Assembly: GCF_023055435.1 (NCBI RefSeq)
Contig: NW_025964013.1
Location: forward strand, 3,534,001 to 3,598,000
Direction of reading: 5' to 3'
Origin: Haliotis rufescens
Lineage: Eukaryota
DNA length: 64,000 nt
Shown: positions 1-64,000 of the stretch, piece by piece
Numbering within the stretch: the first letter of the stretch is position 1
Layout: every line of letters starts with the position of its first letter
Program-made: the position numbers and the translations under genes
The notes under the pieces: model-generated
Databases searched by the model: none
Seen by the model: the letters and a program-made list of their open reading frames with translations, nothing else
What the model was told of the DNA's origin: nothing

Positions 1-754
1 GTATTGTTCACTAAGCAGGAAATATTTTTGTTTCAAAAACATCACTCGATCTGTAATGAAATCAGTTATGAATCCACGTTACTAAGTAGGGAAAGATCGC
101 AACTTGAGAGGGACACATATGGATGACAAGTTACCAACAAACCGACAAGACAGAAGGGGGTCCGGCCATGTTTGAGAACTAAAACATGGTGAACATTAGC
201 ATGTATTATTTTATTTTTTTTCTCATTTCATTTATTTAAAGAGCAAACCTCGACGTGTTCCAGTCTGTTTTACCATGAAATATACACATTCATGTAAATA
301 TATGAAGTAATCAACGCCAGAGAATAACTATTCTCGATCGGCAGAACAGAATGGGTTGCCATTGGGCGTAAACGCAAAATAGCGGTAAAAGTAAACTACT
401 TCACTCTGCCGAATGTTAAGCTGCGTTGTATAATATTGCATTGATGCATTATCCGTTTATGTTTTCGGACAAATGTATGCAAACATCATCCAACCATAAA
501 TATTGACATATTAATGATGTGTTTAGTATTACAATAGTACCATGAAATTATGTAAACACATGTATACAGTTGACACTGCAACATTTACCTCGAATAAATT
601 ATCTGCTTGCTATCAAATACAAGAGGACATGTTGTTTCCTCATAGATAAGGGACTTTTTCTAAGATACGGGACCTTTCTTCACTTGTACTACGCTAGCCT
701 GCGCTATCAGCTGGGATTTTTATTGTCATAGCCAGTCATGAACTGGTGTCAGTA

Positions 755-800
755 ACGAAGCAGGAAACTGAGTCACATTATCTGTACGATACACGTGAGT
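755..800 (+). promoter_or_regulatory. Putative promoter-proximal ETS/AP-1 composite and E-box
   Basis: CAGGAAA-C-TGAGTCA (761-775) and CACGTG just upstream of the ATG. Present in all three exon-1 copies, but those are recent duplicates, so this is weak support. Confidence 0.35.
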
Positions 801-838
801 GTGGAGTGTCAGTATTTACACAGCGTCGCGTATGAAGG

Positions 839-3800
839 ATGGCTTCTGTGTTCGTCTCCCCTGTAAAACCTGGCAGATTTGTGTTATTGGTATTGATACT
901 GATGAACCCGAGCCACACACACAGTACTACCACCAATACTATCACAGGTGAGAAACAGTTTTCATATTGTGGGTTGTCTCGTCTTGTGTATGAATGAGCA
1001 CTTGTAGAGGTGCGGGTGCAGGTGTATTTATTAGGTTTCCTACTTAGATTTAGTACTTTGATGTGGATTTGTATTGGAGTTACATGCGATTTCGATAATT
1101 CACTCTGTTTTAAGAAAATGATTATTGAGCATGACAGTGTGTATACATATATTGTTCTAGCAGAATAATTTTCGCATCTTCAAGTGCCATTTTCTACAAT
1201 TTATGGCATGGCTACTAATGTTAGTTTATAAGTATGTTGACCCTTAATTATATAAAACATCAACGCCAGAGAATAACCAGTCTCGATTATCCGACGAAAC
1301 AGATTCCATTGTGCGTGGACGGCAAAATAGCAATGAAAAGTGTATGAGTCTCTGAAACTGTGAATAAATTAACTGAGTCATGGATATCACATAATAAAAC
1401 ATATTCAAATGTATTGGTAAAATATGTATTTCACGTAACTAAAAAGATCCCATGCATTCCTGATCCAAATCAGAATCCATTGCTACTTATAAACAGATAC
1501 TTTTCAATATAGGATATTATATAGTTTTGAATATGATCCTTGGTCTATCAGCACTATTTCCGTGATTGTCGTTATTATTTTTAAAATGTCAAAACGTCGA
1601 CGACGGTCGTCAATATGGCGCAAAATTGTGAAAAGTAGCAGCTTTTGTCATTCGCGTCATAACATGTGGTAGACTAGACGAAACTGCATATCTTTAGTAT
1701 TATATATATAAGGATGTTTGGCCCTCATTCTATGAAGGTTCATACTCCAATGAACTCATACAACTTATAAATGTTTTTCACATTTTGTTTTCCTCAAAGG
1801 ATTTAGGCCTAGATTTAAACACAATTTTATTAAGTATGTGTGACATCATGTTTACACTGACAGCCATACAACAACCAGCCGTATCGCGGAATAAAATAAT
1901 TCCTCAAAACAGAGGTGGCATAAGCGTATGTTTGCATAACTTACTCTTCAGAAACATGGATTCACATAATATCACCATTAGATAAGGAAGGTCTGTCAAA
2001 AACTACCTCAGTAAGTCAGTCACAATGACAGCGCGTTGTACGCCGACACAATACACGTGATGGGAGCGATTTCGGAAGTTCTTAATGAACATGTGGCGGT
2101 TACATGTTTCAGTCATCAGTGATCAATTGGCCGATCATTGAAGGGCGATTAAAGATGATCCAAGTATACACTAAGTTCAATTCATAGATTGCTGTGGACT
2201 GTCACTGTCAACGTGGCCACGGATTGAGTCCACTACGATAGTTTGGATGTGAATTTCCTCGTTTTGTTCACTAGCATGGGTCATAGCAAGGCTAATAGTG
2301 AACGATCATGCAGTCAAGCTCTCTGACTTTTCTCAATGTATGCTAAAACGCTGAGTTCAAGATTAAAGGTCTAAATGATCAGTGAGAACGCTTCTGTATG
2401 TATTCGTGCTAGGGAATTCCCAGGGGTTTCCCCGGGAATGTGGAAGCAGTCCGTCAGTGTTTACGTCATTTAAAAAACACGATTTAGTCCATACACTTAT
2501 GAACGCCAATTTCGCGGTCATGTGACCGACCTTACATCCTAAGGAAAAGCTATACACCATGTAAACTTCAAATTAAAAAAATATATTATATATATGTCTT
2601 ATATATTGTAGTTACAGGCACAATCGATTTCACATTACAAGGATCTTCAACAAAGACTACAAAATACACGACAAGTCCAAATTACAAAAACGGTAATACT
2701 TTCACTATCTGTTGGGAAAAATTGTGTTTTTGTCCTATTGTAAAGTTATTAGAGTGCATATTACATCTGGACATTACATCTGTAAAATATATATCAAGCA
2801 CAAAGATTTCGGATCTAACTGAGACTTTTATATGATTTTGTTATCACATATTCAAATCTTCGTGTAATATATTGATCATATACTTAAGACTGAGTTTTAT
2901 CAAGTTCAGAAAAGCTATATTTTTATTGCAGTGAACAAAACACCAGATATTTCACCGTGGTGAACACAAATGTGATATTTCACTTTTGTTTTTATTGTTA
3001 TTCTCTTGAAAATGTTTCTTTATAAACTGTATTTGTTTCATTTCACTCGTAAATCGAGACTGTTCGTTTTGCAATACGCTATTTTAGTGACTTGATCAGC
3101 GTGTATTCTTTCACTTCTAACAGCGGTTTCGTAGATTTTTAGTATAGTTTCTGTTGAAGTTTATTTTGTATATAATCATATCCAAATGCATGATAAAGAA
3201 TTGTATTGACAACAAATGTTGTTTGTAACTTTTCTTTATATTTGTTAAGATTTTGTAAACAATGAACTACTTTTTAAGTTGCAATTATGTTGTACTAATT
3301 ACATAATTGTTTCTCCTCAGACAACTTAACGTTTGAATCGTCCTGTGCTGCTCTCAATTGGTCGGCAGCGGTGACAGACTGCATCAACAAGGGAGCCGCG
3401 ATATTCTCTTTAGAAGATTTAATTACATCCATCGGCAGCCATGTGTTGAAGAAGGCTACTGCTGAACACACCAAGATATGGATAAACATAAATGGTAATG
3501 TTGTGAACCTTGATCACCCATCACTGCTTTTACTGAACCTTACTCTCCCTCACTTCAAGCTTATGACATGAGCTGCAGTTCTACAATGTTGATTGCTACC
3601 CAGACAGAACAGCGAAACAGATTGACATTCAACTGACAATGGTTAATTATTGTTGAAAACATCCAATTGTTATAAACATATATTATAATGGATGAACATC
3701 CACTGAATAATATTCTTAACCTAACAGATACCTGCTGGACAGCTGACAATTGGTCATTCCAGGTCACCAACTGTAGTGACTCCAACTATTATGTCTGCAA

Positions 3801-6800
3801 ATCGAACACAAGTACCAGTAAGTATCTATGCCAGAGTGTATCTATTGACATCATAAATACTAGTACACAGGCAAGGGCGTATGGCAGTGAGTCGATTAGT
3901 GTGCCCTTCTGTGTAAACAGCCTGCCATGGACTCAAAGTGTTCGTATAAATATACTCCAAGCTCAAATATGATGAGGATAACCTTGTCATCAACTCTCAT
4001 GTTTACGAGGGTTGGACACGATCAGTGATATATGCATCTTGTCAAATGTGAAAGATGAGACAAAAGGCACGGTTAACACATTGATATATTGACATGTTTT
4101 TCGGCTGGCGTTACGTTACACAGCTCGACTTGACTAGTTACGTATGTTAAATGGGTAACACTTCTGATGTAAGTTAATGGTACTATTTATGAGAAATAAG
4201 TTATGTGTATTTAAAACAGATTGTCGCGCTTTCTACATAATTTGTATCTTACATTGACAGGTTCTGATAGGTACGTACCTTGTCGAAAAGAAACCACAGA
4301 TGCTTCCACGCAAGGTACATATCATGTATACAATTGTAGTTCCTCCATATCCAACCGGTGTTATGTATTTTATGTAAAATGTACATTGATAGGCAGAAAC
4401 AAATATTACTTAGCGATATGTATTTTGCATTGATATACACATTAACGCCTCAATTTTCGCGAAACAGTATTTCAATCGGGTAAATAATGAAATATTCCAA
4501 GGCATGTAAGAATATATCAGTAATATATTTTTGTAAACATGGATTACCATTTACCTATTTTATCCTTGACAAGTACAAGTCTACCTATCTGTTGTACTTG
4601 AACGTTGTATCCACACAGGATCTACAACATCAACACCACAGATTCTAACCATAACCCAGGGATCAAACACAAAAGGTAATCCACATGACTGTAAAACTGT
4701 GTAATGGTACATTGTGCGCTTTATCATCGTGTAATCATAGTTTAGGTAGTGTGAATTACTGACAACATTATTTACTTAATACTTAAATTCCTTACTTATA
4801 AAATGGTAAATATGGAGCAGCAAATTTATTCACTGACATATAGTCATAGTCTCACTTGAACATATTACCATCAAGGGAATAGTCCTTCAATCACGTATAC
4901 AGTTGTTAATATCGACCTAGGGGTGGTCGAGTAACCTCGTGGTTAAAGCGTTCGCCCGTCACGTCGAAGACCCGGGTTCGATTCTAGACATGGGCACAAC
5001 GTGTGAAGCCCATTTCTGGTGTCCCCCACCGTAATGTTGCTGGAATATTGCTAAAAGCGGCGTAAAACCATACTCACTCACTAATATCAACCTGTGTGTT
5101 GTCCTCTACATAACGGGGCCACTGTTGGCCCATTTGTCTGAGACGCTGTAATTCGCTGTTGCGTCCCGTGAGCACGCCAGACGCAAATGATTGTGGGTTC
5201 GAATTCCGGTTCGCCCCGATTATCTTTTTAGGTTTGTCAGCACCATCCCCGTGCTCGTGGGTTACACCAAAGTGGTAAACGTTTGATACCTGCATCATTT
5301 GTGCTTATCTCCCACGTGAAGCTGAGACGCCCTGATGTAGCTGGAATATTGTTCAAAGCGACGTTAAACCCCTCTCACTCAGTGACTCATTCTCCATGGT
5401 GACATCTATATTGATATGCAGTAACGAAAATTAATAGGCGATAATTTGTTTCGTTTTGATAAATATACATAAACAGACATATGAACATTTACGCCTCTAT
5501 TTTCGTGAAACAATTTTCAATAACGTAAATGATTAAATACTCCAAGTCGCGAAAGAATATATCAGTAATTTATCAATCACAAACATGGATAACAAATTAC
5601 CTACTTTCTCCTGGTCAAGTACATATATACCACCTGAAGAAGGGGCAAGAAGTAGCATCGAAACGCAATATATACATGGGTAGAGATTACAGACGTTGAT
5701 ACCCAAAGCCATTGCGTCTCCTTGTACTTCAACCTATTCATGACGGTCAAGACCTTATTTTTGCCAATATAATTAAACGCACATATGACAGGACGGGTAT
5801 ATGGCAGCATATATTAGTATGTTTGTACTTGTACGTTGTAATACACACAGGATCTACACCACCGAGTCTAACCATAGGCCCTGGAGCAAACACAAACGGT
5901 ATTTTTTATGACTGTAAAAGTGTATGATTGTTCATTGTGTGTATTATCATGATTTAGTTATGCATTGATTTGGATGTTAAAATGGTATGTTGCTCACCAC
6001 ATATGCCACGCATGACCAACTCGGTGTAACAAACATAAATCTACGTGTTTACATTTGCATGTTTGACATCGTATGTATTCCGCGCTTATTATGTGAATAT
6101 GTTGAGTGAATGCCCAATATGTATGATGTATGCTGTTGAAAAGGTTTTATTTTGGACTCGTAGATTGAAAACAGTTTTCACAGCATTTTAATTTGCCTTA
6201 CGTCAGACTTAACTCCCATTCTTAATTGAAGGTAAATCGAACATGTGATAGCCTCCAATGAAGAGTTCCATTGTATCGGGAGGACTTACAGAACTACTGC
6301 AATACCAATCAGATTCTGAAAAAAAATAATATATTTTCTGTCAAGATGTCATCGATGCATGCTATCTTTAATGATATATATATATTATTCATTTCTGCTC
6401 ACAGTTCCAATCATCCCCTCGATCGTATGTACGATAGCGGTTCTTGCTGCTGTGAGCATTGTTCTTGGGTGTTACTTAATCCAAAGGTAGGAACAGTAAC
6501 TAGTATTGTTTACAATATGATGATTCGTGCAAGTTGTTCTTCCTAGTAAGTGGATGGTACAATTGTGACAAGATCGCTGTCAGACGAATTCATTATACAG
6601 TTTAATTCAAAATGTCAACGCTAGAGAATAATCAGTCTAGACTATCTACCGAAACAGTTTCCATTAAGAGTAAAAGGCAAACTTCTGATTACACTAATAT
6701 GAAAGTCAGTGATGACTGGTACATGTAGGAATGTCCTGCTCTTAGACACACTCCAATGAACAATATTAGTCAGCTAACCCAGCATGCTGTTGAGGATTCC

Positions 6801-7341
6801 GGGTTAGGAACGGTTACCCAGCAACCTGTGGCTGTTTTAAAAGGCGACTTAATTGATTGGGTTGGTCAGGCTCGGTGAGTTTGTAGAAAGTTGTTCATCG
6901 TCCCCCGACCTTTGCTCATAATATCAATCATTGGATTGNNNNNNNNNNNNNNNNNNNNNNNNNNNNNNNNNNNNNNNNNNNNNNNNNNNNNNNNNNNNNN
7001 NNNNNNNNNNNNNNNNNNNNNNNNNNNNNNNNNNNNNNNNNNNNNNNNNNNNNNNNNNNNNNNNNNNNNNNNNNNNNNNNNNNNNNNNNNNNNNNNNNNN
7101 NNNNATCTAGCCTGTCGTCATCAATTGAAAATCCATTTGACCATTGATGGACTATATTTTCAGGAGGAAAACAGGGTCATCGAGAAATCAGGTGAATGTC
7201 GCAAGTGAAGGACAACCGGAAGTGGATTATTACTGTCACCTACAAGCTCGAGATGCTTCAGAAATGAACAATTATGCTACACTTAATGAACCTGAAAACA
7301 ACGAAAGGGCACCTGCAAACCAGTCGGAACAGAATGATTAA
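839..7341 (+). CDS. CTLD receptor 1: type I TM protein (signal peptide, S/T linker, compact C-type lectin domain, S/T stalk, TM, ITAM-like tail), about 290 aa
   Basis: Nine GT-AG exons in continuous frame: 839-947 (MASVFVSPVKPGRFVLLVLILMNPSHTHS...), 2612-2692, 3321-3494 (LNWSAAVTDCINKGAAIFSLED...IWINING), 3728-3817 (TCWTADNWSFQVTNCSDSNYYVCK), 4261-4314, 4619-4675, 5851-5898, TM 6405-6486 (VPIIPSIVCTIAVLAAVSIVLGCYLIQR), tail 7164-7341. Total 873 nt. AATAAA at about 7575. The N-gap at 6939-7104 lies in the last intron. Confidence 0.85.
2412..2432. promoter_or_regulatory. Tandem NF-kB-consensus sites in intron 1
   Basis: GGGAATTCCC followed by GGGGTTTCCC. Confidence 0.35.
4920..5080 (+). mobile_element. 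SINE family 1 (tRNA-derived head, ACTC tail)
   Basis: A box GTAACCTCGTGGTTAAAGC, B box GGTTCGATTC, tail GCTGGAATATTGCTAAAAGCGGCGTAAAAC-(ACTC)n. Confidence 0.85.
5113..5390 (+). mobile_element. SINE family 2 (extended tRNA-like head)
   Basis: Matches the copies at 44761 and 57180: ...GTGGGTTCGAATTCCGGTTCGCCCCGATTAT...AAGCTGA...GTTAAACCC-(ACTC)n. Confidence 0.8.
6939..7104. other. Assembly gap
   Basis: Run of N. Confidence 0.99.
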
Positions 7342-8134
7342 TTACACGAATCCTAAAACTGCTAATCACAACTGTAATGTATGAATTCTGCAGAGACCAT
7401 TGCCAATACCTACACAAGCTTAGGATGCAAATGCAGGATCTACACAGTTCGTGTCTACTGTTCTTCAGAGTCTGGTGTTCATTCTTTTTCACCGGTACAT
7501 ACATGCATGATACGTTACTATAGGATTACATATCCTTGTTTTTATTCTTTAATATCTTGCTCTGAACGCTATTCAATAAAACATTAATTTTAAACTAGTT
7601 GTGATTTGAGGAATCTATATGAGGAAATATAAATTCCACAAGTGATGAAAGTAACACAAAAATAGATGAATATTTGATTGCTGAGTTATATAAAATATAA
7701 AACCAGACGTAATTTAGCAGTCATGTATTCCGGCCAAAGTGTTAGTCATTATTTCCTGTTTCAGTTTAATGGTCAACTTTGTTCGAAAGCTGTGAAGATT
7801 CAAAGGTTATTTAATTTGAACATGTTGTTATACAGGGAAATGTTTTTCTTTCGCCAGTTTGAAGCAACGAAACTGTGCTCCCCAGGACGATCATTCAAAT
7901 ACTGTGACTGAGTTTAGGTTATCAAATACACGTTCTCGCAATCCATACCAGCCGTTCAATTCGTTAGCTTTGTATAACCCTGTTTGTGTGGGTATGCGAC
8001 ATGTTAATGGTGTGATACAAGTTTGATTTTCTCTTATATTCAGGATACATCTATACAAACATAGAATATTGTGAACTATGGGCCTGAGGTTTCTACTCAC
8101 TAAATTATTGTCACCCAGCCCTGCTACTGAGACC

Positions 8135-8298
8135 AGGCGGAGGTCTGATAGCCTAGTGGTTAAAGCGCTCGCTCGTTACGCCGAAGATCCGGATTCGATT
8201 CCCGACATTTTTATAATGTGTAAAGTCCATTTCTGGTGTCCCCCGCCGTGATATTGCTGGAATATTGCTAACTGCGGCGTAAAACCATACTCACTCAC
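8135..8298 (+). mobile_element. SINE family 1
   Basis: Matches the family consensus. Flanking repeat CTGAGACCAGG. Confidence 0.85.
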
Positions 8299-8386
8299 CC
8301 CTGAGACCAGGGTGTCACTATAAGAATAAAACAATAATGGAGAACGTGGTAAATGCCTTATTCTTATCAGCTAAAGGTATCTACAG

Positions 8387-8655
8387 AGTGAGTGAGTGAG
8401 TTGAGTTTAACGCCGCTTTTAACAGTATTCCAGTTATATCGCGGCGCGTCAGCTTAGTGTGGGGGAAAGCCCGAAGTGATGCAGGTCTGAGACCTTTACC
8501 ACTTCGGTGAAACCCACGAGCACGGGGATGGTGCTGACAAACCTAAAAGCATAATCGGGGCGAACCGGAATTCGAACCCACAATCATAAGTTTCTGGCGT
8601 TCCCACGGGACGCGACTCTGCACAGCAAATTGAGGCGCTTTAGACGACTGGGCCA
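8387..8655 (-). mobile_element. SINE family 2
   Basis: Reverse complement of the family consensus. Confidence 0.85.
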
Positions 8656-8849
8656 TCGAAAGATAGACATCGACATAGACATAGTTTATTCCATAACTAA
8701 CCACTTACAGTGGTATAAGGACATCAATGCAAGAAAGTCATTTGATTACCAGAGGACACTCGTATGAGTGTGAGTATGATAATATACACCATTTAACTAT
8801 ACAGGAGACAAATCTGCCGAGGTTTCTTAACACTGAGTCTTTAGGAGCA

Positions 8850-9019
8850 GGGGCGGTCGGGTAGCCTAGTGGTTAAAGCGTTCGCTCGTCACGCCGAAGA
8901 CCCGGGTTCGATTCCCGAAATGGGTACAATGTGTGAAGCTCATTTCTGGTGTCCCCCGCCGTGATATTGCTGGAATATTGCTAAAAGCGGCGTACAAACA
9001 TACTCACTCACTCACTCAC
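8850..9019 (+). mobile_element. SINE family 1
   Basis: Near-consensus copy with TSD CTTTAGGAGCAG. Confidence 0.9.
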
Positions 9020-9818
9020 TTTAGGAGCAGAAAAAAGTTTTTGAAGTTTATGATATTTAGGCTTGACATAATAGTACTTTTTAGGAAAGCGCTGACGATC
9101 AGTTTCAAAATGTGTACACTCAAACAAGTAGTGAAACCTAAAGGCTCAAGACCAAAATGACACTGACCAAGATCACTGATTAATATAAGTCATGAGCAAA
9201 TATACAAGCTGATTAGCTGATCAACTGTGTAACAGCTATTACCAAACACTCTGACCAGAAAGCCGCATAGACGGCCAATTAAACCGGCTGTATCCAATTA
9301 ACACCTGGGAGTAAATTAACTCAAATATCGGTTCACTTGTCAGACATCCAATTTGTCAGACGATCCAGTTGTCAGACAGATCAGTCAGGTGTGACCAGTG
9401 TAACTGCCTGGCTTCACCTACTACTTAATGAGCTGCTACATACTGTAGGTAGAGTCAGCTACTCCAACTCGCTAAGTAATAACTGAGTAATCTCGGCTTG
9501 GTAAGGAAGGGTGAAATGGTAACGGAGAGCCTGTCCCTAAACTATGCCTCTTGGACAATTAAGATCAGACGAACATGCCTGATTAAAATCTCAGTAAAAG
9601 GTCGTTTGGGCTGAGCAAGAAAATTCTAGACTTGAATATACAGGATCTGGACCTACAGAGTATCTAGACTCACAACATTAAACACGTACTTCACCTAAAG
9701 AGTAACTTGACTAACAACTATAGAAAGGTACTTGAGCTAAACAAGGCGCAATCCCGGTAAGATTGGTAATTCACGAATTACTAGATAAAGGGGTATATAA
9801 TATACAAGTCATGAACTT

Positions 9819-10604
9819 TTGTCACAGTTGAAATCCCTCGCCGAGGATGTGAAAGTGATTAGATCGGAATCAACAAAAATAAATGCTACACTACTTAATA
9901 TTCAAACTGATATCAGTGACATTAAATCCAGACAAGAAATATTACGTATAGATGTTGATGATATTGCAGATAGACTTGAGGCTCTGGAATACACTACTGC
10001 CTCGGTGAAGGAGAATATTGAGACTGTCTCTGTGATCGATGAGAAAATTGGTGTAATAGAAGATGCAATTGATAAACAGGAACAATACAGCAGACGCAAT
10101 AATGTTATCTTGTATGGTCTGTCTGAAAAACCCCGCGAAACTACCAACGCATGTAAGAATTATGTGTGTGATGTGTTAAATGCCTGTGCGAGTGAAGATG
10201 AAAACTCTAATCCTATCGGCGCCGATAGTATTATTGCTGCACACAGATTGGGTAACAAGAGTGGAAAATCGCCCAAACCGATGATAGTTAAGTTCTTATA
10301 TCCAGAAGATAAAGTATGGGCGCTTGGTCTCCGTGAAAAACTTAAGTCAAGGAAATTTGGCATATCCAGTGACTTGACGAAACGCCAGCGGGGGAAGCTG
10401 CAGGAGCTGAAGGACGCCAACAAATTCGGCTACTACAAGTATGGCAAGCTATTCGTTACAGACCGACGTCCCCCTCGTGACGACAGCAACCAGGGAAACG
10501 TGGGCTCTGATAATACAGGTAGCAGCATCGACATTGGCAACGACAGAGTGGGTAATCAGGGACGTTCTCTCCGTTCACGAGGCAAAAAGGGTAAAAAAAC
10601 ATAG
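9819..10604 (+). pseudogene. LINE ORF1 (coiled coil plus RRM-like), N-terminally truncated
   Basis: Heptad-rich region followed by EQYSRRNNVILYGLSE, AHRLG, PMIVKF and ISSDLT, which are typical ORF1p motifs. Confidence 0.85.
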
Positions 10605-10639
10605 GGGTGCGACGACAGCCCAAGCAACAACCGTGTTAT

Positions 10640-13600
10640 TGATCTCAACTTACTATTTTGGAATGTCAACGGATTGCTATCTAAACTCAATGAGTTTAAT
10701 TACATACGTACATTTACAATTATAGGATTGTGTGAAACCTGGCTAAAACCTTACGACTTTTCAAAGGAGTTCCCTGAATATGTTTACTTTAATGTTGATG
10801 CTTGTCAAATCTCCAAACAAGGTAGGCTATCCGGTGGTATTACATTGTTAATAAAAAACACACTTTCAAAATCCATTTTGTGGTCAAAAATATGTGACAA
10901 CTGTGTTTTCATTTTGCTAAAGAAATCTGTATTTAATAATGCTAAGGACACTCTTATAGGTTGTGTATACATCAATCCAGAGAATTCAAACTGGTATGTC
11001 AATAAAGCCAACAAGTGCGGCGTATCTATACTCCAGGATGCGTTAATAGATGTACTACAACAAGTGGGGGACGTCTCTATCCTCCTCGGGGGCGACTTCA
11101 ACGCCCGCACTGGGACAGATTTTGATTTTGTTGAGGACGATATAATGAGAGCTCTGCACATTGACAAGTGTCATTTTCTCTGTGAGGGTATTTGCGCACA
11201 GCGATTTTCATCCGATAAGACTGTGAACAAATTTGGGCGAATTTTGCTTAATATGTGTGCTTCTCTTAACTTGTCTATACTTAATGGTCGATGTGGATCT
11301 GATGCCAGTGTGGGAAATTTTACGTTTGTGTCCCCTACAGGCGCAAGCGTTTTTGACTATGCTATCACAACAAGTGATTTGTTTACATTGTGTAAGAATT
11401 TTAACATCGGATCTCGGATCGAGTCTCCGCACGCGCCAATCAATTGCACCTTTCAGTCACGTAACACTGAAATTGACAATGCTATGTCGGGTGAGAATGT
11501 GAAGCCCGAAGTTTGTATTAAGTATACTTGGCGTGATAACTTTGGTGATCGGTTAAGAGAAAATGTCTCATGTGATGAAAGTAAGCAATTGTTTGATGAT
11601 TGTATTACGTTAGCATTAACAGACATAAATGCAGCAATTAGTAAATTTACGGAAGCTTTGTTGAAGGCAGCAGATTTTACAAAGCGTATGATTGTTCAGC
11701 GTCAAGCCGGGGTTTGATAAAGAATGTGGTTATCACAGAAGAGAAGCCTTCCGACTACTAGATGTTTTTAATAGGAAAAAGGATAATGTTTCGTCACAAG
11801 CCTATTCACTGCAGCGTAAAACATATATGGATATCGTAAGGTGAAGAAAAGAGCTTTTAATGATTTGATTCGTGACAGACTTTCATCCAATATCAATAAT
11901 TGCAAAACATTCTGGGAAATGTTAAGAAAATACACTGGTGTTGAAGAAAGGGAATCGTCTATCCCCATTAGTGACTGGTTTTCGCATTTTAAAAATTTAT
12001 TCCAAGATATGCATACCGTCTTCTCTCGTGATATTACGAAAGATGGTGTAGATTATCCTTTTGATGATGTCACATGTTCTATCCTTGACAGCCGTATAAC
12101 TGAAGACGAGGTGTTGCAAGCTATCAATCAATTAAAAAACTGTAAGTCGCCAGGAAATGATTCTCTTATTTCTGAATTTTTCAAAGCATCAAGTGATTTA
12201 ATAGTACCATACCTAACAACCTTGTTTAACATTTTATTTGAAAATGGTTCGTTTCCCGAGTCGTGGTGTACTGGTGTTATCATACCTCTGCATAAGAAGG
12301 GCGATTACTCAAACCCCAATAACTACCGTGGTATCTCCTTGCTCAGCACTTTTTGTAAACTTTATGTATCTGTACTTAATTCAAGACTTACGTTCTGGTC
12401 TGATGCGTATGATAAAATTTGTGACTCTCAAGCTGGTTTTAGGAAAGGTTATAGTACTATTGATAATATATTTATTCTGCAGTCTGTAATCCAGCATTAT
12501 CTGTCTAAGAAGCGTGGTAAATTATATGTTCTTTTTGTTGACTTTAAAAAGGCTTTCGATTTTGTAAATAGATCTAAACTTTGGCTAGTTCTTAAATCCA
12601 GAGGTGTGTCCCCAAAAATGTTAAATGCATTAGAATCCATTAATTCCTGTGTTAAAAACTGTGTTAAGATCAGAAATTGTTTTACAGAATGTTTTGATTG
12701 CCCTCTAGGACTTCGGCAAGGCTGCGTAATGAGTCCATTCTTATTTTCTATTTTTATAAACGACTTAGCTTTGTATATAGAATCAACATGCACTCCAGGT
12801 GTACAGCTACACCCTGACACTGTACAGATTTTTCTATTGTTGTTTGCTGATGATGTTGCACTTATTGCTGATACTGTGTATGGCCTTCAAAAACGCATAA
12901 AAGCTCTGGAAAGTTTTTGTAGTAACTATCATCTAACAGTCAACTTGGATAAAACTAAGGTAGTGGTATTTAAAAACGGGGGTATTTTATCCAAATATGA
13001 AAAGTGGTATTTCAAGGGTAAAAAACTTCAGTGTGTAAGTTCTTAAAATATATCGGTACCATTCTTTCAAAAACTCTCTCCTGGTCTTTGCATGTTAATA
13101 GTGCTGCTTTACAAGCTAAAAAGGTCCTATATTTGGTGTCATTAAATCTCTAAAAATGCTTCAACCTCTTCCTTATGACTTGTTTTTCAAAGTCTTTTAT
13201 TCTAAAATATCTCCAATTCTTTTATACGGTGCCGAGATTTGGGGTGTAGATACCTACAAAGAATTAGAGCAAATCCAGATACTAGCATGTAAACGCTTTC
13301 TTGGGGTTAAACAATCTTCATCAAATCATGTGGTTCGGGGGGAATGTGGAAGGTATCCTATGTACATATGGGCTTATAAGCGTGTAGTTACTTATTGGTA
13401 CAGAATTTTACATTTGCCTGAAAATAGATTAGTTAAGAAATGTTATAGATTATTATTACTTGATGTTAATAATGGTAAGATCAACTGGGTCTCTAAAATC
13501 AAACACATTCTCTGTTCGTTTGGTTTTGGCTACATATGGGAGATGCAATTTAGTAATAATCGTAGAAGTTTTATTTCGGAATGTAAACCGTTTAAAAGCC

Positions 13601-14035
13601 TCGTCTGAGCAAGATTGGCATGCAGCTGTTTCATCTAGCACTAAATCCCAGAGTTACTCTCTTTACAAAATTTCATTTGGCTTAGAAAGCTATATCAAGG
13701 TAGTAAATGTTTCAAAATTCAGAGCTGCTCTTGCTCAGTTGAGATGCTCCTCCCATCGGCTGCGAATTGAGACCGGTCGATATATTAAGGAAATTAGAGA
13801 ACAGAGACTGTGTTTGATGTGTAACCAGAATTTTATTGAGGACGAATATCATTTTGTGCTTGTATGCAATGCTTATAATAATTTAAGAGCTGAATACATT
13901 CCTCCTAAATATTTTACAACCCCTTCTAAAAATAAATTTAATGCTCTTATGTCATCCACTAACTCTAAAATCATACGAAATCTAGCAGTCTACGTTTACA
14001 AAGCTTTTCGACCTCGTTCATTACATACAGTCTAA
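10640..14035 (+). pseudogene. LINE ORF2 (AP endonuclease plus reverse transcriptase), frameshifted
   Basis: EN motifs: FWNVNGL, GLCETW, GGDFNARTG, FDYAI. RT motifs: NYRGISLL, QAGFRKG, FVDFKKAFD, GLRQGC, LFADD. C-terminus SHRLRIETGRY...CLMC...EDEYHFVLVC. Broken near 11717-11840, 13046-13150 and 13600. Confidence 0.92.
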
Positions 14036-14539
14036 ATATTCATTTGTGTATATGCATGTGTATGAATGTGTATGGATATGGATGTATATGTAAACTAGTG
14101 GTAATTCTTTTTTCTCCCTCTCTCTGTAAATATTTCTGTGTAATAGGCCTACGGCCTAACACTTTTGTGAATAAACAATATATATAATATACAAGTCGCG
14201 CATATATAGTATATAAGTCGCGCAATATAAGGGGACATCGCATCTTGATTCAGTTGAAATAATGCAGACAATTACTTGGGAGTCTGGAAGGAGTTATAAT
14301 AAAACTGAATACGTAAGTCTTAAATTATCTGACAGGTAGTCAAAATCTGCAAAAAAGTATCTGCAGGAGGACAAAATTTTCCGGCAGGCCGACAGAAAAG
14401 TTAGCAGCCACGGGCAGGCGGGCAGGCAGTTATTTCGGACGCTGTGTCTGCTTGCACGGTCTGACCATTCACAAACACGTGGGCTAACGACAGCGTCACT
14501 GACACTACCGACACATTCAAACACATCTGGTTTATTGTC

Positions 14540-15690
14540 GGTAGCTCAAAATTGTAGTAGTATCTCACTCACCATGTTAACTGAAATGTCTTCACGTTTA
14601 TTAGTTTCATATATCTGACTTGGAGGTATCCTTTACGAGTTATCTCGTGTTACAACACCATGCTGTTCCCGCGCTTGTCCACCCGCACTTTCCTTTGAGG
14701 GCCTCGGTTTGGTTGTCGGGCGTTGTGGTCTGTGAGGGGATGGTATATCAGGTGTTTGAAGAGTATGACAAGTTTGTCAACAACACCTGGAATGATTTCC
14801 CTTTTAACTCTTTCCCACGACGTTTGACAGCGTCCCTCTCACGGGTGAACATAAACGTGGCGATGACAGGGCGGGGTCGCGGATCCTCACCCTGACGGGG
14901 TGGTTAGTTTTTCTTCCTGATTTACAATGAAAATGCACTTTATCACTTTCAAATTAAAGTTCATCCTGAATGACCTTCTGAGCAGATTTTCAGTTTCTTC
15001 CCAAGTTCCACCATCCCCGTCGACTCCACTCAGCTCTTTGATGTTTGTAAATATAACACTGTGTCTCCCATAGAGCTATTTGGTCGATTAGTGACTCTCT
15101 CAGTTCCAAATCTTCTTCGTCAATGCTTTTCAATTCACCCATTTGTTGTTTGAGGGATTGTACGTCCCCTTCTATTGTTTTCTGGTCATTTTCCCACTCG
15201 TCAAGACTATCACTGATACAGGTAGCATTGGCTTCAATGTAAGTAGCGCGATCTTTTATCTATTGTCTTGACTTTCAGTTCCAGATTCGCAATGTTGACT
15301 TTAATGTCACTTTCGTCCTTTTCTACCCTTATCAATGCTGTTGCATCCTGATTAAGTTGCTGTGCCTGGAGACGAATGTATTGTTTGTATCGCCCTTCAA
15401 CAGTATACGTCATATTCTGGTACAACGGGTTAGGTGTGAACAAAGTATATAAAGACTCACGCACTAAGCTTCCTTTTGTGTATCGACGTGGCACTCGAAT
15501 AGGAATGTCCCCTCTATTCGAATCACAAGAGTCATTTTGACGAAGTCCTTTTCTACTCTTATTTTCACTCATTTTGTGACATATTGTATTTCTCTTGTCG
15601 ATCTGTTGCATTAACAGCTCGCTGTACGTTTGGAATCTCGATCAGGACATTTGCAGTGAGAGCGATTCACAAACACGTCATCTTATTTCA
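14540..15690 (-). mobile_element. Possible degenerate LINE ORF1-like remnant
   Basis: Broken minus-strand coiled-coil-like reading frames (ESDIKVNIANLELKVKTIDK...). No intact ORF. Confidence 0.3.
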
Positions 15691-16170
15691 CGTTTCTATG
15701 GGTAATGATATCCCATCATACGATCCTTACACGCCTAAGGGAAGTAACTCGTCCACCTGAGCTTTATATTTTTCTTTGAGAGGTAAAATATCGAAACACA
15801 CTGTGCTACAACTCCCGTTCCCCGTATGTATTAATGCAATGTTTATTACTTTGATTTGATATGGATTAGACAGCTGTCTGTCGGTGTTGATCGGTCTGTG
15901 GTTGCTCTGAGATGGTATGCCGCAGTACATCATGAATGCCCAACCACGACAGATTACGAGGCGACCAGTCCTTGTTTTCCCCCTTAAAGCAGAGCGCCAG
16001 GGTAACATAACAACTACTTTTAACTCCCCCGGTTGGACGCAGCCAGGGCATCGAACAACCGACCTTACGGATTTTTGTCCTATCCACTAGACCTCGAGTT
16101 TAATTAACTAAAACCATCCATAGTCTATGTCAGTTCGGCTTCGCATTGGTAATTGATCAAGACCTTCACT

Positions 16171-16269
16171 CACAGGGCCACGGATAGCCATACTATATTG
16201 ACTGTACTGATTACATTAAAAAAATGTAATCAGTACAGTCAGTGTAGTATGGCTATCCGTGGCCCTGTG
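16171..16269. mobile_element. 99-bp foldback MITE with 8-bp TSD (hAT- or P-like)
   Basis: Near-perfect palindrome CACAGGGCCACGGATAGCC...GGCTATCCGTGGCCCTGTG, flanked by CCTTCACT at 16163-16170 and 16270-16277. Confidence 0.85.
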
Positions 16270-16582
16270 CCTTCACTGATTATAAGCTGATTGAGGGAAC
16301 TGAACTATTTGTGTTGGAATAAGTGGCGATCATACGATGTGACATGTCATCTAACGGTGTTATATAGCTGGGGTGATGCTCATGCGTCAATACACACTCA
16401 CGTTTTCAGTGAACTGTCCCTGATCCAGGTCAGTCAAGCCGGTATACGGGTCACTCGGTACAATACGATACTTCCGTGAAATGGCGAGAGGGATATGGGT
16501 CTTAGCATTCTCTTCGAGTTATACATTAACCAAAAGACATTATCATTTCTGTATTTTCAACGAAGATCGACTAACATTAAAT

Positions 16583-19175
16583 CGTGAAGTTTAGCCAGTG
16601 AAATATGATACTTTTTGTATGGTAAAAAGAAACACCGATTACTGATCCAGGGGGAGGTAACTCTTGTCAACCTTCTGCGAACATTAGTCAGTATTGTTCA
16701 CTAAGCAGGAAATATTTTTGTTTCAAAAACATCTCTCGATCTGTAATGAAATCAGTTATGAATCCACGTTACTAAGTAGGGAAAGATCGCAACTTGAGAG
16801 GGACACATATGGATGACAAGTTACCAACAAACCGACAAGACAGAAGGGGGTCCGGCCATGTTTGAGAACTAAAACATGGTGAACATTAGCATGTATTATT
16901 TTATTTTTTTTCTCATTTCATTTATTTAAAGAGCAAACCTCGACGTGTTCCAGTCTGTTTTACCATGAAATATACACATTCATGTAAATATATGAAGTAA
17001 TCAACGCCAGAGAATAACTATTCTCGATCGGCAGAACAGAATGGCTTGCCATTGGGCGTAAACAAAAATAGCGGTAAAAGTAAACTACTTCACTCTGCCG
17101 AATGTTAAGCTGCGTTGTATAATATTGCATTGATGCATTATCCGTTTATGTTTTCGGACAAATGTATGCAAACATCATCCAACCATAAATATTGACATAT
17201 TAATGATGTGTTTAGTATTACAATAGTACCATGAAATTGTGTAAACACGTGTATACAGTTGACACTGCAACATTTACCTCGAATAAATTATCTGCTTGCT
17301 ATCAAATACAAGAGGACATGTTGTTTCCTCATAGATAAGGGACTTTTCTAAGATAAGGGACCTTTCTTCACTTGTACTACGCTAGCCTGCGCTATCAGCT
17401 GGGATGTTTATTGTCATAGCCAGTCAAGAACTGGTATTGGCAACGAAGCAGGAAACTGAGTCACATTATCTGTACGGTACACGTGAGTGTGGAGTGTCAG
17501 TATTTACACAGCGTCGCGTATGAAGGATGGCTTCTGTATTTGTCTCCCCTGTAAAACCTGGTTGCTTTGTGTTAATGGTATTGATACTGATGAACCCGAG
17601 ATACACACACAGTACGACCAGCAATACTACCACAGGTGAGAAACAGTTTTCATATTGTGGGTTATCCCGTCTTGTGTATGAATGAGCACTTGTATAGGTG
17701 CGGGTGCAGGTGTATTTATTAGATTTCCTACTTAGATTTTGTACTCTGATGTGGATTATTTGTATTGGAGTTACATGCGATTTCAATAATTCACTCTGTT
17801 TCAAGAAAATGATTATTGAGCATGACAGTGTGTATACATATATTGTTCTGTCAAACTCGATATATCAGAATAATTATCGCATCTTTAAGTGCCATTTTCT
17901 ATTAAACCGTGAAGTTTAGCCAGTGAAATATGATACTATTTGTATGGTAAAAATAAACACTGATTACTCATCCAGGGGGAGGTAACTCTTGTCACCCTTC
18001 TGCAAACATTAGTCAGTATTGTTCACCAAGCAGGAATATTTAGTTTCAAAAATTTCTCTCGATCTGTAATGAAATCAGTTATGAATCCACGTTACTAAGT
18101 AGGGAAAGATCGCAACTTGATAGGGACACATATGGATGACAAGTTACCAACAAACCGACAAGACAGGAGGGGGTCCGGCCATGTTTGAGAACTAAAACAT
18201 GGTGAACATTAGCATGTATTATTTTAGTTTTTTTTCTCATTTCATTTATTTAAAGAGCAAACCTCGACATTTTCCAGTCTGTTTTATCATGAAATATACA
18301 CATTCATGTAAATATATGAAGTAATCAACGCCAGAGAATAACTATTCTCGATAGGCCGAACAGAATGGCTTGCCATTGGGCGTAAACACAAAATAGCGGT
18401 AAAAGTAAACTACTTCACTCTGCCGAATGTTAAGCTGCGTTGTATAATATTGCATTGATGCATTATCCGTTTATGTGTTCGGACAAATGTATGCAAACAT
18501 CATCCAACCATAAATATTGACATATTTATGATGTGTTTAGTATTACAATAGTACCATGAAAATGTGTAAACACGTGTATACAGTTTACACTGCAACATTT
18601 ACCTCGAATAAATTATCTGCTTGCTATCAAATACAAGAGGACATGTTGTTTCCTCATAGATAAGGGACTTTTCTAAGATAAGGGACCTTTCTTCACTTGT
18701 ACTACGCTTGCCTGCGCTATCAGCTGGGATGTTTATTGTCATAGCCAGTCATGAACTGGTATCAGTAACGAAGCAGGAAACTGAGTCACATTATCTCTAC
18801 GGTACACGTGAGTGTGGTGTCAGTATTTACACAGCGTCGCGTATGAAGGATGGCTTCTGTGTTCATCTCCCCTGTAAAACCTGGTAGCTTTGTGTTATTG
18901 GTACTGATACTGATGAACCCGAGCCACACACACAGTACTACCAGCAATACTACCACAGGTGAGAAACAGTTTTCATATTGTGGGTTATCTCGTCTTGTGT
19001 ATGAATGAGCACTTGTATAGGTGCGAGTGCAGGTGTATTTATTAGGTTTCCTACATAGAGTTTGTACTTTGATGTGGATTATTTGTATTGGAGTTACATG
19101 CGATTTCGATAATTCACTCTGTTTTAAGAAAATGATTATTGAGCATGACAGTGTGTATACATATATTGTTCTATC
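16583..19175 (+). repeat. Tandem duplication (about 1.32-kb unit) of promoter plus exon 1
   Basis: CGTGAAGTTTAGCCAGTGAAATATGATACT starts both units (about 16583 and 17908). Both units contain exon 1. Confidence 0.9.
17527..17635 (+). CDS. Duplicated signal-peptide exon 1 (alternative first exon of CTLD receptor 2)
   Basis: MASVFVSPVKPGCFVLMVLILMNPRYTHSTTSNTTT followed by a gtgag donor. Intact 109-nt phase-1 exon inside an approximately 1.3-kb tandem duplication. Confidence 0.65.
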
Positions 19176-22100
19176 AGAATAATTTTCGCATCTTCAAGTG
19201 CCATTTTCTACAATTTCTAGGCATGGCTAATAGTGTTAGTTTATAAGTGTGTTGACCCTTAACTATATAAAACGTCAACGCCAGAGAATAACCAGTCTCG
19301 ATTATCCGACGAAACAGATTCCATTGTGCGTGAACGGCAAAATAGCAATAAAAAGTGTATGAGTCTCTGAAACTGTGAATAAATTAACTGAGTCATGGAT
19401 TTGACATAATAAAACATGTTCAAATGTATTGGTAAAATATGTTTTTCACGTAACTAAAAAGATCCAATGCTATAAATGCTCGATGTAAAGAGTCACAACT
19501 CGCTGTGATTTGCATTCCTTATCCAAATCAGAATTCATTGCTACTTATAAACAGATTCTTTTCAATATAGGACATTATATAGTTTTGAATATGATCCCTG
19601 GTCCATCAGCACTATTCCCGTGATTGTGGTTATTATTTTTAAAATGTCAAAACGTCGATTACGGTTGTCAATATGGCGCAAAATTGTGAAAAGTAGCAGC
19701 TTTTGTCATTAGCGTCATTACAAGTGGTAGACTAGACAAACTGCATATCTTTAGTAAATTAAGGATGTTTGGCTCTCATTCTATGAAGGTTCATACTCTA
19801 ATAAACTCATACAACTTTTAAATGTTTTTCACATTTTGTTTACCTCAAAGGATTTAGGCCTAGATTTAAACACAAGTTTATTAAGTACGTGTGACATCAT
19901 GTTTACACTGACAGCCATACAACAACCAGCTGTATCGCGGAATAAAATAGTTCCTCAAAACAGAGGTGGCATGAGCGTATGTTTGCAGAACGTACTCTTC
20001 AGAAACATCTGACACAACACATGTATTCAAATAATATCACCATTAGATAAGGAAGGTCTCTCAAAATCTCCCTCAGTAAGTCAGTCACAATGACAGCGCG
20101 TCCTGAGCCGACACAATACACGTGATGGGAGCGATTTCGAAAGTCTAATGAACATGTGGCGGTTACATGTTTCAGTCATCATTGATCAATTGGCCGTTCA
20201 TTGAAGGGCGATTAAAGATGATCCAAATATACACTGAGTTCACTTCATAGATTACTGTGGACTGTCACTGTCAGCGTGGCCACGGATTGAGTCCATACTA
20301 CGATAGTTTGGATGTGCATTTCTTCGTTTTGCTCACTAGCATGGGTCATAGCAAGGCTAATAGTGAACGATCATGCAGTCAAGCTCTCTGACTTTTCTCA
20401 ATGGATGATAAAACTCTGAGTTCAAGATTAAAGGTCTAAATGATCAGTGAGAACGCTTCTGTATGTATTCGTGCTAGGGAAAACCCTGGGAATATGGAAG
20501 CAGTCCGTCAGTGTTTACGTCATTTCAAAAACACGGTCTTGTCCATACTCTTATGAACGTCAATTTCGCGATCATGTGACCGACTTATCATCCAATGTAA
20601 AAGCCGTATATGATGTAAACTTCAAATTAAAAAATATATATATGATATATATGTGTGATATATTGTAGTTACAGGCACAATCGATTTCACATTACAGGAT
20701 CTTCAACAAAGATTACAAAATACACGGCGACAAGTCCAAATTACAAAAACGGTAATACTTTCACTATCTGTTGTGAAAACAAATGTGTTATTGTCCTATT
20801 GTAAAGTTTTTAGAGTGCATATTACATCTGGACATTATTATTGTTATTCTCTTGAAAATGTTTCTTTACGAACTGTATTTGTTTCATTTCCTATGCAATT
20901 TTTGACCGAGTTATATAAGTATTTCATTTTATTAAATAGAATGAGTGAGTGAGTTGGGTTTAACGCCGTTTTTAACAGTATTCCAGTTAAATCGCGGCGT
21001 GTCAGATCAATGTGGGAGGAAAGCCCGGAGTGATATTTATTCCATTTTATTAAATAGATCCCATGCAATGTGTAGGTATATATGTAATCCATTTTATAAA
21101 ATAGATCCCATGCAATATGTGACCGAGGTATATATGTAATCCATTTTATTAAATAGATCCCATGCAATATGTGCCCCAGGTATATATGTATTCCGTTTTA
21201 TTAAATAGATCCCATGCAATATGTGACCCAGGTATATATGTATTCCATTTTATTAAATAGATACCATGCAATATGTGACCGAGGTATATATATATTCCAT
21301 TTTATTAAATAGATCCGATGCAATATGTGACCGAGGTATATATGTATTCCATTTTATTAAATAGATCCCATGCAATATATGACCGAGGTATATATGTATT
21401 CCATTTTATTAAATAGATCCGATGCAATATGTGACCGAGGTATATATGTATTCCATTTTATTAAATAGATCCCATGCAATATGTGACCGAGGTACGTAGG
21501 ACCAAGGAATACTCCTGAATATGACCCATATTTCGTCAGCACTATTCCCCTGCTTGTGGGCTGCAAAAATGTCAAAACGTCAACGACCGTCATATTTTTT
21601 TAACCTCTCCTCATAATTAAGCTTAATCCCTGTGACATAACTGATTAACACAATCAAATCACTGTTTAAGCTAAAGCGCTTACTCACTCACTATTTGACT
21701 CAGTCTATCCTGTTTTGATTAAGGTATGAATTATTTGTTGAACTAATGATATAATTGTTTCTCCTCAGACAACTTAACGTTTGAATCTTCCTGTGTTGCT
21801 CTCAATTGGTCGGCAGCGGTGACAAACTGCATCGACAACGATGCCGAGATATTCTCTGTAGAAGATTTAATTACATCCATCGGCAGCAATGTGTTGAAGA
21901 ATGCTACTGCTGAACACACCAAGATATGGATAAACATAAATGGTAATGTTGTGAACCTTGATCACCCGCCACTGCTTTTACTGAACCTTACTCTCCCTCA
22001 CTTCAAGCTTGTGACATGAGCTACAGTTCTACAATGTTGATTGCTACCCAGACAGAACAGCGAAACAGATTGACATTCAACTGACAATGGTTAATTATTG

Positions 22101-24529
22101 TTGAAAACATCCAATTGTTATAAACAGATATTACAATGGATGAACATCCACTGAATAATATTCTTAACCTAACAGATACCTGCTGGACATCTTTCAATGG
22201 GTCATTCGAGGGCGCCAACTGTAGTGACTCCAACTATTATGTCTGCACATCGAACACAAGTACCAGTAAGTATCTATGCCAGAGTGTATCTGTTGACATC
22301 ATAAATACTAGTACACAGGCAAGGGCGTATGGCAGTGAGTCGATTAGTGTACCCTTCTGAGTAAACAGCCTGCCATGGTCTCAAAGTGTTCGTATGAATA
22401 TACTCCAAGCTCAAATATGATGAGGATAACCTTGTCATCAACTCTCATGTTTACGAGGGTTGGACACGATCAGTGATATATGCATCTTGTCAAATGTGAA
22501 AGATGAGACAAAAGGCACGGTTTACACATTGATATATTGACATGTTTTGCGGCTGGCGTTACGTTACACAGCTCGACTTGACTAGTTACGTATGTAAAAT
22601 GGGTAACACTTCTGATGTAAGTTAATGGTACTATTTATGAGAAATAAGATATGTGTATTTAAAACAGATTTTCGCGCTTTCTACATAATTTGTATCTTAC
22701 ATTGACAGGTTCTGATTGGTACGTACCTTGTCGAAATGAAACCACGGATGCTTCCACGCAAGGTACATATCATGTATACAATTGTAGTTCCTCCATATCC
22801 AACCGGTGTTATGTCTTTTATGTAAAATGTACATTGATCGGCAGAAACGAATATTACTTGGCGATATGTGTTTTGTATTTATATACACATTAACGCCTCA
22901 ATGTTCGTGAAATAGTATTCAATCGGGTAAATGCTGAAATATGCCAAGGCATGTTAGAATATATCAGTAACATATTTTTGTAAACATGGATTACCATTTA
23001 CCTATTTTATCCTTGACAAGTACAAGTCTACATATCTGTTGATGCACGGCCGTGTACAGCTATAGAGACATACAATAAAGATATCTCACCTTTTGTATTC
23101 TTTAAACACAACTATCGATGGTATATTCTTGCCCTTCACACTCCTAGTGGGGGCACGGGTGGCCTAGTCTAAGGCACCGCAATTCGCTCTGCAATGTTGC
23201 GTCCCTTGGGCACTCCAGAAACTGATGATCGTAGGTTCGATTATGTTTCTATGTTTGTGAGCATTATACATGTGCTCGTGGGTTACACCTAAATGGTGAA
23301 CGTCTTAGACCTGGAACTCTTCGGGCTTTCTTCCGACATGAAGCTTATACACCGTGACGTTAAACCAATCTCTCACTCACACTTTCCCCTAATGAAAGCG
23401 CGAGAAGTAGCCTCGGAACGTCATATTTAGAGATTTGAGAGCTGATGTCCATAAATCTTGTATCTCGTTTATGTATCTTGACCTTGTTCATGTTTCTATA
23501 GTAACGCACATGCGTGGCAGTGTATATAGTTGTACTTGAACGTTGTATCCACACAGGATCTACAACATCAACACCACAGATTCAAACCACAACCCAGGGA
23601 TCAAACACAAAAGGTAACCCACATGACTGTAAAACTGAGTAATGGTACATTGCGCGCTTTATCATCGTGTAATCATAGTTTAGGTTGTGTGAATTACTGA
23701 CAACAGTATTTAATTAATGATTATGAACAATCATTACATGTTTTATTACATTTCTATGAAATTACTTATTAATAAAATAGTAAATATAGAGTAGCAAATT
23801 TATTCATATAGTCATATTCTTGTTTTACATAAAGACGTTGGTTGACGTTTAATAATAGTTTCACATGAACATAACCATGCATGTTTATATGTGTTCTCAG
23901 TTCTAATCATCGCTTCTGTGGTATGTGTGATAGTGGCTCTTGTTGCTGTGGTCATAATCTCAGGCTGTTATATCATTAAACGGTGAGATTTTTATTTTAA
24001 TCTAATCAAATGACCTATAATTATGTTAAAAATAGCGAGTATCGATCCGAAAAAAACGTCATCATCTCATTCACCCAAAACCCTCACCCCATCAGGTCAT
24101 TCCTATTCTCTCTATCTTCCCAGCTCTGTATATTATAGAAGGTTTGTTTCTGTATTCAGCAACAAGAAACCAATCAAGTACGCAGTGAGAACTGAGAGTG
24201 TTATGTATCACAGACAGCACCCGGATCCTGGTATAGTAGAAGAACCGCAGCTGGCAGATGTGCAGCTGGTATGTCCTACAGAAGCTGACGGTGGAAACAG
24301 TGGCATGAGTGAAAGGCAGGACGGTGAATATGACATTCTGTGTCGACCAGTGGGCAATGGAGGTAAAGTTGTCCCGTCAGACAGCACGGCCGTGTACAGC
24401 CATCTGTGTGCATCTAACGCAGCAGCTGGACCCCAGGAAGAAAACAATTATGACACCACCACGCTGCCACAGTATGACAGGAGGCCTGTTGACAGGATAT
24501 ATGACAGAATACATGTGCCTGACAATTAA
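18850..24529 (+). CDS. CTLD receptor 2 (paralog of receptor 1) with a longer multi-tyrosine tail; about 311 aa if the frameshifted exon 2 is skipped
   Basis: Exons 18850-18958 (alternative copy at 17527-17635), [20669-20751, 83 nt, frameshifted], 21769-21942, 22176-22265, 22709-22762, 23557-23613, TM 23901-23982 (VLIIASVVCVIVALVAVVIISGCYIIKR), tail 24160-24529 (YDIL, YSHL, YDTT, YDRI). AATAAA at about 24738. Confidence 0.8.
21030..21495. repeat. 52-bp minisatellite, about 9 copies
   Basis: Unit ATATATGTATTCCATTTTATTAAATAGATCCCATGCAATATGTGACCGAGGT. Absent from the paralogous intron of receptor 1. Confidence 0.9.
23149..23380 (+). mobile_element. SINE family 2, diverged
   Basis: GGGGGCACGGGTGGCCTAGTC head. 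Confidence 0.75.
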
Positions 24530-25125
24530 ATATACTCATATGTAGTAACGAAGGATATAAAAATCCCTGTTAGTGGTGGCAATAGATGAGTGCTTCTTTG
24601 TTCAGTTGATCATTGGTTATTGTATTTATTGGTAGCGCAATGATTGCGATACTGCCGACGTATTAGCTATACCTGTAACACTTTCGCCATACATCGTCAG
24701 TTTAGCAGTATGTCTGTTTCATGTATTTTCGACTGAAAATAAAACTTCCTCTCAATAGTATGACGGATTTAAACGATTATGTTTATGTCTATTAAAACAC
24801 AATAGAGCTAGGAAGTAGGAAATAATTTCTGATTGTTTTTCTTCCACGAACATGCTCTGATGTACATAGGATTACAATATACTTTCATATATGACATGCA
24901 AAATAGGTTTTAATAGGTTATCTGTGACTTCGTTGTAGATGTCAGTTCACAAATCACAAGACAAATGCAACATAAATGTTTCTGATATATTCATACACCC
25001 TTCCCTAAAAAATAGTAAGAGTTTTTGTTACTCTTGAAAATGTACTGATAATCATTGAGGAAGCTATGGTGTGCGAACACTTAACCAGTGCTGACAGCGC
25101 GATATATCCACAAACACATACAGAC

Positions 25126-25385
25126 TCGTGAAGATCTGGGGTAAAATACGTCTTCAGCAACCAATGCTTGCCGTAAAAGGCGACAATGCTTGTCGTAAGA
25201 ACCGACTAACGGAGAGGGTGGTCAGGCTCGCTGACTTGGTTGATTCACGTCATCGTATCCCAATTGAGTGGATCGACGCTCATGATGTCAATCACTGGAT
25301 TGTCTGGTCCATACTCGATTATTTACAGACCGCCGTCATAAAGCTGACATATTCTTGAGCAACAAACAAACAAACAACAAACACA
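25126..25385 (+). mobile_element. SINE family 3 (core TGCTTGTCGTAAGAGGCGACTAA, AAAC tail)
   Basis: Matches the 49141-49396 copy. Confidence 0.8.
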
Positions 25386-28310
25386 CACAGCTAAAGTTAC
25401 ATAAGCAATGTCTATAGGCCCTGGATGTGCCCCTAATATATAGACAAAGCAAAGTATTTATGATGTCAAAATACTCTTTTTTTATTCGAATTACTTTCCC
25501 TCCTCCAGGAGTTCATCATCCATCCATCACCCAATCATCTATCCATCATGTAATCACCCATCCATCCATCAATCTATATTAATATATCTGTAGCTATATA
25601 TTTATGTGCACATAATTTGTTTGCATTTTGTCCAATTTAAGTTCCATTTCTACTTGTTACTCACAGCGTGCACTGTCAATAATACACAATATTTGATAGA
25701 GCCGGTGATAGAATCACGCTCAATAATGCAGCTTTTTCGTATGCATGTACATGTATATGCAGCTCAAAGAAACTGGTAACACAAACTGCACACTGATACA
25801 CAAGGAAGCAAAAGAGAATATACCCTTTCCGCGAACACATTTTGTTATCACTGATTTTCAGTGGCCCATTCGTATAATTTCCACAGCTATTTGCCCTATA
25901 TACCAAGTGGAAACTGTTTCGACAGAATCTCTGGGCTGCTTATTTATTCTCTTGCGTTGAAAATTTATATGTACTACAATCAACACAATTTCCTCGATAC
26001 GAAGAGTTAAACGTGTAAGTGGGAAAGGAAAGATATCAAAATGTGATATCCAATATCAACATGCACGTACATGTATATCAAGCGGGTACATATTTAATGT
26101 TTTGTATACCTAGCAACATTATTAATTACATACATCATTTATGGTCCTTGTGTGCGTTTTCAAAATGCCACTGCACTACATAAAATATCAATGATCAACA
26201 ATATGCAAAGATTGTTTTTATTTTTCGGACATATGTATTCAAGTGAAGGACGAAGTGATAATAAAAGCTGCGACAGTCCACACAAAGTTTCCGCGTTTTC
26301 CCGTATCGAGTCAAGTCATGTGAAAAATACGTGTACCAGTGACCCACATCATTGAATTGTTTTGAACCTTTCTGCATAATATATATCACGGTCAAATTGT
26401 ATAAGCACTGACAAATAGTCTCTATGAAAGCTAGCATTATAACCTGAATGTCAAACATTAACCTCATCGGACAATCTCGACATGATTGGAACTAACAACC
26501 TACTTCCTGCAAATAACACGTGACCCTCACAGATAGATGGCTAGCTGACCCAACGTACAATTAGTATTAATATTTCACAGTGTTTAACTTGAATCCTGTT
26601 TAAACCTTGCCCAATTGCCACTGAACAAGAGGCACCATATCTAAGTAGTCAGAAATGTATTAACATACCATACATATTGGTGTCACAGGAACTTTTGTTG
26701 TTGAGTATATATTTTTTCAGATATATATGAAAGCGATAGAAAGGTTATATCATGATATGTACCAGTTCTTGAATAGGTTCTGTACATATTAAAGTTAGTT
26801 TTCAATGCCTTGTTTTCAAGTAAATGGTCAATTAATCCAATTAACTATGCCTTAGCTATTCCTCCAGGATATACGCACATCTACAGACACTTCACTGTCA
26901 TTATGACACAGTGATGACAATGATATGGTTTTGTGAGTATCAGGCAAGAAGAATGTATCCCCCTGTACAAGTCATCAATAAAGCTTTTAAATTATCATTG
27001 GCTAATAGCAGATGTCATTTTGTGATTAATATGTTAACATTTGCTTGATTAGTCTTTGTATCGTGTCAGCGTACCCCGACGGCGTGGATTGCTGTTGACA
27101 GGGTAACCTCCCCAAACCCCTACATCCCATTACCCTACAGCTTAAGACAACAAAGTTCACGGTCCATGGCAGTGCTAATCCCCAGTCTGTTACCTATTTC
27201 AAACAATGGAACAACCCATGAAACACGAATAGATTGCGATAAATATTTAATTACGATTACGATATTATTCAAAATTCATAATACATTATAATAAAGTGTT
27301 CATTTTTCAAAATTCATAATACATTATAACAAAATGTTCATTTTTCAAAATTCGTAATATCAATCACTGTATTGTCAGGTACCAGTCGCCGTCATGCAGC
27401 TAAGGGTATTGTGCGGAGTCATATAACATTTAAAAGCAAATATTATAGTTGTTGATGTTATTGTTGTGTTAGTCTACGTCACTATCACCGATCGGCGAAC
27501 GGTGTCGTGTAACGGTAGTTACGTCATCTGAGATAGCACCTCCGTCCTGAATATAATCTCCTTGTGGCCGGATGCCAAAACGGATATCACGATGCTTGGT
27601 GAGGCTCTGTTGAGTGAGTGAGAAGTGCTACAGCCTCTTTCAACAGTATTTTAGTCCTATTACAGGAGTGTAATGTTTGAGGATGTGCGATGCACATCGT
27701 AGACGTTTACGACTTTTGGTTGAACTAGGATAAAGCGATGGCATGTCGAATTGAGAATTCAAACCCAGGACTAGCGGATCCTGGCACGAATAAGAGAAGC
27801 AACTCTTACATGGCAGATCCATACGGACAACTGATTCATGTAATGCACTATTTGTCATGGCTGAATCCATTTCTACATCGTGATGTTATCGACAGCATCT
27901 AGGCTCTCATTTTCGAATTGCTATATTTTTTATACTGTTCTCGCACGTCTCGTGTTACCGTGATATGTCGCATTCACACACCAGGAAGTCGAAACACATG
28001 ATAGTGTCAATATGCTAGAGACGAAGGTGAGTATACAGCGCCACACACTTAGTTAACCACTTAAAATATGCGAAACGTACTCAAAACATTTTCCATTTAA
28101 TCAAATGCATAACAACATAAAGTTGCTATGCAAACAGTCTGACATCACGTGACATTGTAGGCAATGGAGTATGGAGGTAAGGCACGCGGCATTCACGTGA
28201 TCACCGATCAGTGCACTAACAAGGAAATATTTCCAACCCCTTATTTAATTTCAGTTTGACATATTTGTTTTGACAGTATCCACCGGTTTATCTTGATCGC
28301 GAGTTCAGTG

Positions 28311-30102
28311 ATGAACAGCACATGGCCATTCGCGCGCTTGTTCATGCAGAGCGCGCTCCACGTGGAACTGGTCCGAACAGGTGAGACAAATACCATGTGC
28401 ATATATGGAATGTGAAAGTGCACTGAATTTATCTTAAGCTTAAATCATTTTAAGATGTAACAACTTAGCACAGATACAACAATAGAAGTATAACACAACA
28501 ACCGTCTTAGGGTCAGGTGTAGCTACACGACATACAGCAGGACAGGTTGTCTGTATGATTATATGGAGTACTGCGCAGGCGCAGAGAATACTTTGCGAAG
28601 AAATGTCGTTATGATTTCCGTCTCAGAACTGGGTGCGAACTGACCGGACCCCAAATACAAAGTAGACGCAATTTATGGATAATATTTCTGGGTACTTGAT
28701 CATCAGCACGAATTAAATGTATTGAACGTAGCGGTATTTTTGATAGCAATAATTCACTTTTAGAATAAGGGGGATAAGACCGTTTAGTTTTTGACACTGG
28801 TTAGTGACAGAATAGAGTGGAAACTCTTCTTGAAATTTAAAGTAAATATTTGTTAACATATGCACCTGTATGGTTTTGTAATCATATGTACATACGGCTT
28901 TTCCTTCGATAACTTCTCAGAATAAGTAAGTGCAACACTTTAGTGTTACAAGAGACAAAAGATTGATCACACATTGCCTAAACACATGTTCTGGATTATG
29001 TTTATTATGAAAAAAACACGAACTACTCTCAATAATGTAGTTTATGCATAACATCTTTCACACATGATCATACTTAACTGCATATTGATCTTTGTTTGCA
29101 GCATCGTATTTAGCCCTGGCGGGAGTTATCGCCCTTCTCCTGTGTCTACTCCTGCTCGCTACTATCAACACATGCCTCATCTGCAGGTATACTTTCAGTA
29201 ATAGGCTGTCTCTCATTTCGTAGTATTAATACTTCTGTGACGTTGTACTATTTGCACGCATAGTACCTGGTGTTTTCTCGTATCTACATTTTCGACAGGA
29301 TTGCATGCGAGTTGGTCTAAGTTAACTGACACTGACGCTCCAGGACCCCGTTCCACAAAGCGACCTTTGCTCTACGATTGTCGTAATTCACTGTTAAAGT
29401 ATGGGACCGACGATGGTCTTAGCACTCTGATCACTTTGCGAAATGAGGCCATGACGATTACCCTTTTGGCACGTCTTAATATAATGGAAGGAGATTACAT
29501 TGCACATCCTACCCATAATTAATTTGTATATATTGAAAGTTTGCACTCCTAACTTTAAACATAGAATGTTATTCATTGATAAAATCTTTACATAATATTG
29601 CAAATGTTAATTATATTATTCGCTGTTTTGTATGCATTTCATACGGCATTTGCCCTTACTGACAACGCGTCAAGGACGAAGTAATTCAAATATGTTTCCT
29701 TGTCGTTTAAGAAACCCAAGCGAAAAACGACCATCTCCATACATCGAATCCATGACAGATGACCCCAGAGCAGCGGGTCAATGTTCACCATATCATATGA
29801 CACACCTACATGCACAGCGTGACGGCTCTGCAAAACCTGCTAGAAAATCCTCTGGAAGCGGGGGATACGCCAAGCCCTTCCACCCTGGCCGAGGAGTCAG
29901 TCTGAGCAAACACTATGTGACAGTAGACATAGAGCCTAACAATGGGCACGGTTCTGCACCGATGACAGATGTTGGCCATCAATGCAGCACATGGTACGAC
30001 ACTGACATTGTCGTTCTTAGGAGTCCTCAAAACTCTTGCTTGAGAGACAATGGGCGCTACTCGTGTAACGCCACAGACCCTTTGAATTCACTGATTTTCT
30101 GA
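28311..30102 (+). CDS. Short-ectodomain TM protein with juxtamembrane CxxC and tyrosine-rich tail (adaptor-like), about 181 aa
   Basis: Exons 28311-28380 (MNSTWPFARLFMQSALHVELVRT, less certain), TM 29102-29186 (SYLALAGVIALLLCLLLLATINTCLICR, phase 1 to 2), tail 29712-30102 (SPYIES, SPYHMT, GGYAKP, HYVTV, WYDTD). AATAAA at about 30223. Confidence 0.6.
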
Positions 30103-30833
30103 GACTTTAACAGATGGGATCAGAGACTGAATTCGTTAATGTATCAATTCTGATGTTCCAGCTTTAGATAAGCAGCAAAGAATGCCATGTATATATGCAT
30201 ATTGCTCATTTGAGTTTTCCTGAATAAAACTTTTTTATTAATTCTTTTATTCTATATATTCCCATCATGCACCGGTGTGCTGTTGCACTACTAGGTCATA
30301 TTAGACATGCATCAACTGACAACAGATGGGTTGAGAACAAATATGGCAAACACGTTTTGAAGCAAAATGCATCATTCAAAGTCACGTACATGTCTCTCTA
30401 ACACATCTTGTATTCCATTCACTATTGTGCCTTGTGAACGCAGCGGCGTCGGCAGATAATCAAATTTTATTATTCCCCAGGGTAGACGTTATATATTTTA
30501 CACATCGTCCGTTGTTGGTGTTAATTTGAGCCCTGGGGTATGTTCAAAAGTAGACAGCGACGTGCTCCAGCATCTAGTGTCGTCTTTGTTAAGTTATGAA
30601 GGGGTTTATTTGTCATATATAATTTCGTGTTGAATACTGTTTCAATTTCGTATCGGTAACATTAACGTGACGGGTAATTGAGTACAAACATTTCAAAGAC
30701 ATCCGTCTATTAAGTCAAGCAAATGGCTTTATGTATCATCATAAGCTTGTGTCAAAACAGGAAATATTTAATACATTTAATAGCATAGCCTATATAGGCT
30801 TGACTACATATTGGTTGTCAGTGTTGATCCTAG

Positions 30834-31999
30834 TGGAGTATGTGATGGACACCACGTGCCTGTCTACATCTGCAGTGGGGCTGGTTGGTGTGGCTCTCAT
30901 CGTGTTTCTACTTTTAAGAAGGTAGGAAACTCATGGTAATTTGGTCGTTACTTTCCCACATTATTCACCAGCAGTGTTTGTGATCAATCAAATTAATGCA
31001 ATACATAACACATAAATCAATTGTGAAATATAATGCCTGTGTTTGTCTGACCATTTGAAAATATATGACTTTGTGTTAATCATTTGTCCACAAGACTAAC
31101 GATGCCATTATATTGTATGATAACACAATGCAGTGATGACAATAATCAGACATCTGAAATCAGTGAAACTGCCTAACTTCCTTGTCGCCCTGTGACGCAC
31201 CGACCTAGACACGATCCTCTTCCTTGTACTCACATGGCCGAATCACAAGAGTAGTTTCAGTAAACGTTCATTTCCGTTCCCAGATGTATGGTTGTAATAC
31301 TAGTAATACTCACCCTCAAGTACACACTAGACTATCCTCAAAGTGTATCCTATATGACATACTATATGTGTCTAACTCATGTCATTAGTTTTAAACGTTG
31401 TTAATATTGTTCCGTAATACATATCTTACTATACCACAAAGCAGCTGCTCAGTTGTAAGGAGTCGATGTGATGCAAAACTTAAACGTTTACCACTTTGGT
31501 GAAACCTATCAAACCAGATAAAGTGCTACGAAACCTAGAAACATAATCAGGGTAACTGGGTTCTAACCACGATCATATGTTTCTGGCACGCCTAAGTTAC
31601 GCCATTCTGCATAACGAATTTCTCATTGCTCACATAAAGGCCTTTCCCTGTAACTCATGCATATATTTCCCTTTGTCATTACACATTTAATTTCACCAAA
31701 TCTTTGAGTAACCTGTGTGATTTTCCTTTAGATTTCACCGGCTCATACAAGCCACACTGCGGATCGAACTGTCGAAGTTCCTGCAACCAGACAGCAGACA
31801 TAACGATATTGAAACAACCCCGACCAGTCGGGTCAAATCTGGGGGTGCACTGAGGACTTACCCCTTGACCCCTGGGATGTGCACTGGATGCCTGGCGGGT
31901 GGAGGGTACATTCGGATGGACACAGACAACATGTCGGATACATCTCATGAAGAAAATGTAACTTACAACGAATATGGCTGCACCTCTGTAACAGTGTAA
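30834..31999 (+). CDS. Orphan TM exon plus cytoplasmic tail exon (5' part not found)
   Basis: TM exon 30834-30921 (EYVMDTTCLSTSAVGLVGVALIVFLLLRR, phase 1 to 2) splices in frame to the open exon 31732-31999 (FHRLIQATLRIELSKFL...GGGYIRMDTD...VTYNEYGCTSVTV*). Confidence 0.6.
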
Positions 32000-32506
32000 T
32001 GTTTAGTTACAATGACTTGCTCACACTAATAGTCATACACATTTAGTTACCCCTCTCGGAGCAGGATCGCGCAACAAAACGAAGAGAGAGTTAGACAGAG
32101 TTACCTCTCTCTGAGAAGGAACGCACAACAAAACGAAAACAGAGTGGAGTTTCGTATTCAAATAGAATATATTAATGGACATTACAAAAACACCTCTTGA
32201 ATAAACAATATACAAAGTCTGTTTGGTTGTAGATCATTGTTGCAAACATGAAACTGTTGCATTTGTGAAAGTCAGTAAAATGATAACGTGTCTGATATGC
32301 TTGAAGGACTCTCATCTTTTAGAAATGACACACATTGATACCTGTCAGCTTTGACACAAACGCGTCAACAAAGGCAAATAGTTCCTGCACACAGATATGA
32401 GGTATACATATAAGGGATAAAACATAACTGCTAGCAACGACGGGTTCTCTTTAACTGTGACACATATCACTTCACACACTAACCAACATAATGCCTCTTA
32501 CAACAA

Positions 32507-32668
32507 GGGGCGGTCGGGTAGCCTAGTGGTTAAAGCGTTCGCTCGTCACGCCGAAGACCCGGGTTCGATTCCCGACATGGGTGCAATGTGTGAAGCCCAT
32601 TTCTGGTGTCCCCCGCGTGATATTGCTGGAATATTGCTAAAAGCGGCGTAAAACCCCACTCACTCACT
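32507..32668 (+). mobile_element. SINE family 1
   Basis: Near-consensus copy. Flanking repeat TTACAACAA. Confidence 0.9.
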
Positions 32669-33744
32669 CTATTACAACAATTGCCGTGAGAATGTACGCT
32701 GTGTCACAAACTTCGTTTTTAATCGATTTTATGTGAGAATGTGTATATTTTGCATCATATTCATCAAAAATCGTCATCTTTGTAGAAACGTAAATGTCAT
32801 ATTACATCACATGCAGCACTATGTATAGTGAAGGGGTATACATTTATATTTGTTTACGTTTGATAGCCACTTAACGTGAAACGTGACACCCACGTAATAG
32901 GGTACCATGTTCGATCATATCGATGTGCATATCTAAAGTCGAAAGTGTGTGTCACTACACTCAGACAATGGAAGCAATGACGAAAGGAAACGGTCAGCTA
33001 GTCACACAGATACACGTTGTGCATAAAATCCTGACTCACTGGGTATATCCAGACATTGGACTTTCGTACATACGACTGTCGATTCACGTTCTACATATGT
33101 GCGAAATTCTACAAAATATGCACAAGAAAATGTGATGCTTCACATAGCCAAAGTGTTAGGGTCCATCGAACAAACCACCGCACATAAACATCGAAAGCGG
33201 CTTTGCCCTTCATGTTAAAGCCAACCACTTAGCACTAAATCCTATTTAAGGTTTTGATTGAATAAATTATATTGATAATATATTTATTCTGTTGCGATTC
33301 ACATTCAAAACGTAATTTGAACTTGCAAAATCAAGTTTAATTCTGAGTGCTGTTTAGATCGGTTAAAACAGTGACACGGTGGGCGCTGGCAGGTAAACCC
33401 TACTTGATATATTGTCAATAAATAAGTACAAAAACAAATATCAACATCTCAAAATACATATTTACACGATAAACCAGAACACGCACATGTTACATATTGG
33501 CATGGTCACGGAGACTAATAATGTGGCACAGAATACTATGAGCAATTCCATCCTGGGTGTGGTTTCGGCATATAGTCGACACCGGAGACTGTATATGTAC
33601 ACGTCTAAGGCATTATGTGTGTCCGGTTACAGCGTCAGTGAAATTGCGGTATTGATACCCGTCAGTACAGAAGTCAACAATGTATGGACCTTTAACAGAT
33701 TTCCTGGATTCAGCATCCTATGCTTGTCTCCCCAACTGAAGCTC

Positions 33745-33990
33745 TGATTGAGAACTGGTCTTCAGCAAACCACGCTTGTTGTAAAAGGCGACTATGCTTG
33801 TCGTAAGAGGCGACTAACTGGATCGGGTGATCAGACTCACTGATATGGTTGATGCATGTCATCGCATCCAAATTACGCAGATCGATGCCTTTTCTGTTAA
33901 TCCCTAGATTGCCTGGTCCAGACTCGATATTTTACAGACCGCCGTCATTTAATTGGGATATCCCTACGTTCGGCGTTATGCAACACAGAA
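33745..33990 (+). mobile_element. SINE family 3
   Basis: Core and tail match the family. Confidence 0.8.
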
Positions 33991-34163
33991 ACATTCTTTT
34001 CAGCTGCATGACGGGTGCCGTGTCATATATTAGAGAGTCGTATAGGCCATGTATCATTCGTCTTGCTTATTTCAGGACGCGATCCTGTGGTATATCTTTA
34101 AAAGCATGTTTTGTATGCAAGGTAAATATTTCTTGCTGAATTTTTCATGCCACTAATATATTG

Positions 34164-37100
34164 TCACATATCCCGTGACTCATCCTCCTTGTTACACTCC
34201 CCTTCGCCGTCCACACGTATCAACGATCTCTCCTCCATGTCCATCACGTGATCGTCCCGTCCATTCGGACACGGGTTATCTCCCCCTGGTGGTTCCTGCC
34301 TGCCGCACCCAGCAGCCACCTCGGCCGGGTCCTCGTCTGCCCTGTTCTCTGGTCGTACGTCTCCCTGACCCTGTCGGTCGGTGTAGGCTGCGTTCATGGC
34401 CTGAATAATGTCACTGCTTGATGACCAAGGTTCACAATACGTACCATTAAACCCTTGTTGTTTAGGGGGTTTAGGAAAGTTCCAGTTTTCCACGTTTTGG
34501 GCCTTTCCAGACATGTACGAGTCATTTGCGTTGTCTTTTGAGGCACTGTTTTGTCTTCCAATGATAACATGTGTTTCTGATGTGAGTCGTCTGCTCCTAC
34601 GACGCATGCGCATATGGTCTAGAGTCAACTCCTGCTGGATGATCCTCCGCGTCATCTTCTGTATCCTGCAGGAATACATGACACCGTTTAAGGCATGCAA
34701 GAAGAGTGCTATTTTGTGTAATCTATATAATGTACACAGTATAATGACATGTACAACCTGATACCAAATACATTTTTTCATGAATCAGTTACTGTTGTAA
34801 ACACGGTTCATCGAAAGTTGCTTGAGATATGTATGTACACGTTAATGCCATTCCAGTTAAGCGACAAGGCTTGTCATAAAATAGGACTGGGAATTAAACA
34901 CACGCATGCCCAGTGATGAAAGCGGCACACTGTGTAACAGTGAAACCATGCTCATTCACTCATGCATTTGTTTTAAATAATCTATGTTATTATAATTTCA
35001 AGAAATGCATGTTTAAAATGATCTTCATCAAACAGACGAACAAATTGTAACCGAGCAAATATGTTATTGACTACACACTACACAGTAAAATATTACCTGT
35101 CCAACCAACTATCTTATTACCTACACGATACAATATTACCTGTCCAACCAACTATGTTATTACCTACACATTATAATATTAGCAAATATGTTATTGACTA
35201 CACACTTCACAGTACAATATTACCTGTCCAACCAACTGTGTTATTAACTACACAGTACAATATTACCTGTCAAACCAACTATCTTATTACCTACATAGTA
35301 CAATATTAACCGTCCATCCAACTATGTTATTACCTACACATTAGAATATTACCTGTCCAACCAACTCTGTTATTAACTACACACTACACAGTACAATATT
35401 ACCTGTCCAACCAACTATGTTATTACCTCTTCAGTGCAATATTACCTGTCCAACCAACTATGTCATCTCATTACCTACACACTACAATATTACCTTCCAA
35501 CCAACTATGTTATTAACTACACGCTACACAGTACAATATTACCCGTCTATCCAATTATGTTATTATCCACACACTACACAATACAATATTACCTGTCAAA
35601 CCAACTATGCCATTACTTACAGACTTCAATATTACCTGTCTAACCAACTATGTCAATACCTACACACTACAACTGTCCACAGACAACTGCTGACTTTACA
35701 CTCTAACATTACCTGTCCAACCAACTGTTATTATCTACACACTGTGAACTACAATATTACCTGTCCAACCAACTGTTATTATCTACGCACTGTGAACTAC
35801 AATATTACCTGTCCAACCAACTGTTATTATCTACGCACTGTGAACTACAATATTACCTGTCCAACCGCTACTATGTTTTTTACTACACACTACACAGTAC
35901 AATATTACCTGTCCAACCGCTACTATGTTTTTAACTACACACTACACAGTACAATATTACCTGTCCAACCGCTACTATGTTTTTAACTACACACTACACA
36001 GTACAATATTACCTGTCCAACCGCTACTATGTTTTTAACTACACACTACACAGTACAATATTACCTGTCCAACCGCTACTATGTTTTTAACTACACACTA
36101 CACAGTGCAATATTACCTGTCCAACCGCTACTATGTTTTTAACTACACACTACACAGTACAATATTACCTGTCCAACCGCTACTATGTTTTTAACTACAC
36201 ACTACACAGTGCAATATTACCTGTCCAACCGCTACTATGTTTTTAACTACACACTACACAGTGCAATATTACCTGTCCAACCGCTACTATGTTTTTAACT
36301 ACACACTACACAGTGCAATATTACCTGTCCAACCGCTACTATGTTTTTAACTACACAGTACAATATTACCTGTCCAACCGCTACTATGTTTTTAACTACA
36401 CAGTGCAATATTACCTGTCCAACCGCTACTATGTTTTTAACTACACAGTGCAATATTACCTGTCCAACCGCTACTATGTTTTTAACTACACACTACACAG
36501 TACAATATTACCTGTCCAACCGCTACTATGTTTTTAACTACACACTACACAGTACAATATTACCTGTCCAACCGCTACTATGTTTTTAACTACACACTAC
36601 ACAGTACAATATTACCTGTCCAACCGCTACTATGTTTTTAACTACACACTACACAGTACAATATTACCTGTCCAACCGCTACTATGTTTTTAACTACACA
36701 CTACACAGTACAATATTACCTGTCCAACCGCTACTATGTTTTTAACTACACACTACACAGTACAATATTACCTGTCCAACCGCTACTATGTTTTTAACTA
36801 CACACTACACAGTACAATATTACCTGTCCAACCGCTACTATGTTTTTAACTACACACTACACAGTACAATATTACCTGTCCAACCGCTACTATGTTTTTA
36901 ACTACACACTACACAGTACAATATTACCTGTCCAACCGCTACTATGTTTTTAACTACACACTACACAGTACAATATTACCTGTCCAACCGCTACTATGTT
37001 TTTAACTACACACTACACAGTACAATATTACCTGTCCAACCGCTACTATGTTTTTAACTACACACTACACAGTACAATATTACCTGTCCAACCGCTACTA

Positions 37101-40100
37101 TGTTTTTAACTACACACTACACAGTACAATATTACCTGTCCAACCGCTACTATGTTTTTAACTACACACTACACAGTGCAATATTACCTGTCCAACCGCT
37201 ACTATGTTTTTAACTACACACTACACAGTGCAATATTACCTGTCCAACCGCTACTATGTTTTTAACTACACACTACACAGTACAATATTACCTGTCCAAC
37301 CGCTACTATGTTTTTAACTACACACTACACAGTACAATATTACCTGTCCAACCGCTACTATGTTTTTAACTACACACTACACAGTACAATATTACCTGTC
37401 CAACCGCTACTATGTTTTTAACTACACACTACACAGTACAATATTACCTGTCCAACCGCTACTATGTTTTTAACTACACACTACACAGTACAATATTACC
37501 TGTCCAACCGCTACTATGTTTTTAACTACACACTACACAGTACAATATTACCTGTCCAACCGCTACTATGTTATTAACTACACACTACACAGTACAATAT
37601 TACCTGTCCAACCGCTACTATGTTTTTAACTACACACTACACAGTACAATATTACCTGTCCAACCGCTACTATGTTTTTAACTACACACTACACAGTACA
37701 ATATTACCTGTCCAACCGCTACTATGTTTTTAACTACACACTACACAGTACAATATTACCTGTCCAACCGCTACTATGTTTTTAACTACACACTACACAG
37801 TACAATATTACCTGTCCAACCGCTACTATGTTTTTAACTACACACTACACAGTACAATATTACCTGTCCAACCGCTACTATGTTTTTAACTACACACTAC
37901 ACAGTACAATATTACCTGTCCAACCGCTACTATGTTTTTAACTACACACTACACAGTACAATATTACCTGTCCACCAGCTACTATGTTTTTAACTACACA
38001 CTACACAGTACAATATTACCTGTCCACCAGGAAACATCCACTGGCCAGTCCCACGAACAACACAAAGCCACAAACGCCAATGCTTGTACCCAAAATCAAC
38101 CGGTCTGCAATTGGAATACATAACAATCATGGGAATCACATCATTTAATGTTTCAGAATTAGAATACAATTAACTAAACTCATTTATGTGTGCATATAAA
38201 ACGTGAACGCCAAGACAACAGTCGTAATCATTGCACAAAAAGGCCAAGGGAAATTACATGCACGGACCACTGAAAATGACTGACGACAGCAGGTGTTATC
38301 GAAAAGGGTAAGCATGTCCCGCGAATGCGTCAAGACCAAACGCCAGGCAAACATTACGTCCAAGGCGTCAACATCTACCCTTACCCCAGCTCTGTTCCGT
38401 CTTTGCTTGATGGACAGCCGCGATGTTTGGAGCATCGTAGTCCACATTGACAGCCGATGAATCTGAAACTGGTCCATAATAGGGAAATATCAGTCACATA
38501 TATCTATTATTATTTGAAGAGACGTGTGGTCCATATGTCTATGGATCATCAATACTATTTTTGCTAAAGAATATGATCTTGGGTATGCATTTGGGATACT
38601 TTTCTGTGTACCATATACATGTAAAATATATTTTTATACACATGTAAAATATTTATCAGAAGACTGACACTTTGCCATTTGACAGTTACTGTCAAAAAAA
38701 AATATGTATTGTAAGTTTGAAGAATGAGCGGATCTATTGTATATTTCACCACATGTCTAAGCTTTCATCAAGCCAGTCTCTAAAACTGATGTGTTCTTTC
38801 CGCCTAATATAAGCATTATAGTGAACGATTATAACCTACCACTTGTTACGTTTGGGTGATTGTCATGTCGTTGTGTGGTGGTGACTGTAACAGCTGAATG
38901 GAGCCGTGGTGCAGCATCGCCTGCAACAATACGATGAATAAGTGAGTGAGTGGGCGAGGGAGGGAGTGGTGCCGTAATGATAGATGATGGCTCAAACATA
39001 CACATCGTCGGTGACGACTACACCGAATCAGCCGACTCAAAACATTGTAAACCTGGATTTCCATTCGTCACACACTGAAAACCTTTTGATCCATATCCCC
39101 ATTTCTAGATGAATTAAATGTGTATATTCCTAACTAAATACTGTTCTCGTTGTTGTTTCTTCGGGAAATTGACTATTGTTATATATAAAATATACTCGTT
39201 CTTTGGGATGGGCAAACGTTTTGAGGAAGACCAAGCTGTGATCCGCCTCCTTTATGTTGTGGCAGCCTGGACAGCGCAAGGTCGGCGGTTCCATCCCCTG
39301 CCGCATCCTTTCGAACGATAGTATGATAGTACTTTTGTGTCTGACATTCGGCATTAAGGGGATCAAACAAGAACCGGTCGATTCTCAGTGGTCAAGCATT
39401 ATATACACTGTATTTGCGGCATATAAGCCTAGTAGAAGCAGACAAACACGAAGCGAAAAGCAGGAATTTAGTCAACAAACCTTTTCTGGACAATACCACA
39501 GTACTGGAGAGTATTGGGTTTGTGTTGACGAGGCATGTGAGCGTGCCAAAATCATTTTTATTGACATTTGTTATCTTCAGTGTCCAGTTCCTCCTTTGTC
39601 CCTTGGAACTTATCGTGTATCGTTTCCTGAGACTCCGTGACCCGAACGCGACGACGCGGGATCTCGGATCAAGCCATAGAACCTGCAAAGTACATCACAA
39701 ATACAGAAAGTGTCACAGAAAGTGTCACAGAAAGTGTCACAGAAAGTGTCATTCCATGAAGGCTCACACAGATACTATCAAATTTAAATGATTGCAAATT
39801 GACGTTTATGATACGACGGATAAATAATGAAGTAAATGAGGTTCTAGACATGAATTTCAATCATTGTACCCGGTTTGGGAATCGAACACGACCCTAGGCG
39901 TGACAGACGAACGAGTTTTAATGTCTTGGTTAAAATAGCGTTGGCTGGATGCAGATACGCTATAGTACCACTGGATGTACGGAGATCTGACATGTTCATT
40001 ACAAACACAACAAGCAACGTTGTTGAATTGGTTTTTTGCTTTTGTAAATTTGGCTTCAAGGACGTAGTCCTGGTAGCTATAGAATTCATTTATACCACAT

Positions 40101-43100
40101 ATAAATCTATTATGTTCCGGGTACATATTCGTCTCCGGGTTATCCTCATGAGTAAGTGAGTGAGTACGATTTTACGCCGTTTTTAGCAATATTCCAGCAA
40201 TATCACGGCGGGGGACAGATACCAGAAATGGGCTTCATACATTGTACCCATGGCGGGAATCGAACCCTGGTCTTCGGCGTGACGAGCGAACGCTTCAACC
40301 ACAAGGCTACCCGACCTCCCCTCTACCTCGTGACGAACTGGAAGGTGATTATGTTCAGTCAGACTCTGCGGCCACTTTAACAAACAGCATATGGGCGGGA
40401 CATCCAGTGATATTTTCCCATACTGTGTTAACCTTGTACAATTCAATCTCCTGTGTCAGATGAATAAGTCCAAGCACAGCCCCCAATCAGTGTAACCTTT
40501 GCCCGACCAGACTAAATTAAGAAGCGGAAACGTGACAAGTGCGCATATGCCCATTGACCATTGACGAAGAGCGTAACCACATTTTGACATCACGACATCG
40601 CTCAATAGGAAAGTCGCAATTAACTTGCTCAAATGTAATAATGACAACACTAGTTTCAGCAATGTGATTTTTTCATTTGCTTTCTATCATTTGGATATAT
40701 TTTATACTTGATGTGTACAATTTCCCAGCTCATCTTTACGGTAATGCCATTCCTACACAATATATTAGCAGCCAGAATGTAGAGTGCCCTGGCCCAACAG
40801 TGCGCTGTTCTAACCTTATACTTATGTTTTCGTTGTACGATACAAGGAAGTTCGACATCATCTCCGATAGAAGCCTTTATTGGCTTCTCTGAAGTTTCGA
40901 TGAGTGTGAAATGTTTATCTGCAAGTGGAGATACATAAGTAAAATTGTTTATTTCATGTGTGATATACAACAAAGCGTATTTGTACCAATACAAACAAAT
41001 CCGAAATCATGATAGGTTTGATTTAAAACTAATTTATTTACAGTTATCCATCATAAAGAGGTGACATTCAAAACGAGATAAGTTGATACCACAAGGGAGT
41101 AATAATGCAATAAGTTCTCCTGCAATCTGGTATCAATCTTGTTATTGGACACATCACATTTTCTCACATTTGCCGCCGAAAACATCTTATTTACTTTTCC
41201 GTTCAACATGTATTTAAATCTGTAGCTATGATGTTACACACATCATCACCATACATCTAATATTTAGAAACATGCTTTACGAAACATGTGATATAGATTT
41301 CCGCCGCACAACAGCTGAAAATAGTGTAAGTGTATGGCATCGTGTTCACCTTTTCGTGTCAGCACGAATGTTGTAGAGTTCACCACCGTCCTGTTCAGCA
41401 TCCAAGAACAGGCGTAGAACCCTGCATCCGTCACAGTGGCAGCAGCGATGATGAGGCTTGATATGCCTTGCGTCTTGTCTTCCGCGATCTGGTACTTGTC
41501 GGGATGAGAAACCACCCAACGTCCTACGGCAATGGGTACCTGTAACCCCGTCTTTCTCCAAGTTACCTGATGAAATATCACCAAATTCAAGCTTAGTATG
41601 TTGTGTATAGTTTGTAAATTCTTATTATATTATTCATATTTTAATTTAAACTATTTTAATTTATAGTTTTGTCATAATGTCATAATTATACACAAATAAA
41701 TAATATTAAAACAAACAAATATTGCAATATTGGTCATCCAATCTATTCTGTTTCTTGTTTCTTTGTGGTGTTAGGGTAAAAAATGAAAAATGATTGAACA
41801 GAGATTACATCGTGAGCATTGCTAGAGCAGTTAAAGCCTAAACCTACTGTTACATCGGCACTTGCAGGGAAGCGGCATGTGAGATTCACTCTTCTGTTTG
41901 TCTGGTACAGTACGCGTATGGCGGTTCCCAAGTCGTCTGAAGGTTCACCTGAGTCATAAATGACAAATTGAGAAATCGTTGACATTTGATCGAATCTGAA
42001 TGTCCTACTGGTCTAATACGTTGTGCCGAGTTGCTTTTCTTAGTCGGTACAGAATCCGCTGATCGTAGGTTCAATTCCCAGGCTCTCCGGTACATTTGGT
42101 TGGTCAGCGCCATACCAATGCCACCTGTGTACCAAAGTGGTTAACAGGTAAGGATGTTGGGAGATTCCTACCACATTAAGCTGACACATCCTGTCATCGC
42201 CCGGGAGTCAAACTACTCTAATTGCCCTTAATAGCTGACCATTGGCAAATAATAGCGGTGTGCTGACACTGTTGACTGACATTGACATATGCAAAGTTAT
42301 CACAATACACCCAGAGGATTAAACAAACACACGTATTTGAAAAAAAAAGATTCTCAGCCACCCCTCCCTCCTCGTTATCACATAATCCATGTCATAACAC
42401 GTTAAGCACTCACTGATTAAACCACAACAACCACAAGAAATCTGTTGACCTTGTAGTGACCTTACTCGATCAATCCGTGTTAGATAAACTTATATTATAT
42501 AAGTTGATTTGTATAATTTACATGGGAGAGACACCTGAATGTGGGGGTCACGTAAGGTGAGGTGACATGAGTTTGTACTTCAAGATCATTGCACTTGGCG
42601 TCCTTTGAAATAAGGTTTAATTATCTCACTGAGTGTTAGCTCAATGAAGGGGAACCACCTCATTTGTTGAACCCATATGTACGAACACATACCTTGTCGA
42701 TATAATATAAACCAAATGCAAAATGGCGGCCAATTTGAAATTCAAGACGGCCTCCAAAATGGCGAAGGAAAAGACAATGGATTTTTTTACCTATTGGTAT
42801 AAGGGGTGATTAAATTAGGCTTGAGTAAAAATGCCAGGTAATTTACATTTCGCCTCATAACGGATCCTAAAAAGGGAGAATGTGGGTTTCGAACCCACGA
42901 TCAGCTGCTGATGACATAACTGAGGGATGCCACACATATATACAGATAAGAAGGATGTCAGGCATCTGGATCACCCCTGTAACCTGCTCCACAGTTCGGG
43001 TTAAGAACAGCAGTACTCGAACACATTTTACCCATTAATACTGTGTTTTATAACAAACTTATGTTTTATTATTAATTGAATCATTTACACGGTTTTATGT

Positions 43101-43297
43101 TGACATGTGAAGAATGGGTATCTCTAGTTACACTGGAGGAAAAAGTAAATAATGCATCAATTATCATAATATAAAGCGCTTCCACATGCTCACCAAGTCT
43201 TAGCAACACGTGGTAACTTACCTTTCCCTGACTCAGCAGATTGTGGGAGAACTGTCGCACACACCAGGGACAAGTGCAGATACACCATCAGCATCAT
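34164..43297 (-). CDS. Ig receptor A: signal peptide, two V/I-set Ig domains, stalk, TM, about 167-aa tail; about 446 aa
   Basis: Minus-strand exons: 43297-43222 (MMLMVYLHLSLVCATVLPQSAES), 41948-41848 (VNLTC), 41566-41350 (VTW...DAGFYAC), 40918-40815 (GDDVELPC), 39682-39481 (VLW...WTLKITNVNKNDFGTLTCLVNTNP), 38893-38840, TM 38104-38020 (RLILGTSIGVCGFVLFVGLASGCFLVDR), tail 34665-34164. Total 1341 nt in frame. Confidence 0.85.
35060..38030. repeat. 52-bp minisatellite (about 60 copies; homogeneous 35850-38030, degenerate 35060-35850) in the last intron of Ig receptor A
   Basis: Unit ACCTGTCCAACCGCTACTATGTTTTTAACTACACACTACACAGTACAATATT, with some 45-bp variants. Confidence 0.95.
40150..40322 (-). 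mobile_element. SINE family 1
   Basis: Reverse complement of the consensus. Confidence 0.85.
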
Positions 43298-44479
43298 GGT
43301 ACATGGTACAGATCCACCGAGCTGTCACGTTCGTTCTGTCACAGCCACAGTTCAAACATCGACATAAGTATGTAAACACAATGTACTTAGTCTACTTACT
43401 CTGCGTATCCTGCCAATCACATGACCAGGGCTGACTCACTTTTCACTCTGCGGCCTGTATGCCTCAATAACAAAGATCCTCACATTTCTCAACGGGAGGG
43501 TAACGGATACAGCTAATGCGTATGAACAGTCATTGTCTGCCAGACAGACATTGTCATATGATCTTCACTCTTAGGAAGATGACTTATTACTTCATAGACT
43601 ATACGCGTACGCATAATATCTAATGGCGGAACTTAATTAAGGACGAGAACAATATGTGTCATAATGTTTTGTTTGTTTGTTTGGCTTTTTTTGTACTCAG
43701 CAATATCATATTCCCCATAACCAGCTATATGACGACGATCAAGGGATTGATATCATGAGCATCGGTCCACACAATTGGGATATATCACATGCATGAACCA
43801 AGTCAGCGAGCCTGATCACCCGCCTGTCACGGAATGGATTAGTTGCTGAAGACCTATTCTAAGCTGACTAATTACTCAAAATACAAAAACATAAAACCCT
43901 TAACTAAAAGCGATAACTACATGTATATATGTCATAATGTGAGAGATCCAGTTATAAATGTTTTTGAAAACACCAAGGGCATAGACAAGTCTCTTGTTTC
44001 CCGTTAAACCTGTGAGATTTCTTAATCTTGATTTCTATGAAAAGTGTACGACTAAGTTAAATCAAATCTGACTCCCGCTATAAATACATGCATGTGTCTA
44101 TTGCTACAGAGTAGCACTAACGTGATCGTATTGGATGTTACATTTAGATACTTTTAGGTACTTGATCAAGACAGGATAATCACACATTCGAGTGTTGCGT
44201 TGCTCGCTAGTTGACCGTCTGACATCCATGTATCCTGTCGGATATGGTCCGGCTCGTTCATGTGTGTCTGTTCAACACAAGGAAGTATCCACAGATAAAC
44301 GCATATCATATATCTATAAAACAAGAACCACAAGCTAGACTATTTATCACAAAATAGCTTCATAAATACCATGCCAAACAATTGAAGGAGGACAGTTTGG
44401 GGTATGAATGAGTAGGAGGTTTCCGCGTACATGGCTGTACTCAACTGACGCCAATGCATCCCCAAGCATATTTTTTTTA

Positions 44480-44705
44480 GTTCCAGGTTAGATCTTCACC
44501 AACCCGTGCTTGTCGCAAGAGACAACTAGCTGGTACAGGTGGTCAGACTCGCTGACATGGTTGAGACATGTCATCGTATTCCAAACTGAGTATCGATACT
44601 CATGATATCAATCACTGGGTTGTCGATCCCTGCTCGATTATTTACAGACCGGCGTCATATAACTAGAATATTGCTGAGTGCGGCGTTAAACACCAAAACA
44701 AGCAA
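44480..44705 (+). mobile_element. SINE family 3, diverged
   Basis: Core and tail match. A further degenerate minus-strand copy lies at about 43670-43860. Confidence 0.75.
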
Positions 44706-44760
44706 AATAATGGAGGAGGTGGTGACACTGTGATAATTAAAAGATTTTTCAAAACATTAA

Positions 44761-45000
44761 GGGGGCACGGGTGGCCCAGTCGTCTGAGGCGCCGCGACTC
44801 GCTGTGCAGTGTTGCGTCCCTTGGGCACGCCAGAAACCTATGATTGTGGGTTCGAGTCCCGGCTCGCCCCGATTATGTTTCTAGTTTTGTCAGCACAATA
44901 CCCGTGCTCGTGGGTTTCACCGAAGTGGTAAACGTCTGAGGCCTGCATTACTTCGGGCTTTCCTCCCACATTAAGCTGACACGCTGTGATATTATTCGAG
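44761..45000 (+). mobile_element. SINE family 2, in the intergenic region of the Ig pair
   Basis: GGGGGCACGGGTGGCCCAGTCGTCTGAGGCG head and B box GGTTCGAGTCC. Confidence 0.85.
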
Positions 45001-45136
45001 ATATTTCCATCGTGGTATAATACACTGTTATTATTCAGGGCAAGTTGTACCCGACAGTAGAGCTTTGCATAAAACAAGACGGAAGAAGATGAAGCGAGCG
45101 TTTCGCTTTCCTTTTAGTTTTCGACGGTAACTTGTC

Positions 45137-46836
45137 ATGTCGGGCGGCTATCTTCTTGTAGTTATCTGTTTATCAACCATCCAATCCACGTATCAGGAAC
45201 TAGCTATAGGTAAGTCTTTGATTATTGCTACGTAGACATATGGACGTTTATGTTACGTGAGATGTTGGAATTGTGGGTTTTCTAATAAGTTTTTTTGCAG
45301 TTTTCGTTTCCCAGTATTATGAGAAGATGAACACGCACTGTTTTGATTGAGGCCAGCTTATAAAATATGAAACCATACATCACACGAAACCCAGCGAAAT
45401 GCCCTGAAATTGTACCACATGTATAGAAATGATAAAATGCAAGCCTCATATTAAACGGGAAGTTTAACATGACGTTACATAAAAGAAAAGAGAGGTAATA
45501 ATGTTTTGACAAAAATGTTTGTGGTTTGTTCTAACTAACCGATATCTACTGTGGAAACCCTATTGTGAAAACCAGTTTGGGATGGTAAATAATATGTCAC
45601 AATAAACACGTTGCAGAATCAACAACTCAAATCACATACGACAAAGGAGAAGACGTCACCTTGACCTGCAACGTCACCTGGTGCAAGAAGGTATGTATTG
45701 CTAGCCGAAGATATTTTACCAACAATTTTCTTCATACAAGTAGCACATTTTACTAATTTTCAAACTGTGACCTGTTTAACTATTAACAGTCATCTGTGTC
45801 GATATTTGTTATTACGTACTGACGGAACTTGCAGTTAACATTTATATGATTGAGATTTATGAACGTCCTGCGAGGAGTACATGTGACAGATAACGACCAG
45901 TTGTATTGCGCGAAAAACTTTATTAAAAAACAGATGACAGAGCGCATGTATGATCAAACTCATCTATAGTAACATCCTGAATATGTTTTTAGTTACGTTG
46001 CAAAAAATATTTAAATAATATCATTGTTAAATTAGCATTTTTTGTCAACATCTTCCTGACACAGTATGTCACTGTGCAGGTCCGTCATGACCACAGCATT
46101 TAAAATTGACGACACGGTTAACAATAAAAGGAAGCTATTCAATGTGTTGCATTGAACATGTGGTGTTTAAAAGTTAGATATAATTGCTTAAGGGGTCATT
46201 TAAAATTAAAATTAAAGATATGTTGAATAGCCGCTGAAATAAAGGTCATTTAATGTAGAATACAAATTGGACGTTTTAGTAATGAATAACTGGAGACTCC
46301 AAAGGCCGCAGTGTACGGACCCTGTATGTTATTGTACATAAGAAGCAGTTGTGAATGTATTCATGCAAGGGAGTTCCCATGGGTTTCTCGGGAGTGTGAT
46401 TGTAGAAGAAAGTCTTGTCAAAACCTAAGAACGGCATAATGTGTTGTTCAAGTTGTTGTTCATGCGCTTACCGAGTTCATCTCCGAGGTCATCTTCGAGG
46501 TCATGTGTTCAGTCTCTCGTCAACGGGTATCGTGTAAATAGTAGTAATTATACTTAACGTCATTTCAAGACAATAACCAGTCTTGTTTATTCACGAAAAC
46601 ATTCCATTTTGCCGGAAAGGGAAAATATAGCTGTGAAAGTGATAAGAATGGACCACTGAAAATCAGTGATGACACCAGGTGTTCGCGAAAAGGGTAGGTA
46701 TTCCTGCCCTACCGTTGACAACGGCCATTCACACAATCTTCATGAAAAGAAATTATGTATGAGAAGAGAAACTTGAGCACACTTTGGTGATATGAAAAGT
46801 TTATGATGAAAATTGTATTTCGAAAGTTAAGCAAAT

Positions 46837-46870
<34 letters not shown>

Positions 46871-49800
46871 ATATATATATACGTTTGAACACCATGTTTC
46901 CATACGTCATTGTAGCAACTGCACATGAGCGACAGACCAGAGACGATGTCTATTGATGAAGTTTATGCACACCTGAATCTAACCTTTTGCACTTGGGTTT
47001 ATGTACTCTTATGCATATCTTGTTTGCCTTTTGATTGATTTTGATTTGGAAACATTAATGTTAACTTTATATCTTTCTTAACAATGAAGATAGTGTGGAA
47101 AAGATGGTACAACCCTGTCCCAATATCTATCGGCAAGAGGATATTTGTGAATCCTGAGAAATATGCTTTACAAGGGAACCAGACTGACTTTCAACTGACA
47201 ATCAAATCTCCGCGTCGTTCGGATGCAGGGGTCTATGCCTGCATATACAAGAGCGCCGGTAGAAAGATCGTACAGCGGTTTGAATTAACGCAAAGAGGTG
47301 ACTACAATTTCTTGTTGATTTTTTTTTGTCTAAGATGTCATCGCATCCCAATTGCGTGGATCGATGGTCATGATGTCAAAGACTGGACTGTCTTATCCAG
47401 ACGCGATCATTTACAGACCGACGTCACGTGGCTTGAATATTGCTGAGTGTGGCGTTATACTACAATCAACTATCCATCTATTCGTTAGAACGAATCGTTA
47501 AATCAAGTGGTATTGGTTTGCTAGGTTGGAGAAAACCACAAGCAGGTTATCGTGGTGAGAGGCTAAGGATCATTACTAGTCTCTTTCGACCAACAATGTG
47601 GGGCTGGGAACTATTCTGTCACGGTGGCATACGGGGCACATGTGCCGTTACCGTGATGAAACAAAGCCATACTCCAAAAAGAGTGTCAGACAACACCCTG
47701 AGGTTTACATATGTGTGTTGTTATCCTTAGAAAACCCGTCTGTGTATTACATATATATCATGAATAGGTTGACCTCTTCACAGTTCACATATACTATGCT
47801 CGTTACAGGTGAAGCTTCAGTCAGTGAAAGCATATCAGGTAGCACTTCTGTTCGAGTTGCCTGTGGTGGAACAGCCAAACTACATTGTGTCGTCAAGGCT
47901 CGCAAGCCATCCAAGGTAATTAATTACCTATGGACAAATACTTAGACGTGACTAGACGTGTCATTCCAACGGCGCTAGGGTAGCCTTGTGGTTCAAGCGT
48001 TCGCTCGTCACGCCGAAATCCCGGGTTCGATTCCACATGGGTGCAATGTGTGAAGCCCATTTCTGGTGAGCCCGCCGTGATATTGCTGGAAATATTGCTA
48101 AAAGCGGCGTAAACGTAAAACCATACTCACTCACTCGTGTTATTCCTACAATCACTATCTGGAACGTGTGTGACGTAACGATATGTGTTGCAGGCGATAT
48201 GGATGGATAAGAGGGGACGATATGTATCTGTTGGCAAGACAAGCCTCAGAAATAGATACAAGAGCTCTTATGACAACGGATCCTGGCAGTTAAAGATTAG
48301 GAACGTAACCGATAACGACTATGGACATTTTACGTGCATGGTGAAGGGTGACACGGTGATGGCCGTGGATGTGTTCCTGAACAGAAAAGGTAGGTCGATT
48401 CACAAGGCAGTTGCGCAAAAGCTTTACGCGTTGTAAATGAAAACAAAGTGCCACAGAAAAATGTGTACGGGTTATTGTCTTAGATAAGTATAACGTTGTA
48501 CCTTCACCAACAAATACTGATGAGATACCATCCATGTCACTGGGTGCTAATAACAAATACAGCATGAAAAGTCAATTATTTGTCAGTTCGCTTCATTTCT
48601 TATTTCCAGGAAACACGTCTTTGTGTTCGTCAGTCCTCGGGGATTACACAGAAAACACGACTTCGCCAACCAATTCAACGCAGAAAAGCGATGGAGGTAA
48701 CTTTTTAAATTTTTTTCATTTTATTTTCATTGCCCATAAGCGTATAGTTGTGTGGTAATTGATATATTCACACAAGTAGCATTTTTTACTAATTCTCATG
48801 ATATACACTGTATATATTCCTTTTACCAGACAATTATACGCCTAATTTAATTATTTACTTGTTTTATTGTTATAGTTACTACACTCTCAACAAAACCAAG
48901 ACCCTCTGACCCACAGACAACAGGTGAGAAATTAGATATAGCTAGTCATACGAGTTATGGGTTTACATAAGTCTTTAGCGTAGAGTTTTTTGGGATAATG
49001 TTTGTTTGTTTGTTGTTTACTCCGCACCCGGCAATATGCCAGCTATGCGTTGGCCGCCATTACATAATCTAGCCTGGACCAGCTAATCAAGGTATTGATA
49101 TTATGAGCAACGATCCACCCCATTGACGTAGGACCCGATCCGTGAAGGTCCGGGGTAGGTCTTCAGCAACGCATGCTTGCCGTAAAAGCCGCCTATGCTT
49201 GTCGTAAGAGGCGACTAACGAGATCGGGTGATCAGGCTAGCTGACTTGGTTGATGCATGTCATCGTATCCCAATTGCGTGGATCGATGCTCATGATGTCA
49301 ATCACTGGATTGTCTGGTCAAGACTCGATCATTTACAGACCGACGTCATGTAACTGGAATATTGCTGAGTGCGGCGTTAAACAACAAACAAACAAACGTG
49401 GGACCCGATCCATTAACTCTCCTCCTACGACAAGAGTAGTTGTGTACAGGGATCTGGTTGCTGGAAGTGACGCCAGTCACGTGACCTGTGTATCCAAGAT
49501 GGCGACACTTCCGGTTCCGGGAGGCGTACGCCTCCAAGATGGCGATACTTCCGGTTCCCGGAGGGCGTGCGCCTCCAAGATGGTGGCTCGGCGCATCCAA
49601 GATGGCGGCGGCGGGAAGGCGGGAAGGCGGGGAAGGCGGGGAAGGCGGGTGGGATGTCACCATCGGAGGAGTGGGTCGAATGGATGACTAGTGCACCATC
49701 AGAGTGGATAGAATTATTGACTCGTGCTGACAACGAGTTCAAGCCAAAGCCAGAACACCACAAGACGCCATGTGACAACTGTAGCTACTTTGGTCGTTGG

Positions 49801-51636
49801 CCACCATGCAGCCAACAGCAAAAGAAGCTAGGATGACGTTTGCGGTTCCTGTTTCCCGTTTTCCGGTTCCCGTTCCCGTCTTTCATCATCTTCCTCCAAA
49901 CGGTCCTTTTCAGGGCCACCTAGCTCTCCCGAAAGAACGCTTTCATCCTTGCTTTGACTACCTCCACCTCCACCACCAAACCAAAACAAAGAACCCTCCT
50001 CCTCCCTCCTTCCTCCTTCCCGCCTTCCTCCTTCCCGCCTTCCCCGCCTTCCTCCTTCCCGCCTTCCCCACCTTCCCGCCTTCCCGCCTTCCCACCGCCG
50101 CCATCTTGGATGCGCCGAGCCGCCATCTTGAATGCGCACTCTCTCCCGGAACCGGAAGTGTCGCCATCTTGGAGGCCTACGCCTCCCGGAACCGAAAGTG
50201 CCGCCATCTTGGAGACGCATGTCTTCCGGAACCGGAAGTGCCACCATCTTGGAGGCGCACCCGCCCTCCCCGGAACCGGAAGTGCCGCCATCTTGGATGC
50301 ACAGGTCACGTGACTATGACGTCACTTCCGGCAACCAGATCCCTGTACACAACTACTGACAAGCATAGGTTACAAAGTCTAACTGCACATTAGCCTGACA
50401 TAATGACAATTGAACTGAAGAAAAACAGACCTGTAAAGACTATTTGCTGTATATGTAATAGATTAACGTGTCGGAAGCTAAAATGCCTCCATCTTCAGTG
50501 ACTTATAACAAGTGATGTACACATTATTAAATAGAGTTGGTAGAACAACGTTAATTATGATTATTTGTAACAAATTTGGTATACACAGGTGGTTTTATTT
50601 TTGATTTGAAAGAGTAGTACGAAACGTGATACTAGTCATTGAACAGTTGGAACTATACTATTAGTTAAAGAACGTATTTTCTACCAGACAAGGACATGAG
50701 GTCAACAATGAAGCACAGGTAGAACAAATTAAAGTACATGTTTTACCTGTTATATTTTATTTCCCACATGAAGGTCTTGTCATTCTTGGAGTTGGAATAT
50801 GCGGAGTTCTGTCAGGAGTGATATGTGTCGTCGCAATCTGTACTGTCAGAAGGTGCGGTTGGTGTTTGCATGCACTCTCTATAACAGTCAATAAAATAAG
50901 TCGTTAGATTTATTTGCACACATTCATAAATGTGCGGTCGTCACAAACGTTTTTATCCACAAATGATTCATTATCAGTTGGGCTACTAGTCTTTCTGTTC
51001 GTGGAAGTTTTGAATGAGTGAGTAAGTATGGTTTTACGACGCTTTTAGCAATATTTCAGTAACATCATGGCGGGGGACACCAGAAAGATTTGAAAAAATG
51101 CTCACAACAAAACACGGGAGAGTTAAATGTTGGGGACACATGTATTACCTTTAAGAAATGCAGTAAGATCGTTAATTCGCCATGCAGTATTGGTCGACTG
51201 TATGTCTTCTTTCGTGACTATAAATGGATTTTTCATGTCAATGAGAAACACGGTAAATGAAAAATGCTTCATGTCGCATTGTTTCTGTAAAAGAATCACG
51301 CATCTGACCAGCACTGCCCTGAGACGGGTGGCCTACAAGGAGCCGAGAACAGAGGAAACATCACTGTCAAGATGGAACTTCAGCATGTCTACTCAGTATG
51401 AGTCAAGAAGCAGCGTGGCGCCACCTCTCGCCAACATTAGGAACTATCGCCGTAGCAGCAGCATGGGTGCTACAACCGGCGTCCACGCAGCTAGCAGCAT
51501 GCACTCCTCCTACCCCTCGTCTGCCCCTCACTCCCTGCTGATCCCTGGGGGCTGTGTGTGCGAACACGCGCCTGACGTCTCTCCAGAACACTCCGTTGTT
51601 GAGGAAGAAGAAACAACGGATGCAGTTGCCGTGTAA
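45137..51636 (+). CDS. Ig receptor B: signal peptide, two V/I-set Ig domains, S/T stalk, TM, tail; about 404 aa; divergent paralog of receptor A
   Basis: Exons 45137-45209 (MSGGYLLVVICLSTIQSTYQ), 45617-45690 (GEDVTLTC), 47090-47297 (IVW...LTIKSPRRSDAGVYAC), 47809-47915 (GTAKLHC), 48194-48389 (AIW...WQLKIRNVTDNDYGHFTC), 48610-48696, 48876-48923, TM 50774-50852, tail 51294-51636. Total 1215 nt in frame. Confidence 0.85.
46837..46881. repeat. (AT)n microsatellite
   Basis: Read directly from the sequence. Confidence 0.95.
47970..48136 (+). mobile_element. SINE family 1
   Basis: Consensus match in the intron that splits Ig domain 2 of receptor B. Confidence 0.85.
49141..49396 (+). mobile_element. 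SINE family 3
   Basis: Near-consensus copy with TSD-like ACGT(A/G)GGACCCGATCC on both sides. Confidence 0.88.
49435..50357. mobile_element. Non-autonomous Polinton/Maverick-like foldback element
   Basis: Termini AGTAGT...ACTACT, inverted repeats of 200 bp or more, and 6-bp TSD GACAAG (49429-49434 and 50358-50363). GC-rich, with repeated CAAGATGGCG and CCGGAAGT motifs. Confidence 0.8.
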
Positions 51637-51975
51637 ATAATTCCTGTTTATACACGGCCAAACTTTTAATCTTTCACTTTTTACTGCTCAATTAATCCTT
51701 CAATCATATTGGTCATGAAGGATGGCTCAGGCTGGTTTTGGTTCAATGCCTTCATGTGTATGTCGGTTTGACGCAGTGGTCTGCTGTGGGTGAAATGTGT
51801 TTTAGTATGCGTTCAAAATTATTACACTTACATATAAGTATATTTGTATATATGTGTGTGTGTGTGCTGCTCAACGCATTGTTAACATGGATATCCCCTC
51901 AGACGCAGTATACTGACTCCTAGACGACCAGTCCTTGTTTTATCCCCTTATTGCCGAGCACAAGGCAGTACAATT

Positions 51976-52150
51976 ACAGTATACTGCGTTTATAACGAAC
52001 ACCCCTATAACGAACTGATGGATATGACGAACTTATTTTTGCCCGGCCATTTTCTGTATATATGCTGTACATATGCTTATAACGAACTCCGGTTATAACG
52101 AACTAAAATTAGTGGCCCCTTTGAGTTCGTTATAACCGTAGATTACTGTA
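51976..52150. mobile_element. pogo/Tigger-like MITE inserted in a SINE
   Basis: TA-CAGT...ACTG-TA termini and internal TTATAACGAAC repeats. Confidence 0.75.
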
Positions 52151-52464
52151 GTTCCATCTTTTTGAATGACACGGTCGGGAATAGATCCACCGACCGTCCA
52201 CTCTCCGGGCAGACGCTCTATCCTCTTGACCACGAAGGCGATGTTTGGCCACGTAGCGGTACGTGTATTATTTGGATACCTTGAGACAGGGAATACCCTC
52301 TGAAGGCAAGCAGGTAACACAACAAGTCTGATCTTGACCCGCACTTGTCAAATGTCTGATTATACTGGAGGTGCAGATTGTTGTGATTTGATTTTAGCTT
52401 TCGTTAAAAATGGCTCAAACGTTGTCAAGTGTTCAACTGGTCACGCTTCTCTAGCAGAATAGTA

Positions 52465-52627
52465 GTGAGTGAGTGAGTGAGTATGGTTTTACGCCGCTTT
52501 TAGCAACATTCCAGCAATATCACGGCGGGGGACACTAGAAATGGGCTTCACACATTGCACCCGTGTGGATTTGAACCCGGGCGTGACGAGCGAACGCTTT
52601 AACCACAAGGCTACCCCACCGCCCCCT
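52465..52627 (-). mobile_element. SINE family 1
   Basis: Reverse complement with an internal deletion. Confidence 0.8.
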
Positions 52628-53454
52628 CTCCGAATAGTAAAAGTGCATGGTTCAATGTGAGCCCTATGTTTTTGTGTAAGGTTTATTTTCATCAAAAATA
52701 ACTTCAAGGTATACGGAAACACATACCGCATAAGACTTTAAAAAAACAGTGTTCCTGTCTCAGGGTGCTTGTAGTCCTGGAATTATAAGTATTTATTATA
52801 GAGGCATCTGGTTTGCCAAGACACGTTTAGCCGTGCACGTCAGCAATATTTCCGTATCCACATTATACGAGCTGTATTTGCTGCGGAAACAGAAAGTGAA
52901 AGCAAGACTGCCTGCCACATCCATGTACACATGCCTCAATGCTCGTATTCATGTTTTTTTCCTAATTATAGAATTAAAGAGGCGCCATAGAATCGGACCT
53001 GCTTTGTTTTTATTCGTGAATTCTAAAACTCCAATTACAAGAAAATATTTCCTGGTTTAAAATTATAGGTACGATAACCTGTCACCTATTTTAGTACAAA
53101 TGTGGCATTGCTATGTAGCGGAAACAGAAATATTTCGGCATTCATGTCGTGAGTGTCAAGATTTAAAGCAGGAAATATTGGACGAGATGGATCAAAGAAC
53201 TACAGACAGCCTCAAATATGTTCGTTTGGCTACAATAAAAGCTTTGGAAACCAACATTTATTACGTCCGTAAAAATAATGGTCATAATCAGGAAAAAGGT
53301 CATGCGTTTGTTTGCAAATATTTCAGCAAACTCTCAAAACGTGTCAGATAAAATACATCCCTAAAAACAACCTGCTCCCTTTGAAATATAAAGGATCATC
53401 AGACGACTTGTACTAGTTGTACTTTCATTTTCCTCCTGTTTCTATCGGGAGTCA

Positions 53455-53715
53455 AGCATGGGTTGCTTAGTCGTCTAAGGCGCCGCAATTCGCTGTGCAG
53501 AGTAGCATGCCCTTACACGCCAGGAACCTATGAGTGTGGGTTCGAATCCAGGTTTACCCCGATTATGTTTCCAGGTGTGTCTGCACCATACCCTTGCGGG
53601 TTTCATCATACTGGTAACCGTCTGAGACCTGCATCACCGCGGGCTTTGGTCCCACGTTAAGCTAACATGCCGTGATATAACTTGAATAGTGTTAAAAGTA
53701 GCGTTAACCCTACTC
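53455..53715 (+). mobile_element. SINE family 2, diverged
   Basis: Similarity to the 57180 copy. Confidence 0.75.
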
Positions 53716-54117
53716 GCTTTCCAAATGTTTCTATCATGCCATGCGGTAAAGATATGCTGAATAGTTGGCTGTCCTGTAAATTCATATTGGTCGTGTAAAT
53801 ATAAGCTGCCACACACCATGTCCATGTTAGAGACAGCTTTCATCAAGCAAATAATAACATCAGTTCGGTCCGTCTCCCACAGGCGTGGGCTATAACATAC
53901 AGAAACACTGCTTCGCGTGATCGAACGATAAGCAAATGAAAGGGCAATAACCCTGTTACGCTAAATGATCGCAAACGGCAATCATGTATTGAAAACAAAA
54001 TAGACTATGTTTGACTGTATATTTGTTTGTTTGTTGTTTAACGCCACACTCAGCTATGTAACAGCTGTATGACGGCGGCCTGTAAATAATCGAGTCTGGA
54101 CATGACAATCCAGTGAT

Positions 54118-54310
54118 ACAGAGTACAGAGTTGCGTCCCTTGGACACACCAGAAACATGTGATCGTGGGTTCGAATTCCGGTTCGCCAAGATTATGTTTC
54201 TAGGTTTGTCAGCACCATACCCGTGCTCGTGGGTTTCACCAAGGTGGTAAACATTCCAGACCTGTATCACTTGGGGCTTTCCTCCCACATTAAGCTGACA
54301 CGCCGCGATA
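54118..54310 (+). mobile_element. SINE family 2, 5'-truncated
   Basis: Body matches the consensus. Confidence 0.75.
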
Positions 54311-54364
54311 TAGGTGAGTCGAGGTGAAAACGGTTTAACGTCGCAATTTTTCAGCGAAATGCAT

Positions 54365-54368
<4 letters not shown>

Positions 54369-54432
<64 letters not shown>
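54369..54432. repeat. (GT)n microsatellite
   Basis: Read directly from the sequence. Confidence 0.95.
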
Positions 54433-54433
<1 letters not shown>

Positions 54434-54434
54434 C

Positions 54435-54670
54435 TAGTCCTGACTGATGCCGAGCCTACTGAGATACCATGCCGCAGTTTAACATGAATACACATCTCTG
54501 ACACAGTATACCGACTCCGAGCCGAACAGTCCTTGTTTTAGCCCCTTAATGCCGATCGCCAGACAGGGTAACAACAAGTTTAACGTGTTTTGGTATGACG
54601 CAGCCGAGGATCGAACCCCGGACCTTCCGCTCTCCGGGCGGACGTTCTACCACCAGACCACGAAGTCGGT
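54435..54670 (-). mobile_element. SINE family 4 (tRNA head; related copies at about 15860-16095 and 51880-52240)
   Basis: Shared CAGTCCTTGTTTT...CCCCTTAATGCCGA core. Reverse B box GATCGAACCC. Confidence 0.7.
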
Positions 54671-55189
54671 CCTCCGTCATAAAACTGTAATAGTGTTTAA
54701 AGTGGCGCTAAACCCACTCACTCAATTACTCTTTCCGCGCATCCGCTCAAGCATTGTAAACTACAAGCAATAAATCGCATGTTACACCCGTTTCACTAAC
54801 CCCGTCAGCTGTAACAGACAACAACATTATTTTTAGCTGTAGGTACACACATTCAACTGAAGATGGGTAGAGTCTCACGCATGACTCAACAGTACAAGGT
54901 TCACCTGCCAGCTTTCGATACAAATCCTTCCCTGTGTGCCGGAAAAAGGCTTCACCTTGATTTGTATGCACCCCACACAATTTATTAATCAGGTGGCCAT
55001 TGACATAACGTCACTACTATATACCTCGTTATGATTCACGCAATAGCTTGCAAATCTTCAGGAAACTGATCTGAAAATATCGATATGGAGATACCATTAC
55101 GAGCCGGAAATAGCGAACTGACATAAGTGCTCCTGAACCAACACGAAATTATTACTCAGATCTTTTCACAATAGCACAGGCCCCTCACA

Positions 55190-58100
55190 ATGACTTCTGT
55201 GAGTATCGCGCTGTTTGTGTGTGTTCTTATCCTCTGGGTTGCCATGGTGATGATGACAAAGACGGGTAAGTACAAATGGCCAGTTCGCATTTTGGAAACG
55301 TTAATATTGGGAAAACTACAGATATTATAAAGGGTTATAATCATGCGAATAGTACAGAAATGCATGTGTTCGTAATATGATGTTGTTGATTGCAGCATGA
55401 TGTTTTGTCTCAATGTACAATGTGATTCAGCAAAACTTACGTTGCCCTGTTTCATCGTTTAAGATCTGTATCACTTCGCGCTTGCCTCCTTCTGAGACTG
55501 CGTGATATGACTGAAATATTATTCAAAACGGCGTTAACCGAACTTAACCCCGGCGTTAGCCTGGAATAGGATTTCGAGTGCAGCATTTGATGATCATGTG
55601 ATTTCACAAACATGTTAAACTGAGTTTCTCCTATAACCGACAGAGGTAAGTGCCTCACAATGCTGTCATCTAACTAACACCAACATTTGCACATCGTTTA
55701 TCAAATACATACATGTATACTACTCAAAAGAAGTTAAGGACAACCCTATTCTCTCACAACACTTTATGTCGTGTTGATTTTAGCACTTGGATACAATTTG
55801 TGCTGGTTGTCTCAAAGTCTGTACATATTTGCAGGCTACACATCAAACAAAACATCTTATAACCGTTACTGTTCACTAGCACCTACCTAGAAAGGCATTG
55901 CATGTAATTTTTGTTATCTGCTTTGGTTGATTACAGGTCATTTATGAGTTGACCTAATTTACTTTCATATGTTCTCCTCCATTATTGGTGGAAATGAAGA
56001 ATGTCTGTCTGTCTGTCTGTCTGTCTGTCCTGTAGTTAATCTTTCATGCCTTGCAGTTAAGTGGCACCCGATTCTTTCATATTGTTATAGCTAATCTACC
56101 ATGCCATGATAGATTAACTATAGTAATATGAAAGTGAGTGAGTATGGTTTTACGTCGCTTTTAGCAATATTCCAGCAATATCACGGCGGGGGACACCAGA
56201 AATGGGCTTCACACATTGTACCCATGTCGGGAATCGAACCCGGGTCTTCGGCGTGACGAGCGAACGCTTTAACCACTAGGCTACCCGACGGCCCCGTAAT
56301 ATGAAAGAATCGGGTGCCACTTTTGAGTAGTACAGTAAACTACGTTCGTAACGAACACACTTATAACGAACTGACGGATAAAACAAACCGTTTTAGAGGG
56401 GTCCCATCCGTTTGCTGTATACATATGTTGTATGTAGTTCATACCGAACTTCGGTTATAACGAACTAAAATTAGTGGTCCCTTTGAGTTCGTTATAACCG
56501 TAGTTTACTGTATATGTAGAATACATCATACCAGTAAAGAGATACGTTTTCCCCTTGCAAATTAGTTTGAAAATGATGGCGGTTGAAATGTTGAAGGGAG
56601 AAGTCACGTTACAAACTGACTCAAGCGTCAAACCGACATGTATATAGAGAATCTCACCCTCGTGTCTTTTGATTTGAAATATATCAACACGAGTTGATAA
56701 AAATGGAAAAAAACTCCTAGGATTTTATCAACGAATGTTGGTATATTTGATAATTTATCAAAAGACACGAGATGAGATTTTATTTATCATCCAACATCAT
56801 TCTTCCATTTTTTTCAGTTTGTGGACAGAAAAATCAGTGTCTTAAGTGTAAAAGCCACTGCTAACAGCTTCAGTAGCAGAGTCATTAGTGATTTCATGTT
56901 ATTGTGACGTCATTGACGTCACAAAATTAAATGGTCTACAAAACATTGTGTGGCAATTCTACAATGTAGATATCGCTTGATCTCACCCAAGCGATATCTC
57001 CTCTGGGAGCCAGTTTTGGATGATAAAAAGATGATATCAGAATGTGTATGAATGCTCTGGATTTGTTCTAGATGGAAGCTTTAAAGGTAGTTTGACTCCC
57101 AGACAGGTATTGCCCCGTGGGTCATTCAGTGTCATTGACACATTCTGAAGCAATGTGTTCTGTGTGTTCTGAATGTACAGGCGGCACGGGTGGCCCAGTC
57201 GTTTTAGGCGCAGCGATTCGCTGTGCAGAGTTGCGTCCCCTGGACACGCCAGAAACCTATGATTGTGGGTTCGAATCCCGGTTCACCCCGATTATGTTTG
57301 TAGGTTTGCCAGGACCATACCCGTGCTCGTGGGTTTCACCAAAGTGGTAAACGTCTGAGACCTGCATCACTTCGGCTTTCCTCCCACATCAAGCTGACAC
57401 GCTGTGATATAACAGGAATAATGTTAAAAGCGGCGTTAAACCCAACTCACTCACTCACTTTGAATGTACATGGAATCCCGTTAGTCGGGTAATCCTGCTT
57501 TCTGGCCGACGGCTTTTGAGGAGGACCAGTACCAAAACTAATGTCACATGACTAGGTTCCAGTATTCGTTAATCTTAAACATGGTTAATCCAGACGATCT
57601 GTATACGATATCGTCCACATTATCGAGGTTACATTATGTCTCTAACTTTTCTCATAAACCACGACGGATAGCATCATTAGCCTTGTATATACAAAATAGT
57701 GTCATACTTCACGGGAGGCTGTGAGTTTCTCCTGACATTGGACCTTGTATCGATATCAGTGACAGGGAAAACGGAAGGGTCCGTCACGACTACATGCCAG
57801 TGTTTCGTTAACTCGGGAATGTTTTAAACTGGACGGTTTCCCCGAGGACGTTACAGTTTGTATGAACGGGGTTTCACTGTGTTAAATACGTAGATCTAGG
57901 GCAGTCATTCTGTGAAGGACTATGCCAGAAGATGTTAATCGTTTGAGTCCCTCAACGTGGTAGACACGTGAAGTTGTTCCTCCAGTTTGTAAACTTGTCA
58001 CGTGTTCATAATCCTTGTCCTGGATCGAAAATAACATTATCGTACAATTTCCTGAAAAACACGAAACAAGTCGTGACATGCATTTAAACTAATGTTATTT

Positions 58101-60892
58101 CATATTTCCATAATTAGGTTTGAATGACTACACCTTAATAATCCAGGAATCGGGAGTTTGCTTTGTAGACAGATTAAATATTTATTGAACGCTTGCCATG
58201 TAGGATCAGTATATGTTTAAAAAAAGATGGCAAAACCCTTTCCACAACAAAGCAGAATCCATTGACAGAAGGTTACTACTTCCCAAGCGTGTGTCTATGA
58301 GTCTCCACCAAATAGTGATCGCCAAAAGTTAAACTTATTCCGTCCAACCAGGAAAAAATAAGAGGCTAGGAAAAGATATATGCAGTGATTCACTTTAACC
58401 AAGGTGGCCATAATTACTCATCAATATCATTAAGTCATTAAGTTGTGATCATATGGAAGTGACATTAAACCCCTTTCTTATAATTGCGTTTTACATATCT
58501 TTAGAAATCCCACCGTCCAGCTTCGATCTGTCTTCGACCAAGGCGAATATGTCAGTGGCAGAGCGAGATTGTCTGACCAGGAACGGCAGTATGGTACACC
58601 TTACAAACCTCAGTAGGTCATCACTTCAAACAGCCTTCTTGGAAGTAACGAATAGGTTCGGCAAGGCAGTATGGCTTGGCTACAATGACACCGAAATCCA
58701 AGGTAAAGAGGGAACTGTATGTGTGAGAATGTGTAGTGTNNNNNNNNNNNNNNNNNNNNNNNNNNNNNNNNNNNNNNNNNNNNNNNNNNNNNNNNNNNNN
58801 NNNNNNNNNNNNNNNNNNNNNNNNNNNNNNNNNNNNNNNNNNNNNNNNNNNNNNNNNNNNNNNNNNNNNNNNNNNNNNNNNNNNNNNNNNNNNNNNNNNN
58901 NNNNNNNNNNNNNNNNNNNNNNNNNNNNNNNNNNNNNNNNNNNNNNNNNNCACGTGTCGCCTGGGATTAGATACTAAAGAGGGATAAAGTGAGTACTTTT
59001 GAGTTAAATACTGGCAACACTTTGATAAATATTATATTTGTTCGTTGTTTAACACCGCGATCAGCAATATTCCTGCCATGTGATGGCGGTTTGTTAATAA
59101 TCGACCAGATAATACAGTGACTGATATCATGAGCACCGATCCATCCACGCAACTGGGATACGACGACATGCATCCACCAAGTCAGCGAGCCTGACCACCC
59201 GATCACGTTAGTCGCCTCTTACGACAAGCATGGGTTGCTGAAGACCAATTCTACCCCGGATCTTCACAAGTCCTATGATAAATATGCCTATATCAGTAAC
59301 TAATGCTATCGAGTGAATAAAATCCGTCACATTCAAGTGTTAAAAACTGAAAGTACTTTAACTATACTCAAATGCTCCTTTTACACAACACAACAGCAGG
59401 CAACTGCAACGTCCTGTACCCCAAAACGCCAGGCGCTGCCAGAATAAAGACATCCTCCTGTGACGAGCTGCATCACTACATATGCTTCCAGAGCACGGTC
59501 GACAGTGGTAAGTGTTTCTGAAACTTCTGGGGCGGTGGGGTAGCCGAGTGGTTAAGGTACATGGGTACAATGTGTGAAGCCCATGTCTAGTGTCCACCGC
59601 CGTGATGTTGCTGGAATATTGCTAAAAGCGGCGTAAAACCATACTCCCTCTGAAACTACTGTTTTACCACGAAAATATACACAAACACATAATCTATCGA
59701 TAACGGGTACATGGCGTCTTTTAAGTTATTGTTACTACACTGCTGATATTAATTATGTTTCAATGAACGCAATAATGAACCGGACTACTTGTTATACGTT
59801 AGTGTCAATTCCACGTAAAGTAGATTTTCATATTTCAAAATTCAAAAAATATTTTTTTTAAATCGGATAGTGAGTCAACGGTTTCCAACACGGGACAGAT
59901 GACGCAAATTGCCGACATGATTGAAACTGAAACAATACTCGTCTACACTTAGCTCGTGTTTTAGGTGAACTCTCGTTGACGATAAACTGTCTGTTCATTC
60001 CCGACAGACATGAAATAGGTTTAAACAAAAAACAAATATTAAGGGGTTTAAGTGATGATTAATCAAACCGCCTTAAGACAATGAAGTTATCTTAAAATCC
60101 AGGCGCAAATATTATCTCATTTTTGAAAGGTGAGTATTCCGTCCATAAAGAATGCAAATGAAACAAAATGAAAGATGAAAAATGTTATATTTCAAAAGCC
60201 ACTTCACAAAATAGGCATTGGTCGTATTATTTTATCAAATTTGACCGATTCAGACCCAAAACCTGGCAGAGCCCACTTGACCGGAAGCGTTATGTCCCTT
60301 CGTAAAACGTAAGGTGCTTGCTGTGAAATGCTTTATTTTATCGACTTTCTGTGCACCAAGTACACCGGTCAATAAGTGTGCACCGTTTGTTATACTATTG
60401 CATACAATTTAATGTTTCTCCCGAAGTAGTTGTATTGTCAGGAACGATCGGGAACAGGCTAGTGATAATTAATGTTGCCTTTGGACCATATATTACATCC
60501 GACTGATTTTTGCTAATTAATGCTGCGTTGTGCATGTCTCTCGAGTAACCATATATACGTATTCCGTGATGGATGTAGTTATATATACGTATCGTACGTA
60601 CCTGAATGCAAGTAGATGACAAGACAGGCACATGGTTGACAATAGTTGTCATCAGCCTAATTGACTCCTTATTTGCCTCATTTGAATACACACACATGCA
60701 GGGAAAATAATATGTTTATGTTTATTCCTGTGTTTGATAATAGTTGTCATCAGCCTTCCTGGGTCTTAACCTGCCTCATTCAAATATACTCATACATGAA
60801 TGTAACAGACGTATGTTTAAATCTATCCCTGTGTTCGTTATTCCATACAGGGAGCGACATGACGACCAGCGCTACATCGCCTGCAAATTTCT
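55190..60892 (+). CDS. CTLD receptor 3 (divergent; 3' part beyond the window)
   Basis: Exons 55190-55265 (MTSVSIALFVCVLILWVAMVMMTKT), 58505-58702 (NMSVAERDCLTRNGSMVHL...VWLGYND), 59397-59507 (NCNVLY...SSCDELHHYICFQ), 60851-60892 (S/T stalk). All are phase 1, with the CTLD split as in receptors 1 and 2. Confidence 0.75.
55718..56332. mobile_element. Tc1/mariner-like non-autonomous element
   Basis: TACTACTCAAAA...TTTTGAGTAGTA termini and an internal inverted repeat GTGGCACCCGATTCTTTCATATT. Confidence 0.5.
56134..56295 (-). mobile_element. SINE family 1 nested in a Tc1-like MITE
   Basis: Reverse-complement copy with TSD GTAATATGAAA. Confidence 0.88.
56331..56512. mobile_element. pogo/Tigger-like MITE (second copy)
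   Basis: TACAGTAAACTACG...CGTAGTTTACTGTA terminal inverted repeats. Confidence 0.8.
57180..57458 (+). mobile_element. SINE family 2, full length
   Basis: Head through ACTC tail. Flanking repeat TGAATGTACA. Confidence 0.88.
58740..58950. other. Assembly gap
   Basis: Run of N. Confidence 0.99.
59035..59268 (-). mobile_element. SINE family 3
   Basis: Reverse complement (TTAGTCGCCTCTTACGACAAGCATGGG). Confidence 0.85.
59529..59648 (+). mobile_element. SINE family 1, internally deleted
   Basis: Head and tail of the consensus present. Flanking repeat TCTGAAACT. Confidence 0.75.
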
Positions 60893-61094
60893 GTGAGTAA
60901 TTCAGTATATTGTGATCAGGAAGTATAGCAGGCTTTGTTTAAATCGGCAAAACAGTTAAAACGAATACAAGGAAGTAAACCTTATGCTATAATTTGTACT
61001 TCTCATTATGTTTTCGTTGATTTATTTGTTGGGAGGTTATTTTTGTTATCATCCTCTTCCCCACACCCCGAATACCCAGTCACCATACAACCTG

Positions 61095-62620
61095 CATCCC
61101 CTATATTCCACACCCTGCATCCCCTATATCCCACACCACCTTCCCCTATATCCCACATCACCTTCCCCTATATCCCACACCACCTTCCCCTATATCCCAC
61201 ACCCCCTATATCCCACACCCCCTTCCCCTATATCCCACACCACCTTCCCCTATATCCCACACCCCCTTCCCCTATATCCCACACCACCTTCCCCTATATC
61301 CCACACCACCTTCCCTTATATCCCACACCCCCTTCCCCTATATCCCACACCACCTTCCCCTATATCCAACACCACCTTCCCCTATATCCCACACCACCTT
61401 CCCCTATATCCCACATCACCTTCCCCTATATCCCACACCCCCTTCCCCTATATCCTACACCCTACATCCCCTATATCCCACACCGCCTTCCCCTATATCC
61501 CACGCCTCCTTCCCCTATATCTTACACCACCTTCCCCTATATCCCACACCACCTTCCCCTATATCCCACATCACCTTCCCCTATATCCCACACCCCCTTC
61601 CCCTATATCCTACACCCTACATCCCCTATATCCCACACCGCCTTCCCCTATATCCCACGCCTCCTTCCCCTATATCTTACACCACCTTCCCCTATATCCC
61701 ACACCCTACATCCCCTATATCCCACATCACCTTCCCCTATATCCCACACCACCTTCCCCTATATCCCACACCCCCTTCCCCTATATCCTACACCCTACAT
61801 CCCCTATATCCCACATCACCTTCCCCTATATCCCACATCACCTTCCCCTAAATCCCACACCACCTTCCCCTATATCCCACACCCCCTTCCCCTATATCCT
61901 ACACCCTACATCCCCTATATCCCACATCACCTTCCCCTATATCCCACATCACCTTCCCCTAAATCCCACACCACCTTCCCCGATATCCCATACCCTCCTT
62001 CCCCTATATCCCACACCCTACATCCCCTGTATCCCACACCACCTTCCCCTATATCCCACACCCTCCTTCTCCATATCCAACACCTCCTTCCCCTATATCC
62101 CACGCCACCTATATCCCACATCACCTTCCCCTATATCCCACACCACCTTCCCCTATATCCCACACCCCCTTCCCCTATATCCTACACCCTACATCCCCTA
62201 TATCCCACATCACCTTCCCCTATATCCCACATCACCTTCCCCTAAATCCCACACCACCTTCCCCGATATCCCATACCCTCCTTCCCCTATATCCCACACC
62301 CTACATCCCCTGTATCCCACACCACCTTCCCCTATATCCCACACCCTCCTTCTCCATATCCAACACCTCCTTCCCCTATATCCCACGCCACCTTACCCTA
62401 TACCCAACACCACCTTCACCTATATCCCACACCTCCTTCCCCTATATCCAACATCCTGCTTCCCTATATCCCACAACCTGCTTCCCTTATATCCCACAAC
62501 CCCTTCCCCTATATCCCACACCCCCTTCCCCTATATCCCACACCACCTTTCCCTATATCCCACACCAACTTCCCCTATATCCCACAACCACTTTTCCTAT
62601 ATCTCATACCCCGCTTCCCA
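61095..62620. repeat. 22-bp C-rich minisatellite
   Basis: Unit TTCCCCTATATCCCACACCACC and variants, with higher-order blocks. Confidence 0.95.
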
Positions 62621-62699
62621 TCTATCCAAGTATCCCGTATCCATCTGCTCTTCTTCCATACCCGTCTAAACCCACACCAGGCAGCAACCTATTGACTAT

Positions 62700-64000
62700 T
62701 GACCACCCCCTCAATCTGCATCCCCATCCACCCACTGAATCTGCATCTCCATCCACCCCCTCAATCTGCATCCCCATCAACCCCTCAATCTGCATCCCCA
62801 TCAACCCCTCAATCTGCATCTCCATCCACCCCCTCAATCTGCATCCCCATCAACCCCTCAATCTGCATCCCCATCAACCCCTCAATCTGCATCCCCATCC
62901 ACCGCCTCAATCTGCATTCCCATCCAATGCATCCCCATTCACCCCCTCAATCTGCATCCCTATCCACCCCCTCAATCTGCATTCCGAACCTGCCCCTCAA
63001 TCTGCATCCCAATCACTGCATCCCCATCCACCCCAACAATCCCTATCCACCTATTCAATCTTCATCCCCATCCACTGCATCCCCACTTACCCCTCAATCT
63101 CCATCCCAATCCTACCCCTCAATCTGCATCCATATCCACCCCTCAATCTGCATCCCCATCCAATGCATCCCCATTAACCCCCTCAATCTGCATCCCTATC
63201 CACCCACTCAATCTGCATCCCCATCCACCCCCTCAATCTGCATCCCCATCCACCCCCTCAATCTGCATCCCCATCAACCCCTCAATCTGCATACCCATCC
63301 ACCCCCTCAATCTGCATTCCCATCCAATGCATCCCCATTCACCCCTCAATCTGCATCCCCATCCATCCCCTCAATCTGCATCCCCATCCATCCCCTCAAT
63401 CTGCATCCCCATCCATCCCCTCAATCTGCATTACCATCCAATGCATCCCCATTCACCGCTCAATCTGCATCCCCATTCACCCCCTCAATCTGCATCCCCA
63501 TTCACCCCTCAATCTGCATCCCCATTCACCCCTCAATCTACATCCCTATCCACCCCCTCAATCTGCATTCCCATACAATGCATCCCCATTCACCCCCTCA
63601 ATCTGCATCCCTATCGACCCCCTCAATCTGCATTCCGAACCTGCCCCTCAATCTGCATCCCAATCCACTGCATCCCCATCCACCCCAACAATCCCTATCC
63701 ACCTATTCAATCTTCATCCCCATCCACTGCATCCCCACCTACCCCTCAATCTGCATCCCCATTCACCCCTCAATCTGCACCCTATTCACCCCTCAATCTG
63801 CATCCCTATCCACCCCTCAACCTGCATCTCCATTCACCCCTAAATCTGCATCCATATCCATCCCCTCAATCTGCATCCCCATCCACCCCTCAATCTGCAT
63901 CCCCATTCACCCCCTCACTCTGCATTCTAATTCACTGCATCCCCATCCACCCCAACAATCACTATCCACCTATTCAATCTTCATCCCCATCCACTGCATC
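62700..64000. repeat. About 24-bp C-rich minisatellite
   Basis: Unit CCCCTCAATCTGCATCCCCATCCA and variants, running off the window end. Confidence 0.95.

What the first reader, a model, noticed from the sequence alone, without database searches (positions are those of the whole stretch)
3321..24529. Paired receptors: homogenised ectodomain joined to anciently diverged TM/tail halves
Seen: receptors 1 and 2 are nearly identical, introns included, from the promoter to just after exon 6 (about 4860 versus 23820), and then DNA similarity collapses. The TM exons remain homologous (both 82 nt; LGCYLIQR versus SGCYIIKR). The tails align only distantly (YCHLQARDAS----EMNNYATL versus YSHLCASNAAAGPQEENNYDTT). 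Receptor 2 lacks the second YxxL but has extra YDIL and YDRI motifs. Known: vertebrate paired receptors such as Siglec-5/14 arise by gene conversion of the 5' half. Inference: an activating/modulatory receptor pair produced by conversion or chimeric duplication.
Basis: partly seen in the sequence, partly recalled or inferred. Interest (0 to 1): 0.82.

Follow-up and report, generated by a model that had tools for sequence, protein, structure and literature searches.

The report
Abalone lectin-like receptors sharing heads, different tails
In red abalone, four tandem receptor genes share one nearly identical promoter and outer half but carry two old, different tail types, which resembles vertebrate immune "paired receptors" in a mollusc, although what the tails signal is untested.

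Summary
The window is Haliotis rufescens contig C235. Receptors 1 and 2 are 91-97% identical in DNA, introns included. The identity runs from about 2.7 kb upstream of exon 1 (outside the window) to 4836/23845, in intron 6, and then collapses.

Receptor 1 is one of three whole-unit tandem copies with a short ITAM-like tail (S type). Receptor 2 (RefSeq LOC124136739) has the same 5' block joined to an older long tail (L type), whose nearest kin lies about 78 kb upstream.

Trees across four Haliotis species disagree between the two halves. Outer domains group by species, and S monophyly is rejected there (p-AU 1e-49). TM and tail group by type (99/99). This is concerted evolution of the 5' module, probably by unequal crossing-over with conversion patches.

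Both genes are transcribed. RNA contigs join R1's TM exon to its tail exon across the assembly gap with no mismatch, so the gap is intronic.

The "activating/modulatory" reading is unproven. The L tail has no ITIM, the first YxxL is lost in the H. rubra S form, and the lectin-like fold has only weak support.

The scan has unchecked notes of other ITAM-tailed or paired receptor candidates elsewhere in this genome.

The parts
1..2776 (+). Upstream flank, exon 1 and exon 2 of R1. This is the 5' part of the shared block, whose start lies about 1.9 kb before the window.
   Evidence: 91-97% identical to 14788-20837.
839..947 (+). R1 exon 1: start codon, signal peptide, phase-1 donor.
   Evidence: The R2 equivalent reproduces RefSeq P0016 exactly.
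2642..2692 (+). R1 exon 2: optional Ser/Thr-rich exon, 51 nt.
   Evidence: The equivalent exon is in RefSeq isoform X1 of R2.
3321..3494 (+). R1 exon 3 (A): first half of the C-type-lectin-like domain.
   Evidence: An RNA contig matches it with 0 mismatches in X16.
3728..3817 (+). R1 exon 4 (B): second half of the lectin-like domain.
   Evidence: RNA depth falls on this bin only, not on the flanking introns.
4261..4314 (+). R1 exon 5 (C): stalk.
4619..4675 (+). R1 exon 6 (D): stalk, the last exon inside the shared block.
4836..4836 (+). 3' end of the high-identity block in R1 (intron 6). S-type paralogs stay colinear beyond this point; R2 does not.
5851..5898 (+). D': a duplicate of exon 6 found in S-type genes only. 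It has good splice sites but appears unused.
   Evidence: RNA depth is zero, and it is absent from the RefSeq models.
6405..6486 (+). R1 TM exon, S type, 82 nt.
   Evidence: RNA contigs cover it.
6939..7104 (.). Assembly gap inside the intron between the R1 TM and tail exons.
   Evidence: It is spliced out in RNA contigs.
7164..7341 (+). R1 tail exon, S type: YCHL-x10-YATL, then the stop codon.
   Evidence: Only 3 copies exist in the genome. RNA contigs match with 0 mismatches.
9801..14700 (+). LINE/RTE-like retrotransposon filling the spacer between the R1 unit and the R2 unit. The end coordinate is approximate.
14788..23845 (+). R2 copy of the shared 5' block: flank, two copies of exon 1, and exons 2-6.
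17527..17635 (+). Extra copy of exon 1, part of a 1325-bp tandem duplication.
18850..18958 (+). R2 exon 1, the copy used by RefSeq.
20698..20751 (+). R2 exon 2, present in isoform X1 only.
   Evidence: equals P0023.
21769..21942 (+). R2 exon 3 (A): lectin-like domain.
   Evidence: R2-specific letters are seen in RNA contigs of X15 and X16.
22176..22265 (+). R2 exon 4 (B).
22709..22762 (+). R2 exon 5 (C).
23042..23528 (.). Dispersed-repeat insertion in R2 intron 5, absent from R1.
23557..23613 (+). R2 exon 6 (D).
23901..23982 (+). R2 TM exon, L type, 82 nt. It is 68% identical to the R1 TM exon and 80.5% to Gm3.
24160..24529 (+). R2 tail exon, L type: KPIKYAVR box, DGEYDIL, VYSHL, NNYDTT, YDRRPVDRIYDRI. 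An in-frame alternative acceptor lies at 24139.

Best explanation
The locus is part of a Haliotis-restricted tandem cluster of type I membrane receptors.

Shown:
- Architecture: signal peptide, one compact C-type-lectin-like domain, a Ser/Thr-rich stalk, a TM segment and a cytoplasmic tail.
- Two old 3' modules exist. The S module is a TM exon plus a 59-aa tail with YxxL-x10-YxxL. The L module is a TM exon plus a roughly 122-aa tail with a juxtamembrane KPIKYAVR box and several conserved tyrosine motifs.
- In H. rufescens, three complete S units lie in tandem (Gm2, Gm1, R1; 15-21 kb start-to-start spacing). They are followed by a partial unit (flank plus exons 1-6) that runs into an L module. 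That partial unit plus L module is R2.
- The 5' module is 91-97% identical among all four genes, with a mosaic of who is closest to whom. The 3' modules are orthologous by type across species.
- Both R1 and R2 are spliced and transcribed in the same RNA samples.

Inferred mechanism: repeated unequal crossing-over between misaligned 5' modules, plus shorter gene-conversion patches. This amplifies the S units and keeps every 5' module homogenised. The L module sits at the array's edge, 3' of the exchange zone, so it is never replaced. The same process must run in each species, because S and L outer domains are species-alike.

Inferred function: one fast-evolving ligand-binding head and one promoter are wired to two signalling outputs. 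The S output would be an ITAM-like, Syk-type signal. The L output is different and unknown. This resembles vertebrate paired receptors.
For: - Array structure and genome-wide copy counts.
- Exon models: all sites are GT-AG and all ORFs are complete. The models reproduce RefSeq XP_048236532 and XP_048236531 (R2) and XP_048236535 (Gm2) exactly.
- Identity break at 4836/23845.
- TM exon identities: R1-R2 68%, R2-Gm3 80.5%, S-S 93-94%. The first part of R2's tail exon is 93.5% identical to Gm3.
- Mosaic pattern: 12 consecutive informative sites in the CTLD exons group R2 with Gm1 and R1 with Gm2, then the pattern changes. A permutation test on the run length gives p = 0.0013.
- Cross-species trees: S monophyly is rejected for the outer domain (delta lnL 123.6, p-AU 1e-49). 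With exons 4-6 only it is still rejected (p-AU 6.7e-5). H. rubra S and L are sisters in the outer-domain tree (100/98). The TM and tail tree splits S from L at 99/99, and holding H. rubra S and L together there is rejected (p-AU 0.025).
- RNA: depth falls only on exons 3-6, TM and tail. Contigs join TM to tail with 0 mismatches. Both R1-exact and R2-specific exon 3 forms are present.
- The ITAM regex occurs in 0.03% of shuffles of the S tail.
- Mollusc ITAM-Syk signalling has experimental precedent in oyster CgIgR (PMC6994640).
Against: - Tail function is untested.
- The first YxxL is YFSH in the H. rubra S form.
- The L tail has no ITIM or ITSM, and neither TM segment has a charged residue. 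An opposing-signal pair is therefore not shown.
- No RefSeq protein for R1 was retrieved.
- Direct RNA evidence for R2's exon 6 to TM joint was not obtained. It rests on the RefSeq model and on a 0.27 word share in the RNA runs.
- H. rubra S and L are annotated as isoforms of one locus that share exons 1 and 3, which inflates their similarity. The test on exons 4-6 alone still holds.
- Unequal crossing-over and long conversion tracts cannot be told apart from one genome.
- Lectin-fold support is weak.
Confidence: 0.72

Rival explanations
1. The 5' blocks are uncollapsed haplotypes or a false tandem duplication in the assembly, and only one gene is real.
For: - The copies are about 95% identical, and abalone are highly heterozygous.
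- An assembly gap sits in R1.
- H. cracherodii shows only one annotated S protein.
Against: - The duplicated block ends 2 kb before the gap, and the gap's flanks are colinear with two paralogs.
- The units differ by kilobase-scale insertions: a LINE, a minisatellite and an exon 1 duplication.
- R1-exact and R2-specific transcripts coexist in the same RNA runs. An independent DNA run (X5) holds contigs within 1-2% of R1, and it also holds R2.
- S and L proteins with near-identical heads exist in independent assemblies of H. cracherodii and H. rubra.
Confidence: 0.03
2. It is one transcription unit with alternative 3' cassettes. The 5' exons splice by choice to an S or an L TM and tail cassette, so the "genes" are isoforms.
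For: - RefSeq annotates H. rubra S and L forms as isoforms X7 and X2 of one locus sharing exons 1 and 3.
- All ectodomain exons are phase 1-1, and both TM exons start in phase 1.
- An earlier scan note (s1-815229) proposes tail switching downstream of R2.
Against: - Each H. rufescens unit has its own upstream flank, exon 1 and complete set of exons.
- RefSeq calls them separate loci.
- The R1 TM and tail contigs carry R1's own letters.
- The H. rubra isoforms differ in exons 4-6, so two exon sets exist there as well.
Confidence: 0.1
3. It was a single ancient chimeric duplication or exon shuffling event. There is no ongoing homogenisation, and the 5' halves look alike only because the event was recent.
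For: - The R2 block starts at the same phase as the repeat units and ends cleanly in intron 6.
- Its divergence from S units (5-9%) equals the divergence among the S units themselves.
Against: - S and L tails both predate the split from H. rubra, yet the outer domains are species-alike in H. rubra and in the H. rufescens/H. cracherodii group. That needs at least two independent events or continuing exchange.
- The mosaic of informative sites within H. rufescens also points to continuing exchange.
Confidence: 0.1
4. These are not immune signalling receptors. The tyrosine motifs are YxxPhi sorting or endocytosis signals, or chance, and the family serves adhesion, uptake or another role.
For: - No ITIM, and an imperfectly conserved ITAM.
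- No Pfam domain passes its threshold.
- The family is known only from Haliotis, always as "uncharacterized protein".
- The tissues of the expressing runs are unknown.
Against: - The ITAM-pattern spacing is rare in shuffles (0.03%) and is kept in 4 of 5 S tails.
- Tyrosine motifs in the L tail are conserved across four species at 69-94% tail identity.
- The CTLD exons carry 17.5 nonsynonymous against 1.5 synonymous differences, as expected for receptors in an arms race.
Confidence: 0.25

Closest known systems
Siglec-5/Siglec-14, Siglec-11/16 and PILR alpha/beta (vertebrate paired receptors maintained by gene conversion; PMC13358205)
   Same: Closely linked genes. The promoter-proximal and ligand-binding exons are kept nearly identical by recurrent exchange, while the TM and cytoplasmic exons are old and different. 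The binding domain evolves fast.
   Different: - The domain is C-type-lectin-like, not Ig V-set.
- The "activating" form carries its own ITAM-like motif instead of a charged TM residue with DAP12.
- The partner has no ITIM.
- Three S copies face one L copy.
- The shared block is about 9 kb and coincides with a tandem-repeat unit.
- This is a mollusc, so the origin is independent.
NK-complex C-type-lectin-like receptors (NKR-P1, Ly49, CD94/NKG2)
   Same: The best solved-structure match of the outer domain is the NKR-P1B CTLD (E = 0.0018 over the whole domain). These are clustered, rapidly evolving families with activating and inhibitory members.
   Different: Those are type II proteins with N-terminal tails and ITIMs or charged TM residues. 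Here the proteins are type I with C-terminal tails, the long-loop region of the CTLD is almost absent, and the Pfam threshold is not reached.
Oyster CgIgR (ITAM-bearing receptor that recruits CgSyk; PMC6994640)
   Same: A mollusc type I receptor with an ITAM in its own cytoplasmic tail. It gives precedent for ITAM-Syk signalling in molluscs.
   Different: It has five Ig domains rather than a CTLD, no described paired partner and no concerted evolution. No sequence relationship was tested here.
Dectin-1 / CLEC-2 hemITAM receptors
   Same: The L tail has a single acidic-flanked YxxL (DGEYDIL), which resembles the DEDG-YxxL hemITAM. It is conserved in four species.
   Different: The membrane orientation is opposite, the tail is much longer with further tyrosine motifs, and the resemblance rests on the motif alone (my own knowledge of the hemITAM consensus).

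Membership tests
Paired receptors (sense of PMC13358205) | Closely linked genes. | tested here: met
   R1 and R2 lie 18 kb apart in one tandem array on contig C235.
Paired receptors (sense of PMC13358205) | Highly similar ligand-binding halves joined to divergent TM and cytoplasmic halves. | tested here: met
   The 5' block is 91-97% identical in DNA and 85% in protein. The TM exons are 68% identical, and the tails are not alignable by BLASTP.
Paired receptors (sense of PMC13358205) | Similarity maintained by gene conversion or recurrent exchange, seen as discordant 5' and 3' trees. | tested here: met
   S monophyly is rejected for the outer domain (p-AU 1e-49; exons 4-6 only, 6.7e-5). Tails split by type at 99/99. 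There is a mosaic of informative sites.
Paired receptors (sense of PMC13358205) | Opposing signalling: an ITIM on one member, and an activating motif or adaptor-binding charged TM residue on the other. | tested here: not met
   The L tail has no ITIM or ITSM, and neither TM segment has a charged residue. Only the S tail fits an activating pattern.
Paired receptors (sense of PMC13358205) | A shared ligand. | not testable with these tools
   Needs binding assays. The CTLD exons differ at 17% (exon 3) and 29% (exon 4) of residues.
ITAM-bearing receptors | Yxx[LI]-x6-12-Yxx[LI] in the cytoplasmic tail. | tested here: met
   R1, Gm1, Gm2 and H. cracherodii S fit with a spacing of 10. The pattern occurs in 0.03% of shuffles. 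The H. rubra S form does not fit (YFSH).
ITAM-bearing receptors | Tyrosine phosphorylation and recruitment of a tandem-SH2 kinase (Syk or Shark). | not testable with these tools
   The only precedent is in oyster (PMC6994640).
C-type lectin-like domain (Pfam PF00059) | Score above Pfam's gathering threshold. | tested here: not met
   14-17.5 bits against a cut-off of 22.6, and only profile positions 3-50 of 107 match.
C-type lectin-like domain (Pfam PF00059) | Similarity to solved CTLDs over the whole domain. | tested here: inconclusive
   A family profile hits NKR-P1B at E = 0.0018 (query positions 39-121 against chain positions 18-127). It also hits NKR-P1A, a type II antifreeze protein, a snaclec and CD69 at E = 0.09-7. 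The top ten protein-language-model neighbours are all Lectin_C, but they score only 0.81-0.84.
C-type lectin-like domain (Pfam PF00059) | CTLD fold. | tested here: inconclusive
   The AlphaFold2 model from 13 sequences has mean pLDDT 38.6 (about 50-59 in the domain). The order of secondary-structure elements (beta, alpha, alpha, then four beta) is compatible. No fold search was run on so weak a model.

The most novel reading that the evidence does not exclude
Abalone have independently evolved a vertebrate-style paired-receptor system. A fast-evolving lectin-like head and its promoter are kept in step by recurrent exchange across an ITAM-bearing receptor (amplified to three copies in red abalone) and a long-tailed partner with a different, conserved multi-tyrosine signalling module. 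The system would be driven by a pathogen or self-ligand arms race.
Probability: 0.3. Interest if true: 0.78.

Novelty: new variant of a known kind. Interest (0 to 1): 0.6.

Why it matters
Paired receptors homogenised in their ligand-binding half are a hallmark of vertebrate innate immunity. They are usually explained by pathogens that exploit inhibitory receptors. A protostome case, built from a different domain and a different wiring, would show that this genomic design evolves convergently. It would also provide a tractable, lineage-restricted receptor family in a farmed and endangered group that suffers from infectious disease.

The locus also shows cleanly how the edge of a tandem array can protect one signalling module while everything 5' of it is homogenised. 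The genes are currently "uncharacterized" in RefSeq. My searches of open-access papers and bioRxiv preprints found nothing on them or on invertebrate paired receptors maintained by conversion.

Tried and rejected
- BLASTP of the S tail against the L tail gave no alignment.
- Pfam on single exons and on full proteins gave only sub-threshold Lectin_C hits.
- The AlphaFold2 model of R2 from a 13-sequence alignment was too weak (pLDDT 38.6), so I ran no fold search.
- No protein for R1 turned up in two word searches and one full-library search.
- The word search with the L tail found it only in four Haliotis species. This does not exclude shorter or longer kin.
- The haplotig reading is rejected (see rivals).
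- "Recent whole-gene duplication with fast 3' divergence" is rejected, because both tail types have orthologs in H. rubra.
- The excess of nonsynonymous change in the CTLD (17.5 against 1.5) is suggestive but not significant alone (my binomial estimate p is about 0.07). The exon-versus-intron divergence (6.4% against 4.3%) is likewise not significant.
- I built joined (spliced) models only inside local scripts, for translation, alignment and trees. All searches used single exons by reference or proteins that the databases returned.
- I neither filled nor read the gap's letters.

Full report
**Where we are**

The window is Haliotis rufescens (red abalone), contig C235:3534001-3598000, in an assembly of 1.33 Gb. 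The window has two gaps, at 6939-7104 and 58740-58950.

**The gap**

- The gap at 6939-7104 lies between an 82-nt TM exon (6405-6486, GT donor, phase 2) and the last exon (7164-7341, AG acceptor). The reading frame closes without anything from the gap.
- Two public runs behave as RNA: their contigs cover exons and leave introns empty. Each holds a contig that runs from 6403-6484 straight on to 7162 and beyond. One has 1 and 0 mismatches on the two sides, the other 0 and 0 (records 7 and 14). The 2-nt offset is the shared AG.
- The gap's flanks are colinear with two paralogs, whose matching flanks lie 114 and 131 nt apart. I used coordinates only and did not read the letters.
- The gap is therefore intronic and does not affect the finding.

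**The observation**

- BLAST and MAFFT confirm a large direct repeat.

| R1 side | R2 side | Identity |
|---|---|---|
| -1911..1158 | 14788-17849 | 97.3% |
| 1453-2776 | 19511-20837 | 91.1% |
| 3274-4594 | 21719-23041 | 95.2% |
| 4591-4780 | 23529-23718 | 95.8% |

- Weaker similarity continues to 4836/23845.
- It is interrupted by an unalignable stretch (2777-3273 vs 20838-21718) and by a 487-nt insertion in R2.
- Inside 3290-4836, introns are 95.7% identical and exons 93.6%.
- Beyond the break, only the TM exon is recognisably homologous (56/82 bases).

**Gene models**

- All sites are GT-AG, and the outer-domain exons are all phase 1-1.
- R1: exon 1 839-947, optional exon 2 2642-2692, exons 3-6 at 3321-3494, 3728-3817, 4261-4314 and 4619-4675, TM 6405-6486, tail 7164-7341. 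This gives 248 aa, or 265 aa with exon 2.
- R2: 18850-18958, optional 20698-20751, 21769-21942, 22176-22265, 22709-22762, 23557-23613, TM 23901-23982, tail 24160-24529.
- The R2 models translate exactly to RefSeq LOC124136739 isoforms X2 (311 aa) and X1 (329 aa).
- I retrieved no RefSeq protein for R1. Accession XP_048236534, between those of its neighbours, may be R1.

**It is an array, not a pair**

- A search of the whole assembly with the 5' block found two further copies at 95% and 91%, and an older one at 65-80%, all just upstream of the window.
- After fetching 70 kb upstream, tblastn and blastn give this gene order:
  - Gm4: two lectin-like domains, LOC124136742.
  - Gm3: LOC124136740, with an L-type TM and a truncated L tail.
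  - Gm2: LOC124136808, S tail.
  - Gm1: LOC125371791, S tail.
  - R1: S tail.
  - R2: L tail.
- Gm2, Gm1 and R1 are whole-unit tandem copies. They are 89-95% identical from the upstream flank through the tail and about 2.5 kb beyond it, with starts 15.1, 20.7 and 16.7 kb apart.
- R2 is a partial unit that begins at the same phase (14788) and ends in intron 6.
- The S tail exists only three times in the genome.
- The L tail has older relatives spread over about 400 kb of the same contig.
- The lectin-like exon has at least 11 relatives.

**Two histories in one gene**

- R2's 5' coding sequence differs from R1, Gm1 and Gm2 by dS 0.04-0.06, and from Gm3 by dS 0.38.
- R2's TM exon is 68-70% identical to the S genes and 80.5% to Gm3.
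- The first 169 nt of R2's tail exon are 93.5% identical to Gm3.
- Within the 5' block the nearest relative changes along the sequence. In the lectin-like exons, 12 consecutive informative sites group R2 with Gm1 and R1 with Gm2. Further on, the other two patterns take over. A permutation test of the run length gives p = 0.0013.
- R2's lectin-like domain is therefore closest to that of the S gene Gm1, not R1.

**Other species**

- A full-library search with exon 3 alone (57 aa), followed by a word search, returned only Haliotis proteins, all "uncharacterized".
- H. cracherodii has S, L and Gm3-like forms. H. rubra has S and L forms, annotated as isoforms X7 and X2 of one locus. H. asinina has an L form.
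- In the alignment, S and L of one species share species-specific residues in the outer domain, while TM and tail follow type.
- Maximum-likelihood trees give these results:
  - Outer domain: S is never monophyletic in bootstraps, and forcing it costs 123.6 lnL (p-AU 1e-49). H. rubra S and L are sisters (100/98).
  - TM and tail: S and L split at 99/99, and holding H. rubra S and L together is rejected (p-AU 0.025).
  - Because the H. rubra isoforms share exons 1 and 3, I repeated the test on exons 4-6 only. S monophyly is still rejected (p-AU 6.7e-5).
- Both tail types therefore predate the split from H. rubra, while the heads have been homogenised separately in different lineages. This is concerted evolution of the 5' module.

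**Mechanism (inferred)**

- The shared block in R2 is about 9 kb. It starts where the repeat units start and ends in intron 6, 55 nt before the L TM exon.
- The array reads as 5' block, then (S 3' part, spacer, 5' block) three times, then the L 3' part.
- Unequal crossing-over between misaligned 5' blocks would amplify S units, homogenise all 5' blocks, and never touch the L module at the right edge.
- The mosaic in the lectin-like exons, and the 93.5% patch shared by the tails of R2 and Gm3, point to shorter conversion events in addition.
- I cannot separate these mechanisms with one genome.

**Expression**

- In runs X15 and X16, depth falls on exons 3, 4, 5 and 6, the TM exon and the tail. 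It is zero on the introns and on D' (5851-5898), a duplicate of exon 6 that the RefSeq models also skip.
- Exon 3 is present both in R1's exact form (X16, 0 mismatches) and in a form with R2-specific letters (3377A, 3386G, 3391C).
- A third run of the same study has neither form.
- The two genes therefore appear together, as their near-identical upstream DNA would suggest.
Reads were laid on R1 because of the gap.

**What the proteins are**

- Outer domain:
  - About 90 aa with the pattern C..W..A...C...G..I.S, then WI.., then C…C…YYVC.
  - Pfam Lectin_C stays under threshold.
  - A family profile hits the NKR-P1B CTLD over the whole domain at E = 0.0018, followed by other CTLDs.
  - The language-model neighbours are all Lectin_C, but at scores that count only as leads.
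  - The structure model was too weak to use.
  - I call it a divergent, compact C-type-lectin-like domain with moderate confidence.
- S tail:
  - It fits Yxx[LI]-x10-Yxx[LI], which occurs in 0.03% of shuffles.
  - The pattern holds in R1, Gm1, Gm2 and H. cracherodii, but not in H. rubra (YFSH).
- L tail:
  - It has a juxtamembrane KPIKYAVR..S.MYH..HPDPG box, which is shared with the two-domain relatives.
  - It also has DGEYDIL, VYSHL, N.YDT and YDRRP.D.IYDR.H, conserved at 69-94% across four species.
  - It has no ITIM or ITSM.
- The S tail looks like the VYSHL…NNYDT segment of the L tail (hhalign local P = 0.0013). BLASTP sees nothing.
- Between R1 and R2 the lectin-like exons carry 17.5 nonsynonymous and 1.5 synonymous differences (dN 0.089, dS 0.028). 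Their exons are less alike than their introns. This is suggestive of diversifying selection but not significant alone.

**Comparison with what is known**

- The design matches vertebrate paired receptors kept alike by gene conversion, such as Siglec-5/14, Siglec-11/16 and PILR (PMC13358205).
- It fails their signalling criterion, which requires an ITIM on one member against an adaptor-coupled partner.
- ITAM-Syk signalling from a receptor's own tail is documented in a mollusc, oyster CgIgR (PMC6994640).
- My searches of the open literature found nothing on these abalone genes or on invertebrate paired receptors maintained by conversion.
- The scan holds unchecked notes of other ITAM-tailed or "paired" candidates elsewhere in this genome.

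**Verdict**

- The chimeric history is strongly supported and turns out to be recurrent across species.
- The "pair" is an array of three S genes plus one L gene.
- The signalling interpretation remains a hypothesis.

Noticed in passing
window 9801-14700: A LINE/RTE-like retrotransposon. ORF1 (9801-10601) is coiled-coil-like, and ORF2 (10605-11714) has an endonuclease domain (Pfam Exo_endo_phos, 5e-9). It fills the spacer between the end of the R1 unit and the start of the R2 unit.
   Followed up: partly
window 16576-19176: A 1325-bp tandem duplication (95.9%) gives R2 two copies of exon 1 with its promoter-proximal DNA. Paralog Gm2 has the same feature. RefSeq uses the downstream copy.
   Followed up: partly
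window 20970-21593 and 35060-38026: A 52-bp minisatellite sits in R2 intron 2. It is shared with upstream paralog Gm1 and absent from R1. A much larger array of 52-bp units lies at 35-38 kb.
   Followed up: no
window 5851-5898: D' is a duplicate of stalk exon 6 with intact splice sites, present in all three S-type genes. It shows no RNA depth and is skipped by the RefSeq models.
   Followed up: yes
L014 (C235:3474001-3484000), about 3479289-3479456: The tail exon of Gm3 (LOC124136740) is 93.5% identical to R2's over 169 nt. The match then breaks off, which gives a truncated tail ending ...GGNSGMNVSL without the tyrosine motifs. The H. cracherodii ortholog has the same truncation.
   Followed up: partly
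window 58519-58692: A weak third lectin-like exon (28% identity to R1 exon 3, E = 0.09) lies directly before the second assembly gap (58740-58950).
   Followed up: no
window 61083-64000: Strongly C-rich tandem repeat arrays, with GC skew -0.5 to -0.86.
   Followed up: no
L015-L016 (about C235:3487500-3496300): Two blocks of a 37-bp satellite, 0.9 and 2.9 kb long, lie about 5 kb apart. The nearer block ends directly upstream of the first S-type unit, at the left edge of the array.
   Followed up: no
H. rubra LOC124257045 (P0004, P0018): RefSeq annotates the S-tailed and L-tailed forms as isoforms of one locus that share exons 1 and 3 but differ in exons 4-6. This could be merged tandem genes or real read-through splicing.
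   Followed up: partly

What the first reader, a model, noticed from the sequence alone, without database searches (positions are those of the whole stretch)
839..60892. Mixed lectin/Ig immunoreceptor complex with a shared modular exon grammar and tyrosine-signalling tails
Seen: up to seven single-pass receptor units in 60 kb (3 CTLD, 2 double-Ig, 2 TM+tail units without a domain), none visible as a whole in the ORF track. Each of the six complete units has a phase 1-to-2 TM exon of 79-88 nt and one terminal tail exon with Tyr motifs, and ectodomain modules are bounded by phase-1 introns. Known: vertebrate NK-complex and leukocyte-receptor-complex loci, and the polymorphic transmembrane clusters of the snail Biomphalaria, are organised as such clusters. 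Inference: this is an invertebrate immune or allorecognition receptor complex that combines lectin and Ig recognition modules with interchangeable signalling tails.
Basis: partly seen in the sequence, partly recalled or inferred. Interest (0 to 1): 0.88.

Follow-up and report, generated by a model that had tools for sequence, protein, structure and literature searches.

The report
Abalone lectin-like and Ig receptor cluster
This 64-kb stretch of the red abalone genome holds three membrane receptors with a stripped-down C-type-lectin-like head, a small adaptor-like membrane protein and two two-Ig membrane proteins; the lectin-like genes behave like vertebrate "paired" immune receptors, but their expression and function are untested.

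Summary
The window is Haliotis rufescens DNA (contig C235, 3,534,001-3,598,000). [quoted passage not shown] My splice models of three units equal NCBI proteins residue for residue: unit 2 = LOC124136739, unit 7 = the first 141 aa of LOC124129751, and unit 3 = LOC124136738, a 181-aa TM+tail protein. Unit 1 and the two 8-exon double-Ig genes give open frames with canonical splice sites. Unit 4 is unverified. TM exons are phase 1-to-2 and 79-85 nt long, each followed by one terminal tail exon. Both assembly gaps lie in introns.

The CTLD genes belong to an array of at least 9 genes found only in Haliotis. Two old tail types sit on heads that are alike within each species, and head dN/dS is 2-3.6. 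The Ig genes are an old, unexpanded pair. Their tails have no YxxL-type motif and share nothing with the lectin tails. No ITIM exists anywhere.

The scan has noted similar paired-type clusters elsewhere in this genome.

The parts
839..7341 (+). CTLD receptor unit 1 (short, ITAM-like tail). Seven exons: 839-947 signal, 3321-3494 CTLD-A, 3728-3817 CTLD-B, 4261-4314 WYVPC stalk, 4619-4675 S/T stalk, 6405-6486 TM, 7164-7341 tail.
   Evidence: The model gives a 247-aa open frame with all sites AG/GT and phases 0-1,1-1,1-1,1-1,1-1,1-2,2-0. It is 88% identical to NCBI paralogs P0123 and P0125. No NCBI protein for this unit was returned.
6939..7104 (.). Assembly gap inside unit 1's TM-to-tail intron.
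   Evidence: The flanking exons join in frame, as in the paralogs.
17527..17635 (+). Orphan extra copy of the signal-peptide exon, made by the tandem duplication 16576-17853 / 17901-19176.
18850..24529 (+). CTLD receptor unit 2 (long tail) = LOC124136739. Exons: 18850-18958, (cassette ~20697-20750 in isoform X1), 21769-21942, 22176-22265, 22709-22762, 23557-23613, 23901-23982 TM, 24160-24529 tail.
   Evidence: The seven-exon model translates exactly to XP_048236532.1 (P0120, 311 aa). Isoform X1 (P0127) adds 18 aa. In the AlphaFold model residues 38-125 have pLDDT about 90, and Foldseek hits are all CTLDs.
28311..30102 (+). Unit 3 = LOC124136738, a 181-aa protein with a short N-terminus, a TM segment, a juxtamembrane CxxC and a Tyr-bearing tail. 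Exons: 28311-28380, 29102-29186 (TM, 85 nt, phase 1-to-2), 29712-30102.
   Evidence: The model is identical to XP_048236487.1 (P0128). Annotated orthologs exist in H. cracherodii (95%), H. rubra (59%) and H. asinina (51%). It is single-copy in the genome.
30731..31999 (+). Unit 4, an unverified candidate: TM exon 30834-30921 (88 nt), or an ATG-started exon 30731-30921, plus a possible tail exon 31732-31999.
   Evidence: Splice sites and phases fit. There is no paralog, no annotated relative and no clear first exon.
34164..43297 (-). Two-Ig receptor gene on the minus strand. Eight exons: 43297-43222 signal, 41948-41848 Ig1a, 41566-41350 Ig1b, 40918-40815 Ig2a, 39682-39481 Ig2b, 38920-38840 stalk, 38104-38020 TM (85 nt), 34665-34164 tail.
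   Evidence: The model gives a 455-aa open frame with canonical sites. Pfam V-set/ig/I-set hits on the b-halves are below threshold. The tail is single-copy, and its 3 Tyr sit in no known motif.
45137..51636 (+). Two-Ig receptor gene on the plus strand. Eight exons: 45137-45209 signal, 45617-45690 Ig1a, 47090-47297 Ig1b, 47809-47915 Ig2a, 48194-48389 Ig2b, 48610-48696 stalk, 50774-50852 TM (79 nt), 51294-51636 tail.
   Evidence: The model gives a 388-aa open frame with the same phase pattern as the minus-strand gene. PDB phmmer hits are Ig domains only (E 1.7e-7 and 2.8e-5). The ESM Atlas places Ig1b with I-set/V-set clusters.
55190..60892 (+). CTLD receptor unit 7 = 5' part of LOC124129751. 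Exons: 55190-55265 signal, 58505-58702 CTLD-A, 59400-59507 CTLD-B, 60851-60892 stalk. Its last stalk exon, TM exon (82 nt) and tail exon lie beyond the window, at about 65.6, 66.37-66.45 and 69.29-69.76 kb in window-equivalent coordinates.
   Evidence: The four exons equal the first 141 aa of XP_048236557.1 (P0008). The downstream exons were found in L012 at 100% identity. The AlphaFold/Foldseek result is a CTLD.
58740..58950 (.). Assembly gap inside unit 7's CTLD-A to CTLD-B intron.

Best explanation
SHOWN. The window is the downstream end of a tandem array of type I single-pass receptors found only in Haliotis. The array has at least 9 genes on contig C235 (3.37-3.60 Mb), and a second group of 3 lies on contig C594. 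The head of each receptor is a compact CTLD of about 80 residues. It keeps the four core cysteines but lacks the long sugar- and calcium-binding loop.

The heads sit on a mucin-like stalk, a TM helix ending in Cys-x3-4-Arg, and one of two old cytoplasmic tails:
- a 58-aa tail with YCHL-x10-YATL (unit 1 and two upstream paralogs);
- a 122-aa tail with a conserved hemITAM-like DGEYDIL, YSHL and a YDTTTxPxYDRRPVDxIYDR box (unit 2).

Heads are kept alike within each species and differ between species. Tails group by type across species. Recent paralogs differ mostly by amino-acid-changing substitutions in the CTLD. This is the pattern of vertebrate paired receptors.

A conserved 181-aa gene inside the array (LOC124136738) has the build of a LAT-like transmembrane adaptor. 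A head-to-head pair of two-Ig TM genes with the same exon layout is embedded between the lectin-like genes.

INFERRED. The CTLD receptors most likely bind a protein or other non-sugar ligand at the cell surface. They would signal through tyrosine phosphorylation of the YxxL motifs and recruitment of Syk-type SH2 kinases, as shown for the oyster receptors CgCLec-TM1 and CgCLec-HTM. The two tails would give different outputs. Whether the target is a pathogen, non-self tissue or a gamete is open. The Ig genes may only be neighbours.
For: - Organism and gene models: my splice models equal NCBI H. rufescens proteins residue for residue (names).
- CTLD: the exon-A profile hits only CTLDs in the PDB. 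AlphaFold plus Foldseek gives only CTLDs for P0120 and P0008. Cysteines are conserved in 18 family members.
- Array: exon A has 11 genomic copies, 8 of them on C235 and all on the + strand.
- Genus restriction: all 10 of the best short hits that I looked up, among 1.84 billion representatives, are Haliotis; the rest of the list is mostly long multi-CTLD proteins.
- Two tails: the short tail has 3 copies and the long tail 7 hits. The units are 91-96% identical over 1-4780 vs 18016-23718, then unrelated.
- Concerted heads, old tails: CTLD identity between tail types is 94% within H. rubra and 90% within H. cracherodii, against 63-68% between species. Long tails are 69-94% identical across four species.
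- Diversifying change: dN/dS is 2.1-3.6, dN is 0.067-0.097 against intron divergence of 0.013-0.030, and Fisher p is 0.004-0.016.
- Motifs. DGEYDIL is conserved in H. cracherodii, H. rubra and H. asinina.
- Adaptor build and conserved CxxC.
- Oyster hemITAM-Syk precedent: review PMC13027682.
Against:
- No ITIM or ITSM occurs in any tail, so an activating/inhibitory pairing is not evident.
- The first YxxL of the short tail is not kept in H. rubra, which reads YFSHL.
- Pfam Lectin_C stays below threshold on the full proteins (15-18 bits against a cut-off of 22.6).
- The dN/dS values rest on few substitutions (1-2.5 synonymous).
- The Ig genes have no recognised signalling motif, are not expanded and share no tail with the lectin genes.
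- Unit 1 has no NCBI protein and could be silent.
Confidence: 0.55

Rival explanations
1. The cluster serves reproductive or other non-immune cell-to-cell recognition. The fast-evolving CTLD heads would act in gamete or tissue recognition; abalone are a classic case of rapidly evolving fertilisation proteins (my own knowledge). The tails would mediate adhesion-linked signalling.
For: Positive selection and tandem duplication fit reproductive proteins as well as immune ones. Nothing immune-specific was found: there is no ITIM and no domain tied to immunity.
Against: The TM-plus-YxxL build matches known mollusc haemocyte lectin receptors (PMC13027682). The paired-tail pattern is typical of immune receptor families. 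A LAT-like adaptor lies inside the array.
Confidence: 0.15
2. The lectin-like genes are endocytic or scavenger-type receptors. The tyrosine motifs would be YxxPhi and NPxY sorting signals for uptake and recycling, not SH2 docking sites, as in the type I CTLD proteins CD302 and layilin.
For: The type I orientation with a single CTLD resembles CD302, layilin and chondrolectin (my own knowledge). Unit 7's tail has NPVY and YTPL. Unit 2 has YDIL, YSHL and YDRI, all of which also fit YxxPhi.
Against: The acidic-Gly context DGEYDIL and the dual YxxL with 10-residue spacing are more typical of (hem)ITAMs. The long conserved tail box exceeds what a sorting signal needs.
Confidence: 0.15
3. The 'mixed complex' is coincidental. 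The two Ig genes would be ordinary adhesion molecules (I-set, two exons per domain, like IgLON, DIP or NCAM-type genes) that merely lie inside the lectin array. The shared exon layout would be the general phase-1 rule for extracellular modules.
For: The Ig genes are an old, unexpanded pair. Their tails are unique and lack motifs. The best PDB hits are Robo, contactin, NCAM, CEACAM, FGFR, DIP and IgLON. Phase 1-1 modules are usual in animal surface proteins (my own knowledge).
Against: All gene types here also share the less general phase 1-to-2 TM exon of 79-85 nt that ends in a split Arg codon with a Cys 3-5 residues before it, followed by a single tail exon. The Ig pair is flanked on both sides by array members.
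Confidence: 0.45
4. Some units are dead copies or annotation artefacts: unit 1, unit 4 or both are not expressed genes.
For: No NCBI protein was found for unit 1. Unit 4 has no relative anywhere. An orphan signal exon at 17527-17635 shows partial duplications do occur here.
Against: Unit 1 keeps seven intact exons, canonical sites and an open 247-aa frame, and its tail is 95-98% identical to two annotated paralogs.
Confidence: 0.3

Closest known systems
Oyster transmembrane C-type lectin receptors CgCLec-TM1 and CgCLec-HTM (hemITAM, Syk-ERK-IL-17 pathway in haemocytes; review PMC13027682)
   Same: Mollusc, single CTLD, single TM segment, and a cytoplasmic YxxL in an acidic context. Unit 2 reads DGEYDIL.
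   Different: The abalone CTLD is compact (about 80 aa), has no long loop and therefore no EPN/QPD-WND sugar site, and stays below the Pfam threshold. By sequence the family is confined to Haliotis. It has two alternative tails. LPS or bacterial binding and Syk use are untested.
Vertebrate paired receptors of the NK gene complex and leukocyte receptor complex (Ly49, NKG2, KIR, LILR, PIR, SIRP)
   Same: Tandem arrays; heads near-identical and homogenised within a species; fast amino-acid change in the head; alternative signalling ends.
   Different: These are type I, not type II as in NKC lectin-like receptors. There is no ITIM arm and no charged TM residue for an adaptor, so both tails look activating-like. 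There is no homology beyond the CTLD fold.
Biomphalaria glabrata polymorphic transmembrane clusters (GRC/PTC1, PTC2; PMC7494358)
   Same: Gastropod clusters of single-pass TM genes proposed to act in recognition at the cell surface.
   Different: The PTC genes are defined by hyperdivergent haplotypes and by association with schistosome resistance. Haplotype diversity could not be tested here, and the paper text searched mentions no lectin or tyrosine motifs.
Type I single-CTLD membrane proteins (CD302, layilin, chondrolectin; my own knowledge)
   Same: Signal peptide, one CTLD, TM segment, and a short tail with Tyr-based motifs.
   Different: Those are conserved single-copy genes with full-length CTLDs. 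This is a diversifying tandem family with a compact CTLD.
Transmembrane adaptor proteins LAT, NTAL, PAG and LIME (my own knowledge) - for unit 3 only
   Same: A very short ectodomain (about 23 aa, no signal peptide), one TM segment, a juxtamembrane CxxC conserved in four species, and a disordered tail with several conserved Tyr.
   Different: There is no sequence similarity. The Tyr contexts (YIES, YHMT, YAKP, YVTV, YDTD) are not YxN Grb2 sites. Palmitoylation and phosphorylation are untested.
Two-exon-per-domain I-set adhesion molecules (NCAM, IgLON, DIP/Dpr, lachesin) - for the Ig pair
   Same: Each Ig domain is split by a phase-0 intron and bounded by phase-1 introns. The best PDB hits include Robo, contactin, NCAM2, DIPs and IgLONs.
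   Different: The Ig pair has a TM segment plus long unique cytoplasmic tails, not GPI anchors, and only two domains. No family-specific match was found.

Membership tests
[quoted passage not shown] | CTLD fold (two helices, two sheets) | tested here: met
   AlphaFold models of P0120 (pLDDT about 90 over residues 38-125) and P0008 were compared by Foldseek. Every top PDB hit is a CTLD, at probability 1.00 and E about 1e-4.
[quoted passage not shown] | Four core cysteines (C1-C4, C2-C3) and the W..A...C / WI signature | tested here: met
   These are conserved in 18 family members. The exon-A profile hits only CTLDs in the PDB, at E 1e-7 to 1e-4.
[quoted passage not shown] | Pfam Lectin_C (PF00059) at gathering score | tested here: not met
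   The score is 15-18 bits against a cut-off of 22.6 on P0004, P0006, P0008 and P0012. P0120 itself was not scanned. Its paralogs P0001 and P0005 gave no Lectin_C hit.
Ca-dependent carbohydrate-binding C-type lectins (sensu stricto) | Long loop region with an EPN/QPD and WND calcium/sugar site | tested here: not met
   The core from F..SSC to YYVC is only 78-79 aa. Only a few residues lie between the WI strand and C2. There is no EPN, QPD or WND.
ITAM-bearing receptors | YxxL/I - x6-8 (relaxed to 12) - YxxL/I in the cytoplasmic tail | tested here: inconclusive
   Unit 1 reads YCHL-x10-YATL. H. cracherodii keeps it as YSHL-x10-YAAL. In H. rubra the first motif reads YFSHL. The spacing is outside the classical 6-8.
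hemITAM receptors (Dectin-1, CLEC-2, CgCLec-HTM type) | A single YxxL preceded by acidic residues and Gly (DEDGYxxL-like) | tested here: met
   Unit 2 reads DGEYDIL, which is conserved in H. cracherodii, H. rubra and H. asinina. Syk binding was not tested.
ITIM/ITSM inhibitory receptors | [SIVL]xYxx[ILV] or TxYxx[VI] | tested here: not met
   No match was found in any of the seven tails.
Paired receptor families | Near-identical ectodomains on different signalling ends, with heads homogenised within a species | tested here: met
   Heads are 90-94% identical between tail types within H. cracherodii and H. rubra, against 63-68% between species. Tails group by type.
Paired receptor families | Opposed outputs (activating versus inhibitory) | not testable with these tools
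   No ITIM and no charged TM residue was seen. Signalling assays are needed.
Immunoglobulin superfamily | Ig domain with a B-strand and an F-strand Cys and the D.G.Y.C motif | tested here: met
   Both genes show LTC/LPC/LHC ... Y(A/T)C or TC pairs in each domain. Half-domain exons hit Ig domains (E 1.7e-7, 2.8e-5). Pfam hits are below threshold because only half-domains could be searched.
Polymorphic transmembrane clusters (Biomphalaria PTC type) | Hyperdivergent haplotypes, gene presence/absence variation, link to resistance | not testable with these tools
Transmembrane adaptor proteins (LAT-like), unit 3 | Short ectodomain, TM segment, juxtamembrane CxxC, several tail Tyr | tested here: met
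   This covers architecture only; there is no homology and no functional test.

The most novel reading that the evidence does not exclude
Abalone have independently evolved a paired-receptor system like the vertebrate NK gene complex. Its parts would be a compact, non-sugar-binding CTLD head that is homogenised by gene conversion yet driven to diversify, two ancient alternative tails (hemITAM-like long and dual-YxxL short) that can be swapped by recombination or read-through splicing, and a dedicated LAT-like adaptor encoded inside the array. Together these would form a self/non-self or pathogen recognition locus.
Probability: 0.25. Interest if true: 0.8.

Novelty: new variant of a known kind. 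Interest (0 to 1): 0.55.

Why it matters
The genes are already in NCBI, but only as 'uncharacterized protein'. Pfam does not recognise their domain, and no paper in the searched library names them.

This work shows that they form a genus-restricted array of compact-CTLD receptors with two old tails, heads that evolve in concert, and an excess of amino-acid change. That gives a concrete candidate for how a gastropod builds variable surface recognition without antibodies. It offers a second mollusc case to set beside the oyster hemITAM lectins and the Biomphalaria TM1 clusters.

Abalone suffer withering syndrome and herpesvirus losses in aquaculture and conservation (my own knowledge), so a polymorphic recognition locus would be a useful marker. 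The value is limited until expression and polymorphism are measured.

Tried and rejected
3. Pfam on single exons gave nothing for the CTLD exons and tails, and only sub-threshold Ig hits.
4. Single-exon phmmer against the PDB was marginal for the CTLD exons (E 0.026-1.5). It was replaced by a paralog profile.
5. The long version of CTLD exon B (acceptor at 22127/22128) was rejected. That site is AT in unit 1, and the NCBI model uses 22175/22176.
6. The first tail acceptors I considered for unit 2 (24035, 24123) were rejected in favour of 24159/24160, which reproduces P0120.
7. Tails shared between the Ig and lectin genes: none found.
8. ITIM or ITSM in any tail: none found.
9. Unit 4: no support from paralogs and no convincing first exon.
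11. Joined splice models were never sent to any search, folding or look-up tool. They were only checked for frame and for identity to public proteins inside scripts. Whole-domain Ig searches and folds were therefore left out.
I redid it from coordinates.

Full report
WHAT THE DNA IS. The window is G000:C235:3,534,001-3,598,000 of a 1.33-Gb assembly. NCBI proteins of Haliotis rufescens (red abalone) map to it at 100% identity. It is AT-rich animal DNA. It holds a non-LTR retrotransposon with endonuclease and reverse transcriptase at 9819-14035, many copies of a roughly 165-bp tRNA-derived SINE, and several minisatellites.

GAPS FIRST. Gap 6939-7104 lies between unit 1's TM exon (6405-6486) and tail exon (7164-7341). 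The acceptor TTTTCAG|G sits 59 nt after the gap. The join gives ...CYLIQR|RKTGSS, as in the annotated paralogs P0123 and P0125. Gap 58740-58950 lies between unit 7's CTLD exons A (58505-58702) and B (59400-59507). The NCBI protein P0008 and every aligned family member run across that junction with no residue missing. Both gaps are therefore intronic and the frames are continuous. Whether the assembly is physically collinear cannot be shown with these tools.

THE LECTIN-LIKE UNITS. A self-comparison shows that 1-4780 and 18016-23718 are 91-96% identical and then diverge. In each copy I found seven exons with canonical AG/GT sites: signal peptide, CTLD-A, CTLD-B, a 54-nt WYVPC exon, a 57-nt Ser/Thr stalk exon, an 82-nt TM exon and one terminal tail exon. 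The phases are 0-1, 1-1, 1-1, 1-1, 1-1, 1-2 and 2-0.

The unit 2 model translates exactly to XP_048236532.1 (LOC124136739 isoform X2, 311 aa). Isoform X1 adds an 18-aa cassette exon near 20697-20750. Unit 1 gives an open 247-aa frame that is 88% identical to two annotated upstream paralogs, but no NCBI protein for it was returned. Unit 7's four exons in the window equal the first 141 aa of XP_048236557.1 (LOC124129751). Its last stalk exon, its 82-nt phase 1-to-2 TM exon and its single tail exon lie 1.6, 2.4 and 5.3 kb beyond the window's end.

I made two corrections. The WYVPC and cassette exons had been missed.

IS IT A CTLD? Pfam does not call it, either on exons or on the full proteins, where Lectin_C scores 15-18 bits against a cut-off of 22.6. 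Single exons give only marginal PDB hits.

Stronger tests do call it. A profile of exon A from 11 genomic paralogs plus unit 7 hits 17 PDB sequences, and all are CTLDs: the mannose-receptor family, DEC-205, PLA2R, type II antifreeze protein, KLRB1 and REG4, at E 1e-7 to 0.6. AlphaFold2 with the family alignment folds residues 38-125 of P0120 at pLDDT of about 90. Foldseek then returns only CTLD structures: L-SIGN, MBP-C, CD69, NKR-P1, Clr-11, LOX-1, CLEC5A and CLEC9A. P0008 gives the same result.

The core from F..SSC to YYVC is only 78-79 aa. It keeps the four core cysteines but has almost nothing between the WI strand and the second cysteine. This makes it a compact CTLD with no long loop and no EPN/QPD-WND site. 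Sugar binding in the classical way is unlikely.

THE FAMILY. Exon A has 8 copies on C235 between 3.37 and 3.56 Mb, all on the + strand, and 3 copies on C594. With unit 7 the C235 array has at least 9 genes. Among 1.84 billion cluster representatives the profile finds 106 proteins. All 10 of the best short hits that I looked up are Haliotis 'uncharacterized proteins' from H. rufescens, H. rubra, H. asinina and H. cracherodii. The rest of the list is mostly long multi-CTLD proteins. No paper in the searched library names these loci.

TWO TAILS, ONE HEAD. Unit 1's 58-aa tail (YCHL-x10-YATL) occurs three times in the genome, behind the three CTLD units at 3.502, 3.518 and 3.537 Mb. Unit 2's 122-aa tail gives seven genomic hits. 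It is 69-94% identical to the long tails of H. cracherodii, H. rubra and H. asinina, including DGEYDIL, YSHL and the box YDTTTxPxYDRRPVDxIYDR. Short and long tails are unrelated.

The CTLD cores behave in the opposite way. Long- and short-tailed genes are 94% identical within H. rubra and 90% within H. cracherodii, but only 63-68% identical between H. rubra and the Californian species. So the tails are old, and the heads are kept alike within each species by gene conversion or repeated recombination. In H. rubra, NCBI isoforms X2 and X7 of one locus share the signal and CTLD-A exons and then run into the two different downstream cassettes. This hints at read-through splicing, though these are predicted models.

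Among the three youngest H. rufescens paralogs, the CTLD exons differ at 13-18.5 nonsynonymous but only 1-2.5 synonymous sites. dN/dS is 2.1-3.6. dN is 0.067-0.097, while the 233-nt intron between the two exons differs by 1.3-3.0%. Fisher tests of nonsynonymous sites against synonymous-plus-intron sites give p = 0.004-0.016. The counts are small, but all three comparisons agree.

UNIT 3 AND UNIT 4. Unit 3 has three exons (28311-28380, 29102-29186, 29712-30102) and equals XP_048236487.1 (LOC124136738, 181 aa) exactly. Annotated orthologs exist in three other Haliotis species. It has about 23 extracellular residues, one TM segment, a juxtamembrane CxxC kept in all four species, and a tail with conserved blocks (CSPYH.THLH, GYAKPFHPGRGVSLS, STWYDTD). 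The build is that of LAT/PAG-type adaptors, with no sequence similarity to them. It is single-copy and has its own start exon, so it is a gene in its own right and not only an alternative cassette of unit 2.

Unit 4 (TM exon 30834-30921, 88 nt; possible tail exon from 31732) has fitting phases. It has no paralog, no annotated relative and no good first exon. I leave it unverified.

THE IG GENES. Two genes lie head to head, with start codons at 43297 (minus strand) and 45137 (plus strand). Each has eight exons: signal, Ig1a, Ig1b, Ig2a, Ig2b, stalk, TM and tail. Both have phases 0-1, 1-0, 0-1, 1-0, 0-1, 1-1, 1-2 and 2-0, all sites AG/GT, and open frames of 455 and 388 aa. The half-domain exons hit Ig domains only: Robo, contactin, NCAM2, antibody VL, CEACAM, FGFR, DIP and IgLON (E down to 1.7e-7). 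Pfam V-set, ig and I-set hits stay below threshold because only half-domains could be searched. The ESM Atlas groups Ig1b with I-set/V-set clusters.

The genome holds no other close copy. Ig2b finds only its neighbour at 44% identity plus two weak hits on another contig, and Ig1b finds only itself. The two tails are single-copy, unlike each other and unlike any lectin tail. They contain no YxxL/I/V/M, ITIM, ITSM or ITAM, and their Tyr content is 1.8-3.5%. I could not reach their NCBI models. I did not send joined sequences to any search or folding tool, so whole-domain tests were left out.

THE SHARED LAYOUT. Every verified gene has extracellular modules bounded by phase-1 introns. Each has a TM exon of 79-85 nt that starts in phase 1 and ends in phase 2 inside an Arg codon, in most units with a Cys 3-5 residues upstream. 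Each then has a single terminal tail exon. Phase 1-1 modules are common in animal surface proteins (my own knowledge). The common TM-exon form is less general. It could reflect old exon shuffling, but the TM exons show no convincing sequence homology between the lectin and Ig genes.

HOW IT PROBABLY WORKS. The gene structures, folds, array, tail types and substitution pattern are shown. The function is inferred: surface receptors that bind a non-sugar ligand through a variable compact CTLD. They would signal through phosphorylated YxxL motifs to Syk-type kinases, as reported for the oyster receptors CgCLec-TM1 and CgCLec-HTM (review PMC13027682). The two tails would give different outputs, and LOC124136738 is a possible adaptor. 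The cluster resembles the single-pass TM gene clusters of Biomphalaria that control schistosome resistance (PMC7494358), but haplotype diversity was not testable.

Three rival readings remain open: gamete or tissue recognition, endocytic sorting motifs, and an unrelated adhesion role for the Ig pair. No expression data could be obtained.

EARLIER NOTES OF THIS SCAN. Notes on this window had already flagged the dN excess, the ITAM-like tail, the adaptor-like gene, the serial cassettes, the Ig pair and the minisatellite. I tested most of these here. Notes on other DNA of the same genome describe similar clusters, including a followed-up 'paired-type lectin-CUB receptor' array. So this kind of locus recurs in red abalone, and the scan has seen it before.

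VERDICT. The immune-complex reading is plausible for the lectin-like array but unproven, and it is weak for the Ig genes. This is a new variant of a known kind and is of moderate interest.

Noticed in passing
window 9819-14035 (+): A near-complete non-LTR retrotransposon lies between units 1 and 2. It has a coiled-coil ORF1, an Exo_endo_phos endonuclease and an RVT_1 reverse transcriptase (E 2e-34), in several frames.
   Followed up: partly
window 4919-5082, 8131-8298, 8849-9013, 32506-32668, 40155-40322(-), 47971-48136, 52472-52625(-), 56133-56295(-): About 165-bp SINE copies, 83-96% alike. Two of them carry Rfam tRNA matches (32518-32576, 56226-56284), so the SINE is tRNA-derived. Copies sit inside introns of both Ig genes. 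A second repeat of about 230 bp occurs at 5158-5388, 8387-8655, 44760-44992, 53456-53715, 54123-54312 and 57184-57453.
   Followed up: partly
window 35054-38026: A 52-bp minisatellite of about 59 copies (98% matches over 35708-38026) starts at about 38026, within the 16 nt downstream of the donor of the minus-strand Ig gene's TM exon (38020). It fills most of the TM-to-tail intron and gives strong GC skew.
   Followed up: partly
window 61097-63994: C-rich tandem repeats (periods 22/89 and 25/49, GC skew down to -0.86) fill the intron after unit 7's 60851-60892 exon. They create long spurious Pro-rich ORFs of 436-553 aa on the + strand.
   Followed up: partly
window 21033-21494: A 52-bp tandem repeat (9 copies, 93% matches) lies in intron 1 of unit 2. 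It largely accounts for the size difference from unit 1's intron.
   Followed up: no
window 16576-17853 vs 17901-19176: A 1.3-kb tandem duplication (96% identity) left an orphan second copy of the signal-peptide exon (17527-17635) upstream of unit 2. It could serve as an alternative first exon.
   Followed up: partly
H. rubra proteins P0122, P0004, P0130 (LOC124257045 isoforms X2, X7, X6): NCBI models of one H. rubra locus combine one signal/CTLD-A exon set with two different downstream cassettes (long tail or short tail). A further isoform uses another signal exon and skips CTLD-A. This reflects either read-through splicing between tandem units or merged annotation.
   Followed up: partly
P0002 / P0007 / P0126 (LOC124136742 at C235 ~3.4355 Mb and orthologs): Some array members carry two compact CTLDs in tandem, joined by the WYIPC linker, and a shortened long-type tail (KPIKYAVRVQSALYH...). 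The conserved juxtamembrane box KPIKYAVR...YH..HP.PG is shared by most of the family and has no known function.
   Followed up: no
window 49400-50400: A GC-rich repeat (40/80-bp period; TRF array scored only at 50119-50297, outer limits read from ORFs) lies in the stalk-to-TM intron of the plus-strand Ig gene. It gives many overlapping spurious ORFs on both strands.
   Followed up: no
window 54596-54667 (-): A tRNA-like Rfam match just above the gathering score (30.4 bits) lies outside the mapped SINE copies. I did not check whether it is a tRNA gene or another SINE head.
   Followed up: no

What the first reader, a model, noticed from the sequence alone, without database searches (positions are those of the whole stretch)
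21769..22265. Strong excess of amino-acid-changing differences confined to the CTLD exons
Manual comparison with 3321-3494 and 3728-3817 gives about 19 nucleotide differences in 264 coding nt, changing 16 codons, with only one purely synonymous codon (TCG/TCT). The 233-nt intron between these exons has only about 6 differences. Changes cluster in DCINKGAA to NCIDNDAE and TADNWSFQVT to TSFNGSFEGA, while all Cys and the WIN motif are kept. Exons diverging faster than introns is the classic sign of diversifying selection on a ligand-binding surface.
Basis: seen in the sequence. Interest (0 to 1): 0.78.

Follow-up and report, generated by a model that had tools for sequence, protein, structure and literature searches.

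The report
Fast-evolving abalone lectin-like receptor paralogs
Two neighbouring copies of an abalone-only membrane receptor gene differ mainly by amino-acid-changing mutations in their lectin-like outer domain, which hints at selection for new binding specificities but does not prove it.

Summary
The counts are right: 19 differences in 264 exon bases (11+8), 16 codons changed, one purely silent codon, 6 differences in the 233-base intron. The window is red abalone (Haliotis rufescens). The exons belong to two tandem genes, here called A and B, of a family found only in Haliotis. These are type I membrane proteins with a compact C-type-lectin-like domain that lacks the long loop. Gene B is transcribed and spliced exactly at the stated borders.

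The excess is real but moderate, not "strong". For A against B, dN/dS is about 3.2, with only 1.5 silent changes (P=0.26). Replacement-site divergence is 2.0-2.5 times the non-coding divergence (P=0.002-0.014). Site models on 5-6 paralogs give P=0.016-0.065. Branch models give omega about 3.8 in the young clade against 0.38 in the background, but omega above 1 depends on the tree (P=0.03 or 0.22).

The changes are not "confined" to the lectin exons: signal, stalk and membrane exons also change, at omega about 0.9. The same positions vary again in other abalone genes (P=3e-4). Genealogies conflict along the locus, so gene conversion is active and weakens the tests.

Verdict: probable, unproven diversifying selection in an uncharacterised receptor cluster.

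The parts
21769..21942 (+). Gene B (NCBI LOC124136739), CTLD exon 1; in-frame codons 21771-21941
   Evidence: Open frame. Matches P0035 residues 38-94. RNA-like contigs of runs X1 and X2 cover it with 0-1 other letters and join 21942 to 22176.
21943..22175 (+). Phase-1 intron of gene B between the two CTLD exons (233 nt, GT..AG)
   Evidence: A joint that skips 233 bases with GT..AG ends appears in one contig each of X1 and X2. It has 6 differences from the A intron.
22176..22265 (+). Gene B, CTLD exon 2; in-frame codons 22178-22264
   Evidence: contigs with 0 other letters; joint 22265 to 22709.
3321..3494 (+). Gene A (no protein on record in the collections searched), CTLD exon 1
   Evidence: Open frame. 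94% DNA identity to B exon 1. Flanked by AG and GT.
3495..3727 (+). Intron of gene A between the CTLD exons
3728..3817 (+). Gene A, CTLD exon 2
   Evidence: 91% identity to B exon 2.
18850..18958 (+). Gene B signal-peptide exon
   Evidence: tblastn of P0035 residues 1-28 at 100% identity; ATG and GT donor read.
20698..20751 (+). Gene B optional 54-nt Ser/Thr-rich mini exon
   Evidence: The loose end of the X1 and X2 contigs before 21768 equals window 20722-20751. Homologous to the extra exon of P0040.
22709..22762 (+). Gene B stalk exon 1
   Evidence: Joints 22265|22709 and 22762|23557 with GT..AG ends in X1 and X2. Sequence read.
23557..23613 (+). Gene B stalk exon 2 (Thr-rich)
23901..23982 (+). 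Gene B transmembrane exon
   Evidence: Joints 23613|23901 and 23982|24160 with GT..AG ends.
24160..24529 (+). Gene B long cytoplasmic tail exon with stop codon
   Evidence: tblastn of P0035 residues 190-311 at 100% identity, 24161-24526. Covered by RNA-like contigs.
839..947 (+). Gene A signal-peptide exon
2642..2692 (+). Gene A homologue of the mini exon (51 nt, open, AG/GT kept)
   Evidence: Read directly. Its use is not shown.
4261..4314 (+). Gene A stalk exon 1 (Trp to Arg and Asn to Lys relative to the other three genes)
4619..4675 (+). Gene A stalk exon 2
6405..6486 (+). Gene A transmembrane exon
7164..7341 (+). Gene A short cytoplasmic tail exon with two YxxL motifs 10 residues apart, and the stop codon
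1..4780 (+). Segment of unit A that is duplicated in unit B at 18016-23718. Three collinear blocks: 1-2776, 3283-4594, 4591-4780. About 4.3-4.9% mismatch.

Best explanation
The two exon pairs encode the extracellular domain of two neighbouring, intact genes (A and B). They belong to a young tandem array found only in abalone. The proteins are type I membrane glycoproteins: signal peptide, an optional Ser/Thr mini exon, one compact C-type-lectin-like domain of about 87 residues with no long loop, a Thr-rich stalk, one membrane helix, and a tyrosine-motif tail. The tail is short in A and long in B.

Shown here:
- The genes are real, and B is expressed and spliced as stated.
- The fold is a CTLD.
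- The array has at least 12 members on this contig, four of them very close (A', B', A, B).
- In that young clade the CTLD takes amino-acid changes about twice as fast as aligned non-coding DNA changes.
- The changes fall on a recurrent subset of positions, while the cysteines and core stay fixed.

Inferred: after the duplications, selection favoured new surface residues. These lie at the end of helix 1 and the following loop, along helix 2, and on the beta3-beta4 hairpin, and include a gained N-glycosylation sequon in B and B'. This gave A-type and B-type binding surfaces. Gene conversion kept homogenising silent and intronic sites, so the type-defining differences survive almost only at replacement sites. 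The ligand, and whether the role is immune or something else, is unknown.
For: Identity and reality:
- The window is G000 contig C235, 6,194,048 bases. That is the contig length on record for the H. rufescens proteins P0001 and P0002.
- Gene B equals NCBI protein P0035. A' equals P0038 and B' equals P0040.
- All 7 exons of A read open.
- X1 and X2 contigs cover only the exons of B and carry 5 GT..AG joints at the predicted borders, with 0-1 other letters in the CTLD exons.

Family:
- 25 proteins at E<=1e-3 among 1.84 billion representatives. All 10 looked up are Haliotis proteins.
- 10 of 10 hits of a second search are also Haliotis.

Fold:
- AF2 pLDDT is 83-94 over residues 39-125.
- The Foldseek top rows are CTLDs, E from 3e-4.
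- The 50 VIA rows listed are CTLD proteins or complexes that hold one, Z 7.9-10.1, rmsd about 2 A over 79-96 residues.

Rates, A against B:
- Replacement sites 17.5/204, against 35/1005 local non-coding (P=0.002-0.004), 109/2309 upstream block (P=0.02-0.03) and 144/3314 all non-coding (P=0.008-0.014).

Rates across the four genes:
- Variable replacement columns 35/204 against non-coding 341/3424, P=0.002.
- The A,A'|B,B' pattern is seen at 8 of 204 replacement sites and 0 of about 54 silent sites. In non-coding DNA it is 1 of 1006 locally and 24 of 2418 upstream, so 25/3424 in all (P=3.6e-4).

Codon models (my own GY94 code; the lnL was reproduced by IQ-TREE):
- Foreground omega 3.8 against background 0.38, P=2e-4. 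Foreground above 1, P=0.03.
- M7/M8 P=0.016 (6 taxa) and 0.042 (5 taxa), with 17-20% of sites at omega 3-3.9.

Site pattern:
- 12 of the 16 columns that vary in three independent contrasts also vary among the four genes, P=3e-4. The contrasts are the two H. cracherodii genes, the gene C orthologues, and the two H. rubra proteins.
- Only 4 of 24 family-conserved columns vary (P=0.025), and 2 of those 4 vary only in B'.

Other lines:
- B against the H. cracherodii long-tail protein differs at 18/87 residues in the CTLD and 8/122 in the tail. The neighbouring gene C differs at only 5/87 between the same species.
- There is no possible donor copy for the B-only changes.
Against: - Replacement against silent comparisons are not significant: A-B P=0.26. 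The chance of at most 1 silent among 19 is 0.07, and of at most 2 is 0.21.
- Four-gene M0 omega 1.63 does not differ from 1 (P=0.22), and M2a on four genes gives P=0.18. Six-taxon M1a/M2a gives P=0.065. Five-taxon M0 omega is 0.99.
- On the alternative tree ((A,A'),(B,B')) the foreground omega is 1.6, P=0.22.
- Silent columns vary at 8/54, not below the replacement rate of 35/204 when A' is included. A-A' omega is 0.6.
- Other exons show omega about 0.9, so the whole ectodomain is weakly constrained.
- An independent young pair of the family (L013/L014) has about 5-6 replacement and 3-4 silent changes in exon 1. Its exon divergence is 4.9% against about 4.4% for the locus, so there is no excess there (my reading of the list).
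- Genealogies conflict. Eight exon sites group A with B and B'. Three exon-2 sites group A with A'. The upstream block switches from A,B|A',B' to A,A'|B,B' (P=0.003). Recombination of this kind inflates site-model tests (recalled from the literature, not read here).
- The foreground branches and this gene pair were chosen after seeing the data.
Confidence: 0.5

Rival explanations
1. Relaxed constraint plus chance. After recent tandem duplication the copies drift almost neutrally (omega about 1). Surface positions of a small disulfide-held domain tolerate any residue, so the same tolerant sites change repeatedly. The apparent omega above 1 comes from sampling about 54 silent sites and from picking this pair after seeing the data.
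For: - M0 omega is 0.99 (5 taxa) and 1.63 (4 taxa, not different from 1).
- Signal, stalk and membrane exons have pN about equal to pS.
- B' has lost the Trp of the W-I-N motif and an Asp that is nearly invariant in the family.
- No replacement-against-silent test is significant.
- L013/L014 show no excess.
Against: - Replacement sites diverge 1.7-2.5 times faster than 1000-3400 aligned non-coding sites (P=0.002-0.03). Neutrality does not predict this.
- M7/M8 gives P=0.016 and 0.042.
- The foreground omega of 3.8 beats omega=1 at P=0.03 and 0.018 on the best tree.
- Family-conserved columns are spared in A, A' and B.
- B is expressed with an unchanged CTLD in two further samples.
- The tail stays constrained, pN 0.015-0.036.
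Confidence: 0.28
2. A gene-conversion mosaic without selection. The exon differences are older divergence, or imported patches, that happen to have escaped the conversion tracts which homogenised the intron and flanks. On this view 'exon faster than intron' reflects different coalescence times, not different rates.
For: - Genealogies differ between adjacent segments.
- The local non-coding DNA carries almost no A,A'|B,B' signal (1/1006), while the upstream block carries 24/2418.
- A' has locally raised divergence at silent sites (5/54) and in the intron (14/233) as well as at replacement sites. An imported or older tract would give that.
- Differences come in tight clusters of 6-7 changes in 14-25 nt.
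Against: - Escaped old tracts should keep old silent differences too. The 8 type-defining sites are all replacement sites and 0 of about 54 silent sites show that pattern. Silent and replacement sites with other patterns lie between them, so many micro-tracts ending exactly at replacement sites would be needed.
- The assembly holds only 5 DNA copies, and none carries the B-only states.
- A-B silent divergence (0.028) equals the intron divergence (0.026).
Confidence: 0.15
3. Part of the four-copy structure is an assembly artefact. The units [A',B'] and [A,B] would be two divergent haplotypes laid in tandem, so A/A' and B/B' would be alleles, not paralogs.
For: - H. cracherodii has only two annotated genes of this subgroup, one short-tail and one long-tail.
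- Unit-wide collinearity at 88-97% identity.
- No protein for A is on record.
Against: - B' has a short tail and B a long one, so the units differ in structure.
- 4-6% non-coding divergence, with many indels.
- A against B, the pair in the finding, lie 18 kb apart in one contig with different 3' halves, and are paralogs under either view.
- Copy depth was not tested.
Confidence: 0.07

Closest known systems
Vertebrate NK-complex C-type-lectin-like receptors (Ly49/KLRA, NKR-P1/Clr, CD94/NKG2, CD69, LLT1)
   Same: CTLD fold without calcium-dependent sugar binding. LLT1, NKR-P1B, CD69, CD94-NKG2A, Ly49L and NKG2D are among the structural matches. They form tandem gene clusters whose members have near-identical ectodomains but different signalling tails. 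Fast replacement change with gene conversion is their textbook behaviour (recalled, not read here).
   Different: The vertebrate receptors are type II proteins with the N terminus inside the cell, and they keep a long loop region. The abalone proteins are type I, with a signal peptide and the C terminus inside, and have only 2 residues between beta2 and beta3. No sequence-level relation beyond the superfamily: Pfam Lectin_C scores 14.5-17.5 bits, below the cut-off of 22.6.
Clusters of polymorphic single-pass transmembrane genes in the snail Biomphalaria (PTC1/GRC, PTC2, LG5R)
   Same: Molluscan genomic clusters of signal-peptide plus single-membrane-helix genes. [quoted passage not shown]
   Different: Their ectodomain types differ; the LG5R genes are scavenger-receptor-like according to those passages. 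The evidence there is allelic polymorphism and association with resistance. Here it is paralog divergence only, with no phenotype.
Compact CTLDs without the long loop region (Link/Xlink module and similar)
   Same: Size of about 87-90 residues, with the same beta-alpha-alpha-beta core and no long loop. The best hit of the family profile outside Haliotis is a four-Xlink protein, P0017 (E=2.4e-7).
   Different: Pfam Xlink does not match the abalone proteins at E<=1 (0 of 8 scanned), and no Link module appears among the 50 VIA rows. The compact/canonical classification is recalled from the CTLD literature, not read here.
Abalone sperm lysin and egg VERL
   Same: Same genus, and the classic case of replacement changes outrunning silent ones (recalled, not read here).
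   Different: Unrelated folds and a known gamete-recognition role. Nothing here links the CTLD receptors to fertilisation.

Membership tests
[quoted passage not shown] | Sequence match to Pfam Lectin_C (PF00059) at or above the gathering score | tested here: not met
   Exon 1 peptides score 14.5 bits. The full proteins P0035, P0038 and P0004 score 15.9, 17.5 and 14.8 bits against a cut-off of 22.6, and only profile positions 2-48 of 107 match. 4 of 8 family proteins give no Lectin_C row at all.
[quoted passage not shown] | CTLD fold (beta1-alpha1-alpha2-beta2-beta3-beta4-beta5) superposable on solved CTLDs | tested here: met
   The AF2 model of P0035 has pLDDT 83-94 over residues 39-125 with that order of elements. 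Foldseek gives 18 matches at E<=1e-3, and the rows shown are CTLDs. VIA-align gives Z 7.9-10.1 and rmsd 1.8-4.0 A over 79-96 residues, and all 50 rows are CTLD proteins or complexes holding one, by their titles.
[quoted passage not shown] | Conserved cysteine framework and the Trp-containing beta2 motif | tested here: inconclusive
   C45, C57, C97, C110, C118, C132 and W90-I91 are invariant or nearly so in 21 family proteins. The disulfide pairing was not tested, and the mapping onto the canonical C1-C4 / C2-C3 pairs rests on recall.
True C-type lectins (calcium-dependent carbohydrate-recognition domains) | Long loop region carrying the EPN/QPD and WND calcium and sugar ligands | tested here: not met
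   Only 2 residues separate beta2 (88-93) from beta3 (96-101) in the model. About 85 model residues align across 110-125-residue spans of the targets. No such motifs appear in the alignment. The motif names are recalled.
Link module (Pfam Xlink) | Match to PF00193 | tested here: not met
   No Xlink row at E<=1 for any of the 8 family proteins scanned. Only distant profile hits such as P0017 carry it.
Genes under positive (diversifying) selection | omega significantly above 1 in a likelihood-ratio test that is robust to tree and recombination | tested here: inconclusive
   M7/M8 P=0.016 and 0.042. M1a/M2a P=0.065 and 0.045. Four genes alone are not significant. The branch test gives P=0.03 on the best tree and 0.22 on the alternative. 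No recombination-aware test was run.
Genes under positive (diversifying) selection | Replacement rate above a neutral non-coding yardstick | tested here: met
   A-B: 17.5/204 against 144/3314, ratio 1.97, P=0.008-0.014. Four genes: 35/204 against 341/3424, P=0.002. Caveat: conversion may have lowered the yardstick.
ITAM-bearing activating receptors | YxxL/I, then 6-8 residues, then YxxL/I in the cytoplasmic tail | tested here: not met
   The tail of A, A' and B' has two YxxL motifs separated by 10 residues (read). B's long tail has YxxL motifs about 19 residues apart. The consensus spacing is recalled.

The most novel reading that the evidence does not exclude
The array could be a molluscan counterpart of the vertebrate NK-receptor complex. 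It would be a lineage-restricted cluster of paired receptors with near-identical compact CTLD ectodomains on different tyrosine-motif tails (short in A, A' and B'; long in B). Selection would hold distinct A-type and B-type recognition surfaces against ongoing gene conversion, tracking a fast-changing partner such as a pathogen or a self marker. All ectodomain introns are phase 1. The H. rubra models P0037 and P0006 share exon 1 but differ from exon 2 onward. Combinatorial splicing across neighbouring copies could therefore add further diversity.
Probability: 0.2. Interest if true: 0.75.

Novelty: new member of a known kind. Interest (0 to 1): 0.45.

Why it matters
Abalone are farmed and endangered animals hit by infectious disease, and their recognition receptors are almost unknown. 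This work defines an uncharacterised family restricted to Haliotis: single-pass receptors with a minimal CTLD, arranged in a tandem array. It shows that the youngest members change their outer domain faster than neutral DNA at a recurrent set of positions.

If selection is confirmed, the family gives candidate loci for resistance mapping. It would also be a second molluscan example, beside the Biomphalaria transmembrane clusters, of cluster-based receptor diversification without adaptive immunity.

The case is also a caution. A pairwise exon-against-intron contrast in a tandem array overstates the signal when gene conversion is active.

Tried and rejected
Pseudogene decay of A or B was considered and not supported. 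All exons of A and B read open, the family-conserved columns are intact in both, and B is transcribed. B' does carry two hits on conserved columns, but NCBI models it as coding, and H. cracherodii proteins share its Cys-Gln variant.

Import from a third paralog was looked for with DNA searches of the whole assembly, one for each B exon. Each found 5 of 5 matches that are the known copies, and none carries the B-only states.

A canonical sugar-binding lectin was rejected, because there is no long loop.

I therefore used proteins of other Haliotis species and the contigs of four runs.

The list of differences for the runs of organism E was cut (75 rows not shown), so no exon-against-intron count could be made from it. 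Only 3 listed exon substitutions and one in-frame deletion/insertion pair could be read, and all change the amino acid.

Mapping variable sites in 3D was not possible because the tools return no coordinates. I give secondary-structure positions only. The 3-4-residue spacing on helix 2 is suggestive, but the helix is kinked at residue 72 and one recurrent site (83) falls on the other side.

Expression of gene A was not tested, because the single read-laying run went to gene B.

The ESM Atlas gave only weak Lectin_C leads, scores 0.82-0.85, below the level the tool calls reliable.

Literature: three full-text searches listed no paper on this abalone family. I saw only the listings and starts of abstracts. 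Of PMC13712769 I saw nine passages. Supplementary files were not consulted, and none bears on a claim made here.

Earlier notes of the scan: by place, 5 notes on this window, none on this point. By words, nothing relevant.

Full report
OBSERVATION

A global alignment of 3200-4700 with 21646-23150 lists 11 substitutions in 3321-3494 and 8 in 3728-3817, which is 19 of 264. It lists 6 in the 233-nt intron and about 30 in the 773 aligned bases downstream to 4590.

The open frame starts at the third base of each exon, and all flanking introns are phase 1. Sixteen of 86 full codons differ. The Nei-Gojobori count is 1.5 silent differences on 54 silent sites and 17.5 replacement differences on 204 replacement sites.

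WHAT THE LOCUS IS

The window is contig C235, 3,534,001-3,598,000, of a 1.33-Gb assembly. A profile of 12 exon-1 peptides found only 25 proteins at E<=1e-3 among 1.84 billion cluster representatives. The 10 I looked up are all "uncharacterized protein" records of Haliotis rufescens, H. cracherodii, H. rubra and H. asinina. The H. rufescens records sit on a contig of 6,194,048 bases, which is the length of C235. So the window is red abalone.

A second search, with the neighbouring gene's protein, returned 10 of 10 Haliotis proteins. One is P0035 (LOC124136739, 311 aa), whose CTLD is letter for letter copy B. P0038 and P0040 are two further copies that lie upstream of the window; I call them A' and B'. 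Copy A has no protein on record in these collections, but each of its seven exons reads open with AG/GT borders.

The exon-1 peptide has 15 matches in the genome. Twelve are in one head-to-tail array on C235 and three are on C594. At DNA level only five copies are close: B, B' (97%/92% identity for exon 1/exon 2), A (94%/91%), A' (88%/89%) and gene C (80%/79%).

The A and B units share three collinear blocks: 1-2776 with 18016-20837, 3283-4594 with 21729-23041, and 4591-4780 with 23529-23718. Beyond these, B has a different 3' half. A is collinear with A' and B' along its whole length.

EXPRESSION AND SPLICING

One read-laying run placed contigs of four public runs on 21500-24600.

Runs X1 and X2 are from one study and their kind is only guessed as RNA. 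They cover the exons and leave the introns empty. They carry GT..AG joints at 21942|22176, 22265|22709, 22762|23557, 23613|23901 and 23982|24160. Their loose end before 21768 equals the 54-nt mini exon at 20698-20751. The CTLD exons show 0-1 other letters.

Runs X15 and X16 (organism E) cover introns as well. One 1228-nt contig (21595-22823) has 54 other letters and 3 gaps, and carries the upstream flank typical of B. The exon differences that were listed are 21796, 22208, 22212 and an in-frame deletion/insertion pair at 21839/21842. All of them change the amino acid, and the first three return B to the state of A or B'. Seventy-five rows were not shown, so no rate can be taken from this.

FOLD

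Pfam sees only a sub-threshold Lectin_C match to the first half of the profile. Six of the 8 weak far hits of the family profile that I scanned are multi-domain Lectin_C or Xlink proteins, matched at the start of those domains.

An AF2 model of P0035, built with 21 family sequences, is confident only for residues 39-125 (pLDDT 83-94). The elements are beta1 39-43, alpha1 50-59, alpha2 67-86 (kinked at 72), beta2 88-93, beta3 96-101, beta4 104-107 and beta5 117-121.

The Foldseek top rows are CTLDs: DC-SIGNR, NKR-P1B, CD69, LOX-1, MBP-C and langerin. The search that does not lean on Foldseek gives Z 7.9-10.1 over about 85 residues for 50 CTLD entries.

Only two residues link beta2 to beta3. The long loop that binds calcium and sugar in true lectins is therefore absent. 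This is a compact CTLD on a type I protein.

IS THE EXCESS MORE THAN CHANCE?

For the pair A-B, omega is about 3.2, but replacement against silent sites gives P=0.26. Using non-coding DNA as the yardstick gives more power:

| Comparison | Counts | Result |
|---|---|---|
| Replacement sites | 17.5/204 = 0.086 | |
| Local intron plus downstream | 35/1005 | ratio 2.5, P=0.002-0.004 |
| Upstream block without the signal exon | 109/2309 | ratio 1.8, P=0.02-0.03 |
| All non-coding | 144/3314 | ratio 2.0, P=0.008-0.014 |

The intron alone (6/233) is not unusually conserved relative to the rest.

Other pairs: B-B' omega 3.6, A-B' 2.1, A'-B 1.2, A'-B' 1.0, A-A' 0.6.

NOT CONFINED TO THE CTLD EXONS

Between A and B the signal and stalk exons have pN 0.050 and pS 0.057. 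Among A, A' and B' the membrane exon has pN 0.065-0.081. Only the tail is held, at pN 0.015-0.036.

Between species, B differs from the H. cracherodii long-tail protein at 18/87 CTLD residues, 3/37 signal, 2/19 stalk, 3/28 membrane and 8/122 tail. Gene C differs at 5/87 CTLD residues between the same two species. So the CTLD of the A/B clade is the fastest part of the protein and is faster than its neighbour's CTLD, but it is not the only part that changes.

CODON MODELS

I wrote a GY94 F3x4 likelihood. Its M0 lnL (-993.213) equals IQ-TREE's on the same data and tree.

| Data set | M0 omega | M1a/M2a | M7/M8 |
|---|---|---|---|
| 6 paralogs | 0.55 (below 1, P=0.003) | P=0.065 | P=0.016; 17% of sites at omega 3.0 |
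| 5 paralogs | 0.99 | P=0.045 | P=0.042 |
| 4 genes | 1.63 (P=0.22) | P=0.18 | not run |

A two-ratio branch model puts omega 3.8 on the branches A, B, B' and the B/B' stem, against 0.38 elsewhere (P=2e-4 against one ratio). Foreground above 1 has P=0.03, or 0.018 when A' is added. On the tree ((A,A'),(B,B')), which is worse by 12 lnL units, the foreground omega is 1.6 and P=0.22.

The foreground branches were chosen after seeing the data.

SITE PATTERNS AND HISTORY

Among the four genes:

| Pattern A,A' against B,B' | Count |
|---|---|
| Replacement sites | 8 of 204 |
| Silent sites | 0 of about 54 |
| Intron sites | 1 of 233 |
| Downstream sites | 0 of 773 |
| Upstream block | 24 of 2418 |

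Against all non-coding DNA (25/3424) this gives P=3.6e-4. Against only the nearest 1042 upstream sites (18) it gives P=0.058.

Polarised by gene C, all 5 B-only and all 8 B'-only exon changes are derived: 5:0 and 7:1, replacement to silent. Eight of the 16 A'-only states are ancestral, so A, B and B' share 8 derived states (5 replacement, 3 silent). Three exon-2 sites instead group A with A'. The upstream block switches from A,B|A',B' in its first 500 bases (7 against 1) to A,A'|B,B' further on (8 against 23; P=0.003).

The history is therefore reticulate. Gene conversion or unequal exchange acts in the array. The simplest reading is that silent and intronic sites are being homogenised while type-defining replacement sites persist or arise quickly. 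Both processes need selection at those sites. The reticulation also means that the P values of the site-model tests are optimistic.

WHERE THE CHANGES LIE

In P0035 numbering, the A-B differences fall as follows:

| Residues | Element |
|---|---|
| 46 | after beta1 |
| 56, 59 | end of alpha1 |
| 60, 61, 63 | the following loop and short strand |
| 67, 77, 81 | alpha2 |
| 100, 101 | end of beta3 |
| 103 | the turn |
| 106, 107 | beta4 |
| 108 | after beta4 |
| 119 | beta5 |

Lys to Asn at residue 81 creates an N-A-T sequon in B and B'.

Sites with posterior above 0.8 under M8 are 67, 71, 74, 77 and 83 on alpha2, and 98, 101, 103 and 107 on the hairpin.

Thirty of 87 columns vary among the four genes. 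Twelve of the 16 columns that vary in three independent contrasts in other genes and species are among those thirty (odds ratio 8.8, P=3e-4). Only 4 of the 24 columns conserved in ten distant paralogs vary (P=0.025), and two of those vary only in B'.

This is the pattern of a fixed scaffold with a recurrently changing surface. On its own it does not separate tolerance from selection.

EVIDENCE AGAINST A GENERAL FAMILY PROPERTY

The young pair L013/L014 is 92.8% identical over 3.1 kb. Exon 1 has 9 differences in about 185 nt, of which about 5-6 are replacements and 3-4 silent by my reading. The locus as a whole has about 137 substitutions in about 3100 aligned bases. There is no excess there, although two of the replacements sit at the start of alpha2.

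COMPARISON AND VERDICT

The closest functional picture is the vertebrate NK-complex CTLD receptor cluster. Within molluscs it is the Biomphalaria clusters of polymorphic single-pass membrane genes (passages of PMC13712769). Three full-text searches listed no paper on this abalone family.

It is overstated in strength and in the word "confined". I rate it a new member of a known kind, of moderate interest.

The joined spliced model was never sent to a search tool. Exons were searched apart, and full-length analyses used NCBI's own proteins.

Noticed in passing
window 20889-21494: A 52-bp minisatellite of about 12 units lies in the intron upstream of B's CTLD exon 1. This stretch (about 20837-21729) has no counterpart in A (2776-3283). 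In the last 38 bases before the exon, A groups with A' and B with B'.
   Followed up: partly
window 16576-19210, and 17527-17637: The 1.3-kb 5' region is tandemly duplicated. A second, open copy of the signal-peptide exon lies 1.3 kb upstream of B's annotated first exon. A' has the same arrangement upstream of the window. This could be an alternative first exon, or a relic.
   Followed up: no
window 23042-23528: B carries about 487 bases that A lacks (blocks 3283-4594 and 4591-4780 abut in A). A contig of run X15 (organism E) also skips 23022 to 23529. Depth at 23164-23267 is about 2000-fold in X15 and X16, and the stretch matches five other places in the window. This looks like a repeat-element insertion specific to this B copy.
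   Followed up: partly
proteins P0037 and P0006 (H. rubra LOC124257045, isoforms X2 and X7): The two NCBI isoforms are identical through CTLD exon 1 and differ from CTLD exon 2 onward, including the stalk, membrane helix and tail type. The gene model seems to splice exon 1 of one copy to the later exons of another copy. All ectodomain introns are phase 1, so such cross-copy splicing would stay in frame.
   Followed up: no
window 23607-23899: Besides the GT..AG joint 23613|23901, contigs of X1 and X2 show a second joint, 23607 to 23899, with four other letters in between. It could be an allele with a small change at the end of stalk exon 2, or a contig from copy B'.
   Followed up: no
window 7164-7341 against 24160-24529: A, A' and B' end in a short tail with two YxxL motifs 10 residues apart. 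B, and one gene each in H. cracherodii, H. rubra and H. asinina, end in a long tail with several Tyr motifs. This is a paired-receptor-like arrangement of similar ectodomains on different tails.
   Followed up: partly
L013 and L014 (C235:3408175-3411321 and 3394882-3398028): A second young pair of the same family, 92.8% identical over 3.1 kb. It has no replacement excess in exon 1, but two replacements sit at the start of helix 2.
   Followed up: partly
window 6939-7104 and 58740-58950: Two runs of N. The first lies in the intron between gene A's membrane and tail exons. They were left as they are.
   Followed up: no
window 4263-4313: Gene A alone has Arg in place of the Trp of the stalk motif next to the sixth conserved cysteine. 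H. rubra P0006 shows the same Arg.
   Followed up: no
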